From assembly GCA_001724265.1 (NCBI GenBank), contig MEDY01000085.1:1-64000 (forward strand): a stretch of 64,000 nt of DNA, in the 5' to 3' direction. How positions within the stretch are numbered: position 1 is the first letter of the stretch; the number at the start of each line of letters is the position of its first letter. The position numbers and the translations under genes were made by a program. Shown piece after piece: positions 1 through 64,000 of the stretch. The stretch is from Rhizaria sp. SCN 62-66. Taxonomy: Eukaryota. The notes beneath the pieces were generated by a model, which ran no database searches, was not told the origin of the DNA, and saw nothing but the letters and a program-made list of their open reading frames with translations.

Positions 1-193
1 GAAGCAGGCTGCTGTCCTCGCCGTCACCGACGTCGCTCAGGAGGACTCCACCAAGCTCCAGGCCCTCCAGGACATTGCCAAGCTCAACTACGCCACTGCT
101 GAGCGCAAGGTTGGCGGCGGCAAGCTCTCCAAGAAGTCCGTTGCTAAGATCATCAAGAAGAAGCGCGCTGCTATCAACGCCATCAAGGCGTAA
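1..193 (+). CDS. RPL7A: 60S ribosomal protein L7a/eL8, 3' end (partial at window edge)
   Basis: Frame from base 2 reads KQAAVLAVTDVAQEDSTKLQALQDIAKLNYATAERKVGGGKLSKKSVAKIIKKKRAAINAIKA, then TAA at 191-193. This resembles the eL8 C-terminus, with strong C/G-ending codon bias and an AT-rich 3' UTR. Confidence 0.75.
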   Translation, partial: KQAAVLAVTDVAQEDSTKLQALQDIAKLNYATAERKVGGGKLSKKSVAKIIKKKRAAINAIKA

Positions 194-469
194 GCAACTC
201 GTGTTTTAGTCTCTGATACACTTCACTTTTATATAGCTCTTTTTTCCTCAAATACATTTCAATCCGATTCAATAACTTTCTCTACTAGTTTCATTTGGTG
301 CTTTAATTGCTATATCACGTTGTATTGACAATGTAATCTGCCTGCAGAAACTTGTGCTATGTGTGGAGTGACTGTGGGCAATCGCCCGATCGATCGACCG
401 ATCTCGTCACATCGTGACTGAGGATTTGTTTGTTTGTTCTGAGGGTTGACCTTTTGATATTTCCACACA

Positions 470-1647
470 ATGCTGAGTACCAAGACTTTCTCGCGTGTTT
501 TCAACACTGCTGCCGTTCGCCGTTGCATGAGTACGTTTTCTACCCTTTGTAATCCTTCTTTTAAAGTGGCCGACTCGGAGCTTCGCACCCTGACCGTGTT
601 CAACGTTGCTTACCAGCCTTACCAGGCATGACCCGCTATGATTTATGACTGCTGACACCTTGGACCTATTGTTTACGTTTTAATCTATGCTTTTCAGGCA
701 CGCTTGTCGTCGCTGACCACAACGGCAAGGCTGCCAGCGAGTCTGTGAAGCAGCTCCTGACGGCCGCGAAGGCCATCGGCCAGCCCGTCAGCGTCCTCGT
801 CGCGGGCCAGGGCGTTTCCGCCGTCGCCGAGCAGGTCGCCGCGCTCTCGGGCGTCTCCAAGGTGATCGTTGCCGACAACGCCGCTTACGCTAACCAGCTG
901 TCGGAGAACGTCGCCGCGCTCGTGTCCGAGCTCCAGACCGCGAACAAGTTCACCCACGTCCTCGCCTCGACTTCGTCCTCAGCCAAGAACTGGCTCCCGC
1001 GCTTCGCCGTTGCGCAGGACGTGCAGCCCATCGCCGACGTCATTGCCGTCAAGGACGCCGACACCTTTGTGCGCCCCATGTACGCCGGCAACGCCGTCGC
1101 GACAGTCAAGTCTGGCGACAAGCTCAAGGCCATGACTATCCGTCCCACTGCTTTCGGCAAGGATGTCCCCGCCGCCGCCGCGCCTGCGCCCATCGAGGCC
1201 GCTGCCTCGTGCCCTGCGCCCGCCCTGTCGACCTTTATTTCCGCCGACGTCGCTGTTTCTGAGCGCCCCGAGCTCGGCGCCGCGCGCGTTGTCGTCTCCG
1301 GCGGCCGCGGCATGAAGTCTGGTGAGAACTTCGCCATGCTCAACGAGCTCGCGGACCTCGTGGGTGGCGCCGTCGGTGCCTCGCGCGCCGCCGTCGACGC
1401 CGGGTTTGTCCCCAACGACCTCCAGGTCGGCCAGACGGGCAAGGTCGTCGCGCCCGAGCTCTACATCGCCGTCGGCATCTCCGGCGCGATTCAGCACGTG
1501 GCGGGCATGAAGGACTCTAAGACGATCGTCGCGATCAACAAGGACGCCGAGGCGCCCATCTTTCAGATCGCCGACTACGGTCTCGTGGCCGACCTTTTCA
1601 CCGCTGTGCCCGAGTTCACCGCCAAGGTCAAGGCCGCCAAGGCGTAA
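470..1647 (+). CDS. ETFA: Electron transfer flavoprotein alpha subunit, mitochondrial (2 exons, ~336 aa)
   Basis: Exons 470-530 and 698-1647. Exon 1 gives a presequence-like [20 protein letters not shown] that joins STLVVADH. ETF-alpha motifs [43 protein letters not shown] and AINKD. Ends in TAA. Confidence 0.95.
531..697 (+). other. Spliceosomal intron in ETFA (167 nt)
   Basis: GTACGT...TTTTCAG. Phase 1 splicing restores an AGC codon and the frame. Confidence 0.85.
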
Positions 1648-1982
1648 ATGCCCCTTAGTATGTATGAGCGCATTCGACTGCATGTGATACTTACTAATGC
1701 GCAGTGGTTTGGCAGGCAGGAGAGTTAGTAATGTGAGGCAGGGTATTTTATAAGAGATAAAGGACGTTTGACATTCTGTCATTTGTCGCAAAATATTAAT
1801 AACAATAAAAGTAAACAATCTCCTTAATCAAACCAAGCCAGTGATAGTCGCTCTGCTTTGAGTGTTTCGCTGTATTGTTTAGCCGAATTGATGTCGGCGT
1901 TTTGATCACGTTTGTAAATAACAGCCACATAAAATATCCTTCTTAAAGACGTTCCAAATCATATGTTTTCATTTTGTTTTCT

Positions 1983-3200
1983 TTACATGCGGGCGCGCTT
2001 GCTAGTGTGCTCCACATTAGCTTCATCCCCACTCCCTTCATTGCTATCGCCAACCCTCTTGGCCTCCGCCTAGTCGCTGCCCTTGTGCTCCGTCGCCGCC
2101 GTCTCCTCATCGACCAGCAGCGCCGCGTCGCGCGCGGCCGCGATCCCCCGCATTCCGTCCCGCGCGATCTCGCCCGCCGAGGAGAGCTTGCGGCGCGACG
2201 GCAGTGCGGACGACGCCTGCTCGGCGGTCTCGTCCGCGGCGGCCGGCTGCGTCCAGTGGCGATAGTACCACTGAGGGAAGTGGCAGTACACGTGGGTGTC
2301 AAGCCACGCAAGCGCCTCTGCGGGAACCGACACGGCGGGCGCGTCAAGGGCGGCCATCGCGCTGCCGCCGTTGCGGCGGGCGCGCTTGGCCTTCTTCGTC
2401 TCAGCAGCACCGCCGTCAGCAGCCGCATTGTCTACAGATACAGCGGTAGCAGAAGAGGACGCAGCAGTTGCAGCGACAACGGTGTCGGCGTTTGTGCTGC
2501 ATTGCTCGCCGCCCTCACCCAACGTAGCAACACTGTTGTTGCTGTCGCTGCTGCTGCTATTGCTGTTGTTGATTTTAGGCTCGAGCTCGCGCCTGACCTC
2601 GTCGCTCTCCAGCGCCAGCATCGAGGGCGTGACCGCGAAGCCGTGTTCAAATGCGTAGCGCGCGAGCGAAAAAGCGGCCGGGTCGGCCTGGCGGGCGTGC
2701 CACAGGGCGAGCTGGTCAAAGCGCAGGCGGCGCGTCACCACACCGAGCTGTGAAAAGGCAGACAAAACGCAAAATGGGAAAAATCAAACCAGAAAACAAA
2801 CAGAAATGACTCAGTGAGATCATGATCGTTATGCTAAAACAATAAGACTTCATCAACAATGCAGTTATGCAATCACAAAACAAGTCATTGATAGTTATTG
2901 GTTGCTGGCGAGTGTGAGTCTGTCCTGAGCGTACCTCGTCGAAGTTGGCGGGCATGCCGAGCGCAGTGCGCAGCTGTGTGTGGAACGCCAGCTCACGGAA
3001 CAGGATCTTGAACATATGGGGCTTGACCGAGTGCTTGAGCTCTGGCCCGTGGGCGTCGAACGCGGCGACGAGCTCGTCGCACAGGGCGGCGTTGTTGGGC
3101 ATGATGACGCCGTCGGCAGCGAGCACGTCGCCGTCCTGGCTGTGACCACTCGCAGTCTGAGTCGCAGTCTCTGTCGCAGTCGCAGCGCTTTCAGTGTTCT

Positions 3201-3298
<98 letters not shown>

Positions 3299-4270
3299 GT
3301 TGTTGTTGTTGTTGTTGTGACTGGCGCAGGCGACAGCAGTGCGGCCCATCATCGCGGGCCACGCCAACAGAGCCTCCGAGACCAGCACGCAGTCCGCGCC
3401 CGTGGCCGCGAGACATGCGTCCGCGTCCGCCTTTGTCGCCACCGAGCCGTTCGCGAAGACCGGGATGCGCAGCGCGGCCTTAACGCGGCGGATGATCTCC
3501 CAGTCCGCGAGCGACACGCGTTCCTTGTTCATCTCGCGCGTGCGCCCGTGCAGCGTCAGGATTGAGCACCCCGCAGCCTGGAGCGCATGCGCGAACGCTA
3601 GGGTCTTGGCGCCGGATGGGTCGTCGAGCCGGATCCGGATCTTGCAGGTCACGGGTACCGGCAACGCGTCACGAAGCGCGCGCACGAGCGAGATAACCAG
3701 CGCCGAGTCCTCGAGCAGGTAGGAGCCATAGTTGCCCTTGCGCGCGATGCCCTGCGGGCAGCCGAGGTTGATGTCGACCGCGTGCACCGTCCCCATCGCG
3801 ATGACGCGCCGCGCGGCCTTGATGAGCGTGTCAGCGTCGTCACCCGCAAGTTGCGCGATGATGCCCGTCGCGTCGGATGCGTCGGTCGAGTAGTGGCGCA
3901 GCGGGCAGACGGCGCGGAGGAACGCGCCGGCGTTGATCATCGGCGAGTAGCACAGCGGCACATTATACCGGCGCACTAGGGCGCGGAAAGGGAGCTCCGA
4001 CTGGTGAACCATCGGCGCGCAGGCGTAGCGCGGGGAGCGCAAAATGTCCGTGTAGAGCGCCCAGGCCGCCGCGACGTGCGCGTCGAGCTCGGCTTCCGTT
4101 AGAAAGTGCTCGTTGGTAATTCTACTATTAGCAGAGGGGAGGATGCCGATGGAGGTCGCAGTACGCTGCAGGGAAGCTGGGAGGCACACGCGCGGGCTAC
4201 TGCTATTGCTGCTGCTGCCGATCGCGGTAACAGCGGCGGTGGAGGGCTCAGTGGCGGCGGCGGTGGACAT
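1983..4270 (-). CDS. tRNA-dihydrouridine synthase, DUS1-like (~699 aa after correcting a 1-nt indel, removing one intron and reading one TAG as sense)
   Basis: Motifs APMVHQSELPFR, YSPMI, AQLAGDD, VDINLGCPQGIARKGNYGSYL, PVTCKIR, LTLHGRTRE and ANGSV. Exons 4270-2935 (extra base at ~3297 inside an (AAC)n tract) and 2747-1983. In-frame TAG at 2070-2072, after which the frame continues AEAKRVG...TSKRARM to TAA at 1983-1985. Confidence 0.85.
2748..2934 (-). other. Spliceosomal intron in the DUS1-like gene (187 nt)
   Basis: Minus strand GTACGC...CTTTTCACAG, AT-rich, phase 0, joining NFDE to LGVVTRR. Confidence 0.8.
3203..3318. repeat. (AAC/GTT)n microsatellite, about 38 units, inside the DUS1-like CDS
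   Basis: Run of ttg/gtt on the + strand with a single 'tttg' interruption near 3296-3298. Confidence 0.95.
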
Positions 4271-5131
4271 GGTGGCGGGCAGAGGGCGAACGGCCAGGGA
4301 GAAAGGGCGCAGCGACAAAGGAGCTTGGGGGAAACGAGAGCGAGAGGTTGAGGCAGCTGCTGTCAACACGCGGGAAGGCAAAGGCAGCGATGTTTTGTAA
4401 AGCGGCGCTGTCGGAGTGGAGAGCGTGAGCTGCTGGAGCTGAAGCTGGAGCCGACAGCGAAGCGGTTTTGTTCCAGAGAGCTGCTGCTGCGAGTGCTATG
4501 GGCGCGGTTGCAAGACGCGGGGGACGGCGAGGGGGCGCTGAACAAGCTGTCGTGGGAGACAGGCAAGGCGCGCAAACGACAAACGAATAGTTTTTGCGGT
4601 GGGAGAACTCAGTTGTAGGCACTACACTGAGTTCGTGTGTGGGTTTATTAGGGAAGGCGAGACGCTGGAGAGAGGGGAGAAGTGGAGTGCAAGGTGAGTG
4701 TTCGCACTTGAGCGATAGAGATGGACAAAAACCTTGAAAGATAAAAATGAAAAACAAATGTTGTGTAGAGCACATGTTTATATTTGGTACTGCGTTTAAA
4801 AATCTATTGACGTTCGTTCGCCGCGGATCCGAGCTCTTCCGCATCACCCCTTTCGAAGCGACAGCTGTGTTCGTCAGACAGTCGCTTCACAAGAAATATG
4901 ACAAAACCAACATCAATTCAGTCCTATCATTATCCCATACGTGTGTTTCTCACATATGTTCATCGAACGTCCATAAAATATGCCATGTCCAACCTACACC
5001 CGCTTTCGGATTGATCTTAACATGTATTTCTAAAATATAAAATAATCAAGCAGGCCCCCAACAAGCAGCCAACACATAAAGTCTGAACCAGTATTAATAA
5101 CACGTCGGCATATCACCCCATGCATCTCAGC

Positions 5132-8100
5132 TCAGATGACCCACGACTCGATCTCCTCCGCCTCCCTCGCGGCGTCCACCAGCGGCTCCACTACCGACTG
5201 CATCGTCACGTCCCCGCACAGCACACACTGCGCACGCGTGCACTCGTCCACCAGCACCGCCTCCTGCTCCGCGGTGGGCGCGCCCATCGAGTTGGCCAGC
5301 AGCGCCTTAAGCCCCACCAGCGCCGAGTCCTCGCCGACGTCCTCCAGCAGCGCCGCAAACGCCGCGGCCTTGCGGCCGGACCCCAGCGCCGCCAGCCCAG
5401 GCAGGGCACTGAGCGCCGCCGCCGCGGAGGCCGCCGCGGAGGGCGCCTGCGACTGACCGTGGGTCGCGGCGCCCCCGGCCAGCGCGGCGGCCGAGGTCGA
5501 GTTGAGGTGCGCGACGACGGCGGCGCGCGCGCACTCCTCGTGGAACGCGTGGGTGCACGGGTACAGCAAGAACGCCCGCAGCGCGACGGGCTGCGTGCAC
5601 AAATCGCACCGCTGGCGGGCCGACACGGCGCCGGCGCGGTGATGCAGCTGGTGCAGGTCGTGCCGGATCTGGCTCGCGGCCGCAGTCAGCGTGTCCATCT
5701 CCTGCTTCAGACCGGCGATCTGGTCCGTGTACTCGCCCAGAGCGGAGAGGATGTCCGCCTTGAACTCGCCCAGAGTCGCGAAGTCGGGGAACAACGGCAG
5801 CACGTCCTCCAGGAACAGACCGCTCTCGACCGAGCGCAGCTCCGCCAGCACAGCCCCCGCGCCCGCGCCCGCGCCCGCGGAACCCGTGGAACCCATGCCA
5901 GAACTCGTCAGTGCGGTGGTGCGCGAGGCGGCCTTGCGGATGAGCGATTGCGCGAACGCCAGCCAGAGCTGCTTGAGCAGTTCCGGCTGGCCCGCGAGCT
6001 GAGCGCGCGCGGCCTGGATCGTCTCCTTGGCGAACCCGACGCCAACGTCGAGCGCGAGCGCCACGGCGTCGCGGTAGAGCCGCATGTGGCACAGCAACGC
6101 GACGCACGTGCGCGGCTTGCGGGCGCCGACGGGGGCGGAGCGCGCCGTGCGGAGAGCGAAGTTGAGGTCGAAGCGGGGCGCCGAGCCGCACGTCGTGGTC
6201 AACACCGCGGTGTTGGCCAGAGCACTGCCGTCAGCGATAATGCTGCTCGAAGCGGCGGCGGCGGCGGCGGAGGTTTCGAGCGCGGAGGAGACGAAGTCCA
6301 GAAGAGGGGTCTCTGACCGCAGCCGCGACAACAGGATGAGGTAGAGGTGGTTCAGCACGAGCGTATTGGCGCCCGCGGCCGTGGCCGAAATGACGTGGCG
6401 GAGGTACCGGCACACCTGCTGCGAGTGCAGCGTCGGCTCATCGTCGTCCTCGTCGTCGTTGCCATCCTCGTCGTTGTAGTCGTCGTCGTCGCTGTGGCGC
6501 CCGCCGCGGTGGCCGGCGACGCGGTGACGCGTGTTGGCGCCGCGGTGGCCGGCGACGAGCGCGGTCGCGGCGTTGGCCGCGGACGCAGAGGCGGAGGCGG
6601 CGGAGGCGCGCAGTTTGGCGGCGGCGACGGCAGAGGAGCCCGCGGAGACGATGGCCGACGCGCCAAGCTTCGCGAGCTTGGCCTCGGTCGCGCGCGCGAG
6701 CGCACTGCTCGCGACACCGCCCGCGCCCGCACCAGCCGCGCCGCCCGCGCCAGGGCCGCGCTTCGAGGCCGCCAGGGCGTGGGAGACGTTGGCGATGGCG
6801 TTGGCGGCGTTGGCGGCAGCGGGCGCGCCCCCGTTGAGCGCGGTCGCGACGGCCGAGTAGTCGGCGGTGGCCGTGCCACGGGGCAGCAGCGCCGAGCCGG
6901 GGGCCAGCGCCACCGCGCCGTCGGGGTAGACCTGGAGCCCGCAGCGGAGTAGCGCGGGGATCAGTTGCACCGGGTCGAGCGCGGGCGTGCGGACCAGCAA
7001 GTCGACCGTCTCCTCGGGACGCGGCACGATGAGTTGCGGGATAAAGCGGTAAAAGAGCTCCGCCGTCTCCGGCCGCGCCGCGCCCGCAGAGTGCTGCGCA
7101 AGCAGCGCCAGCGCGGCGTCGTGGCGTCCGTGCGACGCGTTGTGATCCAGCACGAACGCGGCGTCGTGCACGGCCGTGGCGAAGTAGAGCATCTCGGCCA
7201 CCAGTCCGTGGGAGCCGATGAGGTCGAGCGTGGTGTCGCGCGGCAGGCAGTCGTGGTACTCATCGACGAACTCGCGGAACTCGTCCACGGCGCGGGCGTG
7301 CGCCTCGGCGCGCGCCGCCGCCGCCGCCGCAGCGCGCTCGCCCGCAGCAGAGGACGACGCAGCAACAGCGGCGGCGGCACTGCCACTCGCAGCGGCCGCA
7401 GCAGCATTGCCAGTGCCAGTGCCGGGGGCGGCGTGCAGCGGCAACGCCAGGGCAGAGCCGCCGGCCGCTGCGGCCGCCGTCGCAGAGGCGGAGGTCGTCG
7501 TCGTCTTCTCGGCGAATGAGTTGATTGTGTCGAGGTAGATCTCCAGCAGCCACACACACACCATCGTCAGCTGCGTCAAATCCGCGTTGTCGATAGTCCG
7601 CAGCTTGGCGCGCAGATACGCCTTAAGCGCGTCGCGCGCCGCGGCCGGGGTCGCGAGCGGGGAGGCGGCGAACGGCAGCGGCACGAGTGGGCCTCCGCTC
7701 GCGGCAGCAGCAGCAGAAGCGGCGTTGCTACCAGCGGAGGTGTCGCCCGAGCCAGCGGAGGCGGCGGCGCCCGCGGCGGCTGATGCGGCCGCGGCGGCTG
7801 CGGCGGCGGCGGTCGTCGTGGGGGTGTGGAACATCGCCTGCGCGCGCGACCCGACGAACTTGAGCGTGACTTCCTCGAACGACCGCGACGAGCCCGCGTA
7901 CACGACGGCGGCCTCAGAGTAGCGTCCGGCGCGGAATAGCGCGTCAGCGTGCGCCGTGAGCACCTGGTCGCGCTGCGCGGGGGTGCGTGCGGCGCGCGCG
8001 GCGAGCGCGTAGTCGCCCTGCGCGAGGTGAATGGCCCAGACGTCGCGCGCCTCGTCCGCGATCTCAACCTCGAAGACGTGGCGGTCCGTGCAGAGCCAGA

Positions 8101-9487
8101 CCGTGTCGTGGCGCGGGTCGTAAGCGAGGCGCCGCGGGACGCCCATCTCGCGGCGCGGCAGCACGCAGTCGAAGACGATCTCCTTTGAGAGCTGGTTGAT
8201 GGCGATGAGCCTGTTCTTGAACAGCAACAGGTAGTGCACAGCCGTCAGCACCATCGACAGCGGTGCGAGGCGCGGCGCGTCGGCCGCGACGCCCACGCCG
8301 ACGCCCTGCGCCTCGAGCTGCTGCAGCAGCTCCGTGTCGGGGTACAGAGGGTACTCGACGAGGCTGCCGTCGCAGACGACCCGGTCACCCGCCGCGGCCT
8401 GCGTCCCGAAGCGGAGCTTGCCCTGGAACAGGCCCGCGGCAGTCAGCCACGCAAAGGACGACGACGTTGATGATGTCTGTGCAGTGGCGCCGTGGGCATT
8501 TGCACTGCTGCTGCCGCCAAAGGAGTCGGCGTCACCACCGCTGCCGCCAGAACCGGAGCCAGAGCTGGCTGTGACGCTTGAGGTGCGGAAGCGGAGCTCC
8601 GAGTAGCCGAGCGAGCCAGGAAGCTCGACGAACGCGAGGTTGGGGCCCTGCTTGGCGAACACGGCCTCCAGCGTGGGGCCGCCGACGAACTCGTAGTAGC
8701 GGGTCGGGGTGGCCACCATAGCGAAGAGGCGGGGGAATGGGGTCGACGCCGCGGCGCCGGGCGCGATGGGAGCCGATGCCGGGAAGGCTTCGACGTGGCA
8801 GGCGCTGATGATGCTGGACGCAGAGGCGTCGACGCCCGACTCGACGAGATCGAAGAGCCGCTTGCACGACTTCTCCTTGCCGTCTTCAAGCACGAGCTCG
8901 TGTAAAACGCCGCGGGAAGTGCCGAGCATGGCGCGCTGCACAGAGCGCGGGTCGTTAGGGAGCGCAAACCAGCCGACAGACTCGACGAGCGCACCCTTAA
9001 GCTTGGCCAACAGCACGGGCTTGTCACGGCGCGCGGGCAGGTAGTACGTCACGCCGTTGCCCATCGCGATCAGTGCGTGCGCGCCCGCGGCGTCGATGAA
9101 AACCTTGTGGATGCGCTCGTCCTTCTTGGTCGTGAGCAGGATCTCGTCCAGGCTGTCCGAGTCGACGTTCCAACGCACCACGAAGTTGTTAGCGGTGCCG
9201 ATGAGGAGGACGTTGTTTCCAACGTCCATCGAGACGACGGGGCCCTGCTCGGCCGTGGGCCACCACTCGAGCTTCTCGATGTTGAACATCGGACGCGCGG
9301 ACTCGGGCGCAGCGCCAGAGACCGCGCTGCCGCCGCGGCCGCCGCTGACGACGCCGCCTGCGCTTGAAGAGGAGGACGTTGTGGCGTCGTCAAAGTTGCT
9401 GTCGAACGGGTTCGTGCTGCTGCCGCCGGCGTTGCCGCCAGAAGCGCTGCCGTACTCGTCCTCGTACCGGTTCCACTCGTCCAACAT
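5132..9487 (-). CDS. VPS18: Vacuolar protein sorting 18 (Pep3), HOPS/CORVET subunit, 1451 aa
   Basis: N-terminal beta-propeller region (HKVFID, LAKLKG, ESVGW), DEARDVWAIHL, SFEEVTLKF, LEDVLPLFPDF, and a C-terminal RING (CDLC...YPCTHAFHEEC...CVLCGD). Contains many Ala-rich insertions. Ends in TGA. Confidence 0.92.
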   Translation of the reverse strand: MLDEWNRYEDEYGSASGGNAGGSSTNPFDSNFDDATTSSSSSAGGVVSGGRGGSAVSGAAPESARPMFNIEKLEWWPTAEQGPVVSMDVGNNVLLIGTANNFVVRWNVDSDSLDEILLTTKKDERIHKVFIDAAGAHALIAMGNGVTYYLPARRDKPVLLAKLKGALVESVGWFALPNDPRSVQRAMLGTSRGVLHELVLEDGKEKSCKRLFDLVESGVDASASSIISACHVEAFPASAPIAPGAAASTPFPRLFAMVATPTRYYEFVGGPTLEAVFAKQGPNLAFVELPGSLGYSELRFRTSSVTASSGSGSGGSGGDADSFGGSSSANAHGATAQTSSTSSSFAWLTAAGLFQGKLRFGTQAAAGDRVVCDGSLVEYPLYPDTELLQQLEAQGVGVGVAADAPRLAPLSMVLTAVHYLLLFKNRLIAINQLSKEIVFDCVLPRREMGVPRRLAYDPRHDTVWLCTDRHVFEVEIADEARDVWAIHLAQGDYALAARAARTPAQRDQVLTAHADALFRAGRYSEAAVVYAGSSRSFEEVTLKFVGSRAQAMFHTPTTTAAAAAAAAASAAAGAAASAGSGDTSAGSNAASAAAAASGGPLVPLPFAASPLATPAAARDALKAYLRAKLRTIDNADLTQLTMVCVWLLEIYLDTINSFAEKTTTTSASATAAAAAGGSALALPLHAAPGTGTGNAAAAAASGSAAAAVAASSSAAGERAAAAAAARAEAHARAVDEFREFVDEYHDCLPRDTTLDLIGSHGLVAEMLYFATAVHDAAFVLDHNASHGRHDAALALLAQHSAGAARPETAELFYRFIPQLIVPRPEETVDLLVRTPALDPVQLIPALLRCGLQVYPDGAVALAPGSALLPRGTATADYSAVATALNGGAPAAANAANAIANVSHALAASKRGPGAGGAAGAGAGGVASSALARATEAKLAKLGASAIVSAGSSAVAAAKLRASAASASASAANAATALVAGHRGANTRHRVAGHRGGRHSDDDDYNDEDGNDDEDDDEPTLHSQQVCRYLRHVISATAAGANTLVLNHLYLILLSRLRSETPLLDFVSSALETSAAAAAASSSIIADGSALANTAVLTTTCGSAPRFDLNFALRTARSAPVGARKPRTCVALLCHMRLYRDAVALALDVGVGFAKETIQAARAQLAGQPELLKQLWLAFAQSLIRKAASRTTALTSSGMGSTGSAGAGAGAGAVLAELRSVESGLFLEDVLPLFPDFATLGEFKADILSALGEYTDQIAGLKQEMDTLTAAASQIRHDLHQLHHRAGAVSARQRCDLCTQPVALRAFLLYPCTHAFHEECARAAVVAHLNSTSAAALAGGAATHGQSQAPSAAASAAAALSALPGLAALGSGRKAAAFAALLEDVGEDSALVGLKALLANSMGAPTAEQEAVLVDECTRAQCVLCGDVTMQSVVEPLVDAAREAEEIESWVI

Positions 9488-10156
9488 TGGGCACGGGGCA
9501 AGGTACGGACAAAGCGTGAAGTGGGGCTGAGCTGCTGTGAGCGGCGCGCGAGCAAGAAGTGGCTGAGTGTGTGCCTGAGGGTCGTCAGAACGGCAGGATA
9601 GGAAGGGGAGTGTCTGCGAGTGAAGACAAATAAAATAGAAATTTTGTTAGCACATCACTAAAATTACCTGTCAACTCAAAGGCAGTGCAAATAACGGATG
9701 CTGATATATCCCCAGGCTTCGAGATCGATGCCGTCGACGAGGATCTCTCTGCTCGAGTCCCTCGTTTGCACCACCAAGCTCGACACAGTCAGATCGCTCT
9801 GCGCTCACGGTCACTTCTCGCCGGCTGTCCACAAGTAGTCGTTCGCTTTGCCGCGTTTTTCTCGGATCAAAACCGCGTTGCAGACTGCGCTCGGACTCGT
9901 CTAGATTCGCACACGAGAACGACGCGTATCTGATTTACATTATATTGCAATTTCAACCGCTGTCTAGACGATCAGAGTGTATATAGCGGGCCAGAAGTTT
10001 TCTCGCATTTTTTTCGGCGAGACACATGCTTGGGCCACTCTGTATGCCTCCTGCCTGACTCACCACGTCCTGTATTTCCACTCACTCACATCTCACACGA
10101 TACCTCTCGTCTCTTTCTTCCACTGCGCCCACTCCAGGTTGTTAAACTCGCCTACA

Positions 10157-11731
10157 ATGTCGGCCGAGCCTGAGCTTCCCCCCACCGTCGCCGACGAGGC
10201 GTCCCCGGTTGCCGAGGGCGCTGAGCCCGAGATGTCCAAGTCGGCCATGAAGAAGAAGGCCAAGATGGAGGAGCTCGCCAAGAAGAAGGCTGCCGCCGAG
10301 GCCGCCCGCGCCGAGAAGGCCGCGTCCGCCGACTCCGAGAAGGCCGCCAAGGCGGCCGCCGCGCTCGAGGAGTCTAAGTCGATCGTGCTCACCGAGGACG
10401 CGTCGCTGCCCGCCGCCGAGAAGGTCACCGTTGAGCAGGCCTTCACCATGACCGGCAAGCGCGTCAAGCTCTCCGGCTGGGTGTCGAACCTGCGTCGCCA
10501 GGGCGTCTCTCTGCTCTTCATCGAGCTCCGCGACGGCACGGGCTTCCCCAACACGATCCAGTGCGTGCTCGAGGGCGACCTCGCGAAGTGCTACAACGGC
10601 CAGCTCATCGCGCGCGAGGCCACCGTGGTGCTGCACGGCACCGTGGTTGAGGCCACCAAGAACAGCAAGGGCGGTGTCGAGCTCAAGGTCGACTACTGGA
10701 CCCTCGTGCACCCGTCGTCGCCCGAGATCGAGAACGTGTACAACTTGCAGTCGAACCCTGACGTGCTGATGGACCACCGCCACCTCGCGCTCCGCGATTC
10801 GCGCAACATCTACATTATGCGCCTCCGCTCCATGATCATGCAGTGCCTGCGCCAGCACTTCTGGGGCAAGAGCTTCTACGAGATCACGCCCCCCACGATC
10901 GTCCAGAACCAGGTTGAGGGCGGCTCCACCCTGTTTAAGTTCGACTACTTCGGCTCGCCGGCCTACCTCACCCAGTCGTCGCAGCTCTACCTCGAGACCG
11001 TGGTGCCCGTGCTGGGTAAGACGTTCTGCTGCATGCCGTCGTTCCGTGCCGAGAAGCACCGCACGCGCCGCCACCTGTCCGAGTACACGCACTTCGAGGG
11101 CGAGATGGGCTTCATCAACTTCGAGGACCTGCTGCAGACGCTCGAGGACATGGTCGTCAACGTCGCCGAGCGCCTCGACGCCATGGCCGGCCCCATGCTG
11201 CGCCACATCAACCCCAACTTTAAGGTGCCGCAGCGTCCGTTCAAGCGCATGGATTACGCTGACGCCATCAAGTGGCTCAACGACAACGACGTCTACAAGG
11301 ACCCCGAGACCAAGGAGCGCTACGTCTTCGGCGACGACATCCCCGAGGCGCCCGAGCGCAAGATGACCGACACGATCGGCGAGCCCATCTTCCTGTGCCG
11401 CTTCCCGACAGACATGAAGCCCTTCTACATGTACCGCGACCCCAAGAACCCGTCGGTGACCGAGTCTGTTGACCTCCTCATGCCCGGCGTCGGCGAGATC
11501 GTCGGCGGTTCGATGCGTACGTGGGACCTCGACACCCTGCTTAAGGGCTTCGCGCACGAGGGCATCGACGTGTCGTCCTACTACTGGTACAACGACCTCC
11601 GCAAGTACGGCGCGTGCCCCCACGGCGGCTGGGGCCTCGGCCTCGAGCGCTACGTGTGCTGGATCCTCGGCCTCGACCACATCCGCGACGCCTGCCTCTA
11701 CCCGCGCTTCACCGGCCGCGCCACCCCCTAA
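10157..11731 (+). CDS. NARS1: Asparagine--tRNA ligase, cytosolic (~524 aa)
   Basis: OB-fold (GWV..LRRQG, FIELRDGTG), QVEGGSTLF, AYLTQSSQLYLE, FRAEKHRTRRHLSEYTH, DIPEAPER, GEIVGGSMR, PHGGWGLGLER and YPRF. Ends in TAA. Confidence 0.95.
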   Translation: MSAEPELPPTVADEASPVAEGAEPEMSKSAMKKKAKMEELAKKKAAAEAARAEKAASADSEKAAKAAAALEESKSIVLTEDASLPAAEKVTVEQAFTMTGKRVKLSGWVSNLRRQGVSLLFIELRDGTGFPNTIQCVLEGDLAKCYNGQLIAREATVVLHGTVVEATKNSKGGVELKVDYWTLVHPSSPEIENVYNLQSNPDVLMDHRHLALRDSRNIYIMRLRSMIMQCLRQHFWGKSFYEITPPTIVQNQVEGGSTLFKFDYFGSPAYLTQSSQLYLETVVPVLGKTFCCMPSFRAEKHRTRRHLSEYTHFEGEMGFINFEDLLQTLEDMVVNVAERLDAMAGPMLRHINPNFKVPQRPFKRMDYADAIKWLNDNDVYKDPETKERYVFGDDIPEAPERKMTDTIGEPIFLCRFPTDMKPFYMYRDPKNPSVTESVDLLMPGVGEIVGGSMRTWDLDTLLKGFAHEGIDVSSYYWYNDLRKYGACPHGGWGLGLERYVCWILGLDHIRDACLYPRFTGRATP

Positions 11732-12185
11732 GTGCAACGCAGCACGGTTAGAGTGGACGAGACTGACTCACTCAACGCAGTCGGCCTAACTGTCTGACTG
11801 TCGCGTGGAAGGGATGAGGACAGTGACGTGGCGATGGCGATGTGCGATCGCCACGTGTGTGTTAGATGATGATGATATTGTAGAACGGATTTTACCAACC
11901 TTAGAGATTGTAGACCGTTTGCGCGCAAGTGTAACTAGGCACGCGTGCGGTCACAATCAAACAATTTTTAGAATAAAACAAACATAATTAGTGTCAGTGA
12001 TTGTTTTTATAGCTGTATGCTTCATCAGATGATTAATTGTACGTATGTATTTGGTTTGAGTTATCTGAGTTTGTAGTTAGCATGGTGTTCTGATAAGCGA
12101 GTGTGAAAGTAATGAGCTAAATAGGCGAGATATAAGTGAATACATGAATTTGTGTGACAACGCAGTTGGTGGTAGACGGGTTGCT

Positions 12186-15100
12186 TCAGTACACGATCAC
12201 GAGTACCCAGTTCATGACGACAAGTACCGGGTTAAACACGATGATCGTGCGCACGATGTCGAGAATGCCTCCCCAGGCCGAGCTCTGCAGCTCCCAAGGG
12301 TGGTCGACAGCCAGGGTCTCCTTGAGCGAGCACTTGGCGCGGCACAACGCGCAAGTGTCGTGTTTACCGACGAGTAACCAGCCGCGGAGGCAGAACTCGT
12401 GGAACACATGCCCGCACGGCAGCGCGTACACGGCCTCGGTCGCGGCCGTTGTCACGAGGCCGACGTTCTCCCCGACCGCGGCGGCGTCCTCGTCCTCGTC
12501 CTCCTCGCCGTCGTCGTCGACACGGCCGCGGTGACCGTGGGCGGCATGTGTTCCTCCGTGCGTACCGTGGCGGGGCACAAGGCCGCCGATCTGGCGCGGA
12601 CGGCCCCCGTCGGCGGTGGCCGCGGTGACCAGTGCGCTGTCGCAGATGGCGCACGTGTTGTCCTTCAGCACAGGCTTGCCGCTGCCGTTACCGCTGCCGC
12701 TGCCGTTGCCGTTGTCGCTGTTGGGCGCAAGCGCGGCCGGGAGACCGACCTGCTCAACGACAGAGTTATCGCTGTTATTGTTATTACTAGCGTTGTCGTC
12801 ATCGTCGAAGTCCGAGTCGGAGTCAGAGTCGTCGTGCTGTTGGTGCCACGTCCCCACCCCCCCAGCATCCGCGCTGTCCGCGCCGTCGCCGCCGCTGGCG
12901 CCCGCCGCCGCAGCGGCCGCGGCGGCCGCCCTGCGTCGTCGCATGCGCAATCCCCCGTCCGCGGCGGGCGCGGGCGCGAGGAGTCCGCGGCGCAGGCGGC
13001 GCGGCAGGACACGACGCAGCACCTTGCGGCCGGCGAGCAACGCGCGCGGCGCGTACCCGATCCGCGCAGCGATGGTGTCTGTGACGACGGCGGCGAGGTC
13101 GCGCGAGAGCACGCCGAAGTAGAGCCCGTAGAAGATGAGGTGCAGGCCGACGTCGCCGAGCCAAAGCAGCGACGACCAGGACATCTCGCCCGACGCGGCG
13201 ACGGCGGCGGCGGCGGCGACGTCGGCCGCCGAGGCGTCGGGGGCCAGCGCGGCGTGCGCGAGGGCCGAGGGGCCAAAGGCGAGGGCCGCGAACAGCAGCG
13301 GCAGACCGGAAAGGTGCAGCAGCAGCAGCACCCAGCCGGCGAGGGCGGCGGTGTAGCAGACCTTGAAGGCGCGCAAAAACCACTGATACACGCGGCGCGG
13401 CGTCGTCGCGGCCATCACAGAGGTATCGGTACCAGTGCCCGCCGCGGCCGCAGCAGTGCCAGAAGAGGAGCCAGCGGCGGCAAAGGAGTCTTTCTTATCT
13501 TTGCTATCCTTGTCGTCCTTGTCCTCGTCTTCTGCGCCAAAGTCTTGTTCTTGGATGTTGAGCGCGCTCGACGGCGCGGGTGAGGTGGCCTTGAGGACGA
13601 GTCGCGCTGTGGCGGCTGTGAACGCAGCCCAGGCCAGGAGGAAGCGCCAGTAGTGGAGGTAGACTGCGAACCAGGCGGGGATGACCCATAGCCCCAGCAG
13701 CATCGCGGCGTCGAACGACCGGCGCGCGCGGCGCTTCCACTCCCTTAGCGCCAGCTGCGAGGCGACGAGGACCAGGAGCATGCCGAGGAGAATGCGGCCG
13801 GAGTCGCGCTCCGTCTCGGACTGTCGGTGGAAGTGTCCGCCGTGCGGGACAAGGTTGTCGGCCGACACTGTAAAGTGCGTGTGCGCAGCCGGGTGCGCGT
13901 GGGCAACGCGGCGCACGTTATAGTGCTTGCCCAGCTTCGCCGCAGTGGCCTCAATCGCGGCTGCAATGTCCTCGCCGTCGCCGCTCGTGTCGATCGTGAT
14001 TTCACGCAGGGAAGACACGGGGCGGCCGTCAGCGCCCACGAGCACAGGGACACTGCCGCCAGCCGCAGAGCCAGCGGACACCACAGCACCAGAGCCAGCG
14101 CCAGCGCCAGCGCCAGAGCCAGCGCCAGAGCCAGGGCTACTAGAGATACTGTCGGCGCCCGGGGCGCCGATCTGCTTGCGCTGCTCGCTCTGCTTCTGCT
14201 GGTCACCGCTCTCGGCGCCGCCCTCGAGCTGCCTCTGCGCGGCGATCGTGGTGCCCGGCTTGGGCCACGGGCGGCCCGCCGAGTCGATCTCGTAGTCGTC
14301 GCCGCCCAGAGCGGCCAGCCCAGCCTCGAGCTGCCGCAGCTTCGCGGCGCGTGCCAGCTTTTCGATCGCACTGACGGCGCCAGCGCTAGCGCCGGTCGAT
14401 AGAACGACGGCAGATGAGCCGGCGGAGTCTGCGGTTATGGCGGCCTGGAGCTGCGCCTTGGCAGCGGTGAGCGCGGCGGCGTTGCTGGCGCCGTGGATCA
14501 TCCGGGGGTCGCTGCGCACGTACGTCGGGGCGGCAGCGCCGGCCTTACTCGCGGCAGCCGCGGCAGTCGCGGTCGTCGCGGTCTTGCCAGACTTTGACTG
14601 CGCGTTCCTGGCGGCAGTCTTTTGCGACGCAGCAGCCTTCGCAGAAGCTGCTGCAGGTGGGGGTGGGGGCACTGTTGAGGTGTCATCCGTGGCCAGCAAT
14701 GCTTTAAAGTAAGCCGCTTCCTCAGCCGAGCCGAAGTCCTCCGCAGCTCGCAGCTCATCATTTTCGTCGTCGTCATCGTCGTTGTCGTCGTCGTGAGATT
14801 TGACTGGTGCGGCAGGGCGAGCTTGCGGCTGCGACGGCGGTTGAGAGTGCGCCAGTGAAGTGAAGATGCGGCGCGCACCGTTGCCCCCACCACCACGCTG
14901 TTGCTGTTGTTGTTGCATATGTGACTGCTGCGGGGTAAAGAGCCCATCGTCACTGCCACTGTCAAGATCGATGTCAATGCCCATCGCTCTGTCCATATCA
15001 CGGCGCATATCAGCCATCATTGCGGCCATCATCCCACTAAACGGGTCACTATTACCACCGTCGCCTAACTTATCGCCGCGGTCCATCATGGCGGCAAAGG

Positions 15101-16694
15101 GGTCGTCATTGCGGTCAAGCAGAGATGTGAAAAGTGGGTCACTGCGGTCCATCATCACGCTGTTCATGTCGTTGTTCATGTCGCTCACCATGCGGTCCAT
15201 CATTGAACTCATGCTGCGCATAATCGTGACAGGCTTCATCGGACCCATGGAACGCATGGGGCTCATACGAGGACTCATGGGGATCATAGTCGGCATCATA
15301 ACAGGCAGATCATTCGCATTACCATTGCCGTCGATCAAGCTAACGGCAACACCGCTGTTGTTGATCTCGGTATCGGCGTTGCCGTTGCGGTTGTCGTAGT
15401 CGTTGCTGTTGCCGTTGGCAGAGATGACGTTAATGGTGTTGAAGAGAGGAGCGCCGTCGCCGCCGTTGTTCAGCATGCTAGAACGGACAGTGCGCGTCAT
15501 CGTCCGCCGCGTCACACCCACGCCACCACCACCGTGACCGTGACCGTGGGCGTTGCTTAGACCGCCGCCACCAATTCCGCCGAAGCCGCCGCTGCCGCCG
15601 AGCGCGTTGAGGTCAGTCGCGGTCGAACTGCTGCTGGTCGCGGTGGTCGTCGTCGTGGTGATGGCTGCGCCGGTGACGGGGTCGGTGTACGTGCTCGTGC
15701 GGGTGACGTACGTGGGGGCACCGTGGCCGCTGTCAAAGGACTGTGAGCCGCTGACAAGTGACTGTGGGTCACCGCCGAGAAGAGACTGTGAGCTATCAAA
15801 GCTGCGGACAAGCTCCTCCAGCAGACTCCCCACGTCGACTAAGGGGGTACTTAGACCGGCGTCTGCGTCGCCACTCATGCCACTCACAGTCCGGGTTGCC
15901 TAAGTACTAAACCTGGCGTTTGATAGCGACAGAGGCAGGGCCAGCGACAGCGCCAGAGGCAGCGCGGCGCCGTCGATCGGCGCGACGGGAGCCACGGGCG
16001 CAACGGGGGCAAAAAGCCCGCCTGCTTCGTCGTCGCCGTCATCATCTGTGTGAACATTGTCGTTGTTCCCGTCGTCGTCGGCGGGGGGAGATGGGATGGG
16101 GCCAGGGGCGGGCACCGACAGACGCAGGCCGGCCAAACCGCCGCCGCCGCCGCCGAGGCTGATGCCAATGCCAGTGGCGCCAGCGCGGGGGCGGACGGGC
16201 GCTGATGAGCCAGAGCCAGAGCCAGAGCCAGCGCCAGAGCCTGAGCCGCCAGAGCCGGTGCTAGCGCCTGTGGAGGTGAACATGTCTGTGTCAGCGGCAG
16301 CGGCGGCAGCGGCGAGGGCGGCGCGCTCGGCGCCCGCGGTAAGGCGGGTGCGGCGGCGGCTGTCCGAGTCTGTTACAACAGTTGCGTCACCGCTGTTGGC
16401 GTTAGCGTCGGCGTTGTTGGCGAGAGTGTTGCCTTGTGCGTCGGTGACTGTGAAGGCGGCGTCAAGGACGGCGTCAATGCCGCGGCCCATGCCGGCCAGC
16501 AGCGCGCGGGCGGCCGCGTCGCCGCCAGAGCCGGCATCAGCACCGGCCTGAGACTGAACCTTCGGTGCAGAGTCAACGGAAGAGTCTGTGGCGGTTGAGA
16601 CGGTGGCTGCGACTGTGGCGGCAAAAGCGAGCGCTAATAGCAGCAACATCGCGCGCAGGAGGGCACGGGGCGCAAGAGCGGCGTGCGCAAACAT
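12186..16694 (-). CDS. RNF121/RNF175-like multi-pass membrane RING-H2 E3 ligase with signal peptide and long N-terminal extension (1502 aa with one in-frame TAG)
   Basis: ORFs 15900..16694 and 12186..15887 are in the same frame, separated only by TAG at 15900-15902 plus 4 sense codons. The C-terminal part has LGLWVIPAWF..LHYWRFL, TTPRRVYQWF, FYGLYFGVLSRD and LPCGHVFHEFCLRGWLLVGK.DTC..C...HPWE. Ends in TGA. Confidence 0.85.
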
Positions 16695-18295
16695 TGAGGA
16701 ACGCAGGGAGAGACAGGACTGTCTCAGACAGAAGACAGAACTCGACTACAACCGAGTGAGAGTTCGAGATAAGTCGGAGTGAGGTCGGGACAGCGGGCGA
16801 GCGCAGACAAGCCTGGGATGGCCGGTCGAGGCAACACTAGAAGATGCTTGAGTGTACGGGGCGGGGGACGCAGTCACAGGGGCGATGCGATAGACTGAGG
16901 CGGTGAGGTGAGAGTGCTGTTGAGAGCAACGCAATGGAAGAGAGCTCGGGAACTTGCTCAACTAGAAGCAGACTGTTCATGAGGAAAATGTCGTTGCAGT
17001 CGAGTGAAATTCTATGAGCATATTAAAATACGTAATTGTAGTATGATACTAAAACAATTGGTTCGGCAACGGTCATGATGCGGCAAATATCATATGCTCG
17101 TTTGTTGCTGACGCGAAGGGTCAAACAAGCGATCAGTTATGTTCAAAGAAAATACGTGAGCTGCATCCTGTTCATGTCAGCAACTAAGATGTGCGTCTGC
17201 CTTGTTGCTTGCGACATTGTATCCATCGATATTGTTTGGGGTATATCTACGCCTGACTGCGCGGTGGCTCAGTAACGTCATAGTTGTCACCAGTGGTTGC
17301 GCTTTCTCTTGTGGCTGAGACATCATTCGATGGCTTGTCCACGTGTCCCGCAATTCGCCGCAAGATTTAACCAACATCCATCGGTTTATCTTCGCACGAG
17401 TGCATGCCGGCGGCGCTCTACGCGCCCGCCGCGCCCCTTTGCACAGCGCCGGCCTCCGTCAGCGCAGCTGTCTTCACTGCTTGCGCCCTCGCAGCCTTGT
17501 GAAATTACATGTTGATAACACGCTAGACGGAGTATCTACTTCTTTATATTGCAGTATGCAACTTTATGCGCAGGAAGCCAACACCACTCAAGTTGAATAC
17601 GCGTATGCGGTCTGTTAGTCCGATATTATGACTTCAAATGTACAGTTTGCATCGACTGCCTCAGCGTGTCAGTGATTGCCATGACTTGCAACGTCGTCAT
17701 CGCAAATACCTCAAAACACAGCCAGTCCACACATGCTATATAAGGTGTGCAAGTGGCGCGACGCGTCTGTTTGAACTTCATTCACTAACGTCCTAGACTC
17801 AAAGTCCACTGATACTTCTATCTTCAAGTGCCTCCTTTGTTTGTGGTCGACTGCGCTCAGCAGGGATTAAGTCATGTATATCGTTGATGACGTCAATAAA
17901 CTATAGCGATAGTACTTAAATATATGCCAGCCACATGATATCTAGAATTCAATGCACAATAATGTTATCTGGCGCATATAACGACACAAAGATTGTGTAA
18001 CAGCGGAGAGTGACTGTGGGCCATCGACGTCCTTGGCCTCGAGGCCGCGTGCACACCGAGGAGTAACTTGCTGATAGCGCTGTAGAATCTGCATGTAGCG
18101 GTTTATTCGATGCATTTGCTGTGCATGTTACGCTTTTGTTGCACTACTAAAATTATACTCCAAATTGACACTTATTACCCGACTATTGGCTATTTCCCCC
18201 AACTCACCTCGTGCCGGTTCGCGTGTGCCTTCTGCTCGCCTCCTTTCTGCTTTCCTACTGTGCATATCAATCCATTCCCTCCATTTTGCAGAAAA

Positions 18296-19734
18296 ATGTC
18301 GAAGGTACGCACACGTTCTTCAAATTCTACACTGTTTAATCTCAAAGACAATGACGTATCTTGCTAGTCTCTCTCTCTCTTGCGCCACTCACCTCGCCCT
18401 CCGTTGTACTGTTTCCCTTTCCCTTCCGTTTCATCCTCCGTGCTCGTCCCGCCGCCCTTTGCTTGCGCCCACAGTGCGGTGTGTGTGAGAAGACAGTGTA
18501 CCCGATGGAGCGCCAGCTCTACGACGACATGTCGTACCACAAGACCTGCTTCAAGTGCCTCTCGTGCGCCTCCACCCTGTCCATCTCGGCCGTTGCCAAG
18601 ATCAAGGGCGACCTCTACTGCCGCGTCTGCTTCAAGAAGATCTTCAAGGAGAAGGGCACGTACGCCTCCTTTGGCGCTAAGACCCTCGCCGCGAACGCAC
18701 CGATGAAGGACGTCCACGCGGCCGCCACGTCGCGCATGTCCGTCATGGCCGGCGGCGGCACCACACCGGGTTCGCTCTCGGTCACGGCCACCGCGGGCGC
18801 GGGCTCGGCCCCGGGCTCTGGCGCGCCCACGCCCTCTTCGGCCGCCGCCGCCGCTGCCGCCGCGACCGCCGCGGCAGGCGTGAACCACTCGCTGTTCTAC
18901 GACGACGACGATGACGACGAGCCCCCCGTCCCCACCCCTTCCGCTGCCGCCAAGCCCGCCACCCCTGCCTCCGCTGCTGCCCCTGCTGCCGCCACTGCGC
19001 CTGCGAAGCCCGCGGCCGTGTTTGTCGCGACCCCCACGGCGTCTGCCCCCGCGTCTGCGGCGACTAGCCCCGCCGCCGTGACCCCCGCCTCGTCTATCTC
19101 CGCCGCTGCTAAGCCCGCCGCCGCGCCTGCCGCCGAGCCCGAGTCCGACAGTTCGACCCCCGCGGTGACCCCCAATGCTGCTACTGCTGCGCCTGTGTCG
19201 GACACTTTCCGCACAGGTCTCCGCCCCGCCGCCGTGCGCCCCGGACTCTCCTCCCCTTCTTCCGCCACGGCGCCGGCCGCGGTCAACAGCAGCGCGCCCG
19301 CCGCCTCTGCCGCTCCGGCCGCGCTGTCTGTGTCCCCTGCCGCCGCCGCCGCTGCCCCGGGCGACGCGGCGGCGGCGGCCCCTGAGCCCCCACTGTCTGC
19401 AAAGGCTGCTGCGATCAAGCGGTTCAGCGTCTTCACCGCGCCCGCGCCTACGGCCAAGTGCGTGAAGTGCTCCAAGACCGTCTACGACATGGAGAAGCAG
19501 GTGTACGACAACGAGCCGTACCACAAGACGTGCTTCAAGTGCCTTTCGTGCTCGTCCACGCTCGGGATCACCGCCGTGGCAAAGATCAAGGGCGACCTCT
19601 ATTGCAAGGTCTGCTTCAAGAAGATCTTCAAGGAGAAGGGCACGTACGCTTCCTTCGGCGCCAAGACGCTTGCGGCGAATGCGCCGATGAAGGACGTCAT
19701 TGCCGCACAGCAGTCCGGCGCTACTAACGAGTAA
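18296..19734 (+). CDS. Two-LIM-domain protein (2 exons, ~422 aa)
   Basis: Exons 18296-18304 (MSK) and 18475-19734, intron GTACGC...CCCACAG. Two C-x2-C...H-x2-C-x2-C-x2-C...C-x2-C LIM motifs are separated by an Ala/Pro/Thr linker. Ends in TAA. Confidence 0.88.
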
Positions 19735-20299
19735 GCGGCAAGCGAGCTGACCGACGCACTGTAAACACGTCAGGAAAAGCGAAACGAGTGGTTGACGTAT
19801 ACGGTATGATTTTTAGAGAGGGATTCCGGGTCCACAACGATGCAGACAAGTTGCAAGTGAGCATTGAGTGAGCAGCAATGACGAGTGCAAACATGTGTCT
19901 TGAGAATCATGATTGAGATGAGATAGAGATGAGATATAGAAAGAGAGCTTTGGTATCACACTGTGGCAAGCGAGTATACTGCGTCAGATTGGCGGGTATA
20001 TATCGCATGGAGTGGCCACGATACTGAAGTCTGATTTACAAAGGACATGTACATAAGATAACACGCAAAAACGGGGTGCTTTTACGAAAGTCTCCCTCTT
20101 CATAAATACAAAAACAACGAATACTTTTTTTTTTTCATGTGTTGTGTCCAAAACCGGTTTGTGGTTGGCAAGAAGTTAAGTCGCCTGCAGTTTGCCGGCC
20201 GGCACCGAGAACGAGGGGGGCAGGGCGGAGGCTGCGGTCACATTACGAGTCGTTTGGGCGAGAAGGGTGCTTGCCGAAGTTCCGTCAACAAAACTAAAA

Positions 20300-22337
20300 A
20301 TGGCTACTGCTGAAGGTGTTCGCGCCAACGTCCCTGTTTATGCCTCTGTCTCCCTGTGTACGTCGCTCTATCGTTGCTTTTGCCCCGCCGGCTCGGGGGC
20401 CTGGTCCTGCGTCACCCCCGTTCGGGGCGGCTGCGGTCATGCCTTCGACCGCGTTATTTTCGCCATAATTCCATCTATCATTTTGCAATGCTTAAAACCT
20501 ACATTGGATGTATCTACCCGCATCCGTAAAACTTTCTGCCGTCGCTGTTGAATATGTTTCCGAAGTGCTCAAAAAGCGCTCGCCTCACCCTACTTTGAGC
20601 GACCCCTGTCTCTTCCCCTTCGCACTCGTTCCTGACTCTGTTCTTACCCATACTTTACGCTGATTTGCCCTTCATATGACTTGTTTAGACGTCGGTGACC
20701 TCCACCCCGACACTACCGAGGCTGAGCTCCACGAGAAGTTCGCCACCGCGGGCCAGATCGCCTCGATCCGTCTCTGCCGTGATGCCGTGACTCGCCGCTC
20801 CCTTGGGTACGGCTACGTCAACTTCCAGGACACCGAGTCTGCGGAGCGTGCCATCTCCACCCTCAACTTCACCAAGATCCACGACCGCCAGTGCCGTGTC
20901 TGCTGGTCCCAGCGCGACGCCTCCCAGCGCCGCTCTGGCAACGGCAACCTCTACGTCAAGAACCTGCCCGCGTCCATGGACAACCTCACGTTCCAGCAGA
21001 TCTTCTCCAAGTACGGCGACATCGTCTCGTCCAAGGTTTCCGTCGACATGAAGACTGGCCAGTGCCTTAGCTACGGCTTCGTCAACTTCGACTCCGAGGA
21101 GAACGCCAACAAGGTCGTCGCTGCTTCCCCCATCGACTACAACGGCGCTCAGCTCGTTGTTATGCCCTTCAAGTCCCAGAAGGAGCGTGGCACTGTCAAC
21201 GCCGCCTTCACCAACGTCTACGTCAAGGATTTCCCCGAGTCCTGGTCTGAGGAGCAGCTCAACAAGCACTTCTCCCAGTTCGGCACCATCACCTCCTCCG
21301 TCGTCGTCGTCTCCACCCACAACACCTCGTCTGGCCGCAAGTTCGGCTTCGTCAACTTCGCCAACCACGAGCAGGCCCAGAACGCCATCGAGCAGTCCAA
21401 CGTCGTCGAGGTCGAGGGCAAGAAGGTCTACGTCGTCCGCGCGCAGACCAAGAACGAGCGTGAGCGCCAGAAGAAGGAGATGTCCGAGGCCCGCCGCGTC
21501 GACCGCATGCAGAAGTACGCCCACTGCAACCTCTACGTCCGCTTCCTTCCCGAGACCGTCTCTGACGAGCAGTTCAAGGAGGTCTTCGGCAAGTGCGGCA
21601 CCATCGTGTCCTCCCGCGTCGCCCGCCACGACGACGGCCGTGCCACCTCGGTCGCCTATGTGTGCTTCTCGGCCGCCGAGGAGGCCACCAAGGCCATCGC
21701 CGAGCTCAACCAGTCGATCATCTTCGGCACCACGCCCCTGATGGTGACCTACCACCAGACCAAGGCGGCCCGCGTCCAGCAGCAGCGCCAGGCTTTCCCC
21801 ATGCGTGGCGCCTTCCCGCCCCACATGGGCGCCATGATGATGCAGGTTCCGCCCCACATGAAGCACGGCCTGCACCCCGCCGCCTACGCCGCCGCCGCGG
21901 CCGGTGGCATGTACCCCATGCACATGAACAACGGCTTCATGGGCAACGGTGGCTTCCGCGGCAACCGCAACGGTGGCATGCCCCGCCACTTCAACAACGG
22001 CCCCCACGGCGGCCCCCGTGGCCCCCGCCAGAACCGCCCTCAGGGCGGCAACGGCGTCCGCCGCGGCCCCCGCCAGGCCGGCCACGCCGTCGCTGCGCCC
22101 GCGCAGTTCGACGCCGCGACCTTCGCCCAGTACCCCCCGGACCAGCAGCGCAACTACCTCGGCGAGCTGCTCTTCCCCAAGGTTGCCTCGGTGAACCAGG
22201 AGCAGGCCCCCAAGATCACCGGTATGCTCATCGAGATGGACCACAACGAGGTCATCAAGCTCCTCCACTCCGACGAGGAGCTCAAGGCCAAGATCAACGA
22301 GGCCATCGAGGTCCTCCGCACCGCCGAGCAGCAGTAA
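20300..22337 (+). CDS. PABPC: Polyadenylate-binding protein, cytoplasmic (2 exons, ~568 aa)
   Basis: Exons 20300-20357 and 20689-22337. Intron GTACGT...TTTAG (331 nt); splicing recreates the conserved SLYVGDLHPD. Four RRMs (RRSLGYGYVNF, NLYVKNL, FTNVYVK) and a C-terminal MLLE domain (LGELLFPKV...APKITGMLIE). Ends in TAA. Confidence 0.96.
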
Positions 22338-22842
22338 GTTGGTTATTGTTAGACGACACCACGGCGCACAAGCAAACCTCTGACCGCCGCGAGAGAGTGT
22401 TGCATTAGCAACACGCATTTCCTCTCGTGTTTCGATCCTCTTGTTTGTTTGCGTGCCGTGCATGTTAACATCAATAACAACAACAACTTGCTCTGTCGCC
22501 CCGCGTGCGCGTGAGTGATACCACCGTAAACACTTGTTTCCCACGCCGGTTCCCTTTCTCTCTGATACAGGGCGCTGACGGGGGTTGTCACCAACACCTT
22601 CACAACACAGAAGCTTCTAAACCTAAAATAATACAACATTGACGGCATTTTCATGAAAATACTACACCTTTACGCATATGAAATAAACTATACTATCTTT
22701 GTATTTGCATGTTTGCTTGTTTTGTTTCTTTATATTCTATCGATTGGTGGTGTGTTATAAAACTGTGTAAAGATCCGGGATGCTTATCCTTTGTTGTTCA
22801 CGCCTGCGTCACTGCGCCGCACTTGCTTTGCGCGCGCGCCGC

Positions 22843-23404
22843 TTACTCAGTGCCGCTCTTAAAGAGGAGGACCGAAAGCCCGGCGACGGTGAAGAAGATG
22901 AACGAGCGGGCCTCGTGGACGACCTGGGAGCCGAAGTTGGAGCCGGCGATGCAGTGCCAGGCGGGACCAAAGCGGCCGTCGAAGCCCTGCTTGAGCGCGG
23001 CGGCCAGCGCGGCTGGGTCGGAGCTCTGCTGCAGGGCCTCTTGGGCCAGGGAGATGGCCGCGGAGGAGAAGCGGGGCAGCATGTCCGTGTTCTTGATCTA
23101 AGAGGCGTGTGGAAACGCGGAGTGCGGGGTGCAGTGAGGGTGGGAGAGGCGGATTGGACGAAGACCGATGATAAGGCAGTAACAGTAAAGGGCAAGCAAT
23201 GGACAAGGGGGGAAAAGCACGGATAGTGATGTGAGTGACATGTGGAGAACGCTCAATCATGGCGATCGCGAGCGAGAGAACAGCGATAGCGAGCTGATGT
23301 GGAAAACGGGAGGATAGACGTACCGAGCAGGTGAGCTGGGAGATGTCGAGACCAGGGAAGGACTCAGCAGTGGTGTCAGGGCCGACAGCCTGAGTCTCAC
23401 TCAT
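22843..23404 (-). CDS. Dynein light chain LC8 family protein (2 exons, ~111 aa)
   Basis: Exons 23404-23324 and 23097-22843, intron GTACGT...CTTAG. Motifs IKNTDM, LKQGFDGRFGPAWHCIAGSNFGSQVVHE and LLFKSG. Ends in TAA. Confidence 0.88.
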
Positions 23405-23893
23405 CTGCAGAGCGAATGTGGGGCGGGAGAAGCGAAAGAAAAGAAAGAGTAACGGCAGTGAGCCAACGTCCACCAGCACGGCAGAGAGAGCAATGAAAAG
23501 AGATGCTACCAGACCACAGAGCTGACAATTTGAAACATCACAAATATAAAGTGATATAACGTGGTGCTTATCTATTATACTAAACGCGTGTCGCTGGTAC
23601 ACGGATTTATTCCTGCGAACTCACTCCTCCCAAGACTGCTTTCGCTGCGATCACGAGTTGCACTCTGCAGAGCGTGCCACTACAACCTCGTCCTTTCATC
23701 GATTTCGCATGACAATTCACACATATAGAAACACAGCTTTCGATTCCTCATATAAGCCTTGTATACCCTTCTACCTTCACCATTTTATAGCTCTCGTCGT
23801 TTAGCTCGCGGCTATATCCGTGTTCGCTTCCTAACACCACCGCGCCCCTTTCCCCCACTTGCACTCCGCCCGCGCCGCGTCCCTAGAGCAGCG

Positions 23894-25294
23894 ATGGGCC
23901 TGCTGTCCTGCTTGTTCGGCACCCCCGCGTCTGCCGACGACCCGGCACTGGTGTACGCCGCGCTCGTGGACCACTACCAGTCGCGGTACCGCCGCCACCG
24001 CGTGTTCTACCTCTTCGCCGCGCTCTCCTCTTTGCTCATGGGACTCGTGCTGCTTGGGATCCTGCTCTGGAAGGGCCGCGACCTCGGCTTCTGCGGCTTC
24101 CCCGCCCTGGGCTTTGCGCGCGTTGCCGTCTTTGGGCTGCTGGGCTCGTCCGTGCTGGCTTTGTACTTGGTCCGCGGGGCTGCGCGAGTGTACAGTGAGC
24201 ACATCTTCGCAAACCGCGACTGGGCTGCCGGCGCCGTTGCTCCCACAGCTCCCGCCGCTGCTGCTGCTGCTGCTGCTGCTCCGGCTGTTGTTACGACTGC
24301 GCGGACGGCCAAGGGCGACGTCGAGCAGGGCGGACACAACGCCGATGACGACGACGACGATGACGAAGACGACGGTGACGGCAATGGTGGGACTAAGAAG
24401 TACGCTGGTCCTGCTCAAAGCAGCCGTCTGTTACCGCACTTGTACTCGTTCCTTGACCAGATCGCAGACGCGCTGTCCCCCGCGCTTGCTACCACGACGA
24501 GCTTGAACGCGCTGCCCCGCGCGCTGCCCTCCGCCGCCGCAGTCTCCGCCTCGGTATCCGCGACCGTGAGCTCCGCCGTGGGCTCCGCGATCGCCAGCCA
24601 TAGTGCCGAGGCGGGGGCCGGCGCGACCGTGAGCGCGGCTAGCGGCGGGCTGAGCGTTGGCGCGGGCCCTGTGTTGCTGCGGCAGGAGCGGGAGGCGCGG
24701 GGGAGCACGTTCTCCGCTGCCGATCTCAACAATGCACATGCTAACACTGATAACAGTCGCAACAATCGCAACAAGAATCTTGACTTTTACGACGGCGGCG
24801 ACGACGACGACGACGACGAGTTTGCCGAGCACCGTTCCCTCAAGTCCAGCAGCAGCGGGCAGGCGAGCAGCAAAACTGCGCTGAGCTCCCTCGCTCTGCT
24901 GTCACCAGCCGCGGCGGACAGCAGCAGCAACAGCAGCAATAGCATCGACAATAACGAAGGAGGGTCTAGTCTGTACCTGACGTCGTCCTCTTCGCTGCCG
25001 ACCTCGCTGCTGTCCCTGCTCTGCGTGCAGTGCTACCTCTTCGCGCTGCACGTTGCCGCCGACGCCGCGCTCTCGCTGCCCGCCATCGCGCTTTACGCCA
25101 CCCACGGCCACTGCCGCCTCTGGGCGCCCGGTTTTGCACCGCTCTGGGCCGCGGCCGTCGCGCTGCTCGGCGGCACGGTGCTGCTGGGGCACGTCTGCGC
25201 GTGGGTCGCCGCGCTCGCTGACGCCGCCGTCATGGTCAGGCTCGCCAGGGCCGTGGCCGCGCACCGCAGTCGCGCCGCGCGGGCGCGCACGTGA
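23894..25294 (+). CDS. Uncharacterised multi-pass membrane protein (~466 aa)
   Basis: GC-rich ORF starting MGLLSCLFG (possible N-acylation). Two N-terminal and two C-terminal hydrophobic segments flank a low-complexity loop. TGA lies at the GC-to-AT transition. Confidence 0.65.
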   Translation: MGLLSCLFGTPASADDPALVYAALVDHYQSRYRRHRVFYLFAALSSLLMGLVLLGILLWKGRDLGFCGFPALGFARVAVFGLLGSSVLALYLVRGAARVYSEHIFANRDWAAGAVAPTAPAAAAAAAAAPAVVTTARTAKGDVEQGGHNADDDDDDDEDDGDGNGGTKKYAGPAQSSRLLPHLYSFLDQIADALSPALATTTSLNALPRALPSAAAVSASVSATVSSAVGSAIASHSAEAGAGATVSAASGGLSVGAGPVLLRQEREARGSTFSAADLNNAHANTDNSRNNRNKNLDFYDGGDDDDDDEFAEHRSLKSSSSGQASSKTALSSLALLSPAAADSSSNSSNSIDNNEGGSSLYLTSSSSLPTSLLSLLCVQCYLFALHVAADAALSLPAIALYATHGHCRLWAPGFAPLWAAAVALLGGTVLLGHVCAWVAALADAAVMVRLARAVAAHRSRAARART

Positions 25295-25818
25295 ACTGAA
25301 TATTGCCGCTTTTTAGAGACTGACAGCGAAAGCTTAGGTTTGGTTTCGACTGAGGTTGGGTTTATGGGTTCAGAAAGTTGAGTCATTGGTGAAACGTATT
25401 TGCTGTGAATATTTAGTGATTTTAGAACGGAGTACGTCAATTGAATATGCACGAGTGATTTGTATGCTGAACTTATGAATGTGGCCCACAACAAGACAGT
25501 AATACACGTAACCAATCATGTACAGCATCAGCAGACACGTGTCGTTTCGGAGAAACAAATCAAAAATCAACTGTATTTATAACTAATATACCGCATCAGT
25601 GGACGTCTCGTCTTATATATGACGCTCACCGACATAATGACAATGAAGCATGCATTCCTCTCGCATGTCACCACCTCATTTACTAAAGCACACACTACTT
25701 TAGTGTTTAGACAACAGATACATAACCGGGACAAACAAGAACAAGACTGTAATACTGTTCAAAAAGAGCAGACGTGCTAAATCACAGAAGAACTGTTTTG
25801 CGTTCTTGCACATGCACA

Positions 25819-26967
25819 TTACTTCGGCTGGCCGAGCGTGCCGTTCATCTGCGTAAAGCCGCCCAGCGCGGCAACTATGTCCCCACTGGCTCGCACATAC
25901 GCGCTTTGTGCCGCGTCAACGGCGCCGTCAAACGCATCCGCCGTGGCGCGCGCGCGGGCCGTGGTGGTCTCCACGGCGGCGTCGAGCGCCGAGACGTCCC
26001 ACCCGCGCTCTTCGCGGAGGTCGGCGACCATGGCGGCGATGCCCGAGAGCACCATGTCGCGCCCGTGGCGCTCGGCGATGACGACGGCGCGGCGACGGGC
26101 CTCCTCGGCGCGCGGCAGCGCGTACTCAAGCCGTTGCAGGTCGGCCTCAAGCTGCAGCACCGTGCGGTCCTGTGCAGGGCCCGGCGCCGAGGGGTTCTGC
26201 GCGTGGTCGGCAGCGGCCTTGGCGCGCGCGGCGGCTACGTCCTGCGGCGTGACGCGAAGTTTGGCCGCGTGCGTGATGTTGGTGAGCGCGTGATACTCGA
26301 CGACCTCGGCGCGGAAGCGCGCGTAGAGGCGCGCCTTGGCGAGGAAATCGGTCTTGCCGTCGCGCTCGTCGTGGAACAGCGTGCGCGCATCGGCCTCGGG
26401 CGGAAAAAATAGCGCGAGCGCGGCCTCGTAGTGCGGCTGCATGTCAACGCGCGCGAAGTAGAGCGTGAGCCACATGCGCAGCTGCGTGGCGACGCAGAAG
26501 AAGGGCGAGGTGAAGGTGCGCAGCCGCAGGGTAGCGGGCACCATGCACTCCATGTACGTCATGATATCGGCCACGGCCACGTCGCGCAGCTTCGTCGGGT
26601 TGCGCAAGAAGTTGAAGAGCATCGCGGAGGAGAAGCAGCAGGACATACGCTCCTGGTCCTCGGGCAGCGCCTCCTGCAGCGCGGCGCGGAGCAGCTTGTG
26701 CTTGTCGAACGCGAAGGCGTCGATGACGCGGTAGATGGAGAAGTGGCAGGCGTATTCGAGGATCCACATCAGCGCCACGGGCCGCGCCGCGACGGGCGCG
26801 TGCACGGCCTGCTACAGGTGGTACGTCAGCATCTCGGGCGCAAGAAACGACGCTGGGGGCAGCGCCGCAACCATCGCGGACATGTTAGCCGGCGGGGCCG
26901 CGCCGGACGCGGCCGCGGAAGCGGCGGCCGCGGCGGCAGAGGCTGAGGCGGAAGAGGACGATGACAT
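25819..26967 (-). CDS. Uncharacterised protein (~382 aa with one in-frame TAG)
   Basis: ATG at 26967 (MSSSSSASAS...EMLTYHL), TAG at 26812-26814, then QAVHAPV... continues in frame into ORF 25819..26805. Codon bias is coding-like on both sides. Ends in TAA. Confidence 0.7.
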
Positions 26968-28020
26968 CGGGCTCGCGCGCACTGAAAGGAAACGGCTTGA
27001 CAGAAACAGCAAGGGATACTTGCTTTCACAAGTTTTTGTGTAGTTTGTGGCTGATAAGTAGGGTTAGGAGCCAAGTCCTATGAAGGGGGCGTGTGGGAAA
27101 GCGGGACGGTCCGGAAGAAACCAAGGGAACGAAGCAGTTAGCTTGATGACGAGTAAAGGTGATGGAGCACAATCGAGGAAAAACAATAGATAGGCCGCAT
27201 TAAAAATACCAATTGGTGTCTGAAAAATGCCGTTACAATCGTATGTGTCGGACGTAGCGCGACTTCTAGTCATGTAAAGTCACATTCTGAATGGCGCCAA
27301 CCGAGACAACCGAGTATCTACGAGTTCGTAAAAATTCGCCTTCGGCTGGGGGATCTTTTGGAATTCGGCCTCGTGCCCTCCGAAAAGTGCTGCTGGGGGG
27401 ACATCAAGACAACATAAACGCCGAGTATAACGTCTACACTTTGTATCTGTTTTTGGGTTCACTGGTCAGTTTATTTTTTCTTCTCGGAACGTATCCTGCT
27501 TGGGGTGGGATCAAAGTCTTTGGTCACCTCCCAGCTATCCTCCATAAACGGATGCAGCGCCCTCCTCACAGCTTTTTGCCACTTTTTCCAATTGTTTTTG
27601 CACTTGCTTTACGATTACCACAAACATCGCGTACTATTCTTTCTAGAAACACCACTTTAACCGCAATAAACGCTATAGAAGCCTTGTTCTGGTTCTCTAT
27701 CGCGCAGCCTCGCGACTCCCCCTGCCCCTCTGCCCGGTCGGAGCAGCAGTCGCCCGCCAGCCCGCCCATCGACTTCCCCAGCGCGCTCGCACGCCTGGGA
27801 CTGTCCCCACTGCCTCTTCGCGCACGCAGCCCAGTACCCGCGCTTGATAGGGCCATCTAACGCCTAAAAGTTCGTTGCTTCAGGCAGCTGTACGTAACCA
27901 GACCCCTTTCGTGATTGTGTTGTGACACGCAGCAGTCTCGTCGGTCCTCCTCAGCACACTCTCGCTCCACACACACACGCGTAAGCCAGTCGCTCTGTGC
28001 TGCGTGGCGCCCCGCCTGCG

Positions 28021-31000
28021 ATGTACCTCCGCAAGCGCGCGCACAAGAACAAAGACGCCTCCGCGGGCGCCGATGGCGCCGCGGGCACTGGGTCGTCGTT
28101 CCCCCCGTCGTCGTCTTTCCCCCCGTCCCCTTTCGTCGCCCCGGGCGGCGGCGCGGCCCCCGGCTCCCCGCTGCCCGTATCGGCCGCGCCATCGCAGCCC
28201 ATGGCGAACCCGGCCACGGCGGCGGCGTCGACCGCGGGCGGCAACGCGGGGAAGCCCACCGCGCCCAACTTCGGCGAGGAGGCAGAGCGGCTCGTGATCG
28301 GCCACTACCAGCTCATGAAGACCATCGGCCGCGGTGCGTTCGGCATCGTCTACCGCGGGCTCTGCCTTACCACGGCCGAGACGGTCGCCGTCAAGCGCAT
28401 TAACCTGCACGGCATGCCCAAGGGCGAGCTCGACGGCATCGAGCAGGAAATCGGGCTGCTGCAGGGACTGATGCACCCCAACATCGTCAAATACCGCGAC
28501 GCGATCCGCTCTGAGTCGCACCTGAACATCATCCTCGAGTTCGTCGAGAACGGCTCGCTGCTGTGGATGATGAACACGCTGGGCGGCAAGTTCCCCGAGC
28601 CGCTCGTTGTGCACTACATCGCTCAGGTCGTCATCGGGCTCGAGTATCTCCACAACCAGGGTGTGATTCACCGCGACATCAAGTCCGCCAACATCCTCTC
28701 CACCAAGCACGGACTGGTCAAACTGGCCGACTTCGGTGTCGCGACTAAGCTCAACGAGTCGCGCAAGTCGACCTCGGTCGTCGGCACGCCCTACTGGATG
28801 GCGCCCGAAATCATCGAAATGACCGGCCAGCAGTCGCCCGCCTGCGACATCTGGTCCGTCGGCTGCACCGTCATCGAGCTTATCACGGGCAAGCCTCCGT
28901 ACTTTGATCTGCAGCAGATGCCCGCGCTGTTCCGCATCGTCCAGGATGACCACCCGCCGCTGCCGGACAACATCACGCCCGCGTGTAAGTCGTTCCTCCT
29001 CGAGTGCTTCCAGAAGGACCCCAACCGGCGCATCGACGCGCCCGGCCTCCTCAAACACCAGTGGCTTAAGGACGCCGTCAAGCAGTTCAAGGATCGCATG
29101 CGTCTCGGCGGCGGCGCGGGCGGCGGCGGCGGCGGTGATGCGCCCTTGCTCGACTCGGCGGGCATGCTGGGTGCCTTCGGCGGCGCGCTGGGCGGGGAGT
29201 CCCCCGACTCGATACCGCGCCGCGCCGTTGCGGCGACCCAGCCCGCCGCGGCGTCTGCGCAGACCGCGCCCGCGACCGCCGCGGCGGGCGCTGGGGCTGG
29301 CACTGGAGCCGCCGCCTCGACCGCCGCGGCCGCTGCCACCAAGCCCGCCGCCGCGGCTGCGAAGCCCGAGGACGACGACGAGGGGTTCTGGGACGACGAC
29401 GACGCGCCCCCATCCTCCGGCACGGCCACGACCACCGGCGGCGGCGCTAAGGGCCGCTCCGCCACCACCAACGGCTTCGGCGACGACGATGACGACGACC
29501 ACGACTGGTTCGAGACGCAGTCCTCCGCGGGCGGTGCGGGTGCCGGCGCGCTGGGCAGCATCAGCGCTAACAACGGCCTCCGGGGCCCGTTGGGCTCGAG
29601 CGTGGGCGTGTCGGACGAGCTGCCCGACGACGACGTCGACTATAAGGCCAACACGTTCTCTGGCGGCAGCAAGCCTGCCGCCGCGGGATCCACCCCGACC
29701 ACTGGCGGCCGCGCGCTCAACGCCTTCCGTGAGGCTGGTGAAGAGGAGGAATGGGGCGGGGCGTTCGGCGACGCGCTCGTGGCCAAGCTCAACGCGCCCG
29801 CCGCCGCCGCCGCCAAGGCCGCTGCCAAGGGCGCCGCCGCGGGCAGCAGCGCAAAGGCGTCCTCGCTTCGCTCCGGCGCCTCCGCTGGCGCGGGTGCGGG
29901 TGCGGGCGCTGCGGGGAAGACTGGGACTACGGTGGACCTGGCTGCATTCGCGGACGACGGCGACGACGACGACGCGTTCGGGCTCGGCGACCTCGTCGAC
30001 CTGGTCCCATCCTCGTCCTCCGTCGCCGTCACCGCCACGGCCGCCAACGCCGGCGGCGGCAGCAGCAGCAGCAGCGGCAGCGGCGCCACTGGCAGTGCGC
30101 TGAGCGCCGAGGCCGTGGCGAGCCGTCTCCGTGCATTTGCGCCCTCGGCCGACGGCGACGGCGACGACGACCTGGCCGACTTCGACATCGACGCCAACGC
30201 CGCCACGCTGCGTCTCCGCGCGCTGGCCGGCACCACGGGCAAGACGGGCGCGGGCGGCGACGGCGGCGACGGCGACGGCGAGGCCGGCGCGGGCGCCGAG
30301 GAGGAGGACGAGGATGCGGACCCGTTCGACACGGTCGAGTTCGACGACGTGGTGCCTGACGCCAACTCCATCACGCTGGCGCGCTTCGACCGCCTCGTCC
30401 TCGCGCTCGCGCCCTCCAGCAACGGCCACGCCGCCAACGCCAACAACATCGCTGGCGGGGCCGGCGCCGGGGCCGCGGCGGGCTCAGCCGCGGGCGCTGG
30501 CTCCGGCGCCGCGGGCGCCGCAGGCTCAGCCGCGGGCGCCGGCTCCGCCGCGGGCACTGCGGGCGCATCTGGCTCCGTGGGCTCTGCGGCCGCCGCGGGC
30601 TCCGCTGCGGGCGCGGGCAACGGTGCCGCGGGCGCTGCGGGCGCCGGCGGCGCTGCCGGTTCCGCCGCCGCCGCGGGCGCCGCTGCTGCGGGCTCCGCCC
30701 CCGCGGGCTCCGCCGCCGCTGGCGCTGGCTCGGCCGCCGCGTCTGGCTCGGCCGCTGGCTCCACAGCCGCGCCCGCGGGCGACAGCGCGGCGGCGCTGCT
30801 GCTGGATCACGACGACGCCGACTCTGCCGCGGCGGTGACGACGATCGACACCTGCCGCGCGCTGAGCGTCATGGTTGCGACGGAGGCGGCGGCGCTGCAA
30901 TCTGCCATCACGCGGTGCGTTGTGCCCATCATGGAAGTGCTTGAGCTGCCCAACATGCGCTGTGTGCACGCTGTGTTGTGCCTCGTCAACAACATCCTCT

Positions 31001-32865
31001 CGCAGCGCGTCTACACCTCGTTCGCGCTCAACATCGCGCTCGCCGGTCTCGTGCCCGTCTGCGCAAAGTACTCGAACCGGTCCTACCCCGACGACATCCG
31101 CCTCGAGGCCGCCGTGTTCGTCCGTCTCTTTTGCTTGTCCTCCGACGCCGCGGCCAAGATGTTCGTCTCGTGCGGCGGTATCCCCTCGATCGTGGACTTT
31201 TTCCGCGACGACGGCCGCATGTCGCGCGAACTCGTGTGTTGCGCCGTCGACTGCATCCAGATCATCTTCGGCATCAACTCGTCGCCGCGCAACGACTTCT
31301 GCCGTCTCTTCTGCAAGGCCGGGCTGCTGCCGCTGCTTGCCGAGACGCTGCTAGCCGTGCACACCGAGACTCTCATGGCCACGGTCGGCGAGCCCGCGTT
31401 GGCGCGCTACGACGAAGAGAACCTCCAGGCCCAGCTCGAGGACCCCGCCTCCACGGCCAGCGCCACGGCTGCGGCTGCGGCTGGCGCCACGTCCACGACC
31501 GTCGTCGCCGGCGCCGCCAGCGGCAGTGTCTCGGCCGCCGCCTCCGCCTCTGCTCCCGCTGCCACCGCGGCCGCCGCTGGCGCTGCCCCGGCCGTGGGCG
31601 CTGGCGCTGCTGCTGGCGCCGCCGGCAAGGCCTCCGCCAACGGCGCCGGCGCTGCCTCTGGTGCCGCCTCCGCCTCTGGCGCTGCCGCGGGCTCTGCCGC
31701 GGGCGCCGCCGCCGGCTCCGCCGCTGGCTCCGCCGCCGCCACCGGTTCTGCCACAGTCGCCGTCGGCGCGGGCGCCGGCTCTAGCTCCGCCGTCAGCGAC
31801 GAGACGGGCGGGTCGAGCGGGCCGCTGCTGCGGTCGATCCTGACGAGCATCGGCGCCGCGGGCCGCCAGCGCCTGGGCCGCGAGCTCGAGTCGCTGCTGC
31901 CGGCGTACGCCTCGGTGGCCGAGTACGTGCCCAAGGTGGCGACGATCCTCGACTGGTTCTCGCTTGGCGACACGGTGGTGCAGACGCACTTCGCCGACGT
32001 GGCCGTGCTGCGCGTGCTCATCTCGGTGCTGCCCACGCTGCCGCACGAGGCCGTCATCACCGTGCTTAAGTCGCTCCGCGCCATCGTCATGAACACGACG
32101 GCGCTCGACGTGCTGCAGCAGGTCGGCGCGATCCCCGCGTTGACGCAGTTCCTCGACGTCAAGCATCCGCCCGAGCACCAGTCGCAGGTCCTCATGGTCA
32201 TGTACTACCTCTGCTCGCTTAACCCGGCGCGCCAGGAGCAGGCCGTGTCGTGCGACATTATTCCCCACTTGCAGCGCCTCATCACCACCAAGCACCCCCT
32301 CAGCCAGTTCGCGTACCCCATCATCTTCGCCCTGTGCAAGCTCTCCAAGCACGCGCGCGCGCAGCTCCGCAAGCACGCCGGCGTCGAGCTCTACCTGGAC
32401 ATCCTGTCCGACCCGTATTGGTGCACGCACGCGCTCGAGTCGCTGGCGACGTGGCTCAGTGACGACTGCGACCGTGTCGGCTTCCTGCTGTGCACGCCCT
32501 CCAACGTCGCCAAGATCCTCACGTGCTTCCGCAACGCCACCACGGCGCGCCAGACGGAAGCGCTGCTGCCGTCATTCTTACGCCTGCTCACGCTCTCGGT
32601 CAACGTCAACCTCGCCCTCGGCTTCCTGCTGGTGCAGGAGATCCACGCGCGGCTCCGCAAGCACGCGTCCAACAACACGATCCGCATCTCGCTGCTGCGT
32701 CTGCTGCGCCAGGCCGTCGCCGTCAAGACGCCTGCGATCCGCGCCGCCGTTGCGCGGTCCGACGTGCGCGCGCTGCTCACGGTTCTGGCCGGGGACGCCA
32801 CATACCCCATCGTCGCCTCGCTCGCGCAAAAGGTTGTCGATGAGATCGACGCCAACGCCGTCTAA
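28021..32865 (+). CDS. STE-group Ser/Thr kinase, Cdc15/SepH/MAP3K-epsilon-like, with C-terminal ARM-like repeats (~1614 aa; start uncertain)
   Basis: IGRGAFGIVY, VAVK, HRDIKSANIL, VKLADFGVATKL, VVGTPYWMAPEIIEM and DLQQMPALFRIVQDDHPPLP, followed by a helical-repeat C-terminus (SPRNDFCRLF, RQEQA..IIPHL). Ends in TAA. Confidence 0.88.
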   Translation: MYLRKRAHKNKDASAGADGAAGTGSSFPPSSSFPPSPFVAPGGGAAPGSPLPVSAAPSQPMANPATAAASTAGGNAGKPTAPNFGEEAERLVIGHYQLMKTIGRGAFGIVYRGLCLTTAETVAVKRINLHGMPKGELDGIEQEIGLLQGLMHPNIVKYRDAIRSESHLNIILEFVENGSLLWMMNTLGGKFPEPLVVHYIAQVVIGLEYLHNQGVIHRDIKSANILSTKHGLVKLADFGVATKLNESRKSTSVVGTPYWMAPEIIEMTGQQSPACDIWSVGCTVIELITGKPPYFDLQQMPALFRIVQDDHPPLPDNITPACKSFLLECFQKDPNRRIDAPGLLKHQWLKDAVKQFKDRMRLGGGAGGGGGGDAPLLDSAGMLGAFGGALGGESPDSIPRRAVAATQPAAASAQTAPATAAAGAGAGTGAAASTAAAAATKPAAAAAKPEDDDEGFWDDDDAPPSSGTATTTGGGAKGRSATTNGFGDDDDDDHDWFETQSSAGGAGAGALGSISANNGLRGPLGSSVGVSDELPDDDVDYKANTFSGGSKPAAAGSTPTTGGRALNAFREAGEEEEWGGAFGDALVAKLNAPAAAAAKAAAKGAAAGSSAKASSLRSGASAGAGAGAGAAGKTGTTVDLAAFADDGDDDDAFGLGDLVDLVPSSSSVAVTATAANAGGGSSSSSGSGATGSALSAEAVASRLRAFAPSADGDGDDDLADFDIDANAATLRLRALAGTTGKTGAGGDGGDGDGEAGAGAEEEDEDADPFDTVEFDDVVPDANSITLARFDRLVLALAPSSNGHAANANNIAGGAGAGAAAGSAAGAGSGAAGAAGSAAGAGSAAGTAGASGSVGSAAAAGSAAGAGNGAAGAAGAGGAAGSAAAAGAAAAGSAPAGSAAAGAGSAAASGSAAGSTAAPAGDSAAALLLDHDDADSAAAVTTIDTCRALSVMVATEAAALQSAITRCVVPIMEVLELPNMRCVHAVLCLVNNILSQRVYTSFALNIALAGLVPVCAKYSNRSYPDDIRLEAAVFVRLFCLSSDAAAKMFVSCGGIPSIVDFFRDDGRMSRELVCCAVDCIQIIFGINSSPRNDFCRLFCKAGLLPLLAETLLAVHTETLMATVGEPALARYDEENLQAQLEDPASTASATAAAAAGATSTTVVAGAASGSVSAAASASAPAATAAAAGAAPAVGAGAAAGAAGKASANGAGAASGAASASGAAAGSAAGAAAGSAAGSAAATGSATVAVGAGAGSSSAVSDETGGSSGPLLRSILTSIGAAGRQRLGRELESLLPAYASVAEYVPKVATILDWFSLGDTVVQTHFADVAVLRVLISVLPTLPHEAVITVLKSLRAIVMNTTALDVLQQVGAIPALTQFLDVKHPPEHQSQVLMVMYYLCSLNPARQEQAVSCDIIPHLQRLITTKHPLSQFAYPIIFALCKLSKHARAQLRKHAGVELYLDILSDPYWCTHALESLATWLSDDCDRVGFLLCTPSNVAKILTCFRNATTARQTEALLPSFLRLLTLSVNVNLALGFLLVQEIHARLRKHASNNTIRISLLRLLRQAVAVKTPAIRAAVARSDVRALLTVLAGDATYPIVASLAQKVVDEIDANAV
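30450..30780 (+). repeat. Imperfect Gly-Ser-Ala coding repeat (GSAAGAG-like) in the kinase
   Basis: Recurrent GGCTCCGCCGCGGGCGCC-like units. A second similar block lies at about 31450-31790. Confidence 0.8.
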
Positions 32866-34269
32866 GTACCGCTAATCTAAGTGGTTTGCATTTATTCGAA
32901 TCAGTCATCACTGTGCGATCCGCTGTCTATCTGCCTTCATCGAGGTAGAATCTACTCCCGTCATTGATAACATATACTTTGTTCATAGTGAAACGTCACC
33001 GCGGTATGTGTTGTGTTTCTGTACGCCGGCTGTCTTCTTGCGAACCTCCGCAAATGTAACTGCACACGACTACTGTTGTTCTTCTCTCTCCGGCGCGCGT
33101 ACACGCTTCGCTACTCTACTGCAGTGGCTTCTCTATGACTCGCAATGTGACTATGACTCAATCAGGCCAGACTTGACTTGTTCGACTCGACTAAGTTTGG
33201 GTCGACTTGGCGTTGTATGGCTTCATTTTTGACAGCAACTCGTACCTACACTAGTCAAGCTTTTGATAATGCAATGCGAATGGACTCGCTAACAAGTACT
33301 TTAAATGACGTCCTATCTCGAGCCAGTGCTGTTGTGTTTCGTTTGCTTAACACTGCACGCAGCACTGTGCTCGCGGTCATGGCCTCTGTGTTTGCTGCTC
33401 AGAGACCACCTATTACGCTAATTTTGTCTCTCTGCGCACGCGCTGTGCGTGCTTGGATAGGGCTAAATCACAATGACACTCGTAAGAGTGGTTCCATTCA
33501 TCCACATCAACAATGGTGACGAGTGCTCAGCACGAGTCCCTTGTCCGCTTCCCAATTAGTTTATGTATCTTTCAGAATCTTATAGAGTAATATCTACAAA
33601 AGGTATGTGTATATGTATTATGCAAAGGCCAGCAGGAGTAGCCTGGCTTTATTAGAAACCTATTAACCAAGTTAAGCAACAAGATCGATAAGAACAACAA
33701 CAAACGTGTTTGTGTGCGCTGCATGATCGCAGCTGCTTTGTGTTTTGCTCATCCAAATCTAAAGTTGCTCTCTCTAAGTAACAAACCAAAGAGAGTGGCT
33801 CTGAATCCAATACACAATCCACACAAGAGAAAAAACAAATCATTCGTCGTGAACATGCAATTGCGTATGTGAAATATCGAATTCTGAAATGGCTGGCCTA
33901 TCTCGCGCTCCTAGACATGGTTCAAATTACAAGTCGAGTATATACGCAAACGTAGCTGTATACAATGTTGTTTTGTATTATTATTACGTATTCCTAACAT
34001 TAATCAGCAACGTTAAGTTTTTTTCTCAAACAAACACAGGTGTTGTTTGCCACGCTCTATGTAATACGCTCGCCATGTTGCTCTATCGCCGCGTTCAACG
34101 TGATGTAAACCATGTCCACAATCACATTCGCGCTCACACACACCACACAGCTTCACTTCGACCGTCCTGTCTCTTTCACACTTAGCACAGTCCATTGCCT
34201 TGCATCGCTTCATTCGGCTTGTTTTGAAAGCGTTTTCGCACAGACTCGCTACCGGGCCAGCAGGGTGAT

Positions 34270-35334
34270 TTACCAAGGGTCGTCGCCGAAAGCGTCGCCG
34301 CCCTGGTCGTCGTCGCCCTCATCGCCCTCGTCGCCCTCACCGGCGCCCGCCAGCCCGACCAGCGCCTGCATGGCGGCCTGGATCTGCTCCGGGGTCAGCT
34401 GCGAGATGTCGTTGACGCCCATGGCCTGCATGAGCTGCTGCGCCGCGGCCGGGTCGTGCGCCAGCATCTGCTGCAGCATCTGGGGCGTCAGCGTGAGCTC
34501 CATGCCGTCGTCGCCGTCGAACATGCCGAGGTCGCCCGCGGAGTTGGCGCGGTTGAGTAGCTCGGCGCGCAGGGCGTCGTCGGTGGTGTCGGCTGGCAGC
34601 CCCAGGTTGGTGATGGCCTGCGCGCGCGCGTCGGGGTTCGACGCCAGCACCGTCATGATGCGCGCCACACGCTCTTCAGACCCGATCTCGTCGCCCTCGT
34701 CGCCGGCCGCGGCGTCCTCGTCGAGCATCGCGCGGATGGCGGCGGCAGACGCGGCGTCCACGTCCTCAAGGTTCGGGCCCGCGCCGGCCGCGGCGTCGCC
34801 GTCGCCCATGGCGGCCGCGCCGCGGCGGCGGACGCTCACGCCGGCGCCGCTTTCAGCAGCCATCGCGGGCAGCGGGCGGCGCGTCCAGTGTGGGTTCGGG
34901 GACTCGCACATCTCGCACACGGAGCGCGCCGCGATGTTGATGTACGTGCACATGGGGCACTCCCAGTCGGACAACACGGGCTTGTCCGCAGCGGCAGCGG
35001 GGGCAGCTGCAGGCGCAGCAGCAGCGGCGGCGGCGGGGGCAGCAGCAGCGGCGGCGGGGGCAGCAGCAGCGGCAGGAGCGGCGGCGGGGGCGGCGGCGGG
35101 CTTCTTCTTAACAACGACGACAACGGTGTCACCATCAGCAATTCCAACCTCTGCAAGCGTGGCGTCGTCGTTCTTGAGTGGAGTGCCCTTGAAGACGGCG
35201 GTGGAGACGACGCCGCCCAGCTCGGTGAGCGTCGAGGAGAGGTGCTCCTTGAAGGCCTTGACTGTGAGCGAGGCGTCGACGGACGCCGGGAACGACTGCT
35301 GACTCAAAGTCTTAATCGTCAGGTTCAGCGACAT
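34270..35334 (-). CDS. Ubiquitin-like domain + RanBP2/NZF zinc finger protein, 354 aa
   Basis: N-terminal UBL (MSLNLTIKTLSQQSF...FKGTPLKND.TL...GI.DGD.V), an Ala/Pro linker, W-x-C-x2-C-T-Y-x-N-x6-C-E-M-C, and a Gln/Met-rich helical C-terminus. Ends in TAA. Confidence 0.8.
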   Translation of the reverse strand: MSLNLTIKTLSQQSFPASVDASLTVKAFKEHLSSTLTELGGVVSTAVFKGTPLKNDDATLAEVGIADGDTVVVVVKKKPAAAPAAAPAAAAAPAAAAAAPAAAAAAAPAAAPAAAADKPVLSDWECPMCTYINIAARSVCEMCESPNPHWTRRPLPAMAAESGAGVSVRRRGAAAMGDGDAAAGAGPNLEDVDAASAAAIRAMLDEDAAAGDEGDEIGSEERVARIMTVLASNPDARAQAITNLGLPADTTDDALRAELLNRANSAGDLGMFDGDDGMELTLTPQMLQQMLAHDPAAAQQLMQAMGVNDISQLTPEQIQAAMQALVGLAGAGEGDEGDEGDDDQGGDAFGDDPW

Positions 35335-36335
35335 ATCCTAGGGTGCAGGGGCAAAGGCGAATCACAGCCGAAGGCGACGACAACAGGAGGGTGGGGCGGG
35401 AGGATGAGCCAAACGGTTGAGGTGAGTCTCCAAGTGAAAGATGCACACAGGGCCTGTTTGAGCATCATCAGTAAGATCCAATGAAGAGAACAAAAAAGCA
35501 AGTGGAAGACGGCTATTCAAAAGCTCACAAATCGTTTCTGTCACAAGCACAGCTGCCGGGGTTCATCCATGAAACCCGCTTGTTGCCGCCGCACTGAGCC
35601 TCCGTTCGGTCGAGCGGGTCGGCTGCAGAAAATCATCGATATCAGAGCAGTGCTACGCTCCATAAGAGTCGAAAGAGTCCGCGAGATTGGCGCACAATAG
35701 TCAATCTGGCTTGGCAAACTACATTGAAAGCAGAACAGGAAGTATGAAGTGATTGTTGAATTGAGGGCGGTGGATGGAGAGGCAAAAATCAGTTTGTGGT
35801 TGTACGCCGACTGTGGGTGAGCACTTTTTGGCCAGCACCGAGCACTCGAACAAACCGACGGGCGCCACGCTAGCGCAGCGAACGAGGTTGTAACGGCAAG
35901 GATATCTCTGCGAAGGATCGTTAGATCAACAAATTTTGTGTGCCTTGATTTGAAAACGTGTCTTTTGTATTTGTCATTTAATCATTGCGCTGCGCGGCCT
36001 TCGTTGAGGCCTCCAAGCACACTTTGAAAGACGCATTGATATTCGTGCTGTCAATGAAAAGCACGTGAGGGCAATTGATAACACGGACTCGTTTTCTGCG
36101 ATATAACAAAGATGATACACCATATACTGCACGTTTTACGATGATTCTCTTACGCTTCTTCTGGGTTTCCTTGTTTCTATCTCTTCCTACTTCTGTTTCC
36201 CCCGCCTCCCAGTCCCTTAAGCCCTCCAGCAGCTCCTCGCTGTTTCTCTCAATCACCCTAGCACCGCACTTCCCACCCCTTTTTCGACCTGCGCCTCGCC
36301 CCTGCGAGCTTTCACCTCCTTCTTTCTCTGTAGCC

Positions 36336-38420
36336 ATGCTCTCGACGCTGCTGATCGCGGCCACCGGCGCGCTCGCCGTGCTCTGCGCGGCCTGCCTGGT
36401 CGCGGCCGAGTACCTGGGCCGCAAGTACACAGTCGTCTACGACGTTCCCGCGCTCGCCCACCCGCGCCCTGCGCCGGCGCGCGGCAAGCACGCCGTGGTG
36501 CTGGGTGGCGGCCTGGCCGGCATCATGGCCGCACGCGTGCTGCTGGATCACTACGACCACGTCACCATCGTCGAAAAGGACTTTTACGACTGGGACTCTA
36601 AGCGCGTCCGCGGCGCCGTCCCCCAAGGCGCGCACGCGCACCTGCTGCTTGCCATCGGCAACGCCACGCTGCAGCAGCTCTTCCCGGGCATCGAGAACGA
36701 GTTTCAGCGCCGCGGCGGCCTTGTTTCGGACCTCGGTAAGGCGATGCGGTGGTTCTATTGGGGCTCGCTGCGCGTGCGGTGCGAGATGAACTACCCGTTC
36801 TGGTGCGCGTCGCGTCCGTTCGTGGACCGCGTGGTGCGCGACCTCTTTTTCCAGCAGTTTGGCGACCGCGTGACGCTGAAGCAGGGCCGCACGATCGAGG
36901 CCCCCGTGCTCTCGACGGACCTGCCCGCGCTCTACGCCGATAAGACAAGCCGCGTGCCAATCACGGGCCAGTACGCAAACTCGGACAAGATCGACGGGGA
37001 CGAGTTCCGCGTCGTCGGCGTCCGTATCAAGCGCCGCGCGGAGAAGACCGGCAACAGCGTCAGCAACGTCAGCAGCGTGAGTCCGAACGGCAACAACAAC
37101 TGCTCGCTGGACTCGGCTCTGGACGCCGAAAACACCACGATCGCCAAGACCAAGACTGACGCCAAGCCTGAGAGCGTGGCGAACGAGCACGGCTACGACG
37201 GCGTGGTCAACGATGTGGACGCGGCAACGGTGACGACGGCGCTCGACGCCAGGACGGCTGCCGCCGAGGCCGCTGAGATCGCCCACTCCAACGCCATCAT
37301 CGCGCCGCTGCTGGCCAAGGACGCCGACGCGGCGCCGGAGGAGTTCGTCCTGGGTGACCTCGTCGTCGACTGCTCCGGCACGAACCCCGTCTCGGAGACG
37401 TGGGCCAACCGCCGCTGGGGCCTCGAGATCCCCTCGACGGTGCTCAAGGCCAACGCCATGTATGTGTCGCACCTGTTCGAGGAGCCCGCCGACGTGAACC
37501 CCGAGTGGATCTGCGCTCCTGTGTACCCCGTGCCCGGCTCGTCCTCGCGGTTCGGCTACCTCATGCGCATCGAGCACAAGCGATGGCAGGTGACCGGCAT
37601 GGCCACTGCGGGCACGCGCGTGCTTGCCGCCGAGGACGAGGACTCGCTCCCCGCGTTCATCGAGCACTTCAACAAGCTCGACGACGACTTTATCTACAAG
37701 ATGCTCACCACGCCCTCCGCCGTCACGGGTGCGCCGCCGCGTGCTGTGCCTGGTGAGCGCCTCCACATCTACAAGCCGCCGCGGTATGTGCGCCGCCACG
37801 TCGAGCGCGTCGCGCAGTGGCCGGAAGGATTACTCGTGCTCGGCAACGCCGCCTGCGTGTTCGACCCCGTGTACGGCCAAGGCATGTCCGGCGCGGCCAT
37901 CGGCGCGCTGTCATTGAACAAGGTGCTGCAGCAGTCGCGCTTCGCGTCTAAGGCCGCGCTCACGGGCAATGGCTTCGCTGCGGCGTACCACGCGCTGCTC
38001 GCGGACCGGCTCGCGTTCCCGTGGATGCTGTGTGTGGGCGAGGACCGCCGGTGGACGGGCATCGAGGCCTCGGGCCCCGCGGCCGGCCCGCACTTCCTGA
38101 TGCGCTCGCTGCAGTTCTGGATCCGGCAGGGCATGGTGCTGGCCGAGCTCCACCCGCTGGCGCAGCGCACGGCGATGGGCATCATGAACATGACCGTGAG
38201 CTTCACCTCGCTGCTCAACCCGGCGCTCGTGTATCTCGTGTTCAAGAACGTCGCCAGCGAGCTGCTCGGCCTGAGCCCGGAAACGACGCCGGAGGCGCGG
38301 TTCCCAGAGATTGAGCACCGCCGCCAGGAACGCATCGCGGAGATGCAGCGCAAGCGCGAGGAGGCCGTCGCCAACGAGTGCAAGCTCGACGCGCTGGCCG
38401 CTGCTGCTGCCAAGCAGTGA
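36336..38420 (+). CDS. FAD-dependent oxidoreductase/monooxygenase with N-terminal membrane anchor (~694 aa)
   Basis: Rossmann motif AVVLGGGLAG...VTIVEKD, RGAVPQGAHAHLLL, DLVVDCSG and LLVLGNAACVFDPVYGQGMS. Ends in TGA. Confidence 0.85.
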   Translation: MLSTLLIAATGALAVLCAACLVAAEYLGRKYTVVYDVPALAHPRPAPARGKHAVVLGGGLAGIMAARVLLDHYDHVTIVEKDFYDWDSKRVRGAVPQGAHAHLLLAIGNATLQQLFPGIENEFQRRGGLVSDLGKAMRWFYWGSLRVRCEMNYPFWCASRPFVDRVVRDLFFQQFGDRVTLKQGRTIEAPVLSTDLPALYADKTSRVPITGQYANSDKIDGDEFRVVGVRIKRRAEKTGNSVSNVSSVSPNGNNNCSLDSALDAENTTIAKTKTDAKPESVANEHGYDGVVNDVDAATVTTALDARTAAAEAAEIAHSNAIIAPLLAKDADAAPEEFVLGDLVVDCSGTNPVSETWANRRWGLEIPSTVLKANAMYVSHLFEEPADVNPEWICAPVYPVPGSSSRFGYLMRIEHKRWQVTGMATAGTRVLAAEDEDSLPAFIEHFNKLDDDFIYKMLTTPSAVTGAPPRAVPGERLHIYKPPRYVRRHVERVAQWPEGLLVLGNAACVFDPVYGQGMSGAAIGALSLNKVLQQSRFASKAALTGNGFAAAYHALLADRLAFPWMLCVGEDRRWTGIEASGPAAGPHFLMRSLQFWIRQGMVLAELHPLAQRTAMGIMNMTVSFTSLLNPALVYLVFKNVASELLGLSPETTPEARFPEIEHRRQERIAEMQRKREEAVANECKLDALAAAAAKQ

Positions 38421-39343
38421 GCAGTGAGTGCGTCCTCTGTTGTGTTCTGCTCCGCAGTGGTGTGACGCATGCACCACACACTTGAGCTCGCGTCATTGTG
38501 TGATGTTTGCTGTTGTGGCGCTGCCACCCGCGTTGAAAGGTAAATTAAATGTATATATCTCAATCTGTGTATAGTCGAGTTAGAGTCATGCCAGTGATTA
38601 GGCTGTGTTCTGTTATTAGCTGAGTTACGAAGAGTTGGACCGACCCTCCTTGTTTATGTTTGACTGGGTTGAATAGTGGTTCGGTGTACAAGGTCTGTAA
38701 CAATAAATTATGTTTTAATCTGTTCCGGCAATACCTTTTTATAATTTTGGCGATTTTTAATAACTATTATCCTGGTTAAAACTGAACTTTAGTACTCTGC
38801 ACGGCGACTTTTTTCGGTCCAGCAGCGCCTGCCTGGTTGCGCCCACGGTCAGAGAGCGAGTTCGAACGAACGGCGCAGTGTTTGAAGTCGAGCTGACATC
38901 TTGAGAAGCGTTTGTCTGTCGCGATAATCCGCTACGTAACTTATCAGTATGGATCAAGCTAAGGCTCGGTACGTTCTTCCTTATATTTTATGCTTAAGTC
39001 AAACAGACATCGCTACCCTTGTCGGCGACGGCACGCGTTATCTTTTCTTGCAATCCACAGCAACGGCCAGTATCCTCTCTTTCCCCGCTCAACACACCCT
39101 CCATCATCGTAGTATAGCGAACTGAGTGTTTCTAAATGAGGCACCGATATGTGTTATTCATGTACTTTGACTTTAATTCCCTTGCATCGCCTGTCTCTCA
39201 CTCCTACCGGCTCTTTTCACTCTTCATGCCGTTTTCATTATACCGGCTCGCCCAACTTCGCTCTTCCCCGTGTCCTGTTCATCTAAACGGCGCCATATAC
39301 GTTCCTTACACTACGCTATGCACCCACTTACAGCCAACTCTCC

Positions 39344-39730
39344 ATGGAGTTCCAAACAACGATGGCCGCCATGAAGGAATCCCAGGAGAAGATCGCTGAG
39401 CTGCGTGAGCCGACGACGCGCCTCATGGGTCAGGTCAACGAGAACGAGATGGTCAAGAAGGAGCTCGAGCTCATGGAGGACGACGCCGCCGTGTTCAAGC
39501 TCCAGGGCCCCGTGCTGGTGAAGCAGGACCTTGCCGAGGCGCGCCAGAACGTGGCGAACCGTCTCAAGTACCTCCACGGTGAGCTTGCGCGCATCGAGAA
39601 TGAGATCAAGGAGAAGCAGGACCAGCAGGACGGCTACCAGCAGAAGCTGCAGCAGCTCTCCGAGGTCTTTAAGGCTATCCAGCAGCAGGCCGTCGACGCC
39701 GCCACCAAGAAGGCCGCCCCCGCCAAGTAA
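39344..39730 (+). CDS. PFDN6: Prefoldin subunit 6, 128 aa
   Basis: Q..ENEMVKKEL..., VFKLQGPVLVKQDLAEARQNV..RL.Y is the PFDN6/Yke2 signature. Ends in TAA. Confidence 0.9.
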   Translation: MEFQTTMAAMKESQEKIAELREPTTRLMGQVNENEMVKKELELMEDDAAVFKLQGPVLVKQDLAEARQNVANRLKYLHGELARIENEIKEKQDQQDGYQQKLQQLSEVFKAIQQQAVDAATKKAAPAK

Positions 39731-41068
39731 ATTAGTCAGAAAGAAACCAGATCCAAGCAGGGCAAATCAAGGAGGCAGTTGATGAGTTGAGTACCAGTCA
39801 GTTTCGATGCGTGCACAAGTGTGTCTCTCTCGATACACGTGTCGTTTATGTAGGTGTGCATATGACTGTGCTAAAACGTGTTTTTGCGCGTTTACGCCGT
39901 CGTATGTGCGCTCTCTCCGGCTGGTGCTAAGCAGTGGTGCTGCTTTGTGTATGCTATGTGTGTCGAGTGTAGAAGCGTCCACGTGTAAAAAGTCGCCTTT
40001 CCAGCGCTGTGATGTAAGATAGTGTAATTCTATCTCACTCCTGTCGAATGCGGTGTGCGCTATAATCGTAATGTGTGCTTGTCGCTGCTTGTTCCTTCTT
40101 ATTTCGGGATATCAGTGAAAAATATTGAAAAAGCAAAGAAACCATTCGTGTAGGCGTGATTGTTTGTGCTCCTTGTATGAGCCATCGTGCGTTTTATTGT
40201 TATAAAGTTCATAATTCCTATTGTACCTTATCTTCCAACTGCCTGCTATTCTCTGAACTTTTGTTTAGTTTGCTTAGTTGTACAAGATTTGTTCACTTCA
40301 ACGTACGTATAAATGTGATGTTGTACAGTTTAATTGGGGTAAAATATGTGCATTAATGTTTGCTGTCATCAGAATTGTCCAAATTCATTCTTGATTTCAT
40401 GTTTTTGACGCTTCGCATGCCTGCGAGTATTAGCCACTGTTCAGTCGAGGCTCTGGTTCTGGAAAAAGACTTGGACGAACAAGGCAATCGAAGAGATGAA
40501 ACGATTGTTGAGTGTGCACTGTGGTGAATGTCAGTGTGGATATTATAGGTTTCAATTGAAACTAGTGCTCGATTTTACTCTCCTGCTCAAATTGTAGAAC
40601 TTGTCAGGATGATATTTATCGTCTCTAGCCGCTCTTTGTAAAGTGACACAGTTCTCCTTTGCTCTTGTCGTATCGTTCCCCGCTATCGCTCCTCCCGACG
40701 CTCACAATTGCCTAAAATCATTCTCTGTATCTATGTATAGACTGTAAACCTTCTTTTCTTTTCCAGGTCGCCTTCTTCTTTCTCGAAGGAAACCAGGCGC
40801 CTCTCCCACAGCAGTAGCTTCACAGGCGCGCTCCTCGAACAGGTAGCAACGGAGTAAGCTCTCTACGCCTGCGCCTCGACTTGCGCAGTCAAGACTCGCT
40901 TTGCAAGCATCTTGCCGACCTGCTGTTTAAACAAGGCCGCAGTAGCAGCCCTTGTATTCCGAGTCCAGACCAGCTGCCTCCCCGCAGACTGCGCCGCCTC
41001 GCACACAGTCATCTCCGACGCTCGCCGCCCTCCGCGACTGAGCACACCCGTCCGCCCCGCGCTTCACG

Positions 41069-44000
41069 ATGGAGGTCCGCGACGAAGTGGTGTGCGTGTC
41101 CGCGCACCCGACGCTGCCGGTGATTGCGTACGGCTGCATGACGCGCACCCGCCATCCAGAAGTCGATGAGTCCGTCGTGCGCGGCGTCGTCAAGATCTGG
41201 AACTACGAAAAGCGCGTGTTCGAGTACGTCATCAGCGAGTCCGGATCCGTCACCGCGGTCAAGTTCTCCCCCGATGGCGGAATTCTGGCCGTGGCGCGCT
41301 CCGGCGACCCGCGGTTTACGCCGGCGACGGACGAATCGCTGTTCCGCGTTGCGCTGTACAACTCCGAGGACCACTACCGCCTGCTCAAGACCGACACGGA
41401 CTCGATCGAGGAGCTGCTGATGCTACACTACGCGCCCATCACGGCGCTCGCCTTCTGTCACGTCGACCTGGGCGCGGGCGACAAGACGAGCTGGGGCAAG
41501 ACCTCCGTGGACATGGACGCCGCCGCGGCCGCCGCCGCCAAGGCCGTGCAGAGGCCCTGGATGAAGCGCATCGCGCGCAAGCCTCCGCCGACGGTCAAGT
41601 ACCTCACACTCCTCGCATCGGGCTGCCACGACGGCAGCATCCGCCTCTGGGACTACGTGGGCAACGCGGCGACCGTGGTGCCGTGCCCCGACACGATCGG
41701 CGCGCCGTCGGTCCGTGAGTTGAGTTTCACCACCGACGGACGCGTGCTCGCCGCGCTCTTCTCCAATAACACACTCGCGATGTGGTCCTTCTCCGCCGCG
41801 CGGCCGCGCCAGGCCAAGATCAATCGCGAGGCGCTCGCGGCGCGGCTGCGCGCCGAGTACGAGCAGAAGGTCAGCGCGCTCGCGATGGAGGAGAAGCTCC
41901 GTGGGCTCCGCAAGAAGAGCAAGAAGAAGCTCGACGCCGAGCGCGCACTCGAGCACGAGAAGATCCAGGAGTACGTCGACACCATGACGGACCTGCTGCC
42001 ACCGCCCGCGGTGCCGCTCGTGGGTCATCCGAACCTGTTCCTGCGCTGCGTGGTGCCCAAGGACAAGCGCGATCGGCGCGTGCTGCGCTCGATGTGCATG
42101 GTTCCCGGCTTCCGCAACCCGTCGGGATACCTTATGACGAGCTCAGACCCGCTGGCGGCGATGAGTATGGACGACACGCTGCCGCCGCCGTACCCCGAGG
42201 CGGACATCGACACAAAGCTCGTGCTCAAGATGCTCAACCGGATGCGGCTGGGCGAGAACTTCCTCTCGCTCTTCCTCGTCCGCGGCCAGGACCTGATGTA
42301 CAACGGCGCCGACGTGCACATGTTCGACACGCACCTCAAGGAAGAGCTGCGGCGCGCGCTCGAGGAGCGGCTCCGCGAGAAGCTCGCGCAGACCGACGCG
42401 CGCCTTGCCGAACAGGAGGCCGCGCTGATCCAGGACGAAGAGATGGACATCCAGGAGGAAGTCTTTTACGACGACGAGACGGGCGCCGAGACTCATCGGC
42501 GCGCGCGCACGGACGAAGAGAAAGACGCGATCCGCGAAGACTTGGTCAAGCGGCGCGCCGAGCTGGAGCTGGCGAAGCGCATCAAGAAGGAGGAGGACGA
42601 CCAGCGTATCCGCGCTAAGCTCCGCAAGACGGCCTCGGGTGGCGGCGCTGGCGCGGCGGGGCTTGATAAGGGCGGCGACGAAGCGCCCGGCGACGACCTG
42701 GACATGAAGGCGCTGGCCGAGCTCGAGGAGGAGGAGAAGGAACGCCTGATGGGCACCGCGATGGAGGAGGGCTCGGACCTGCGCATTCTGACCGTGGGCG
42801 TGCACATGGAGTACATCGACCCGCTGCCGTACCCGCCCGAGGCGCTCAAGGCTGTGCAGCAGTACAACCTCGACCGCTACCGCGCCATGATCGCCGCGGG
42901 CGTCGCCACGGGTGATGAGCTGCCAGAAGCGCTGGCGCTGCCCAAATCGTCCGCGACTCTGCCGCCGGTGCGGCACGTGCTGGATCCGAACCCCGAGTGG
43001 CGCGCCAAACAGGAGGCCGCAGAGAAGAACCGCATCGCGCCCGGTGATCGCGAGTTCGACGTCGTGGGCGAACTGCTCGTGCGCGACCTGCACCGTGAGT
43101 ACCTGTTCCCGTTAGCGGACTTGCAGCAGATCCAGATCGGCAAGTTCTCTGTCGAGCACCTCTCGGACGAGGGCGCCAACAACGACCCGCTGCGGTGCTT
43201 TTCGCTGATTGGCGAGCACGACCAGCTGCACTTGGTGGCGCCCACGCGCCAGGTGATGAACGAGTGGATCTGTTCGATCCGCCACATCCTCTGGCGCGCG
43301 GGCCGCAACCTCGCCCCCACGGCCGTGTCTGAGCAGTACCTGGTCGACGCGCCGCCGCCGATTGAGTTCCTCGACATGGAGCTCGTGCAGGCGCTGGCGC
43401 AAAACATGTCGCTGGGCATGATCGAGCTCGTCGCCAACGCCAAGCGCCGCACGGGCGCCTCGCGCGGCGGCTCTGTCGGCTCCACGGGCGGCGTCACGGG
43501 TTCCGCCGCGATCGAGGATGTGGAGGCGCCGGACGTGGACGACCCGGGGCAGGACAACCTGGACAAGATCTTCAGCACGATGTGCCACTCGTACCGTTGC
43601 TTCGCGGGCGGTGACGCCTTCGCGGGCGTGTTGCACGTGCGCGTGAACCACGAAGCCGTGTACGAGCATTATTGCCTCGACAACATCGCCGTCGCACCCG
43701 GCGCCGAGACTGGCGGCGCGACCAACACGGTGGGTGGCGCGACGACCATCGTCGGCGGCACCGTAGTGGCGACGGCGCTGGAAGTCAAGCCGCGCGAGGC
43801 GCTGGGCCCGCGGCTGGGCGAAGTGGACATCATTCGTCTCCTCGCGGTGGCGACGGGCCAGCACAAGGACGCCGAGACGGGAGACTGGATGTGGACGCAG
43901 GTGTCGAGCCGTGCACGCACGCCCAACATCCGCTCGTCGGACGCGTGCATCGACGGCCGCTTCGTGGTGACCGCCGAGGCCGTGCTGCCCCCGGGGCTGC

Positions 44001-45052
44001 TGACAGACGACCTCGAGGACGTCACGGAGGAGGACGAGCTGGCTGAGGTGAACATGGACGTCAACGCCATATCCTTCGAGACCGGCACCACCACGAACGC
44101 GGGCGACGCCGGTGACAAGCAGGGCGGCTCTGGCGACGGCGGCGACGGCCAGGGCTCCGGCTCCGGCGGCGGCGGCGGCGACGGCGACTCTGGCGCTGGC
44201 GCGGGCGGCGGCGGCGACGGCGCTGACGCCGGCGCGGGCGGCTCCGGCGGCAGCGGCGACAAGGCCGGCGACGGCAGCGACAAGCAGGGCGGCGGCGGCG
44301 GTGACAGCGACCTCGCGGGCAACTTCGCCGATCTCATGAACGTCAACGGCGCGACGCTGAGTAGCGCGACGATCGCGCAGATCCGCGCGCGTGCGCAGGC
44401 CATGGCGACGCACACCGTTTCGGTCTGGCGCATCGTGGACAACAACCTCGTGCGCTTCCCCATTGGGTTGCACGACGGGCCCGTGCGCCACGTGACGTTT
44501 CTGCCGCAGAAGCTGCTGCGCCGCGCGGGCTCCAAGTACAAGCCGGGCGCGGGCGCGTACAACGTCGTGTCGGGCAGCGAGGACGAGACTGCGCGGCTGT
44601 GGACCTTCGGGCCTAGCGACCTGGACGTCACGCGGTCCGAGAAGACGCCACTGCAGCCGCTGCAGATTGTGGAGCGGCCGTACTTCCTGCGCGCGATGCT
44701 GGACGAGCCGTCGCTGGCGCAGCAGGGCGGCGGAGGCCAGCACGTTGCCGACACGGGCGCGATCGCCGATGCCAGCCACGACGACGAGTCGATGCTGGGG
44801 ACGAGCACGGTGCCCAAGCCCGAGCGCAAGCTCACGCCCGCGCAGCAGGCCGCGCTCGACGCCGAGGCGCAGCGGCTCAAGGCGCGCAAGCAGCTGGCCG
44901 CCGAGATCACGATTCACCGCCAGTCGAGCATCGCGTTCGGCGAGGACTTCAAGGGGCAGAAGCCGGGCACCAAGATGAAGCAGCTCAACCGCTTCCTCGC
45001 CGTGCGGTCTGCAGAGCCTGTCGACGGCGACGAGGATCCCATCATGAAGTAA
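41069..45052 (+). CDS. WD40-repeat protein with coiled coils and a PH-like segment, 1327 aa
   Basis: WD-type motifs VKIWN, VTAVKFSPDG, LASGCHDGSIRLWD and VVSGSEDETARLW, Glu/Lys-rich coiled coils, and a PH C-terminal-like CFSLI....LHLVAPT....EWI.SI. Ends in TAA. Confidence 0.75.
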   Translation: MEVRDEVVCVSAHPTLPVIAYGCMTRTRHPEVDESVVRGVVKIWNYEKRVFEYVISESGSVTAVKFSPDGGILAVARSGDPRFTPATDESLFRVALYNSEDHYRLLKTDTDSIEELLMLHYAPITALAFCHVDLGAGDKTSWGKTSVDMDAAAAAAAKAVQRPWMKRIARKPPPTVKYLTLLASGCHDGSIRLWDYVGNAATVVPCPDTIGAPSVRELSFTTDGRVLAALFSNNTLAMWSFSAARPRQAKINREALAARLRAEYEQKVSALAMEEKLRGLRKKSKKKLDAERALEHEKIQEYVDTMTDLLPPPAVPLVGHPNLFLRCVVPKDKRDRRVLRSMCMVPGFRNPSGYLMTSSDPLAAMSMDDTLPPPYPEADIDTKLVLKMLNRMRLGENFLSLFLVRGQDLMYNGADVHMFDTHLKEELRRALEERLREKLAQTDARLAEQEAALIQDEEMDIQEEVFYDDETGAETHRRARTDEEKDAIREDLVKRRAELELAKRIKKEEDDQRIRAKLRKTASGGGAGAAGLDKGGDEAPGDDLDMKALAELEEEEKERLMGTAMEEGSDLRILTVGVHMEYIDPLPYPPEALKAVQQYNLDRYRAMIAAGVATGDELPEALALPKSSATLPPVRHVLDPNPEWRAKQEAAEKNRIAPGDREFDVVGELLVRDLHREYLFPLADLQQIQIGKFSVEHLSDEGANNDPLRCFSLIGEHDQLHLVAPTRQVMNEWICSIRHILWRAGRNLAPTAVSEQYLVDAPPPIEFLDMELVQALAQNMSLGMIELVANAKRRTGASRGGSVGSTGGVTGSAAIEDVEAPDVDDPGQDNLDKIFSTMCHSYRCFAGGDAFAGVLHVRVNHEAVYEHYCLDNIAVAPGAETGGATNTVGGATTIVGGTVVATALEVKPREALGPRLGEVDIIRLLAVATGQHKDAETGDWMWTQVSSRARTPNIRSSDACIDGRFVVTAEAVLPPGLLTDDLEDVTEEDELAEVNMDVNAISFETGTTTNAGDAGDKQGGSGDGGDGQGSGSGGGGGDGDSGAGAGGGGDGADAGAGGSGGSGDKAGDGSDKQGGGGGDSDLAGNFADLMNVNGATLSSATIAQIRARAQAMATHTVSVWRIVDNNLVRFPIGLHDGPVRHVTFLPQKLLRRAGSKYKPGAGAYNVVSGSEDETARLWTFGPSDLDVTRSEKTPLQPLQIVERPYFLRAMLDEPSLAQQGGGGQHVADTGAIADASHDDESMLGTSTVPKPERKLTPAQQAALDAEAQRLKARKQLAAEITIHRQSSIAFGEDFKGQKPGTKMKQLNRFLAVRSAEPVDGDEDPIMK

Positions 45053-45380
45053 GCGCACGGCGCGACGCGGCGGGGGTGAACTGTACATGTAGTACGCGTG
45101 CGAGTGTGAATGTGAATGCTGGTGCTAGCACGCATAGGATAGCTAATTAAGGAATATCGAGTGTACATGTGTGATATATATGTTTGCTTTTCATGGATGT
45201 AATTCTTTTGTAACCGGGAACAAGATGAAGACAAATAAATGTGTATTGATTCAGAAACTTTTACTTGTGTGTACGAACTTGACACTTTAATGATAAAACA
45301 ACTTTTTGAATGACTGGAAACGAACGAAACAAAACAAAAATAAACCTCACACACGCGCTTTTATACACGCGTTACTTTCT

Positions 45381-48300
45381 TTACTTCTGCTGCTGTTGCT
45401 GGGAGGCGAGCTTGCGCTTCTTCTCCTCGGCGGCCTGCTGCTCGAGCTCTGCGTTGAGCGCGACGTAGTCGACCGCGGCGCGCGCGCGGCGGGGGCGCGA
45501 CGGCGCGTCGCCCTCGGCCGCAGCGGCAGCGGCAGCGGCAGCGGCGGCGGCGGCCGTGGCGGAGGCGCCAGCGACGTCATCGATCATGGCCTCGCCCGCG
45601 CCAGTGCCGGCGCCAGAGGACGCGGCGGCAGCCACGGCGGCGTTGGCCGCGACGGCGGCAGCGGCGGCGGCCTCAGCGCGAGCGCGCATAATGCGCATGC
45701 GCTCCTCCGCACGCTCGGCGGCACGTTGCTGCTCGCGGGCGAGGTCCTCGTCCTCGGCGGCGCGGTCCGCGGCCGCGGCCTCGGCGTCGTAGTGCTCAGG
45801 GCTGCCCTCAGCGAGCGCGCGCACGTGCGCCGCAACGGACTTGGCGAACGGCGACGCGGCCTTGCCGGCGATGCGGTAACCGCCCTCGAGTACCGACACA
45901 ATGCGGCCGCCCGAGACGGCGTTGGCGACCTTGACGAGCTCCTTGGTGATCCAGTAAAAGTCGCGCTCGTCGATGGCCAGGTAGCCCAGGTTCATGTCGT
46001 CACGCTTGTGCGCGTCGAAGCCGGCCGAGATGAACAGCACGTCGGGCTTGAACTGCAACAGGCGCGGGATGATGGCGTGGCGCCAGACCTGCCGCCAGGC
46101 GCGCACCGAGAGCTTGGCGGGCATGCCCACGTTGAGCACCTGGGGCGTCCGCTCGCACAGCAGCGTGGGCGGAACGGCGGCGGCCGACACGCAGCGCGAG
46201 GCCACGGCTTCCTCGACGCCTGCCGAGGTGGTGCCTGAGTCGGGGTAGAACCAGGGCCCGTCGCCCGCGCGGCGGCCGTGCACCGAAGCGAAAAACACGT
46301 GCCGCGGGTCGTCGTGGTCAAGCCAGGGCTTGTAGGACCGCTTGGAGACCGTTACCGAAGTCGTGTGCTCGTCGGAGAAGGTGCTGGTGACGACGCGCGG
46401 CTCGAGGTTGCGCACCACGGCCTCGGTGCCGTTGCCATGGTGAACGTCGAAGTCGACGATTGCGACGCGGCGCACGGTCGACCGGTGCACGCAGCGCGCG
46501 TACGCGGCGCCAATGGCGGCGTTGTTGAGGAAGCAGAAGCCCGAGGACGAGCCCACGCGGTCGGCATTGTGGACCACGCCCACGGGGCCCGCGTGGTGCC
46601 CGGGCGGCCGTACCACCACGAACGCGGTCTTGTTCTTGCCCGCCACGACGCGGTCCACGGCGTCAAGCACCAGCCCCGCCGCGTGCTTGGCAGCGACGTA
46701 GGTGCCCGCCGAGACGGCCGTGTCGCCGTCGAGGTGGCTGAGCCGGATCTTGGCCTCCGCGGCGGCGGCGGCGGCGGCCTCGTGCGCGGCGGCGCTGGCG
46801 GCGGCGGCCGCGGTCTGCGCTGCGATGCGGTCCGCGGCGGACGCGTCGGTCGCGGCGGCGGCCTCGGCGGCGGCGGCAGCGGCGGCCTCGGCGGCGGCGG
46901 CGGCGGCGCGCGCGGTGGCCGCGGGGGCGATCATGGTGTTGCGGTCGACAAGCGCGTTGACCAGCGCCGTGGTCTCCTCTTCTGTGCCCCGCTCCAGCCC
47001 CGCGGCGGCCTCTTCGAGCGAGTGGATGTACTGGTACTCGTGGCAGCGCAAAATGTCCACCACGGGCGCCGCGCGCGACCGCGCGTTCCATTCAATCGCC
47101 CCACTGTGCGGCACACCAGCAGCAGCAGCGCTGGTCGCGACATAGGCGCCATCGACGACAGCGGCGACCGCGGCGGCCGAGGCGGGGTCGGCGCAGGGCG
47201 CGAACTCGCCGCCCGTGAGCACGCCGTCGTCCTTGTTAAGCAGGACCTGGAGCCGGCGCACGTTCTCGGGCGGCGGCGACGCGCGGCGCGTGATAACGCC
47301 GCTCGTCGTCGTGAAGTGGTTGAAGCCCGTGCGCGTCCACGATAGCAGCAGCGGCGCACGCATGTTCCCAGCGCTCGCAGGAGCGCTGCTGCTAGGCTCG
47401 TTGCTGTTGCTGTGGCTGTTGCGGAGGAACCAGTCGTGCGGCGTGCGGCCTAACTTATCGCGCGCGTCGGGGCTCGCGCCGCGCGCCAGCAGCAGCTGCA
47501 CCATGGGCGACGCCGCCCGCCAGTCCGCGCTGGGATTTGCCGCGGTCGCGCGCGGGGCCGCGTAAAAGGCCGCCGCGTGCAGCGCTGTCCAGCCGCGCGC
47601 GTTAGCGGCGTCGAGCTCGGCCGCGGGGCACAGCTGCGTGCTGTTGCTGCTCGCGCCCGCTGCGGCAGCCGAGACAGTGCCTGGGAGCGCGGGCATCGGC
47701 ACCGGGGTCAGCAGTGCCTCCGTGGCGGCGACGTGGCCGAACTGGGCCGCCAGGTGCAGTGGTGTGTCGCCGTCCTTGTCCTTGGTACGCGTGCTGGCGT
47801 TACCGAGGTCGTCCCACGCTGTCTCGGGCAGCGGCGGCGCCAGAAGCGGCACGGCCTCGGCGACGTCGAAGTGCGCGGCCCAGTGCAGCGGGGTGCGGCC
47901 CAGGTCGTCCGTGGCCCCGGGGTCGGCCCCTGCGGCGAGCAGCAGGCGCGCGCACTCGACAGCGGCGGCGCGGTGGCGCGGGAAGCCCGCGACATGCATC
48001 GCCATGTGCAGCGCGGTTGACCCGTTGGAGCGGAACGTGGTCTCGGCGCCAGCGTCGAGCAGGCGCGCCAGCGCGGCCGGGTTGCGCGACAGCACGGCGA
48101 CGTGGACCGGGGTGAGCCCGTCGGCGTCGGCGGCGTCGAGGTTGAGCTCGCGCGCCACAGGGTTGAACCCGCCCGCGCCGTCGACGGGCGGCATGAAGAG
48201 CGTCGCCAGGAACGCCTCGTCATGCGCCTCGATGGCGTCGTGCAGCGCGTCGCGGCGGCGCGCGGCGGCGCGAAACACAGGATCCAGGTACGGCGGCAGC

Positions 48301-48811
48301 GGCGGCAGCGACACGTCGTCGCCGTCGGCAGGGGCGCCGAGGCCATGCGCGACCGAGGGGAGGTGCGCGGAGGGCGCGGCCGTGGAGCGCGGGAGCGCAC
48401 CAATGGTGGGGACGGGGGCGGCTGCGTCAGCCAATAGCGCGGCCAGCTCGTCATCGGCGTCGTCGGCGTCGTCCTCGGTGATGTCGGTGTCGTCGTCGTC
48501 GGAGCCCGTCGGGTCGTTGGTCTCGGTATCGTGCACTTCGCCGTCGTCGGCGTCGTCGGCGTCGGACGCGGCCTCTTCGGAGTCAGAGGCGGGGCCGTTG
48601 TCGGAGAGCTCTTCCTCTTCCTCCTCGCCCAGCGAGTCGTCGTCGGGAAGGGACACGAGCTCCTCAACGGGGCCTCCGCGGCGGCTGCGCAGGGGAAGAC
48701 AAGAAGTCAGAGGACAGGAGTGAGCGCAAATGACGGGATAGTGAACTAAAAGTGAGACTCGTATGATTAGCTTACTGACATAGTAGAACATAGAGCGTAC
48801 CTTCGGGACAT
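45381..48811 (-). CDS. Ankyrin-repeat + class II (Hda1-like) histone deacetylase (2 exons, ~1104 aa)
   Basis: Exons 48811-48801 and 48684-45381, intron GTACGC...GCGCAG. Ankyrin motifs GLTPVHVA, GSTALHMA, GRTPLHWA, GDTPLHLA and GWTALHAA. HDAC motifs PENVRRL, RPPGHHAG, GFCFLNNAAI, DFDVHHGNGT, SAGFDAH and VLEGGY. Ends in TAA. Confidence 0.92.
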
Positions 48812-49289
48812 GAGTGCTTAGACCTGGGAAGTGAGTGATTCAAGGACAGGAGCGAATAACCGGAGATTGGAAAGCAGGCAGAAAAAGCGATGATGAGAGT
48901 GGCGGACTTCAAGCCTGATCATAGACAATATCTTAGAATCCAGGATTAAGAAAAATAGGTAGTATATTGAAATATGTTATATAGCGAAACTAAGTAATCG
49001 TATCCCTTTGTCATCGACACAGATCCCACAAGTCATTGATTCTTCGTGAGTATATCGTGGTCCTGAGTAGCGTTTCGGTCCAACCACAAGCGACAAAGTG
49101 CGACATTCACAGTGAACAATATAAAACATCGCCGCAAGTGTAGGTAGTGTTAATATTAATCGCATTTACGTATGGTTTAAGAGCGTTCAAGTGATGGGAA
49201 ATTACAAAAAAGAAATGTTTCAAGTGAGCTGCAATATTATACACATGAAATCAGTCATACAAATGAATCATACAAATCATTGCGAATAG

Positions 49290-52200
49290 TCACGAATCGA
49301 CACGTACCTTTTTAACATCTGAAAGACGCTCCAGGAGCGTATTGCGCCGCTTCTGCGCCTTCAACAGCCGCTCGCGCATCTGTGCTGCCGCCGCCTCAGC
49401 CGCTTCGACCTCATTCCGCATCGCCGTCGGCGTTAACGCGAGCTGTGCATCCGCATCAACAGTCATTGGCACAGCCACAGCCACTGACGCGGACGCAGAC
49501 GCTGAAGCTGAAGCTGACGCTGACGCTGACGCCGACGCCCCGGTCACTGCCGGCCTGGGATAAAGCGCAGCGCGGTGCGCGGCCAGTGCGGCCGTGGCGC
49601 GGCGCATCTCGAGCGCGTACGCGACCACGCGATCGGCGTTCGCCGCAGCCGCCGCGGCCTCGACGGCGGCCCACTGATCGCGCAACCGCGCCTGCTTCGA
49701 CTGCGACTGCAACTGCGGCTGTAACTGAGATCTCTGCTCAGCGGCCGTAGAAGCGCTGTCCTGGAGCGACAACAGGTGACCGTCAGCAAATGCAGCGCGG
49801 CACAGCAGCGCGCGCCCCGTCTCTGTGCCCACATAGAGCCCGCCGCCTTCGCTGTGGCGCTCCGAGTCACTTGCACAGGAGCTATCGCTGGCCGTGCTTG
49901 GTGACGCGCTAGCAGCTTTAATTGCGTGCATATCTTGCCGCGCAACCTCGCGCTCGAAGGCCATCTTCGCGGCCTGAACCGCACGCCGCGCCGCAGTCTC
50001 CGCAGCGTTGGCAGCGGCGTCGTCAAACCGCTCAGCAAGGCCTATTGTGTTCCCTCTCGCCTCGGCCTCGGCAGCAATCAGCGCCTGCTCTGCGTCCAAT
50101 GCGTCAGCGGTCCGCGCCGCCTCAGCATCAACCGTGGCGGCTGCGGCCTCTGCTGCGGCCGCGGCAGCTTCTGCAACTGCAGTCAGGCCGCACAACGCCT
50201 CAATCTTCTGCAAATGCGCGCGCGCCGCTGCGGTCTGCGCAGGAATCACCCGCTCGCCGACATCACGGCTCAGAGCGCCGGAGAAGCTGGCGTTGGCATC
50301 ACCAGCGCTGGTGGTCAGCAACACAGGGTCGAGAGCAGTGCGCTCAACTTCGTGGCCCCACTCCTCGAGCACCAGGCCCGCGCACTCCTCCTCTGCCGCC
50401 GCTCCGGCGCGTCCTCCAGCGGCGCCAAGCTGCGCGTCCGCGGCGTCCGCGGTGACGTCGGCGTTGGGGCTCCACTGAGCGCGCGCGTTGGGAGCGAGCG
50501 CGGCGGCGGTGTCTGCGTCGGAAAGCGGCATCCCCAACTGTGTGCGGCGGCGCGCTGCCACGACGGCGTGCATCGTGGGCAGCAGCGTCAAATTGCGCGC
50601 GTTGTGCTGCGCACCTGCCTCTAGCGGAGTCCCGCGCTCACAGTTGGCAATGTTCCGATGCAGTCGCGCGTGTGAAAACGAAAACGAATCCCACCGCGGC
50701 TCCACTGGCCGCGCGCCGGTGCCAGCAACGGCAGACCGCGACGCCACAGCGCGCGTGCGCTTCGCAAGCCTGGAGAGCGTGACAGCAAGCGCGGATGACC
50801 GCTCAGGGTTCTCCCCACGTGCGCGCAACTGTTCGTCGCGGCGCAGCAACACAGAGATACGCGCGCTGAGTTCTACTGGTGGCAAACCCGTAGTGGCGGC
50901 CTCAATCGCGCCCGCAACGCCACGTGCAGCAACCGCAGTGTGCACAGCCTGAAACGTCGCCGTGCTTGTGTATGGACTCTCCAGCATGTGTTTCGGCCCA
51001 CGTGCGCCAGTAATACTATGGCTACTCCAGTCATCACTATCAGAAACGACACTGTTGTCGTCCTCGTCATCGTCGTGATTGCTAGACGGCGCAAGCATAT
51101 TCATGGTGTGCAACAAGCCTTGAAGAAAAGGCGAAAACAGCCGAGCGCGTCTCGATGCGCGGGCACTCGCACCTGTGTTCGCGCGCAAGTCCTCGTCTTG
51201 ATCAGCGTTGTCTGTGCGTTGTTCATCGATTCCACTGCAATCACTGACGCGGCCTAGGCCAACAAATACAACGTAGCGCAGGAAAGAAAACAATCGGAGC
51301 TCGGCCGCGTCCGCACTCGACGCAGCTAGTTCGTGTTGCTCAAGCAGTACGTTGCTGTGCACAACGTCCGCATCTGTTGCGGTACAAACAGATGTTGCTG
51401 CAGCAGCCACGGTCGCAACGTCATTATGCCCGCTCTCTGGCATGATTCGCGGGCTATAACGCATGTCAACAGCGCGGAAGGCCGTGCGCAGGCTGGAAAG
51501 TCCGTCAGGATCATCGTCTTGAACAAATTGTGGCGTTGAAGCCGCTGTCAGCAGCGCTATCGCTCGCCGCCGCAGTACAGCCACCGCAGCGTGCGCTACA
51601 GAAACGTCACTCGCACCCTTCGCAGCTGGGCGGCGCAGCACGCGGCGCAGCTCAGCGAGCGCTGCGGGCGCGAACAGGCGCGCAAGCAACGTCAGCAGCG
51701 CGGCCTCGTGGGCGCTAAACGCAGCCGTAACTGCGCTATGTCCGGCGCGCGCCCGCCACCTGCGCGCCGCAGCGTGGTTGGGCGGTGCTGCAAAAGCGCC
51801 GAGTCGAGTGTCAAAAGGCGTGGCAGTATAGACGAAGTTGGATGTCGCACGACCCAACGCTACAGCGTCACTGTGGAGCGAGTTGTTCCAAGCGCGTTCA
51901 GGCAGCCACACACGCCACGCAAAGCTGTGGCAGTAGCGCAACACCGTCAGCGCGTGCGCGCCGCGAGCGGATAGCGGTGTCGCGGGCCCCGGTACAGTAC
52001 TCGATGTACCACCGACCAGCGGCAACCACCGCGGCACTGCGCCGCTCGCGCGGTCACCCGGCGTCCACGCCTGAACCACGACCGGGTGAGTCGCCTCGCG
52101 AGTCGAGGCTGTCACAGTTGGCGCTGTCGGAAGTAACAAGGCAGTGGACACACCATTGATGACGCTCGGCTTGTCTGTGACAAGTCGCGCCGCCTCCTGG

Positions 52201-55200
52201 ACGCCATACGGCCAGGACGTTGTGGCGCGGTGAGCCAGAGCAGTGGCCACGGGCGCTGCAAGAGCTCGCGCGGCCAACAATGCGTGTTGCGAGACGGCTG
52301 AGAATATAGGGTGCGACTGGGCAAGAAATCGCAGCGCGTGTGCCTCCGACGCCGCCGCAGTGATGATCCGTAGACTGTTGTTGTTGTGTACAAACTTCTC
52401 TAAGTCATCCTCGCGCGGGCCGCTCGAGGCCCCGCGTCCGCGCCAGCCCATTACGCCGGCAACGACAGCTTCACAGTCACGTAACGTCCCCTCCTCAATG
52501 TGTAGATTGCTCGCAGACGCACTAGCTGTTCCTGCTGCATTTGTATCAACACTACTTGTTGCGAAGCCATCAGAACTTGCAGTTACGACAGCGCGGGCCG
52601 CGGGCATCACGATGCGCTTCGCAGCGAGTGCGTTGGCGGAAAATGACGAGTCGCTCGACGAAAGCAGCAAGGCGGGCATGGGTGGCATTGGCGGGGGATT
52701 GTGTAGCGGGTGCTGCGGCGGCAGCACAGTGGGCCCAAAGCTGGCTGCCAGAAGCTGCTCAGCAGCGCCCCAGCCTGCAGCAGCGCCCACGCTCCCTGCA
52801 ACGCGATCAGTATCGCCGCCACATGCGTAGATGTCCATGAACGCGCGCGTCGCCCGAGCTGCATCGTTATCGACGCCCTTCGCACCCACGTTGCTGTTCG
52901 GTGCGGGTACCAGCACATGAACAAACGAAAGCGCAACCATGCGTCCAAAGCTCGCCAGATCCGGCTGCAACTCGCCTGATTCAGTCGCAGATGTGTAAAA
53001 AGAAACGCTCGCACTTGCTCTCGCGTCTGCAGAAGGGAACGCTAAGGTTTCGGTCGCCATATTGACCGTCTGCTGCTCGAGCATACAGCGGCGCATGTTA
53101 AGGTCGCCGGCAAGCGCCTCGAGTGCGACTGCACGGAGCCCACGTGAAAGGGCATCAGCATGTTTGTCCTGCGCTACAGAGGGACCCGGGATCGCACTCG
53201 GCGCAACCAGAGGCGCCGTCGCCGCGAGCGCCTCTGCCACGCGCCCTTCGAGCACTTTGGGTGCCGTGAGTGGCGGCTCTGGTCCATCCGCAGCGCGTGC
53301 GGCTGCGGCGACGCGCGCGTGGCGAGACACTGCTTGCAGCGTCCGCAAAACAGGCTCAGCCGCCAGCTCGGCGTTGCGGGTAAGCGCGGACGATACACGC
53401 GCTAGCGCGGCGTCACACCCTGCAGCGGTGCCCTCGTTGTCACGATCAGCGCGGCTGCTTGTGCTGCTACTCGAACTGTTGTTACTGGTGCTGCTGCTGC
53501 TCCCGTCATTGTCCAAGTATTGATGGCAGAACGCCGCAACGTAGGACAGTGCAGCATTTGCACTCAAACGGCTCGCGTCCGTCGCCCGCGCGCGCTCATG
53601 CCCGCGCTCTGCGTGGCTCTGGTCCGGGCCGCGTTGTTGACTTTGCTGTTGAATGTGCCTCGAATGTTGATGCGGTTGCATACCCTGTGGCGCCGAAAGC
53701 GAGTCGACGTCTGCGAACTGCATGTGCGCGAACGCGTGCGTAACCGGGGGCAGGTCCACGCCCGCAAGCGCTGCGTTGCCACCGCTGGGCGCACGCGCGT
53801 GTTGTGTGGCAGACAGCGCAACCTACGCAGAGTTAACAGGCCGCTGCAGCCTCGGGGTCAAAATGCGCGATAGCGCTGCTTTAGCTGCAGTTTCGGCAAT
53901 CTCGCGTTGTCGGGCGTCAAACTGCGCGCGCGAGCTCGCGCCCGTGACTACATTGTCGTGAATGCTGTCGTTATCCGGGGCAGCATTGGCAGGGTTGTTG
54001 CCTTGATCGTTACGTAGCGCGTACTTTGGGTCCACACCCCTCGGGCCGCCATTTTTGCCGTGGGTTTGCTTCTGTTGCTGTTGTTGTTGCTGTTGCTGCC
54101 GTTGATGCTGTGTCGGCTTCTCGCGTTCACGCAACGCAGCGCCTTCAGCTGCAGCCGTGTGGGCCACAAACGCGACGTCGTCTGCAGTAAACCCCGTCAC
54201 AACGGCGTGCGTAGCTTCACATTCGGCGCGCACAGTCGCAAGTTCCTCAGCGACTAGAGCGGCCACGGTGGCGTCTTCGCGCGCACGAATGGCGGATACA
54301 GCCCGTGAGCAACTTAAGAAGTCGTTCGCAACTACGGCGTCGGCCTCTGCGGCGACAGGCGCAGCGGCGGCCGCAGTAGCAATGCGCAGCGTCGCGTCGG
54401 CCTGCAGTGCGTGCGATGCTGCCGCTGCAATTGCGGGGAACAGCGCCGACGCAGGCGCAACGCCAAAGAAGGTCAGCGCACCGCCGCCTGCGCGCGCGTG
54501 CGCTGCTGCAGCCGCGGCAGCCGCCGGGGGCAGTTCATTTGCAGATACACGCGAGTCGGTAAAGTCGTGCTGCATGTAGCCCAACGCTGCGTTGGCGGGG
54601 CTAAAGACGGCGTCGAGTGGGGTCACTGCGCCGTACGCTGAAAACAACGGACCGCCGCCGTTGGCAACAGTGTTAGTCACTGCGTCCCCGCAGGGACAAT
54701 AAGGTACAGGCAAACTCGCAGCGAACGCTCCGGCGGTGACTGCATTTGGTGCGTCAGTGGTGGCGCCTGTGGTGAGATGCGCCATATGAACATCGAAGTC
54801 GCGCCCGTCAGTGAGCGCGTGTGACCACGCCGCTGCATAGAGCTGGCGCTGCTGCTGAACTAACGCGGCGCGCTCATCTTTCACGCGCGGTGCAAACCCT
54901 TGCTGGGACACCGGGTGCTGCTGCTTTGGTTGCAACTACTGATGGGGTGGCTGTTGTTGTTGCTGTGAGGCAGGCGCATATCCATTCGCAATCTCAAGCA
55001 ATTCGACCAGCAACGTCGGCACAGGCAGCAAGAACGGCTATTTTCCTGGAGATGAAGTCGCAGTACTCCTTGAATCCACAGTCTTAATCAAACCTCTGCT
55101 GTCACGACTGCTGTGCTCATCGTCGTCGCCGTCTTCGGCCCACGCGCGCATGACCGCCATGCGCACATTGCTGCCAATGCCCTGCGCCTCCGCGGACGGT

Positions 55201-57377
55201 AGCCCCAGCCGCACTGCCTGCGCCCGCGCCTCGCTCTCAGCCCGCGCAGCCTCCTGTTGCAGCTGCGGGTCCCGCAAGCGCGCCTCGGTGCGCACCTGCT
55301 GCGCCTTGACGGCCTCCGCCACGCCCGGCACAGGCTGGCGCGAAGGTGCCTTGTTCGCCGCCTTGAGCGCTGCATCAAGCGCGGCGCCTGCGAACGCGAG
55401 CTGCAGCTCGGGCGCGCGCAGCACCTCGGCCCACGGCGCGTACACGGTCACCGTCGCGCTGTCGCGGGTTGTGGGCGCGGGAACGCATGGACACGAGCAC
55501 GCCATCGGCCTTGTGGCAGCAGCAGCAACGGCGACAGCGGCAGCAGCAGTGGAGACACCGGCGGCCTCATCGTCGCCGCTCGTTAAGGACGTCAAAGCAG
55601 TCGCAGGCGCTGGTAGGGGGCTTGTGGAGTCGCACCAAAAGTGTTTGCAGCGCGACGAATACAGCACATTGCCGTCCTCGCGTCCGCACTGCAAACAGCC
55701 CGTGGGCAGCAGACCCGCGTCGGGCGCGCCCGCCGCAGCGGCGGCAGCGGGGGCGGGCTCTAACGCGCCGCTGCCAGCGCCGGCTGTACGCGGGCGCGAC
55801 GGTGCGTAAGGCAACGGGTGTGCCGCGAGTGTGAGCCACTCGAGCTGCGCCGCGCGCGTGTCCGCCGCCTCGGCGTCGCGCTCCTCGGCGCGGGCCTGCG
55901 CGCCCTCCTGCGGCGTCAGCGGCTACTGCTGCTGCGCGGCCGCGCGCGCAAGCCGGCGGCTGCGCCGCCCCTCTGCCGCGCGCCGCGCTGCCCACGCGTC
56001 CGCGCACGCCTGCGCCGCGCCGCCCGAGTGCCGCAGCGCGCGCTGCACGGCAACTGCGGCGGCAGCGCACGCGTCCTCGTTCGCTGCGCGCGCGGCGGCC
56101 TCCGCGAAGCGCAGCAGAGAGTCGTACGCGCTCGTGAGCAGCAGCCCAGTGCCGTTGTCCGTTTTGTCGCCGAGCCCGGCGCCTTGCCCCGCCACCGGTA
56201 CGTCCAGCGTGTGCCCGTGGGGGTCTTCGTTGGCGTCAACGCGTGCCTCGCGCCGAGCCCGGGCGGCGTCTGCCGCGCGTTCGTCAAACATCCCGATTGC
56301 GCGCGCATCGTGGTCGTCGCTGTCGTTCTTGTTGCCGTTGTCTTCGCCGTCGCCGGGCGGAGCCAAAAGGCGCTGCGCAAGCGCAGCGGCTGCGGCGGCG
56401 CGCGCGAGGGCCCAGTAGCGGGCGAACGCGGTCGCCGCGCGCGCCCAGGGCCGCGCCACAACCTGCATGCCCCAGTGGGCCTTGTAGCCGTCGTAGGCCG
56501 CCGCCAGCACGTCCGCGGTCATAGCGCCCGTCGCCGGCTCAGCCCCCGCGGCCGACGCCCCCCGCGGCGCCGGCGCCAGGTGTTCCGGCAGCAGCGGCGG
56601 CGGCGTGGCAAGCGACGTGAGCAGGGAAAGCGGCTGGTGCTGAAGTTGGCTGAGGCCGTCCAAACCCGCGCCCGCGCCAGCGCCCAAGCCTCCGCCGCCC
56701 TTGCTCGCACCAGAGTCCGCAGTGAGCCCCGCTGCGGCCGGTGCCCGGCGGCGGGCGGGCGCGGCGGTGGCCACAAACGCTGCGGCGGTGCGGTAAGCGA
56801 GCGGCATCTCTGACATGCTGCGCGCGCGCGCGGCGAGGTCGGGGTCGCCACGGTGGGTCAGTAACGCGAAGAGCGTCGTTAGGAAGCGCGGCGACAGGCG
56901 CAGGCCCGGCAGGGGGGCGAAGCCCACGGGCGGCGGCAGCGGCGGCGCGGGCGGCGGCAGCAGCGGCGGCGGCACGTGGCCCGGCCCCTCGGCCGTGGCG
57001 TGGCCCGTGAGGTCCAGGAAGGGGTTTATCGGCGGCAACAGGCCGTCGTGCAGGCGGGACAGCACCTGCACCTGCGCCTGCGCCGCGGATGTGTCTGCAT
57101 GCGCGCCTGTAGATTCGCGAAACGCGGCTAATGCGGCCTGAGACGGTGTGGGCGCGCGGAGTGTTGGGTTAGGCTCTGGGTGAGGGCCCCAGCCCGCTAA
57201 CGCGGCGGAGAGCTCGGCTGGGTCAGACAGCGGCAGGCGTTCACGTTGGGTCACAGCGACATGAATAGGGGGTTGCTGCGCCAGCGGCTCCCTCTGCCCA
57301 GTTGATACGCATAGGGGTACCGGGTGTACCTACTGTTGTCGCTTTGGTGCATCTCTATCTGAGTCACGGCGACTCAT
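49290..57377 (-). CDS. Giant uncharacterised protein (2695 aa) containing five in-frame TAG codons
   Basis: ATG at 57377 (MSRRDSDRD...) to TGA at 49290-49292 in one frame. The only interruptions are TAG at 57330, 55923, 55038, 54936 and 53823. I read all inter-ORF gaps codon by codon and found no TAA or TGA. Confidence 0.78.
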
Positions 57378-57976
57378 GATAGAAACGCGCGATCACGACT
57401 CCTGGTGCTCGCGCTTGAAGCATCAAAAATGAGAAGCGTGATTGAGATTATCTTATCGTCAATGTGGAATATAATATGATTTTAATATATAGTAACGCTG
57501 TTAATTCGTGTTCTTTAAATTATACTCGCTGTGGGTGTCGTATTAAACATTAATACCCGGATTCGATTAGACGCTACTTGCTGACGATGCTGCGCACTTG
57601 CAAGAGCTCTCAGAGCGTTCTGATGTCAGCGAAAAGCGACACTTCGCGGACCAGCATCACTCGCGCGTAGCTGGTGCGTGTATGGCTGGTAGTTCTTGCT
57701 GCCCGCGATGCCTCTGCTCTTGGACAGTCATTTATGTATCCATCAGGATCAAGCAGACTGTCATAGGCTAACGAGGCTTGACATGACTGAGCACATCTGC
57801 GGTTATGTTTGTTTGATGACGAAGCACGCTTAATTCTTATAATGTTGAACTATAGCGATCTTAGAACTCCGCTGAGCAAGGTTACCAATCGTACACCAAT
57901 CAGGCACATTCATCGCACAAACTATTCTCACGTGGATACCTACATTCCATCACATCTTTTGACACAGCGTCTGCGT

Positions 57977-59422
57977 ATGGGCCGCAAGCGCTTCGCACAG
58001 AACGCCCCGACAACGGCCGCCTCGGCCACCGCCACAGACGCCGCTGAACCGCTCCCGCTGGAGCCGTTCCTGGCTGCGTACGTGGACGAGATCGCGCAGT
58101 GCCAGCCGCTGGTGCGCGAGTCTGCCGCAGTGCGTGCGCAGCTCGAGCAGACGGTCGCCGCGAGCGTGGGCATGCTGCGCGCGGAGGGCGCGGCCGAGGT
58201 TGCGCTGTGCCGCGCGCCGGGCTGCCAGACGTGCTCTTGGGCGTCGACGCGCAAGGCATGCTCCATGTGCGCCGCCCCGCTCAAAGACAGCAACAACAAC
58301 ACGAGTATCAACCCCGCCAAGGACGCCGGCGCCGGCAAGAACAAGACTGCTACCGCGGTGCCTGTCGCTGCGAGTGCGACTGCGGCTGCTGCGACCGTGG
58401 CCTCGCAGATCCCCGTGTTTATCCCCATCGCCGACGACGCGGCGGGCGCGGCCGCGGCAACGATGCACATCGAGGTCTGCAGTCTCTGCTCGCCGCTGTG
58501 CGCGGCCTACCTCGTCGACGGCGCCGGGCTGGCGGCCTCGGACCCGGCCTCGCGCCGCCGCGGGCTCGCCGCCTTCCCGCCAACCACGCTGCACCTTCTG
58601 TTCCACGCCTCGGCGCTCGCGGCCGCTCTCTACGCCTTCCTCGCCACGGACCTCCCCGCGCTCGCGCCCCCGCTGGCCGACGGCGGGGCTGCAGCGAGCG
58701 CGAGTTTGCTGCTGCAGCTGATGACGAACCCGTTGTGCTGCGCGCTGGCGCTGTCGGCTGCGGCGTGGTTTGTCGCCGTCATGCGCGACACGCTCTGGCT
58801 CATCCGCGGCACGCTGCCCTCGCGCGTGCTGCTGGCCAACGTCGCCGCCACGCTCGCCGCCGCCGCGCAGCCGATGCACTGCGTCGTTGCCGCCGCCGCG
58901 CTCGCCGCCGCGGCGGCTGCGGGCAAGCTCGACCTGCTCGCCGAGAGCTGCACTGGCGCCGAAGCTGCTCTCACCGACGCCGCGACTACTGTCCCAGCGA
59001 CCGCGGCTGTGGCGGAGGGCGGCTTTGCGGCGCAGGTGCTGGGCCGGCTGCTGGGTGCCGCCGCGACGACCGCTACCGCGACCGTGACGGAGCCAGGCGC
59101 GTGTCTCGCCGCGTCGTCGCCGCTGGCGCAGCTGCCGCTGTTGACACTGCTGCCGCTGCTGCTCGTGCTCGTCGACAACACGGCGCTGGCGCTGCGGCCG
59201 CCGCGCGCGCCGTCGCGCACCGTCACGGCCGCGGCGCCCGCGCTGGCGGCGCTGGTGGCCGTTGCTGTGGGGCTGTGCTATCCGGGCGAGTCGACCGCCG
59301 TGGCCGTCGCCGTCGCGGGCGCCTGTGCCGTCATCGTGTGCGACGTCGTGCGCGGCTGGCTCGACGCGCTTGCACGCCGCTGCGCCAAGGAGAAGGTCCG
59401 CAAGACACCGAGGAAGCTCTGA
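57977..59422 (+). CDS. Uncharacterised membrane protein with Cys-cluster N-terminal region (~481 aa)
   Basis: Starts MGRKRFAQ. Contains CRAPGCQTC...CSMC and CSLCSPLC motifs, several hydrophobic segments and a basic C-tail. Ends in TGA. Confidence 0.65.
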   Translation: MGRKRFAQNAPTTAASATATDAAEPLPLEPFLAAYVDEIAQCQPLVRESAAVRAQLEQTVAASVGMLRAEGAAEVALCRAPGCQTCSWASTRKACSMCAAPLKDSNNNTSINPAKDAGAGKNKTATAVPVAASATAAAATVASQIPVFIPIADDAAGAAAATMHIEVCSLCSPLCAAYLVDGAGLAASDPASRRRGLAAFPPTTLHLLFHASALAAALYAFLATDLPALAPPLADGGAAASASLLLQLMTNPLCCALALSAAAWFVAVMRDTLWLIRGTLPSRVLLANVAATLAAAAQPMHCVVAAAALAAAAAAGKLDLLAESCTGAEAALTDAATTVPATAAVAEGGFAAQVLGRLLGAAATTATATVTEPGACLAASSPLAQLPLLTLLPLLLVLVDNTALALRPPRAPSRTVTAAAPALAALVAVAVGLCYPGESTAVAVAVAGACAVIVCDVVRGWLDALARRCAKEKVRKTPRKL

Positions 59423-59769
59423 GCAAGAGGCGAACGCTTAGTAGACAGAGGGAGTTTGGTTACATAGTAGACTTTGTTGTGTTCACTGTGGAAAGAACAT
59501 CGATGTTCTTCCGCTAATGAATTTAATGGGTGTGTTTGACAAAAAAATGAAATATTGTGTATTATTATGTTTTATTAATAAGCCTACGTATAAATTAACG
59601 CAGATTAATCAACACAGAAGCAGTTTCGGTGATGAGTTATACCTCAGCTGAGTGTGTAAACTACGTGTGATGTAATATTCGAGACACGACATATTAGAAC
59701 ACTTAATACTTAGACAACTAAAACAAAAACGAAAAAGCATCAAAACATTCCATGACGTCTTGAAACAAC

Positions 59770-62700
59770 TTATGTGGACTCATTCTTCTGTTTCCCCCGG
59801 TAGTTCTGAAGCACTGCGAACGCTTGCTCGCGCGCGAACTGCATCATCTCCGGCGACGCGCCGGCCAGTCGCGCGCACGCCAGCGCGGCGTTTTGTGCAG
59901 CCGGCTCCCAGCGCGGGTTGTCGCGCCGCAGCAACAGCATCACGCACGAGCCAACGGCGTGCAACACACCAACGCCCCGCAGAGGCCCCGTTCGCTGAGC
60001 GGCCGAGGCAGACGCAGCCTTTCCCGTTGCAGCGCCGCCTGCAGCGTCGACGATAGCACTGAGCTCCGACTCCCACTCCTTGAGCTTGTCCTTCTTGGCT
60101 GCGCCTTCCAAGAAGCTCCCCCGCACCTCGCACGCCGATAGCACAGCGCGTGTTGAGGTCAGAACGGCAGCGCGGACAAACGCAGACGGCGCGGTCGAGA
60201 AGTGCTTGCTCCAGACAGCCTGTGAAACCATCGGCGGCGGCAACTGTGCAATTTTAACCACGACTTGCGCGAAGTTGCCCGCAGTTTGCGGCGACCACGA
60301 GTTAAGCACGAGCGACACAACGCCGGCCACGCCAGAGCCTGATGCAAGCGTCACGGCGTCATGAATGTAGTCCTCGCTGCGGGCTGATAACTTACATAGC
60401 TCCACGGCGCGCGCTGCTGCCAAGGCATGCGCGATGCCCGTGGGCAGCGCGCCTGCGGGTGCCGGAAGCGCGGACCCGGGGGCCAAACCCAGGTGCTCCG
60501 ACGTTATGTAGCCGGTCGCGCGCTCCCATTGCTCCGCAAAGCCCCTGTTCATAGGCACCGTTTTCCCCCAGCTCGTAACTGCCGTGTTTGATGCCGCCTT
60601 GCGCGCATTGGGGTGCGCCGCTAGGGCGGCAGCCTTGGCCGAGACGGGCCCCGGTGAAGGGAACTGGTCGAGCTCGCGCGAGGCCTGCTGCGGGTCGTGC
60701 TGACACAGTACCGCGACGATGCGCATACAGTGGTCGCCGAGCTAGATAAGCTGATCCAGGCGCGTCACAACCTCTTGCTGAGTACTGCGCTTTGAAAACG
60801 AATCCCTCGCATTGTTGCCATCTGACAGTTGGCTGTTCTCCGGCATTGCAGCAACCGCAATAGAAGCGATTCCCGTGCCAAGCATAAGTCCAATGCCATT
60901 GCGCGCTAGCAGATCATCGCGCACAGCGAGATTTCCTGTTGCAAGCCGCGAGAGCAAAGCTGCAATGCACATCATGAGTTGCAGGTAGAGTCCGGAGCAC
61001 GTAACACGGAATGAAGTCGTTCCTGTCAGTGAGGGCGCCAACAGCGCGAAAAGTGCCCATGGCAATGCAGGTGCCGCTGTGACAATGCGTGTTGCTGACT
61101 CGACGCCTGCGGCAACGGCGAACGCCATCAACAGGTGAAGCGCTTCATGAAGCAGCTTCATGTGACTGTTCAGGACACCGAAAGCCGGCGCAGGTGTCAG
61201 GGGGAGTACTAGCGTCATATTCCAGCGGTCAAAGACAGGTACACTCAGCACGTAGAAACAAGCACGCAACACAATGCCAGTGACGATCTCTATAGAACCC
61301 CCCTTAATGGGGTTGCCATCATCATTATCGGCAACGAGGGCGCCGTCCTCTGGCTCATCGGGCATGCTGGGCGCGGCCAGGCGAGTGCAGAGTGCGGTGT
61401 TGGCAGCGAGATTAGAAAGCACCTGAACCACGCTGCAGTGCAGCATGGATATTGACTCCGAGGTGGCGACGCGAAGCTGTTTGCCAATCGACACGCTCTT
61501 CATAGCCTGGAACTGGACGCCATGATTGGCAAGGTAACTTTTCACGCTCTTGCCCCACAAGTCATCGATGAAAGGCGCGGCAACAAAGCCGGCGAACGTA
61601 CTCGCCATTTGTATGGCAATAAGCTGCTTTGCATTTACTAAGGCTTGGGCGACATCACGCACCTGCGATAGGATCTGAACCCGTTCAACCAGATCTTGTG
61701 GCAGAGTCTGTTCCACTGTGGCACCCTTACCTCCCTTGGACCCAGTCTTTTTGTGCGAAAGTTCATTCAACTTCTTGCGCTCGCGCATGAGCTGCTCGTT
61801 AGCAGCCACAAACTCGCGATCGTGGCGCGCGAATTCGCGATATGCACTGGCAACTGCGTGCACAGTCAGTGAGAGTTGAATTTCAGCTGCGGTGCTATTT
61901 GAAAATCGCACGCCAACGCCGAAGCCGAACTCGGGCCCCGCAGCTGAGTACTCGGCACCATCGGTTGGGCTGACAGAAAAGTTGTCGTCCACTGCAACGC
62001 GAAGCGTCTTGAGCAGCGCCGCGAGCAGACTCGCTCCCGGCTGCCAGCCATTTGGCGTCAGTGCCTTGACGCGCTCGTCGCTCGTGAGGTTCACAGTCAT
62101 GTCAAGCAGGTGCTGCGTTGCGCCACGGCGCACGAGCCGCTGGCCCGAGGGCAGGACGGACGCCGCGTCGACGGGGCGGTGCTCAGCGGTGCTGTAGGGA
62201 GTCGGAGGCCTCTTACTCGCAATGGTGCGCAGTATCTCCCGTGTGTACATGTCCTCCGCGAGTGCCGTGCTCGTTGCCATCATCAAGATTTCCAGCAGAT
62301 CTTCTTGCCCCGAACCTGCGCGCATGTCAGCAGCAGACGCCGCTGGCATGACCCTGTTCACGGCGCTGTCAAAGATCTTCGCACGCACCACACTTGACTC
62401 CAGAACGTCACACAGAAAGCCGGTGGCAATCTCGAGCGTCACCGCGATTGCGCTGAGCCATGACTCAGTGGGTGCGTGCGTCGCGGCAGCAGCGACTGTC
62501 ATCATAGCATCCTGAATTTGCGCAGCTTCTCTAGCGACAATATCACTGGTGTCACCGTCGTTGTATCTGTCCATGTTACTCAGATTGACCTCGCCGTGAG
62601 GCGGGGAGTTGCCGTGAGCCTGCATGTTCACACACTGCATAATCACGCTCTCGAGCTGCAACAGCTGGTGCACGAGACGGGCGACGATTCTTACGACGCC

Positions 62701-64000
62701 ACAATGCAACATGTTTGCGGCGGTGGTTGAGCGCAGTGGCACGAGAGAGCGGAGTACGATGAGAATGCGGGCCAGGGCTACCCAGTGCGCGTCTACGTCT
62801 TGTGCTCGTTGGCGTCCGTCAGAGTCGATCTCGGAGAGACGGCAATCATAGTTGATGCTGTTACCATGACCCTTCATCAACTCCTGTTTGGCGCACTTGC
62901 GCGCATCGTTTCGGATGGCCATAATCGACTTAATGGCGCTGGGCCCCGGCAGCAGTGTCACAGTGTATATCAACGCGTGCATCAGCGTGCGAATCCCTTT
63001 CCGCCCGGCAAAGTTGTACTGTTTATACAAGCTCGCTGACGTGATGCAACGCATGACCGTTGATAGTGGTGTTAGTGTCGCAGCCTCTTTGCGCCACGCC
63101 CATGTCTGCAGCAAGCGTAGCGGGCCCGATGCAATACGTGGTGCACTAAAAAGCGAGGATGTGTACTTCACATTGTCGGCCTCTGTAGCGGTGAGGAGTT
63201 CGAGCACGTCTTTGCTTAAATCAGCACTTGTGTCGTCATTTTTATTTTCTCCACCCAGTCCAAGGTGGAAGAAAACGAGGTTCCGTAGTGATGCACCAGG
63301 AAGCTGGGCATAGACACCCAAAAAACAGCGTGCAGCCAACAGGTCATCTGATACGCGCTGATCGACTTCAGACGCCACGCGAGGGAATAAGGACCTCAAA
63401 CTGACGAGCTCATCCACGGGCACCTACTCCAGCGCAGCACGCGCAGCAACGGCACTGTCGCTGTTGCCACCCACGCTCGCGCCGCGACGGCCCTTGCGTG
63501 CGCCGCCCAAACTGGAGTGGTGCGGGATAATGTCGGCAATCGGGTCTGCACCGGACGTTTGTGAGCGCGAAGCGTTAGACAGGGTCAAATCAACGAATGC
63601 TAGAGCCTGCAATGACAACTGCGCCATTGACATCTCCGAATCGTGGTGCATCTCTTGAAAGATGATATCGAGGTCCTGATCATCAAAGTCCTCACTGTCG
63701 CCAAACCTAGCGGCCCAGGCGTGCTGTAGCGCAGCGTCGCTGGCGCCGAAGAGCTTGTCAAAGCCGTCGTCGTCGTCGTACCTGTCGCCAAAGGTGCCGT
63801 TCTTGCCGACAAGGCGTTCCTACTTGGATTTGAACGTTACTTTTTCCGTCCGAGCACGGGTGTCGCCAAGGGTAGCAGTGTCCTCACCGTCGTTAAAGTC
63901 GATGTCATTGATGTCACGCGTGTTGCTGCCATGAACGCAATTGGTTGAGCTGTTAGACTTGTTGTTATTATCAGTACCATAGATGCGCCGCGCTCGACGG
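59770..64000 (-). CDS. Large helical/ARM-like repeat protein, 5'-partial (>1400 aa) with three in-frame TAG codons; C-terminus weakly reminiscent of TTC12
   Basis: One frame is open from the window edge to TAA at 59770-59772 except for TAG at 63820, 63424 and 60742, which join ORFs 63424..63651, 60742..63423 and 59770..60726. ARM-like segments include VLSNLAAN, TAGNFAQ and QNAALACARLA. Confidence 0.72.

Follow-up and report, generated by a model that had tools for sequence, protein, structure and literature searches.

UAG reassigned on its own is a rare kind of genetic-code change, yet it is known in several lineages. Two reports describe it in a rhizarian, Iotanema, Scotinosphaera, Protocruzia, and phyllopharyngean ciliates (PMC11687900, PMC5304391). 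According to one of them, the fornicate Iotanema spirale reads UAG as Gln and stops at UAA and UGA, with UAA predominant, and the UAG codons near its gene ends are judged to be sense, with a true UAA or UGA following (PMC5304391). In the rhizarian exLh (Sainouroidea), UAG encodes Leu; the same report gives 56 UAA and 15 UGA ends, and 384 in-frame UAG codons in 71 genes, or about five per gene (PMC5304391). Phyllopharyngean ciliates, Protocruzia tuzeti, and Scotinosphaera have independently reassigned UAG alone to Leu, Gln, or Ser and kept UAA as a stop, and a suppressor tRNA(CUA) was found in two ciliate genomes (PMC11687900).

The DNA analysed here (the window) is a stretch of 64,000 nt with a GC content of about 62% from an uncultured, GC-rich wastewater eukaryote. 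In this organism and at least one related species, UAG is probably translated as an amino acid (a probability of roughly 0.8, judged from sequence), and only UAA and UGA would terminate. A first-pass annotation of the window had proposed this code after finding eleven in-frame TAG codons in five minus-strand genes. All eleven coordinates were verified, each in the frame of a long ORF. The proposal is strengthened by a protein alignment across TAG 60742, TAGs in a relative, constraint downstream of the TAGs, their presence in other assemblies, and the gene ends. The five genes and their TAGs are the following:

1983-4270, minus strand: dihydrouridine synthase (DUS) gene, with an intron at 2751-2934 and one TAG near its end
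2070-2072, minus strand: TAG 28 codons before the DUS TAA, ambiguous between a sense codon and a true stop
12186-16694, minus strand: RING-finger gene (P0003) for a membrane protein, with one TAG, ending in TGA
15900-15902, minus strand: TAG at P0003 residue 359, codon 265 from the first ATG
25819-26967, minus strand: gene of no assigned family, with one TAG near its start, ending in TAA
26812-26814, minus strand: TAG 52 codons past the first ATG, ambiguous
49290-57377, minus strand: giant ORF (P0001) of 2695 codons, with five TAGs, ending in TGA
53823-53825, minus strand: TAG at P0001 residue 1190, with 370 open codons upstream and 1510 downstream
54936-54938, minus strand: TAG at P0001 residue 819, in the Gln-rich tract CAT CAG TAG TTG CAA
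55038-55040, minus strand: TAG at P0001 residue 785, with the frame kept and no 3n intron candidate
55923-55925, minus strand: TAG at P0001 residue 490, preceded by CAG CAG CAG
57330-57332, minus strand: TAG 16 codons past the first ATG of the giant ORF, ambiguous
59770-64000, minus strand: TPR and helical-repeat gene (P0002), with three TAGs, extending past the window edge
60742-60744, minus strand: TAG at P0002 residue 1086, the best supported sense TAG
63424-63426, minus strand: TAG at P0002 residue 192, within the BLASTP alignment to P0004
63820-63822, minus strand: TAG at P0002 residue 60, between the TPR domain and the body of the protein

The coding frames tallied comprise 20 coding pieces (19 genes) and 16,308 codons. 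They contain 11 TAG, 0 TAA, and 0 TGA, in agreement with the earlier statement that no internal TAA or TGA occurs. Since TAA and TGA also served to define the ORF limits, the count is in part circular. In the other two frames there are 45 and 50 TAG, 22 and 99 TAA, and 231 and 258 TGA. No twelfth TAG codon lies in frame across the 20 pieces; an in-frame TAG at 23098-23100 is not a codon and forms the 3' splice site of a dynein light chain intron. TAG is rare, at 0.07% of codons, and 15 of the 20 pieces are without any. Genes with a TAG have lower GC3 (0.66-0.89) than genes without (Mann-Whitney p = 0.009), in line with TAG being a rare, non-preferred sense codon, and the eight highest-GC3 genes have no TAG. 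The four lowest-GC3 genes are all on the minus strand. The location of every TAG in a minus-strand gene, raised earlier as a caveat, is true and carries little weight, since minus-strand genes make up 59% of codons and the chance of all five TAG genes being on that strand is 0.59^5 = 0.07. Each TAG had also been said to sit between coding-like stretches. A position internal to coding sequence is well supported for eight of them, and the three near gene starts or ends (2070, 26812, and 57330) are ambiguous. Homology support covers the three TAGs of one window gene and two in the relative L001; the five secure sites outside the TPR gene (53823, 54936, 55038, 55923, and 15900) appear internal from sequence statistics.

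L002 extends the TPR gene by the TPR part, an intron of 181 nt, and a first exon rich in Cys. The sole protein homologue found for P0002 is P0004 (43% identity), and for a second relative, L001, the identity is 57%. P0004 aligns without gaps across TAG 60742, with D opposite the TAG, and the block HCMRIVA-LCQHDPQQASREL directly downstream is invariant. The earlier caveat that all TAGs fall in poorly conserved segments is thus incorrect for this site. The L001 codon facing TAG 60742 is GCA (Ala). TAG 63424 has V opposite it in P0004, with a gap adjoining, and is followed by 893 open codons. The TPR domain (L002) is 54% identical to P0004 residues 16-155 and is in the same frame as the body of the P0002 gene. 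All three TAGs of the gene are internal, because one protein, P0004, is homologous both to its N-terminal TPR part and to its body.

L001 has TAGs of its own. One lies in frame at 604-606, in the conserved C-terminal region, where the window has AAG (Lys) and P0004 has Q. The other is also exonic, 7 codons upstream of a shared VWDFWD motif and 15 upstream of a 5' splice site. Both are at positions different from the TAGs of the window in the same gene family. Past TAG 60742, identity at codon positions 1, 2, and 3 is 0.75, 0.78, and 0.49, and 0.72, 0.79, and 0.48; the latter values are those of the 197 codons downstream of both TAGs. Purifying selection thus acts on the protein past the TAGs in two lineages. 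In-frame UAG thus occurs inside bona fide coding sequence in which homologues continue with sense codons.

The gene ends of the window are 14 TAA (about 70%), 6 TGA, and 0 TAG (n = 20), which reproduces the earlier tally; it consists of 19 ends (13 TAA, 6 TGA) and a cut gene at the window start with TAA at 191-193. UAG is therefore unused as a terminator in a small sample of 20 ends, in which the DUS gene is ambiguous. UAA and UGA are kept as stops. The PABP and AsnRS genes reach TAA at most 6 residues past the end of the last Pfam domain match, and the L001 homologue of the TPR gene also terminates in TAA. The probability of 0/20 TAG ends is 0.012 at a TAG share of 20% and 0.12 at 10%, so the absence would not be unusual at the lower share. 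A non-circular test counts the codons that separate each TAG, and each TAA or TGA end, from the following in-frame stop, whichever codon that is. The next stop follows at 2-33 codons (median 13) after the 19 TAA or TGA ends and at 28-1510 codons after the 11 TAGs (Mann-Whitney p = 5.6e-6). Nine of the 11 TAGs are beyond the control maximum, with an open run of 131-1510 codons.

For the giant ORF, the homologue search returned only the window's own gene-caller fragments, cut at the TAGs. Its composition is that of coding sequence: position-2 C exceeds G in every segment (0.38-0.42 against 0.15-0.21), and the reference coding frames have 0.34 C and 0.18 G, with the opposite in antisense frames. 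An antisense-frame origin of the ORF is accordingly a poor fit. TAG 55923 has 468 open codons upstream and 294 downstream, a local GC of 0.84, and position-2 C above G on both sides. At TAG 55038 the local GC is 0.51, the lowest in the giant ORF yet higher than in introns and spacers (0.29-0.45). TAG 54936 is followed by 370 open codons and has no 3n intron candidate. GC across TAG 53823 is 0.58 before and 0.71 after. The ambiguity at TAG 57330 concerns the start of the gene. Between this TAG and the next ATG, 171 codons have a coding score of +40 bits, a point in favour of a start that precedes the TAG. The 15 codons preceding it appear non-coding, and its CAG TAG/GTA could be a 3' splice site like that at 23098.

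In the RING-finger gene, the 264 codons upstream of TAG 15900 score as coding, and the hydrophobic N-terminal stretch of P0003 looks by eye like a predicted signal peptide. After the TAG there are 1237 open codons, ending in the RING domain; GC is 0.67 and 0.63 across the site, where no 3n intron candidate was found. TAG 26812 may be in the 5' UTR, because an ATG lies 15 codons downstream, and the homologues of this gene begin at query residue 116 or later, beyond the TAG region. A (CAA)n tract in the DUS gene appears to contain a frameshift. The 28-codon continuation after TAG 2070 is within the control range of 2-33, and GC there stays at 0.60 and drops to 0.29 only past the TAA at 1983.

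The contig comparison covers a stretch with eight of the 11 TAGs and the listed contigs only, with TAG 15900 outside it. Seven of the eight are bridged, with no difference listed at the site; TAG 55923 is bridged by none of the listed contig pieces. The X2 and X3 contigs have 53823, 54936, 55038, and 57330 unchanged, and one of them spans 52715-54060 (53823); the tables of X2 and X3 are identical and may be one data set. The X4 contigs, from a run of another study dated 2025, ten years later, have 54936, 55038, 57330, 60742, 63424, and 63820 unchanged, and one of them (60579-64000) carries all three TPR-gene TAGs unaltered. X4 and the window differ by only 2 letters in 3.4 kb; X4 therefore represents a new sampling of the same strain and does not count as an evolutionary replicate. 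The TAGs recur in several samples and are real DNA. None of the listed contigs of the RNA run lies over any TAG.

Translation of UAG has three rivals. The least likely holds that the TAGs arose as nonsense mutations in genes undergoing decay, mark the ends of separate genes, or are assembly or base-calling errors. CAG to TAG is the commonest route to a stop in GC3-rich genes, and a TAG-only pattern could follow from it, so the 11:0:0 ratio alone is weaker than it appears. The DUS frameshift indicates that the assembly is imperfect, and public gene callers cut these genes at the TAGs. Against error, contigs from other samples, and from another study, have the identical letters. A pseudogene or nonsense allele does not fit the higher identity at positions 1 and 2 (0.72-0.79) than at position 3 (0.48), the purifying selection that persists downstream in two lineages, or the relative with TAGs elsewhere in the same family. 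The TAG-bearing ORFs have no TAA, TGA, or frame change, and two of them run to 2695 and 1409 codons. Separate genes would place the five pieces of the giant ORF in one frame with a chance of about (1/3)^4, and would end in TAG, which is found at 0/20 gene ends; no intergenic dip in GC occurs at the TAGs, whereas measured spacers beside TAG-bearing genes fall to 0.31-0.45. Only slightly less improbable is that TAG never meets the ribosome as UAG, being removed with unrecognised frame-preserving introns or altered by mRNA editing (for instance a U-to-C change that yields CAG). Introns do exist in this organism, three in the window and one in L002, and the in-frame TAG at 23098-23100 is a 3' splice site. 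The context at 57330 is similar, weak 3n candidates exist at 57330 and 63820, and the TAGs are without RNA contigs among those listed. The four introns measure 168-226 nt and start with GTACG, and the two measured for GC have 0.38 and 0.45; local GC at the 11 TAGs is 0.51-0.84, with no AT-rich spacer or intron-like dip at any of them. The candidate at 63820 has a GC of 0.53-0.57, unlike the known introns. No intron lies at 60742 or L001:604, because the homologue alignments have no insertion there. The earlier remark that the TAGs are without intron signal stands for nine of the 11, which have no 3n GT-AG candidate, and is qualified by the two weak ones. Nuclear mRNA editing on such a scale is not known to have a precedent.

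The third rival is unlikely but clearly ahead of the other two. UAG would be dual, context-dependent, or a leaky stop with a natural suppressor, sense inside genes and still ending some of them near the 3' end. Context-dependent stops occur with UAA in Blastocrithidia and with all stops in Condylostoma. If TAG 2070 is the true DUS stop, UAG would be dual, and its distance of 28 codons from the TAA is inside the range seen after true stops. The rarity of TAG and its clustering in weakly biased genes also fit a costly, partly terminating codon. In contrast, TAG is the first stop at none of the 20 gene ends, unless in DUS, where GC remains at 0.60 until the TAA. A single gene has up to five TAGs, and readthrough that is only partial at each would multiply to a very low yield. 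The base 3' of the TAG is G six times, C four times, and T once, and the 11 sites share no readthrough motif. Programmed stop-codon readthrough, which typically acts at a single site close to the C-terminus and in a defined context, likewise fails to account for differing contexts, up to five sites per gene, and 131-1510 open codons after nine of the 11 TAGs.

Under the preferred reading, cytoplasmic ribosomes would translate UAG and end translation at UAA and UGA only. Decoding would fall to a tRNA carrying the anticodon CUA. Such a tRNA would leave UAA unread, which would explain why UAA remains a stop. For its part, eRF1 would have lost or weakened its recognition of UAG. No tRNA gene was found in 72.6 kb (window, L001, and L002), no Rfam matches were found, and the eRF1 gene lies outside this sequence. 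Gln is weakly favoured as the amino acid, at about even odds, and Glu, Lys, Leu, or another residue share the remaining probability. Four of the 11 TAGs touch a Gln codon, where the rate is 6% for the average residue, rising to 27% for Gln itself; at the secure sites, 2/8 have a Gln neighbour, and the likelihood ratio for Gln is 2.6. Opposite the TAGs, homologues have D, A, V, K, and Q, in three aligned columns (D/A, V, and K/Q) with no consensus.

Compared with programmed readthrough, the window is similar in that a stop codon is decoded and translation goes on in frame. It differs in that one gene can have as many as five sites, which lie hundreds of codons before its end and share no context, and in the lack of TAG among its terminators. 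Unlike in the ciliates, the organism's contig is longer than 150 kb, GC is about 62%, and the genes lie on both strands and contain introns. Like exLh, the window has in-frame stops that are all UAG and ends that are all UAA or UGA. The two differ in frequency: exLh has about five UAG per gene, and most coding pieces of the window have none. Leu, the exLh meaning, is not favoured here by the few aligned residues or the Gln-rich contexts. Iotanema spirale resembles the window in having only UAG reassigned and UAA as the main terminator. The window organism differs in its GC content, spliceosomal introns, and mitochondrial-type ETF, and in a far rarer TAG (11/16,308 codons) than in Iotanema. If TAG encodes Gln here, the two code tables would be identical.

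The TAG codon of this organism is probably translated and unused as a terminator, with UAA and UGA as the stops (probability about 0.8). The first-pass annotation had listed eleven in-frame TAG codons, and every one is in frame in long minus-strand ORFs. The TAG-bearing features are:

1983-4270, minus strand: dihydrouridine synthase gene (DUS), TAG at 2070
12186-16694, minus strand: RING gene (P0003), TAG at 15900
25819-26967, minus strand: gene with TAG at 26812
49290-57377, minus strand: giant ORF (P0001), TAGs at 53823, 54936, 55038, 55923 and 57330
59770-64000, minus strand: TPR/helical-repeat gene (P0002), TAGs at 60742, 63424 and 63820

The 16,308 in-frame codons of 20 coding pieces from 19 genes comprise 11 TAG, no TAA, and no TGA. 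The other two frames contain 45 and 50 TAG, 22 and 99 TAA, and 231 and 258 TGA. The in-frame tally is partly circular because the ORF limits are set by TAA and TGA, and the distance to the next stop was therefore compared after each stop. The next stop of any kind lies 2-33 codons beyond the 19 TAA or TGA ends and 28-1510 codons beyond the TAGs, with nine of the eleven exceeding the control maximum (p = 5.6e-6). The earlier count of gene ends (14 TAA, 6 TGA, and 0 TAG) was reproduced as 13 TAA, 6 TGA, and the TAA of the cut gene at the window start. TAG represents 0.07% of codons, and most occur in the genes of weakest codon bias. The GC3 of TAG-bearing genes is 0.66-0.89 versus 0.78-0.92 in the others (p = 0.009), and the eight genes of highest GC3 have no TAG. 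The share of TAA, 14 of 20 ends (70%) despite a GC content of ~62% and GC3 near 0.9, is unusual for so GC-rich a genome.

The window has a GC content of ~62%, and both of its strands bear ordinary eukaryotic genes, among them ETF-alpha, dihydrouridine synthase, Vps18, AsnRS, a LIM protein, PABP, dynein light chain, a kinase, prefoldin, a WD40 protein, and an ankyrin-HDAC protein. The sequence was found in bioreactor, wastewater, and activated-sludge metagenomes from several studies. Among clusters resembling the ankyrin-HDAC architecture, the phyla most often represented are Chlorophyta, Oomycota, and Bacillariophyta, no more than a lead, and AsnRS look-alikes in the Atlas gave no information on affiliation. 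Introns are few; the window has three, and L002, a contig that extends the window end, has one:

530-697: intron
2751-2934: intron
23098-23323: intron of the dynein light chain gene
L002 4556-4736: intron

Each of the four, 168-226 nt in length, starts with GTACG and ends with YAG; GC contents of 0.45 and 0.38 were measured in two of them. The DUS gene also shows a frame switch inside an (AAC)6-A-(CAA)n microsatellite (3200-3310, minus strand). The frame of the Dus domain stops at TGA 3200, and the downstream coding part (2935-3348) is in another frame. The repeat may be misassembled, the frameshift may be real, or a small intron may have gone unrecognised.

Homology across the TAGs is available for P0002. 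Its sole homologue among 5.8 billion proteins is P0004, a protein of a relative with 43% identity. The alignment is gap-free over residue 1086 (TAG 60742), immediately before the invariant block HCMRIVA-LCQHDPQQASREL, and also spans residue 192 (TAG 63424). A metagenome scan for relatives recovered only L002 and L001, the latter a contig of a related species with P0002-like genes; scans of genome contigs gave no match. L002 shares 154 nt with the window end and continues for 5.5 kb beyond it. The TPR part at the N-terminus is encoded there, with 54% identity to residues 16-155 of P0004. Together with the P0004 alignment, this places all three P0002 TAGs within sequence homologous to a single uninterrupted protein.

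What looks like a small Cys-rich gene ahead of P0002 is in fact its first exon, separated from the rest by a 181-nt intron (L002 3970-5677 plus window 59770-64000). The part within the window is thus several hundred codons short of the full P0002 gene, which comprises ~1,900 codons as estimated from exon coordinates. Its Cys-rich N-terminus is followed by a TPR domain and then by a long helical body. An AlphaFold model of the P0002 C-terminal part (single sequence, TAG as Q) was unusable, with a mean pLDDT of 40. The family members found are those of P0004, L001, and the window organism only.

L001 is 57% identical to P0002 across the last 400 residues and has TAGs of its own. One is in frame at 604-606, where the window has AAG (Lys) and P0004 has Q. 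A tandem paralogue carries the second in its first exon, 7 codons ahead of VWDFWD, a shared motif, and 15 codons ahead of the 5' splice site. Over 197 codons downstream of the two TAGs, identity is 0.72, 0.79, and 0.48 at the first, second, and third codon positions; selection therefore acts in both lineages on the protein past the TAGs. Over positions 1-2919, L001 holds the end of one P0002-like gene (TAA), after which a second such gene opens with its first exon and the beginning of its TPR part; the two are tandem paralogues. The intron of the second paralogue holds TAG TAG. The homologous intron of L001 opens with GTAAGT, in contrast to GTACG in the window organism.

For the giant ORF and the RING gene, support comes from sequence statistics. 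No homologue of the giant ORF was found in the "near" and "shorter" length classes except the window's own gene-caller fragments. A codon-usage likelihood model trained on high-GC3 genes was powerless on low-GC3 genes and scored the homology-proven coding stretch upstream of 60742 as non-coding, so position-specific base composition was used instead. At codon position 2, every segment of the giant ORF has C at 0.38-0.42 versus G at 0.15-0.21. The reference genes have C at 0.34 versus G at 0.18, and the order is inverted in antisense frames. Translation of the plus-strand ORFs that lie opposite the giant ORF gives sequence rich in Arg, Gly, Ser, and Cys. An antisense-frame artefact was rejected on the position-2 composition. 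Measured spacers beside TAG genes fall to a GC content of 0.31-0.45 in 150-nt windows versus a minimum of 0.507 in the giant ORF, and the 84 nt after each TAG have a GC content of 0.54-0.83.

Introns were sought as GT-AG pairs of 3n length, and were kept if two of three criteria (5' site resembling that of the introns, pyrimidine tract, low GC) applied. No candidate was obtained at nine of the eleven TAGs, and those at 57330 and 63820 were poor. On homology and statistics together, the TAGs at 15900, 53823, 54936, 55038, 55923, 60742, 63424, and 63820 are rated internal. Those at 57330, 26812, and 2070 are ambiguous. The first ATG lies 16 codons before 57330, the sequence upstream looks non-coding, and the TAG itself resembles a splice site (CAG TAG|GTA). 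For 26812, an ATG occurs 15 codons downstream, and a HMMER search with gene 25819-26967 returned its own fragment and two distant matches that start at query residue 116 or later, short of the TAG. The TAG at 2070 is 28 codons ahead of the DUS TAA, inside the control range. A TAG at 23098-23100 is in frame with dynein light chain exon 2 and was rejected as a codon, being an intron end; caution is thus needed with in-frame TAGs. The stretch ahead of the AsnRS ORF (9698-9967) has three in-frame TAGs in 90 codons. These are most likely 5' UTR or spacer rather than sense codons, because their density is typical of non-coding sequence.

The TAGs were compared with contigs of four sequencing runs over window 44001-64000. 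In the DNA runs X2 and X3, whose tables are identical and which are perhaps one data set, 53823, 54936, 55038, and 57330 are unchanged. The DNA run X4, from another study dated 2025, carries 54936, 55038, 57330, 60742, 63424, and 63820. Its only listed differences from the window over 60579-64000 are at 62346 and 63599. Such near identity excludes an error of assembly without providing an evolutionary replicate. The TAG at 55923 is not among the contig pieces listed. A strand-specific artefact was rejected. Among the listed pieces of the poly(A) RNA run X8, short ones lie in the giant gene and none over a TAG, which is uninformative on the mRNA. An X8 contig differs from the ankyrin-HDAC gene (45916-46337) at 36 of ~420 nt, with many listed positions spaced three bases apart. 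It seems that activated sludge contains a related species, perhaps with expression there.

A dual meaning of UAG or a leaky stop would fit the position of TAG 2070 and the rarity of TAG, and is unlikely. Hidden introns or RNA editing are very improbable, as the alignments are gap-free and the GC content is exon-like; introns at the TAGs were rejected on the homologue alignments and the 3n scan. Pseudogenes, separate genes, or errors are scarcely credible. Selection continues downstream of the TAGs, there are no frameshifts and no other stops, independent assemblies agree, the relative has TAGs of its own, and no gene ends in TAG. Separate genes ending in TAG were also rejected on the GC profile and the open frame after the TAGs. 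Nonsense changes in GC3-rich genes are TAG-biased, which weakens the 11:0:0 argument only.

If UAG is sense, it would be decoded by a CUA-anticodon tRNA, and eRF1 would be altered, by analogy with cases covered in parts of PMC11687900 and PMC5304391. The window, L001, and L002 yielded no tRNA genes, and there were no Rfam matches. Opposite the TAGs stand D and A at 60742, V at 63424, and K and Q at L001:604. A Gln codon adjoins four of the eleven TAGs, as in CAG CAG CAG TAG (55923) and CAT CAG TAG (54936). Such a neighbour occurs at a rate of 6% for an average residue and 27% for Gln, so that Gln leads the next best residue by a likelihood ratio of ~21. At the eight secure sites only two TAGs adjoin a Gln codon, with a likelihood ratio of 2.6. 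Mutation of CAG to TAG alone would give the same pattern, whatever TAG means. The chance that UAG encodes Gln is about even.

More tentatively, the organism may belong to a eukaryotic lineage not sampled before, of which engineered wastewater systems hold at least two species, and which is still early in the capture of UAG. All terminators would by now be free of UAG, with UAA the main one despite the ~62% GC, and UAG would have returned only sparsely so far (0.07% of codons), chiefly in fast-evolving genes with weak codon bias. The amino acid assigned to it could be other than the Gln, Leu, and Ser on record. If so, it would be a natural intermediate for weighing codon-capture against ambiguous-intermediate models. 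The order of events would be traceable from three features taken together: a genome that is GC-rich yet TAA-led, rare TAGs concentrated in weak-bias genes, and a trait shared by at least two related species. In public collections, the giant ORF and gene 25819-26967 occur only as TAG-cut fragments (P0005, P0008, P0009, P0010). Gene callers using the standard code split genes at TAGs, and the organism's proteins are therefore truncated in metagenome catalogues.

UAA and UAG are as a rule reassigned as a pair, with few exceptions. Every independent case of UAG alone is a test of whether a CUA-anticodon tRNA lets UAG drift alone, with UAA kept as a safe stop. Full-text searches, supplements aside, turned up no report of UAG reassignment in a GC-rich wastewater eukaryote. 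UAG-only cases described in parts of two papers comprise the rhizarian exLh (Leu), Iotanema spirale (Gln), Scotinosphaera (Ser), Protocruzia tuzeti (Gln), and phyllopharyngean ciliates (Leu, Gln) (PMC11687900, PMC5304391). The kind of code change is thus already known, and this case stands out for its GC-rich genome, its very low frequency of TAG, and the in-frame TAGs of at least two related species. As covered in part of one source, genes of exLh end in 56 UAA and 15 UGA, and UAA predominates in Iotanema (PMC5304391). The predominance of TAA among the window stops resembles these published UAG-only lineages.

Follow-up and report, generated by a model that had tools for sequence, protein, structure and literature searches.

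In-frame TAG as a translated codon, with glutamine as its best-fitting meaning, in a GC-rich eukaryotic contig

Does TAG still terminate translation in the organism behind this contig, or is it decoded, and then as which residue? The question is raised by a 64-kb window (the whole stretch of DNA analysed here) of a microbial eukaryote, a gene-dense, intron-poor contig of 62.6% GC that comes from bioreactor and wastewater metagenomes. High-GC DNA yields numerous long spurious ORFs. In the window, 10 in-frame TAGs are spread over four ORFs, each 414 to 2700 codons long and free of TAA and TGA; together with a candidate at 2070-2072 they make up the 11 TAGs counted by the initial annotation. The longest ORF and its TAGs are as follows (an asterisk in a peptide marks the TAG; X3 and X4 denote contigs of two other studies).

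49290..57392, minus strand: ORF of 2700 codons, five TAGs as its sole interruptions, terminator TGA, no Pfam family
57330..57332, minus strand: TAG in KRQQ*V (CAA CAG TAG), less secure, possibly 5' of the true start
55923..55925, minus strand: TAG in AAAQQQ*P (CAG CAG CAG TAG), securely in frame, 294 open codons downstream
55038..55040, minus strand: TAG in SPGK*PFL, securely in frame, no adjoining Gln, X3 and X4 contigs identical
54936..54938, minus strand: TAG in QQQQQPPHQ*LQPKQQH (CAT CAG TAG TTG CAA), securely in frame, X3 and X4 contigs identical
53823..53825, minus strand: TAG in VNSA*VAL, securely in frame, followed by 1510 open codons, X3 contig identical

The Gln-flanked TAG cluster at 54936..57332 falls within this ORF. 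At six-frame density, the probability of 2700 codons without TAA or TGA is ~8e-22. GC1 exceeds GC2 in all five inter-TAG segments, and a non-coding look is confined to the 20 codons that precede the first TAG. This TAG (57330-57332), at which the X3 and X4 contigs are identical, lies 15 codons past the first ATG. The TAG at 55923-55925 lies outside every listed independent contig piece. The polyA metatranscriptome run X5 yielded exact contigs at 50489-51014 and 56343-56600 inside the ORF; among the RNA contig pieces listed, which are a minority of all pieces, none overlies a TAG. Residues 400-1300 of the 2700-aa protein retrieved no homologue among proteins of 1485-4725 aa, a comparison of the protein with metagenome contigs gave 185 pattern matches and no confirmed relative, and the ESM Atlas returned no usable match for the 1510-aa segment. 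In homologue searches of the TAG-bearing proteins, the word index is probably overloaded by Ala-rich stretches of low complexity; empty results therefore fall short of proving absence.

Two further genes contain a single TAG each, and the candidate eleventh TAG lies in another ORF.

12186..16700, minus strand: RING finger protein gene, one TAG, terminator TGA
15900..15902, minus strand: TAG in ARFST*ATR, 264 codons past the ATG of the hydrophobic N terminus, 1237 open codons downstream
25819..26970, minus strand: gene without assigned family, one TAG, terminator TAA
26812..26814, minus strand: TAG in YHL*QAV (CTG TAG CAG), less secure, 52 codons from the ATG
2070..2072, minus strand: candidate eleventh TAG, in ORF 1983-2783, 29 codons before TAA

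The protein of 12186..16700 combines a hydrophobic, signal-peptide-like N terminus with a RING finger at its C-terminal end. The gene at 25819..26970 could start at a Met ~17 codons downstream of its TAG; the database prediction for it, at 328 aa, covers 86% of the 383-aa query and is shorter than the read-through ORF. A homologue search with the 383-aa protein gave only the self-match (1 among 8000 scored candidates). The TAG at 2070-2072 could equally well be the real terminator of its ORF.

TAG is very likely a sense codon that is read through in these genes. Past each of the 18 TAA or TGA terminators, the next stop in frame follows after 2-33 codons (median 12.5); past the 10 TAGs, the open frame continues for 33-1510 codons (median 350), a difference with p = 1e-5 in the Mann-Whitney test. 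TAA and TGA terminate: the 18 genes end at TAA (10) or TGA (8) and never at TAG, and an in-frame TAA is found in none of them. In the genes without internal TAG, the first stop is TAA or TGA in 14 of 14, which is a small sample; ORF 1983-2783 might end at its TAG. If the TAG share of stops were 20%, the absence of TAG terminators would have a probability of P = 0.04. The coding pattern of GC1 above GC2 is present in 11 of the 12 segments flanking TAGs. Between 44001 and 64000, seven of the eight TAGs lie under listed X3 or X4 contigs that are identical at the site; hence, they are not sequencing errors. In a decay model, ~60% of transition-born stops are expected to be TAG, and 10 out of 10 would occur with P = 0.006.

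A further argument for read-through comes from the ARM-like gene, the only one of the TAG-bearing genes for which homologues were found.

59770..63999, minus strand: ARM-like protein gene, three TAGs, terminator TAA, 1409 codons seen
63820..63822, minus strand: TAG in KSK*ERL, probably coding, N-terminal region poorly alignable, X4 contig identical
63424..63426, minus strand: TAG in ARAALE*VPVDEL, alignment colinear across the TAG, X4 contig identical
60742..60744, minus strand: TAG in RLDQLI*LGDHCM, directly preceding the best-conserved C-terminal domain, X4 contig identical

The 5' end of the gene is truncated by the window edge, and N-terminal TPR repeats, which the homologues have, would be placed beyond it. 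A homologue of 1591 aa gives one continuous alignment over residues 2-1193 of the query, spanning the TAG at 60742-60744, and the 323 residues downstream of this TAG are 60-66% identical to relatives. For this conserved part of the protein to be made, the in-frame TAG before it must be read through. Two metagenome contigs carry related genes: in L002, a gene that terminates at TAA has a TAG within its conserved C-terminal domain, and L001 encodes a paralogue with two TAGs. Interruptions in these relatives are TAG in three out of three cases, at positions that differ from those of the window gene. A profile search for the family gave four proteins only, none additional to those found earlier; its comparison with genome contigs gave 40 pattern matches, none confirmed, and the ESM Atlas returned only generic ARM-repeat look-alikes for the ARM-like segment.

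The in-frame TAG is rare. Its 10 occurrences per 14581 codons equal those of AGA, the rarest sense codon tallied, and the ten Pfam-supported genes of the codon-usage reference contain no TAG in 8581 codons. Hence, no TAG column within a conserved domain is available in the window; in a Pfam scan of 24 window ORFs, no TAG falls under a match. The TAG-bearing genes have a weaker codon bias (GC3 of 0.66-0.75 in the three longest, compared with 0.87-0.94 in six Pfam-supported reference genes), and their homologues were mostly not found.

The identity of the residue was approached by homologue columns and by sequence context. Five TAG columns are alignable; they are variable and polar and comprise 18 homologue residues, among them K, Q, and S at TAG 63424-63426 and A, A, D, and S at TAG 60742-60744. 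Scoring against orthologues, as proposed by the initial annotation, gave no Leu, Trp, or Tyr, one Ile, and Gln in just 2 of 18 residues, from five columns only, none of which is a conserved-Gln column. In the closest relatives, TAG is not paired with Gln: a window TAG faces A and A, and the L002 TAG faces K and D. The five-column sums are 5.3 bits for Asp, 5.2 for Lys, 3.9 for Glu, 2.3 for Asn, and 1.9 for Gln, the first four being 0.4-3.4 bits higher than Gln in a sample that is tiny and built on non-independent homologues. Judged by these sequences, TAG may stand for Lys, Asp, Glu, Asn, Gln, or Ser about equally. Leu, Tyr, and Trp are rejected by 17-35 bits. For Leu, the column score is -16.9 to -32.3 bits, and sets of five true Leu columns, used as a control, return Leu as the top candidate in 94% of trials. 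Trp, the product of A-to-I editing of UAG to UGG and the residue that the initial annotation expected from such editing, scores -19.6 to -35.2 bits. The preference for Gln over Leu, Glu, and Trp expressed in the initial annotation therefore holds against Leu and Trp, but Glu fits the columns as well.

The context points to Gln. The four Gln-abutting TAGs reported earlier (54936, 55923, 57330, and 26812) are all present on the minus strand. In the same four ORFs, non-Gln residues abut Gln in 356 of 5751 cases (6.2%), which gives P = 0.0023 for at least 4 of 10; for Gln residues the figure is 55 of 227 (24%), with P = 0.21, and for any other residue it is at most 12%. The enrichment is thus both real and Gln-like. 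Two of the four sites (57330 and 26812) may precede the true start codon. Of the seven secure TAGs, just two have Gln as a neighbour; this corresponds to P = 0.065 at the 6.2% background rate and favours Gln over Glu, Lys, or Leu by a likelihood ratio of no more than 2-3. In a classifier based on neighbour composition, Gln comes first for all 10 sites, with the next candidates 6-7 bits behind, Lys 15.5 bits below, and Glu 15.8. For the seven secure sites Gln is again first, followed by Pro and Leu at ~2 bits and Lys at 8.5; Glu is lower than the 12 residues listed. The neighbouring residues hence favour Gln, though weakly when the secure sites alone are counted. Among mutations that create TAG, the change from CAG is the commonest. 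As a transition from a very common codon, it would make TAGs arise preferentially in Gln tracts whatever their meaning. Gln alone belongs to the upper tier of both the context and the column test.

The best explanation is that UAG encodes Gln in a table-15-type nuclear code, for which we estimate a probability of roughly two in three; the residue is what we infer. The equation of TAG with Gln in the initial annotation is partly supported: strongly as to translation, and with Gln as the best-fitting candidate for the residue. UAG would then be a rare sense codon, with UAA and UGA kept as terminators. By analogy with known cases, UAG but not UAA would be decoded by a CUA-anticodon tRNA, which would probably derive from tRNA-Gln(CUG) via one anticodon change, and the action of the release factor eRF1 on UAG would have become inefficient. 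No tRNA was found by ARAGORN in the window or in loci L001-L003, no Rfam family matches the window, and no Pfam match to a release factor, and so no eRF1 gene, occurs among the 24 scanned window ORFs.

An unlikely alternative, though the best of the competing ones, is that UAG is dedicated to a polar residue other than Gln, namely Glu, Lys, Asp, Asn, or Ser. Besides the column scores, in which four of these outrank Gln, Lys immediately precedes two TAGs (GK*, SK*), Glu is next to two (LE*, *ER), and the Gln context may stem from the mutational origin of TAG in CAG; moreover, UAR=Glu codes are known (PMC11687900). Against this stand the classifier, which puts Lys 8.5-15.5 bits and Glu 15.8 bits (10 sites) under Gln, the two mutational steps that separate Asp and Asn codons from TAG, and the small, non-independent column sample. 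In addition, nuclear UAG codes for Lys, Ser, Asp, or Asn are absent from the consulted portions of PMC11687900 and PMC5304391. A related and rather improbable reading is that a clade of uncultured, GC-rich, non-ciliate eukaryotes of wastewater type freed UAG independently, with a residue that is maybe Lys or Glu and not Gln. It would comprise at least three species, from which the window, L001, and L002 derive, and UAG, very rare and confined to weakly biased genes, would be at an early stage of codon capture. If true, UAG-only=Lys would be a nuclear code absent from those described in the same portions of PMC11687900 and PMC5304391.

It is quite improbable that UAG is a weak or ambiguous stop, read through by near-cognate tRNAs in some contexts and terminating elsewhere. 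The rarity of in-frame TAG, its absence from the ten reference genes, and the TAG 29 codons before the TAA of ORF 1983-2783, which could be a real stop, would fit such a codon. However, TAG terminates 0 of 18 genes, and with five TAGs in one ORF almost no full-length protein would be made unless decoding were efficient. CARYYA, a read-through motif, follows none of the TAGs.

Very improbable is a change in the mRNA, whether through editing (U-to-C or A-to-I) or through introns that escaped recognition. Spliceosomal introns do occur in the lineage: the one in L002, which includes TAG TAG, runs from GTAAGT to GATAG over ~165 nt, with a GC content of 32-40% in 60-nt windows; moreover, no listed RNA contig overlies a TAG. 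However, the alignment crosses three TAGs (two in the window and one in L002) colinearly and without insertion relative to homologues, which places them outside introns, and GC near the window TAGs is 0.49-0.84 without an intron-like dip. The columns reject Trp, the A-to-I product, at -20 to -35 bits, and U-to-C editing would yield Gln in any case. Least probable is a standard code with pseudogenes or adjacent separate genes held open by high GC: spurious long ORFs are frequent in such DNA and the TAG-bearing genes are weakly biased and mostly without homologues, but the interruptions are solely TAG, with no TAA, TGA, or frameshift (all 10 in the window and all 3 in relatives, with P = 0.001 in the transition model), their positions differ among three species, a TAG precedes the best-conserved domain, no gene terminates at TAG, and the 2700-codon frame has the negligible chance probability given above.

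UAG=Gln with UAA and UGA as stops (table 15) is described for Iotanema spirale (Fornicata) (PMC5304391) and for the ciliates Hartmannula sinica and Trochilia petrani (PMC11687900), and Gln is, in the consulted portions of both papers, the commonest outcome of nuclear UAG/UAR reassignment. These systems share with the window UAG as the only one of the three codons found in frame, termination at UAA and UGA, and UAA as the most frequent terminator (10 of 18 in the window). In contrast, table 15 organisms have tens to hundreds of UAG columns at conserved Gln, whereas the window has none, since the conserved genes sampled lack UAG. They also differ from the window in its GC content, its multi-gene contig with a mitochondrial-type ETF-alpha gene, and the canonical intron of a relative. 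The window organism thus appears to be neither a ciliate nor an anaerobic fornicate. PDB matches to AsnRS carried no taxonomic signal, scans of viral contigs with AsnRS and PABP gave no confirmed match, and literature searches showed no report that could be tied to the organism.

UAG=Leu codes occur in the rhizarian exLh and in an uncultivated phyllopharyngean ciliate clade (PMC5304391; PMC11687900). Like the code proposed here, they reassign UAG alone, keep UAA as a stop, and were discovered from meta-omic data; unlike in them, 0 of 18 residues in the window TAG columns are Leu. The UAR=Gln codes (table 6: Tetrahymena, Oxytricha, hexamitin diplomonads, and others) share the stop-to-Gln change with the proposal for the window. 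According to a paper on Q-rich motifs in ciliates, the reassigned codon reportedly occurs in Gln-rich tracts. Table 6 itself is rejected for the window, where TAA is never in frame and terminates 10 of 18 genes. Context-dependent stop/sense codes are found in Condylostoma, karyorelicts, and Blastocrithidia (UAA) (PMC11687900). They share with the window a stop codon inside genes, and differ in that TAG terminates 0 of 18 window genes and that the change in the window concerns a single one of the three stop codons.

Standard- or bacterial-code gene callers cut proteins at each TAG, so the annotation of such metagenome bins is systematically wrong; database entries for the TAG-bearing proteins of the window organism are fragments of 770, 318, and 328 aa. 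Different meanings of UAG and UAA are described for exLh, Iotanema spirale, and three phyllopharyngean ciliate events (PMC11687900; PMC5304391). Such split nuclear codes are rare and bear on how tRNA(CUA) and eRF1 separate the two codons. If true, the case presented here, from a GC-rich, apparently non-ciliate lineage in which UAG is still no more frequent than the rarest sense codon, would give a view of an early or low-usage stage of reassignment.

The window, 64 kb long, has a GC content of 62.6% and carries about 18 genes, tightly packed on both strands, in which no introns were seen. Its Pfam matches are typical eukaryotic genes:

ETF-alpha
dihydrouridine synthase
Vps18
AsnRS, cytoplasmic-type
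LIM protein
poly(A)-binding protein
protein kinase, C-terminal part weakly matching ARM repeats
WD40 protein
ankyrin-HDAC
prefoldin

The host is an uncultured microbial eukaryote, whose DNA is present in metagenome runs of several studies (bioreactor, wastewater, and activated sludge); the DNA runs X1-X4 carry it. At the HDAC gene (45916-46337), contigs of the polyA metatranscriptome run X5 and the metagenome DNA run X4 differ at 36 positions in 422 bases (~91% identity); hence, a related strain or species shares those samples. The C terminus of the dihydrouridine synthase (3200-3330, minus strand) is a homopolymer of ~35 Gln, and a run of 41 Asn occurs at about 4750-4875 of L001, a metagenome contig locus related to the window, within the paralogue described below. 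Homopolymers of this length are odd for genomes this GC-rich.

Ten in-frame TAGs are spread over four long ORFs, all on the minus strand (49290-57392, 59770-63999, 12186-16700, and 25819-26970). The initial annotation had counted 11; the remaining one is a candidate only, at 2070-2072 in ORF 1983-2783 (minus strand, 266 codons, without a Pfam family). This TAG lies 29 codons ahead of a TAA and is either an eleventh sense TAG or the end of the sole TAG-terminated gene in the window. A Gln codon adjoins 4 of the 10 TAGs, and these are the same four from which glutamine had originally been proposed:

55923-55925, minus strand, CAG CAG CAG TAG
57330-57332, minus strand, CAA CAG TAG
54936-54938, minus strand, CAT CAG TAG TTG CAA
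26812-26814, minus strand, CTG TAG CAG

TAG is very probably a sense codon in this organism. ORF 49290-57392 spans 2700 codons interrupted by five TAGs but by no TAA or TGA; given 1.78% TAA+TGA per codon over all six frames, the probability of this is ~8e-22. Past the 10 TAGs, 33-1510 open codons follow (median 350), whereas past 18 TAA/TGA terminators the next stop follows after 2-33 codons (median 12.5; Mann-Whitney p = 1e-5), a comparison that is descriptive rather than an independent test since the TAGs were picked via long ORFs. Which codons end genes does not depend on how the TAGs were picked: in all 14 genes without an internal TAG the first stop is TAA or TGA (TAG 0/14), and over all 18 genes the terminators are TAA 10, TGA 8, and TAG 0. 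TAA is thus the most frequent terminator despite a GC3 of 0.87-0.94 in conserved genes. The typical coding-frame pattern, GC1 above GC2, is found in 11 of the 12 segments flanking TAGs, the exception being the 20 codons ahead of the first TAG of the 2700-codon ORF.

Assembly errors are rejected as the source of the TAGs, since metagenome contigs from two other studies (X3 and X4) agree at seven of the eight sites within 44001-64000, the eighth (55923-55925) lying outside the contig pieces listed.

Homologues were found for only one TAG-bearing protein, the ARM-like protein encoded by 59770-63999 (minus strand); they have TPR repeats at their N terminus. HMMER, run exhaustively against 1.84 billion representatives, returned six matching proteins, so the family seems confined to the host lineage. 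A metagenome scan with the family added three loci: L003, which does not differ from the window, and L001 and L002, with 64% and 60% identity. Alignments cross the TAGs at 63424-63426 and 60742-60744 without insertion; a 1591-aa homologue aligns unbroken over query residues 2-1193, spanning the latter. The protein is best conserved in the 323 residues past this TAG (60-66% identity to relatives). L002 has its own in-frame TAG at position 604, in the middle of this conserved domain, and its gene ends in TAA; the tandem paralogue in L001 has two further in-frame TAGs (2986 and 3472). L001 and L002 alike have a paralogue after the ARM-like gene, on the same strand (L001:2-2011 and L001:2695-5793; L002:1-1200 and L002:1849-2919). 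The L001 paralogue is ~30% identical to the window protein, and the L002 paralogue is the start of the database protein P0009.

P0009 (1444 aa) ends where the ARM-like family goes on, and another database protein, P0005 (313 aa), begins at a Met ~13 residues past that end, with source contigs of the same maximum size. Judged from these sequences, the two may be a single gene that an intron or a stop in frame divides. The P0009 cluster is represented by P0004 (1427 aa), which has the same C-terminal tail; the end of P0004 seems to lie opposite a Leu common to all five other aligned sequences, with both the alignment and the identity of the stop codon uncertain.

Across the window and its relatives, the interruptions are always TAG, at positions differing by species, and never TAA, TGA, or frameshifts; with gene decay, ~60% TAG would be expected among transition-born stops, which gives P = 0.006 (10/10) and P = 0.001 (13/13). 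Introns do occur in the lineage: the L002 paralogue carries, near its 5' end, a canonical, frame-preserving intron (about 2405-2555, roughly 165 nt, GTAAGT to GATAG) with 32-40% GC in 60-nt windows, and TAG TAG happens to be within it. P0009 starts inside this intron, and its gene model is therefore wrong. Around the TAGs of the window, GC is 49-84% without an intron-like dip, and three TAGs, two of the window and one of L002, are exonic by colinear alignment; the TAGs are therefore not taken to be intronic.

With TAG read as sense, the residue was assessed from homologue columns and from local context. Five TAG columns are alignable, holding 18 homologue residues:

A, A, D, S
K, D, Q, I, A
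K, Q, S
E, D, R
E, T, N

The substitution table used to score each candidate was derived from these very alignments. The residues that fit are Asp, Lys, Glu, Asn, Gln, and Ser, with five-column scores from 5.3 bits (Asp) to -0.6 (Ser) and 1.9 for Gln; Leu, Trp, and Tyr score 17-35 bits lower. In calibration on sets of five true columns, the correct residue came out on top in 94% (Leu), 98% (Trp), 83% (Tyr), and 73% (Gln) of trials. The initial annotation had favored Gln over Leu, Glu, and Trp; the columns indeed lack dominance of Leu, Tyr, or Trp, but Glu still fits, and Gln itself is not confirmed (2/18 residues; conserved columns 0/5).

As for context, in the same four ORFs a Gln codon adjoins 356 of 5751 non-Gln residues (6.2%) and 55 of 227 Gln residues (24%). 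Hence, 4/10 would be a rare outcome if the residue were arbitrary (P = 0.0023) and an ordinary one if it were Gln (P = 0.21), which bears out the proposed proximity to Gln. Two of these four TAGs are not securely within coding sequence: 57330 lies 15 codons past the first ATG, after 20 codons without coding-like composition, and 26812 lies 52 codons past an ATG. The gene with the latter could start downstream of it; the database predicts a protein of 328 aa for this gene, which covers 86% of the query (383 aa) and falls short of the read-through ORF. Among the seven secure TAGs, two adjoin Gln (P = 0.065). A naive-Bayes classifier of residues -3 to +3, trained on the 18 proteins of the window, places Gln first over all 10 sites, with Leu and His 6-7 bits and Lys and Glu ~15 bits behind; at the seven secure sites Gln leads Pro and Leu by 2 bits and Lys by 8.5, and at three sites it ranks 17 or lower. 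Gln tracts are tolerant of substitutions, and a single transition turns CAG, a common codon, into TAG, which means that TAGs would preferentially be born in Gln tracts whatever they encode; this cuts the context evidence, by judgement rather than computation, to a few-fold likelihood ratio.

Gln alone ranks high in the two tests alike: Leu and Tyr, the context runners-up, fail the columns, and Lys and Glu, column leaders, fail the context. Of the original claim that UAG encodes Gln, read-through stands, and Gln, though unproven, is the best candidate, at a probability of roughly 0.65.

All 10 TAGs fall in four weakly biased ORFs (6000 codons), a count matched by AGA, the least-used sense codon in the tally, and none occurs in the 8581 codons of ten Pfam-supported reference genes. 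This rarity is why one window yields no conserved-domain column. As UAA is kept as a stop, UAG should be decoded by a tRNA whose anticodon is CUA, pairing with UAG and not UAA—an argument put forward in PMC5304391 for Iotanema spirale and exLh and in PMC11687900 for phyllopharyngean ciliates. If the residue is Gln, this tRNA would be one anticodon base away from tRNA-Gln(CUG). Five TAGs in one ORF imply that decoding would be efficient rather than occasional read-through.

The pattern, UAG sense with UAA and UGA as stops, agrees with NCBI table 15, a code documented in PMC5304391 for Iotanema spirale and in PMC11687900 for Hartmannula sinica and Trochilia petrani. In the published ciliates with UAG=Gln, 58-70% of TAGs fell at conserved Gln columns (PMC11687900). 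Table 6 is rejected since TAA ends 10/18 genes, and the UAG=Leu code (exLh, some phyllopharyngeans) by the TAG-column scores; of an ambiguous code the window gives no sign, with TAG at 0/18 terminators, a small sample. By inference, neither a ciliate nor an anaerobic fornicate is a likely host, given a multi-gene contig rich in GC and an ETF gene of mitochondrial type; if so, this would be a further independent origin of the UAG code.
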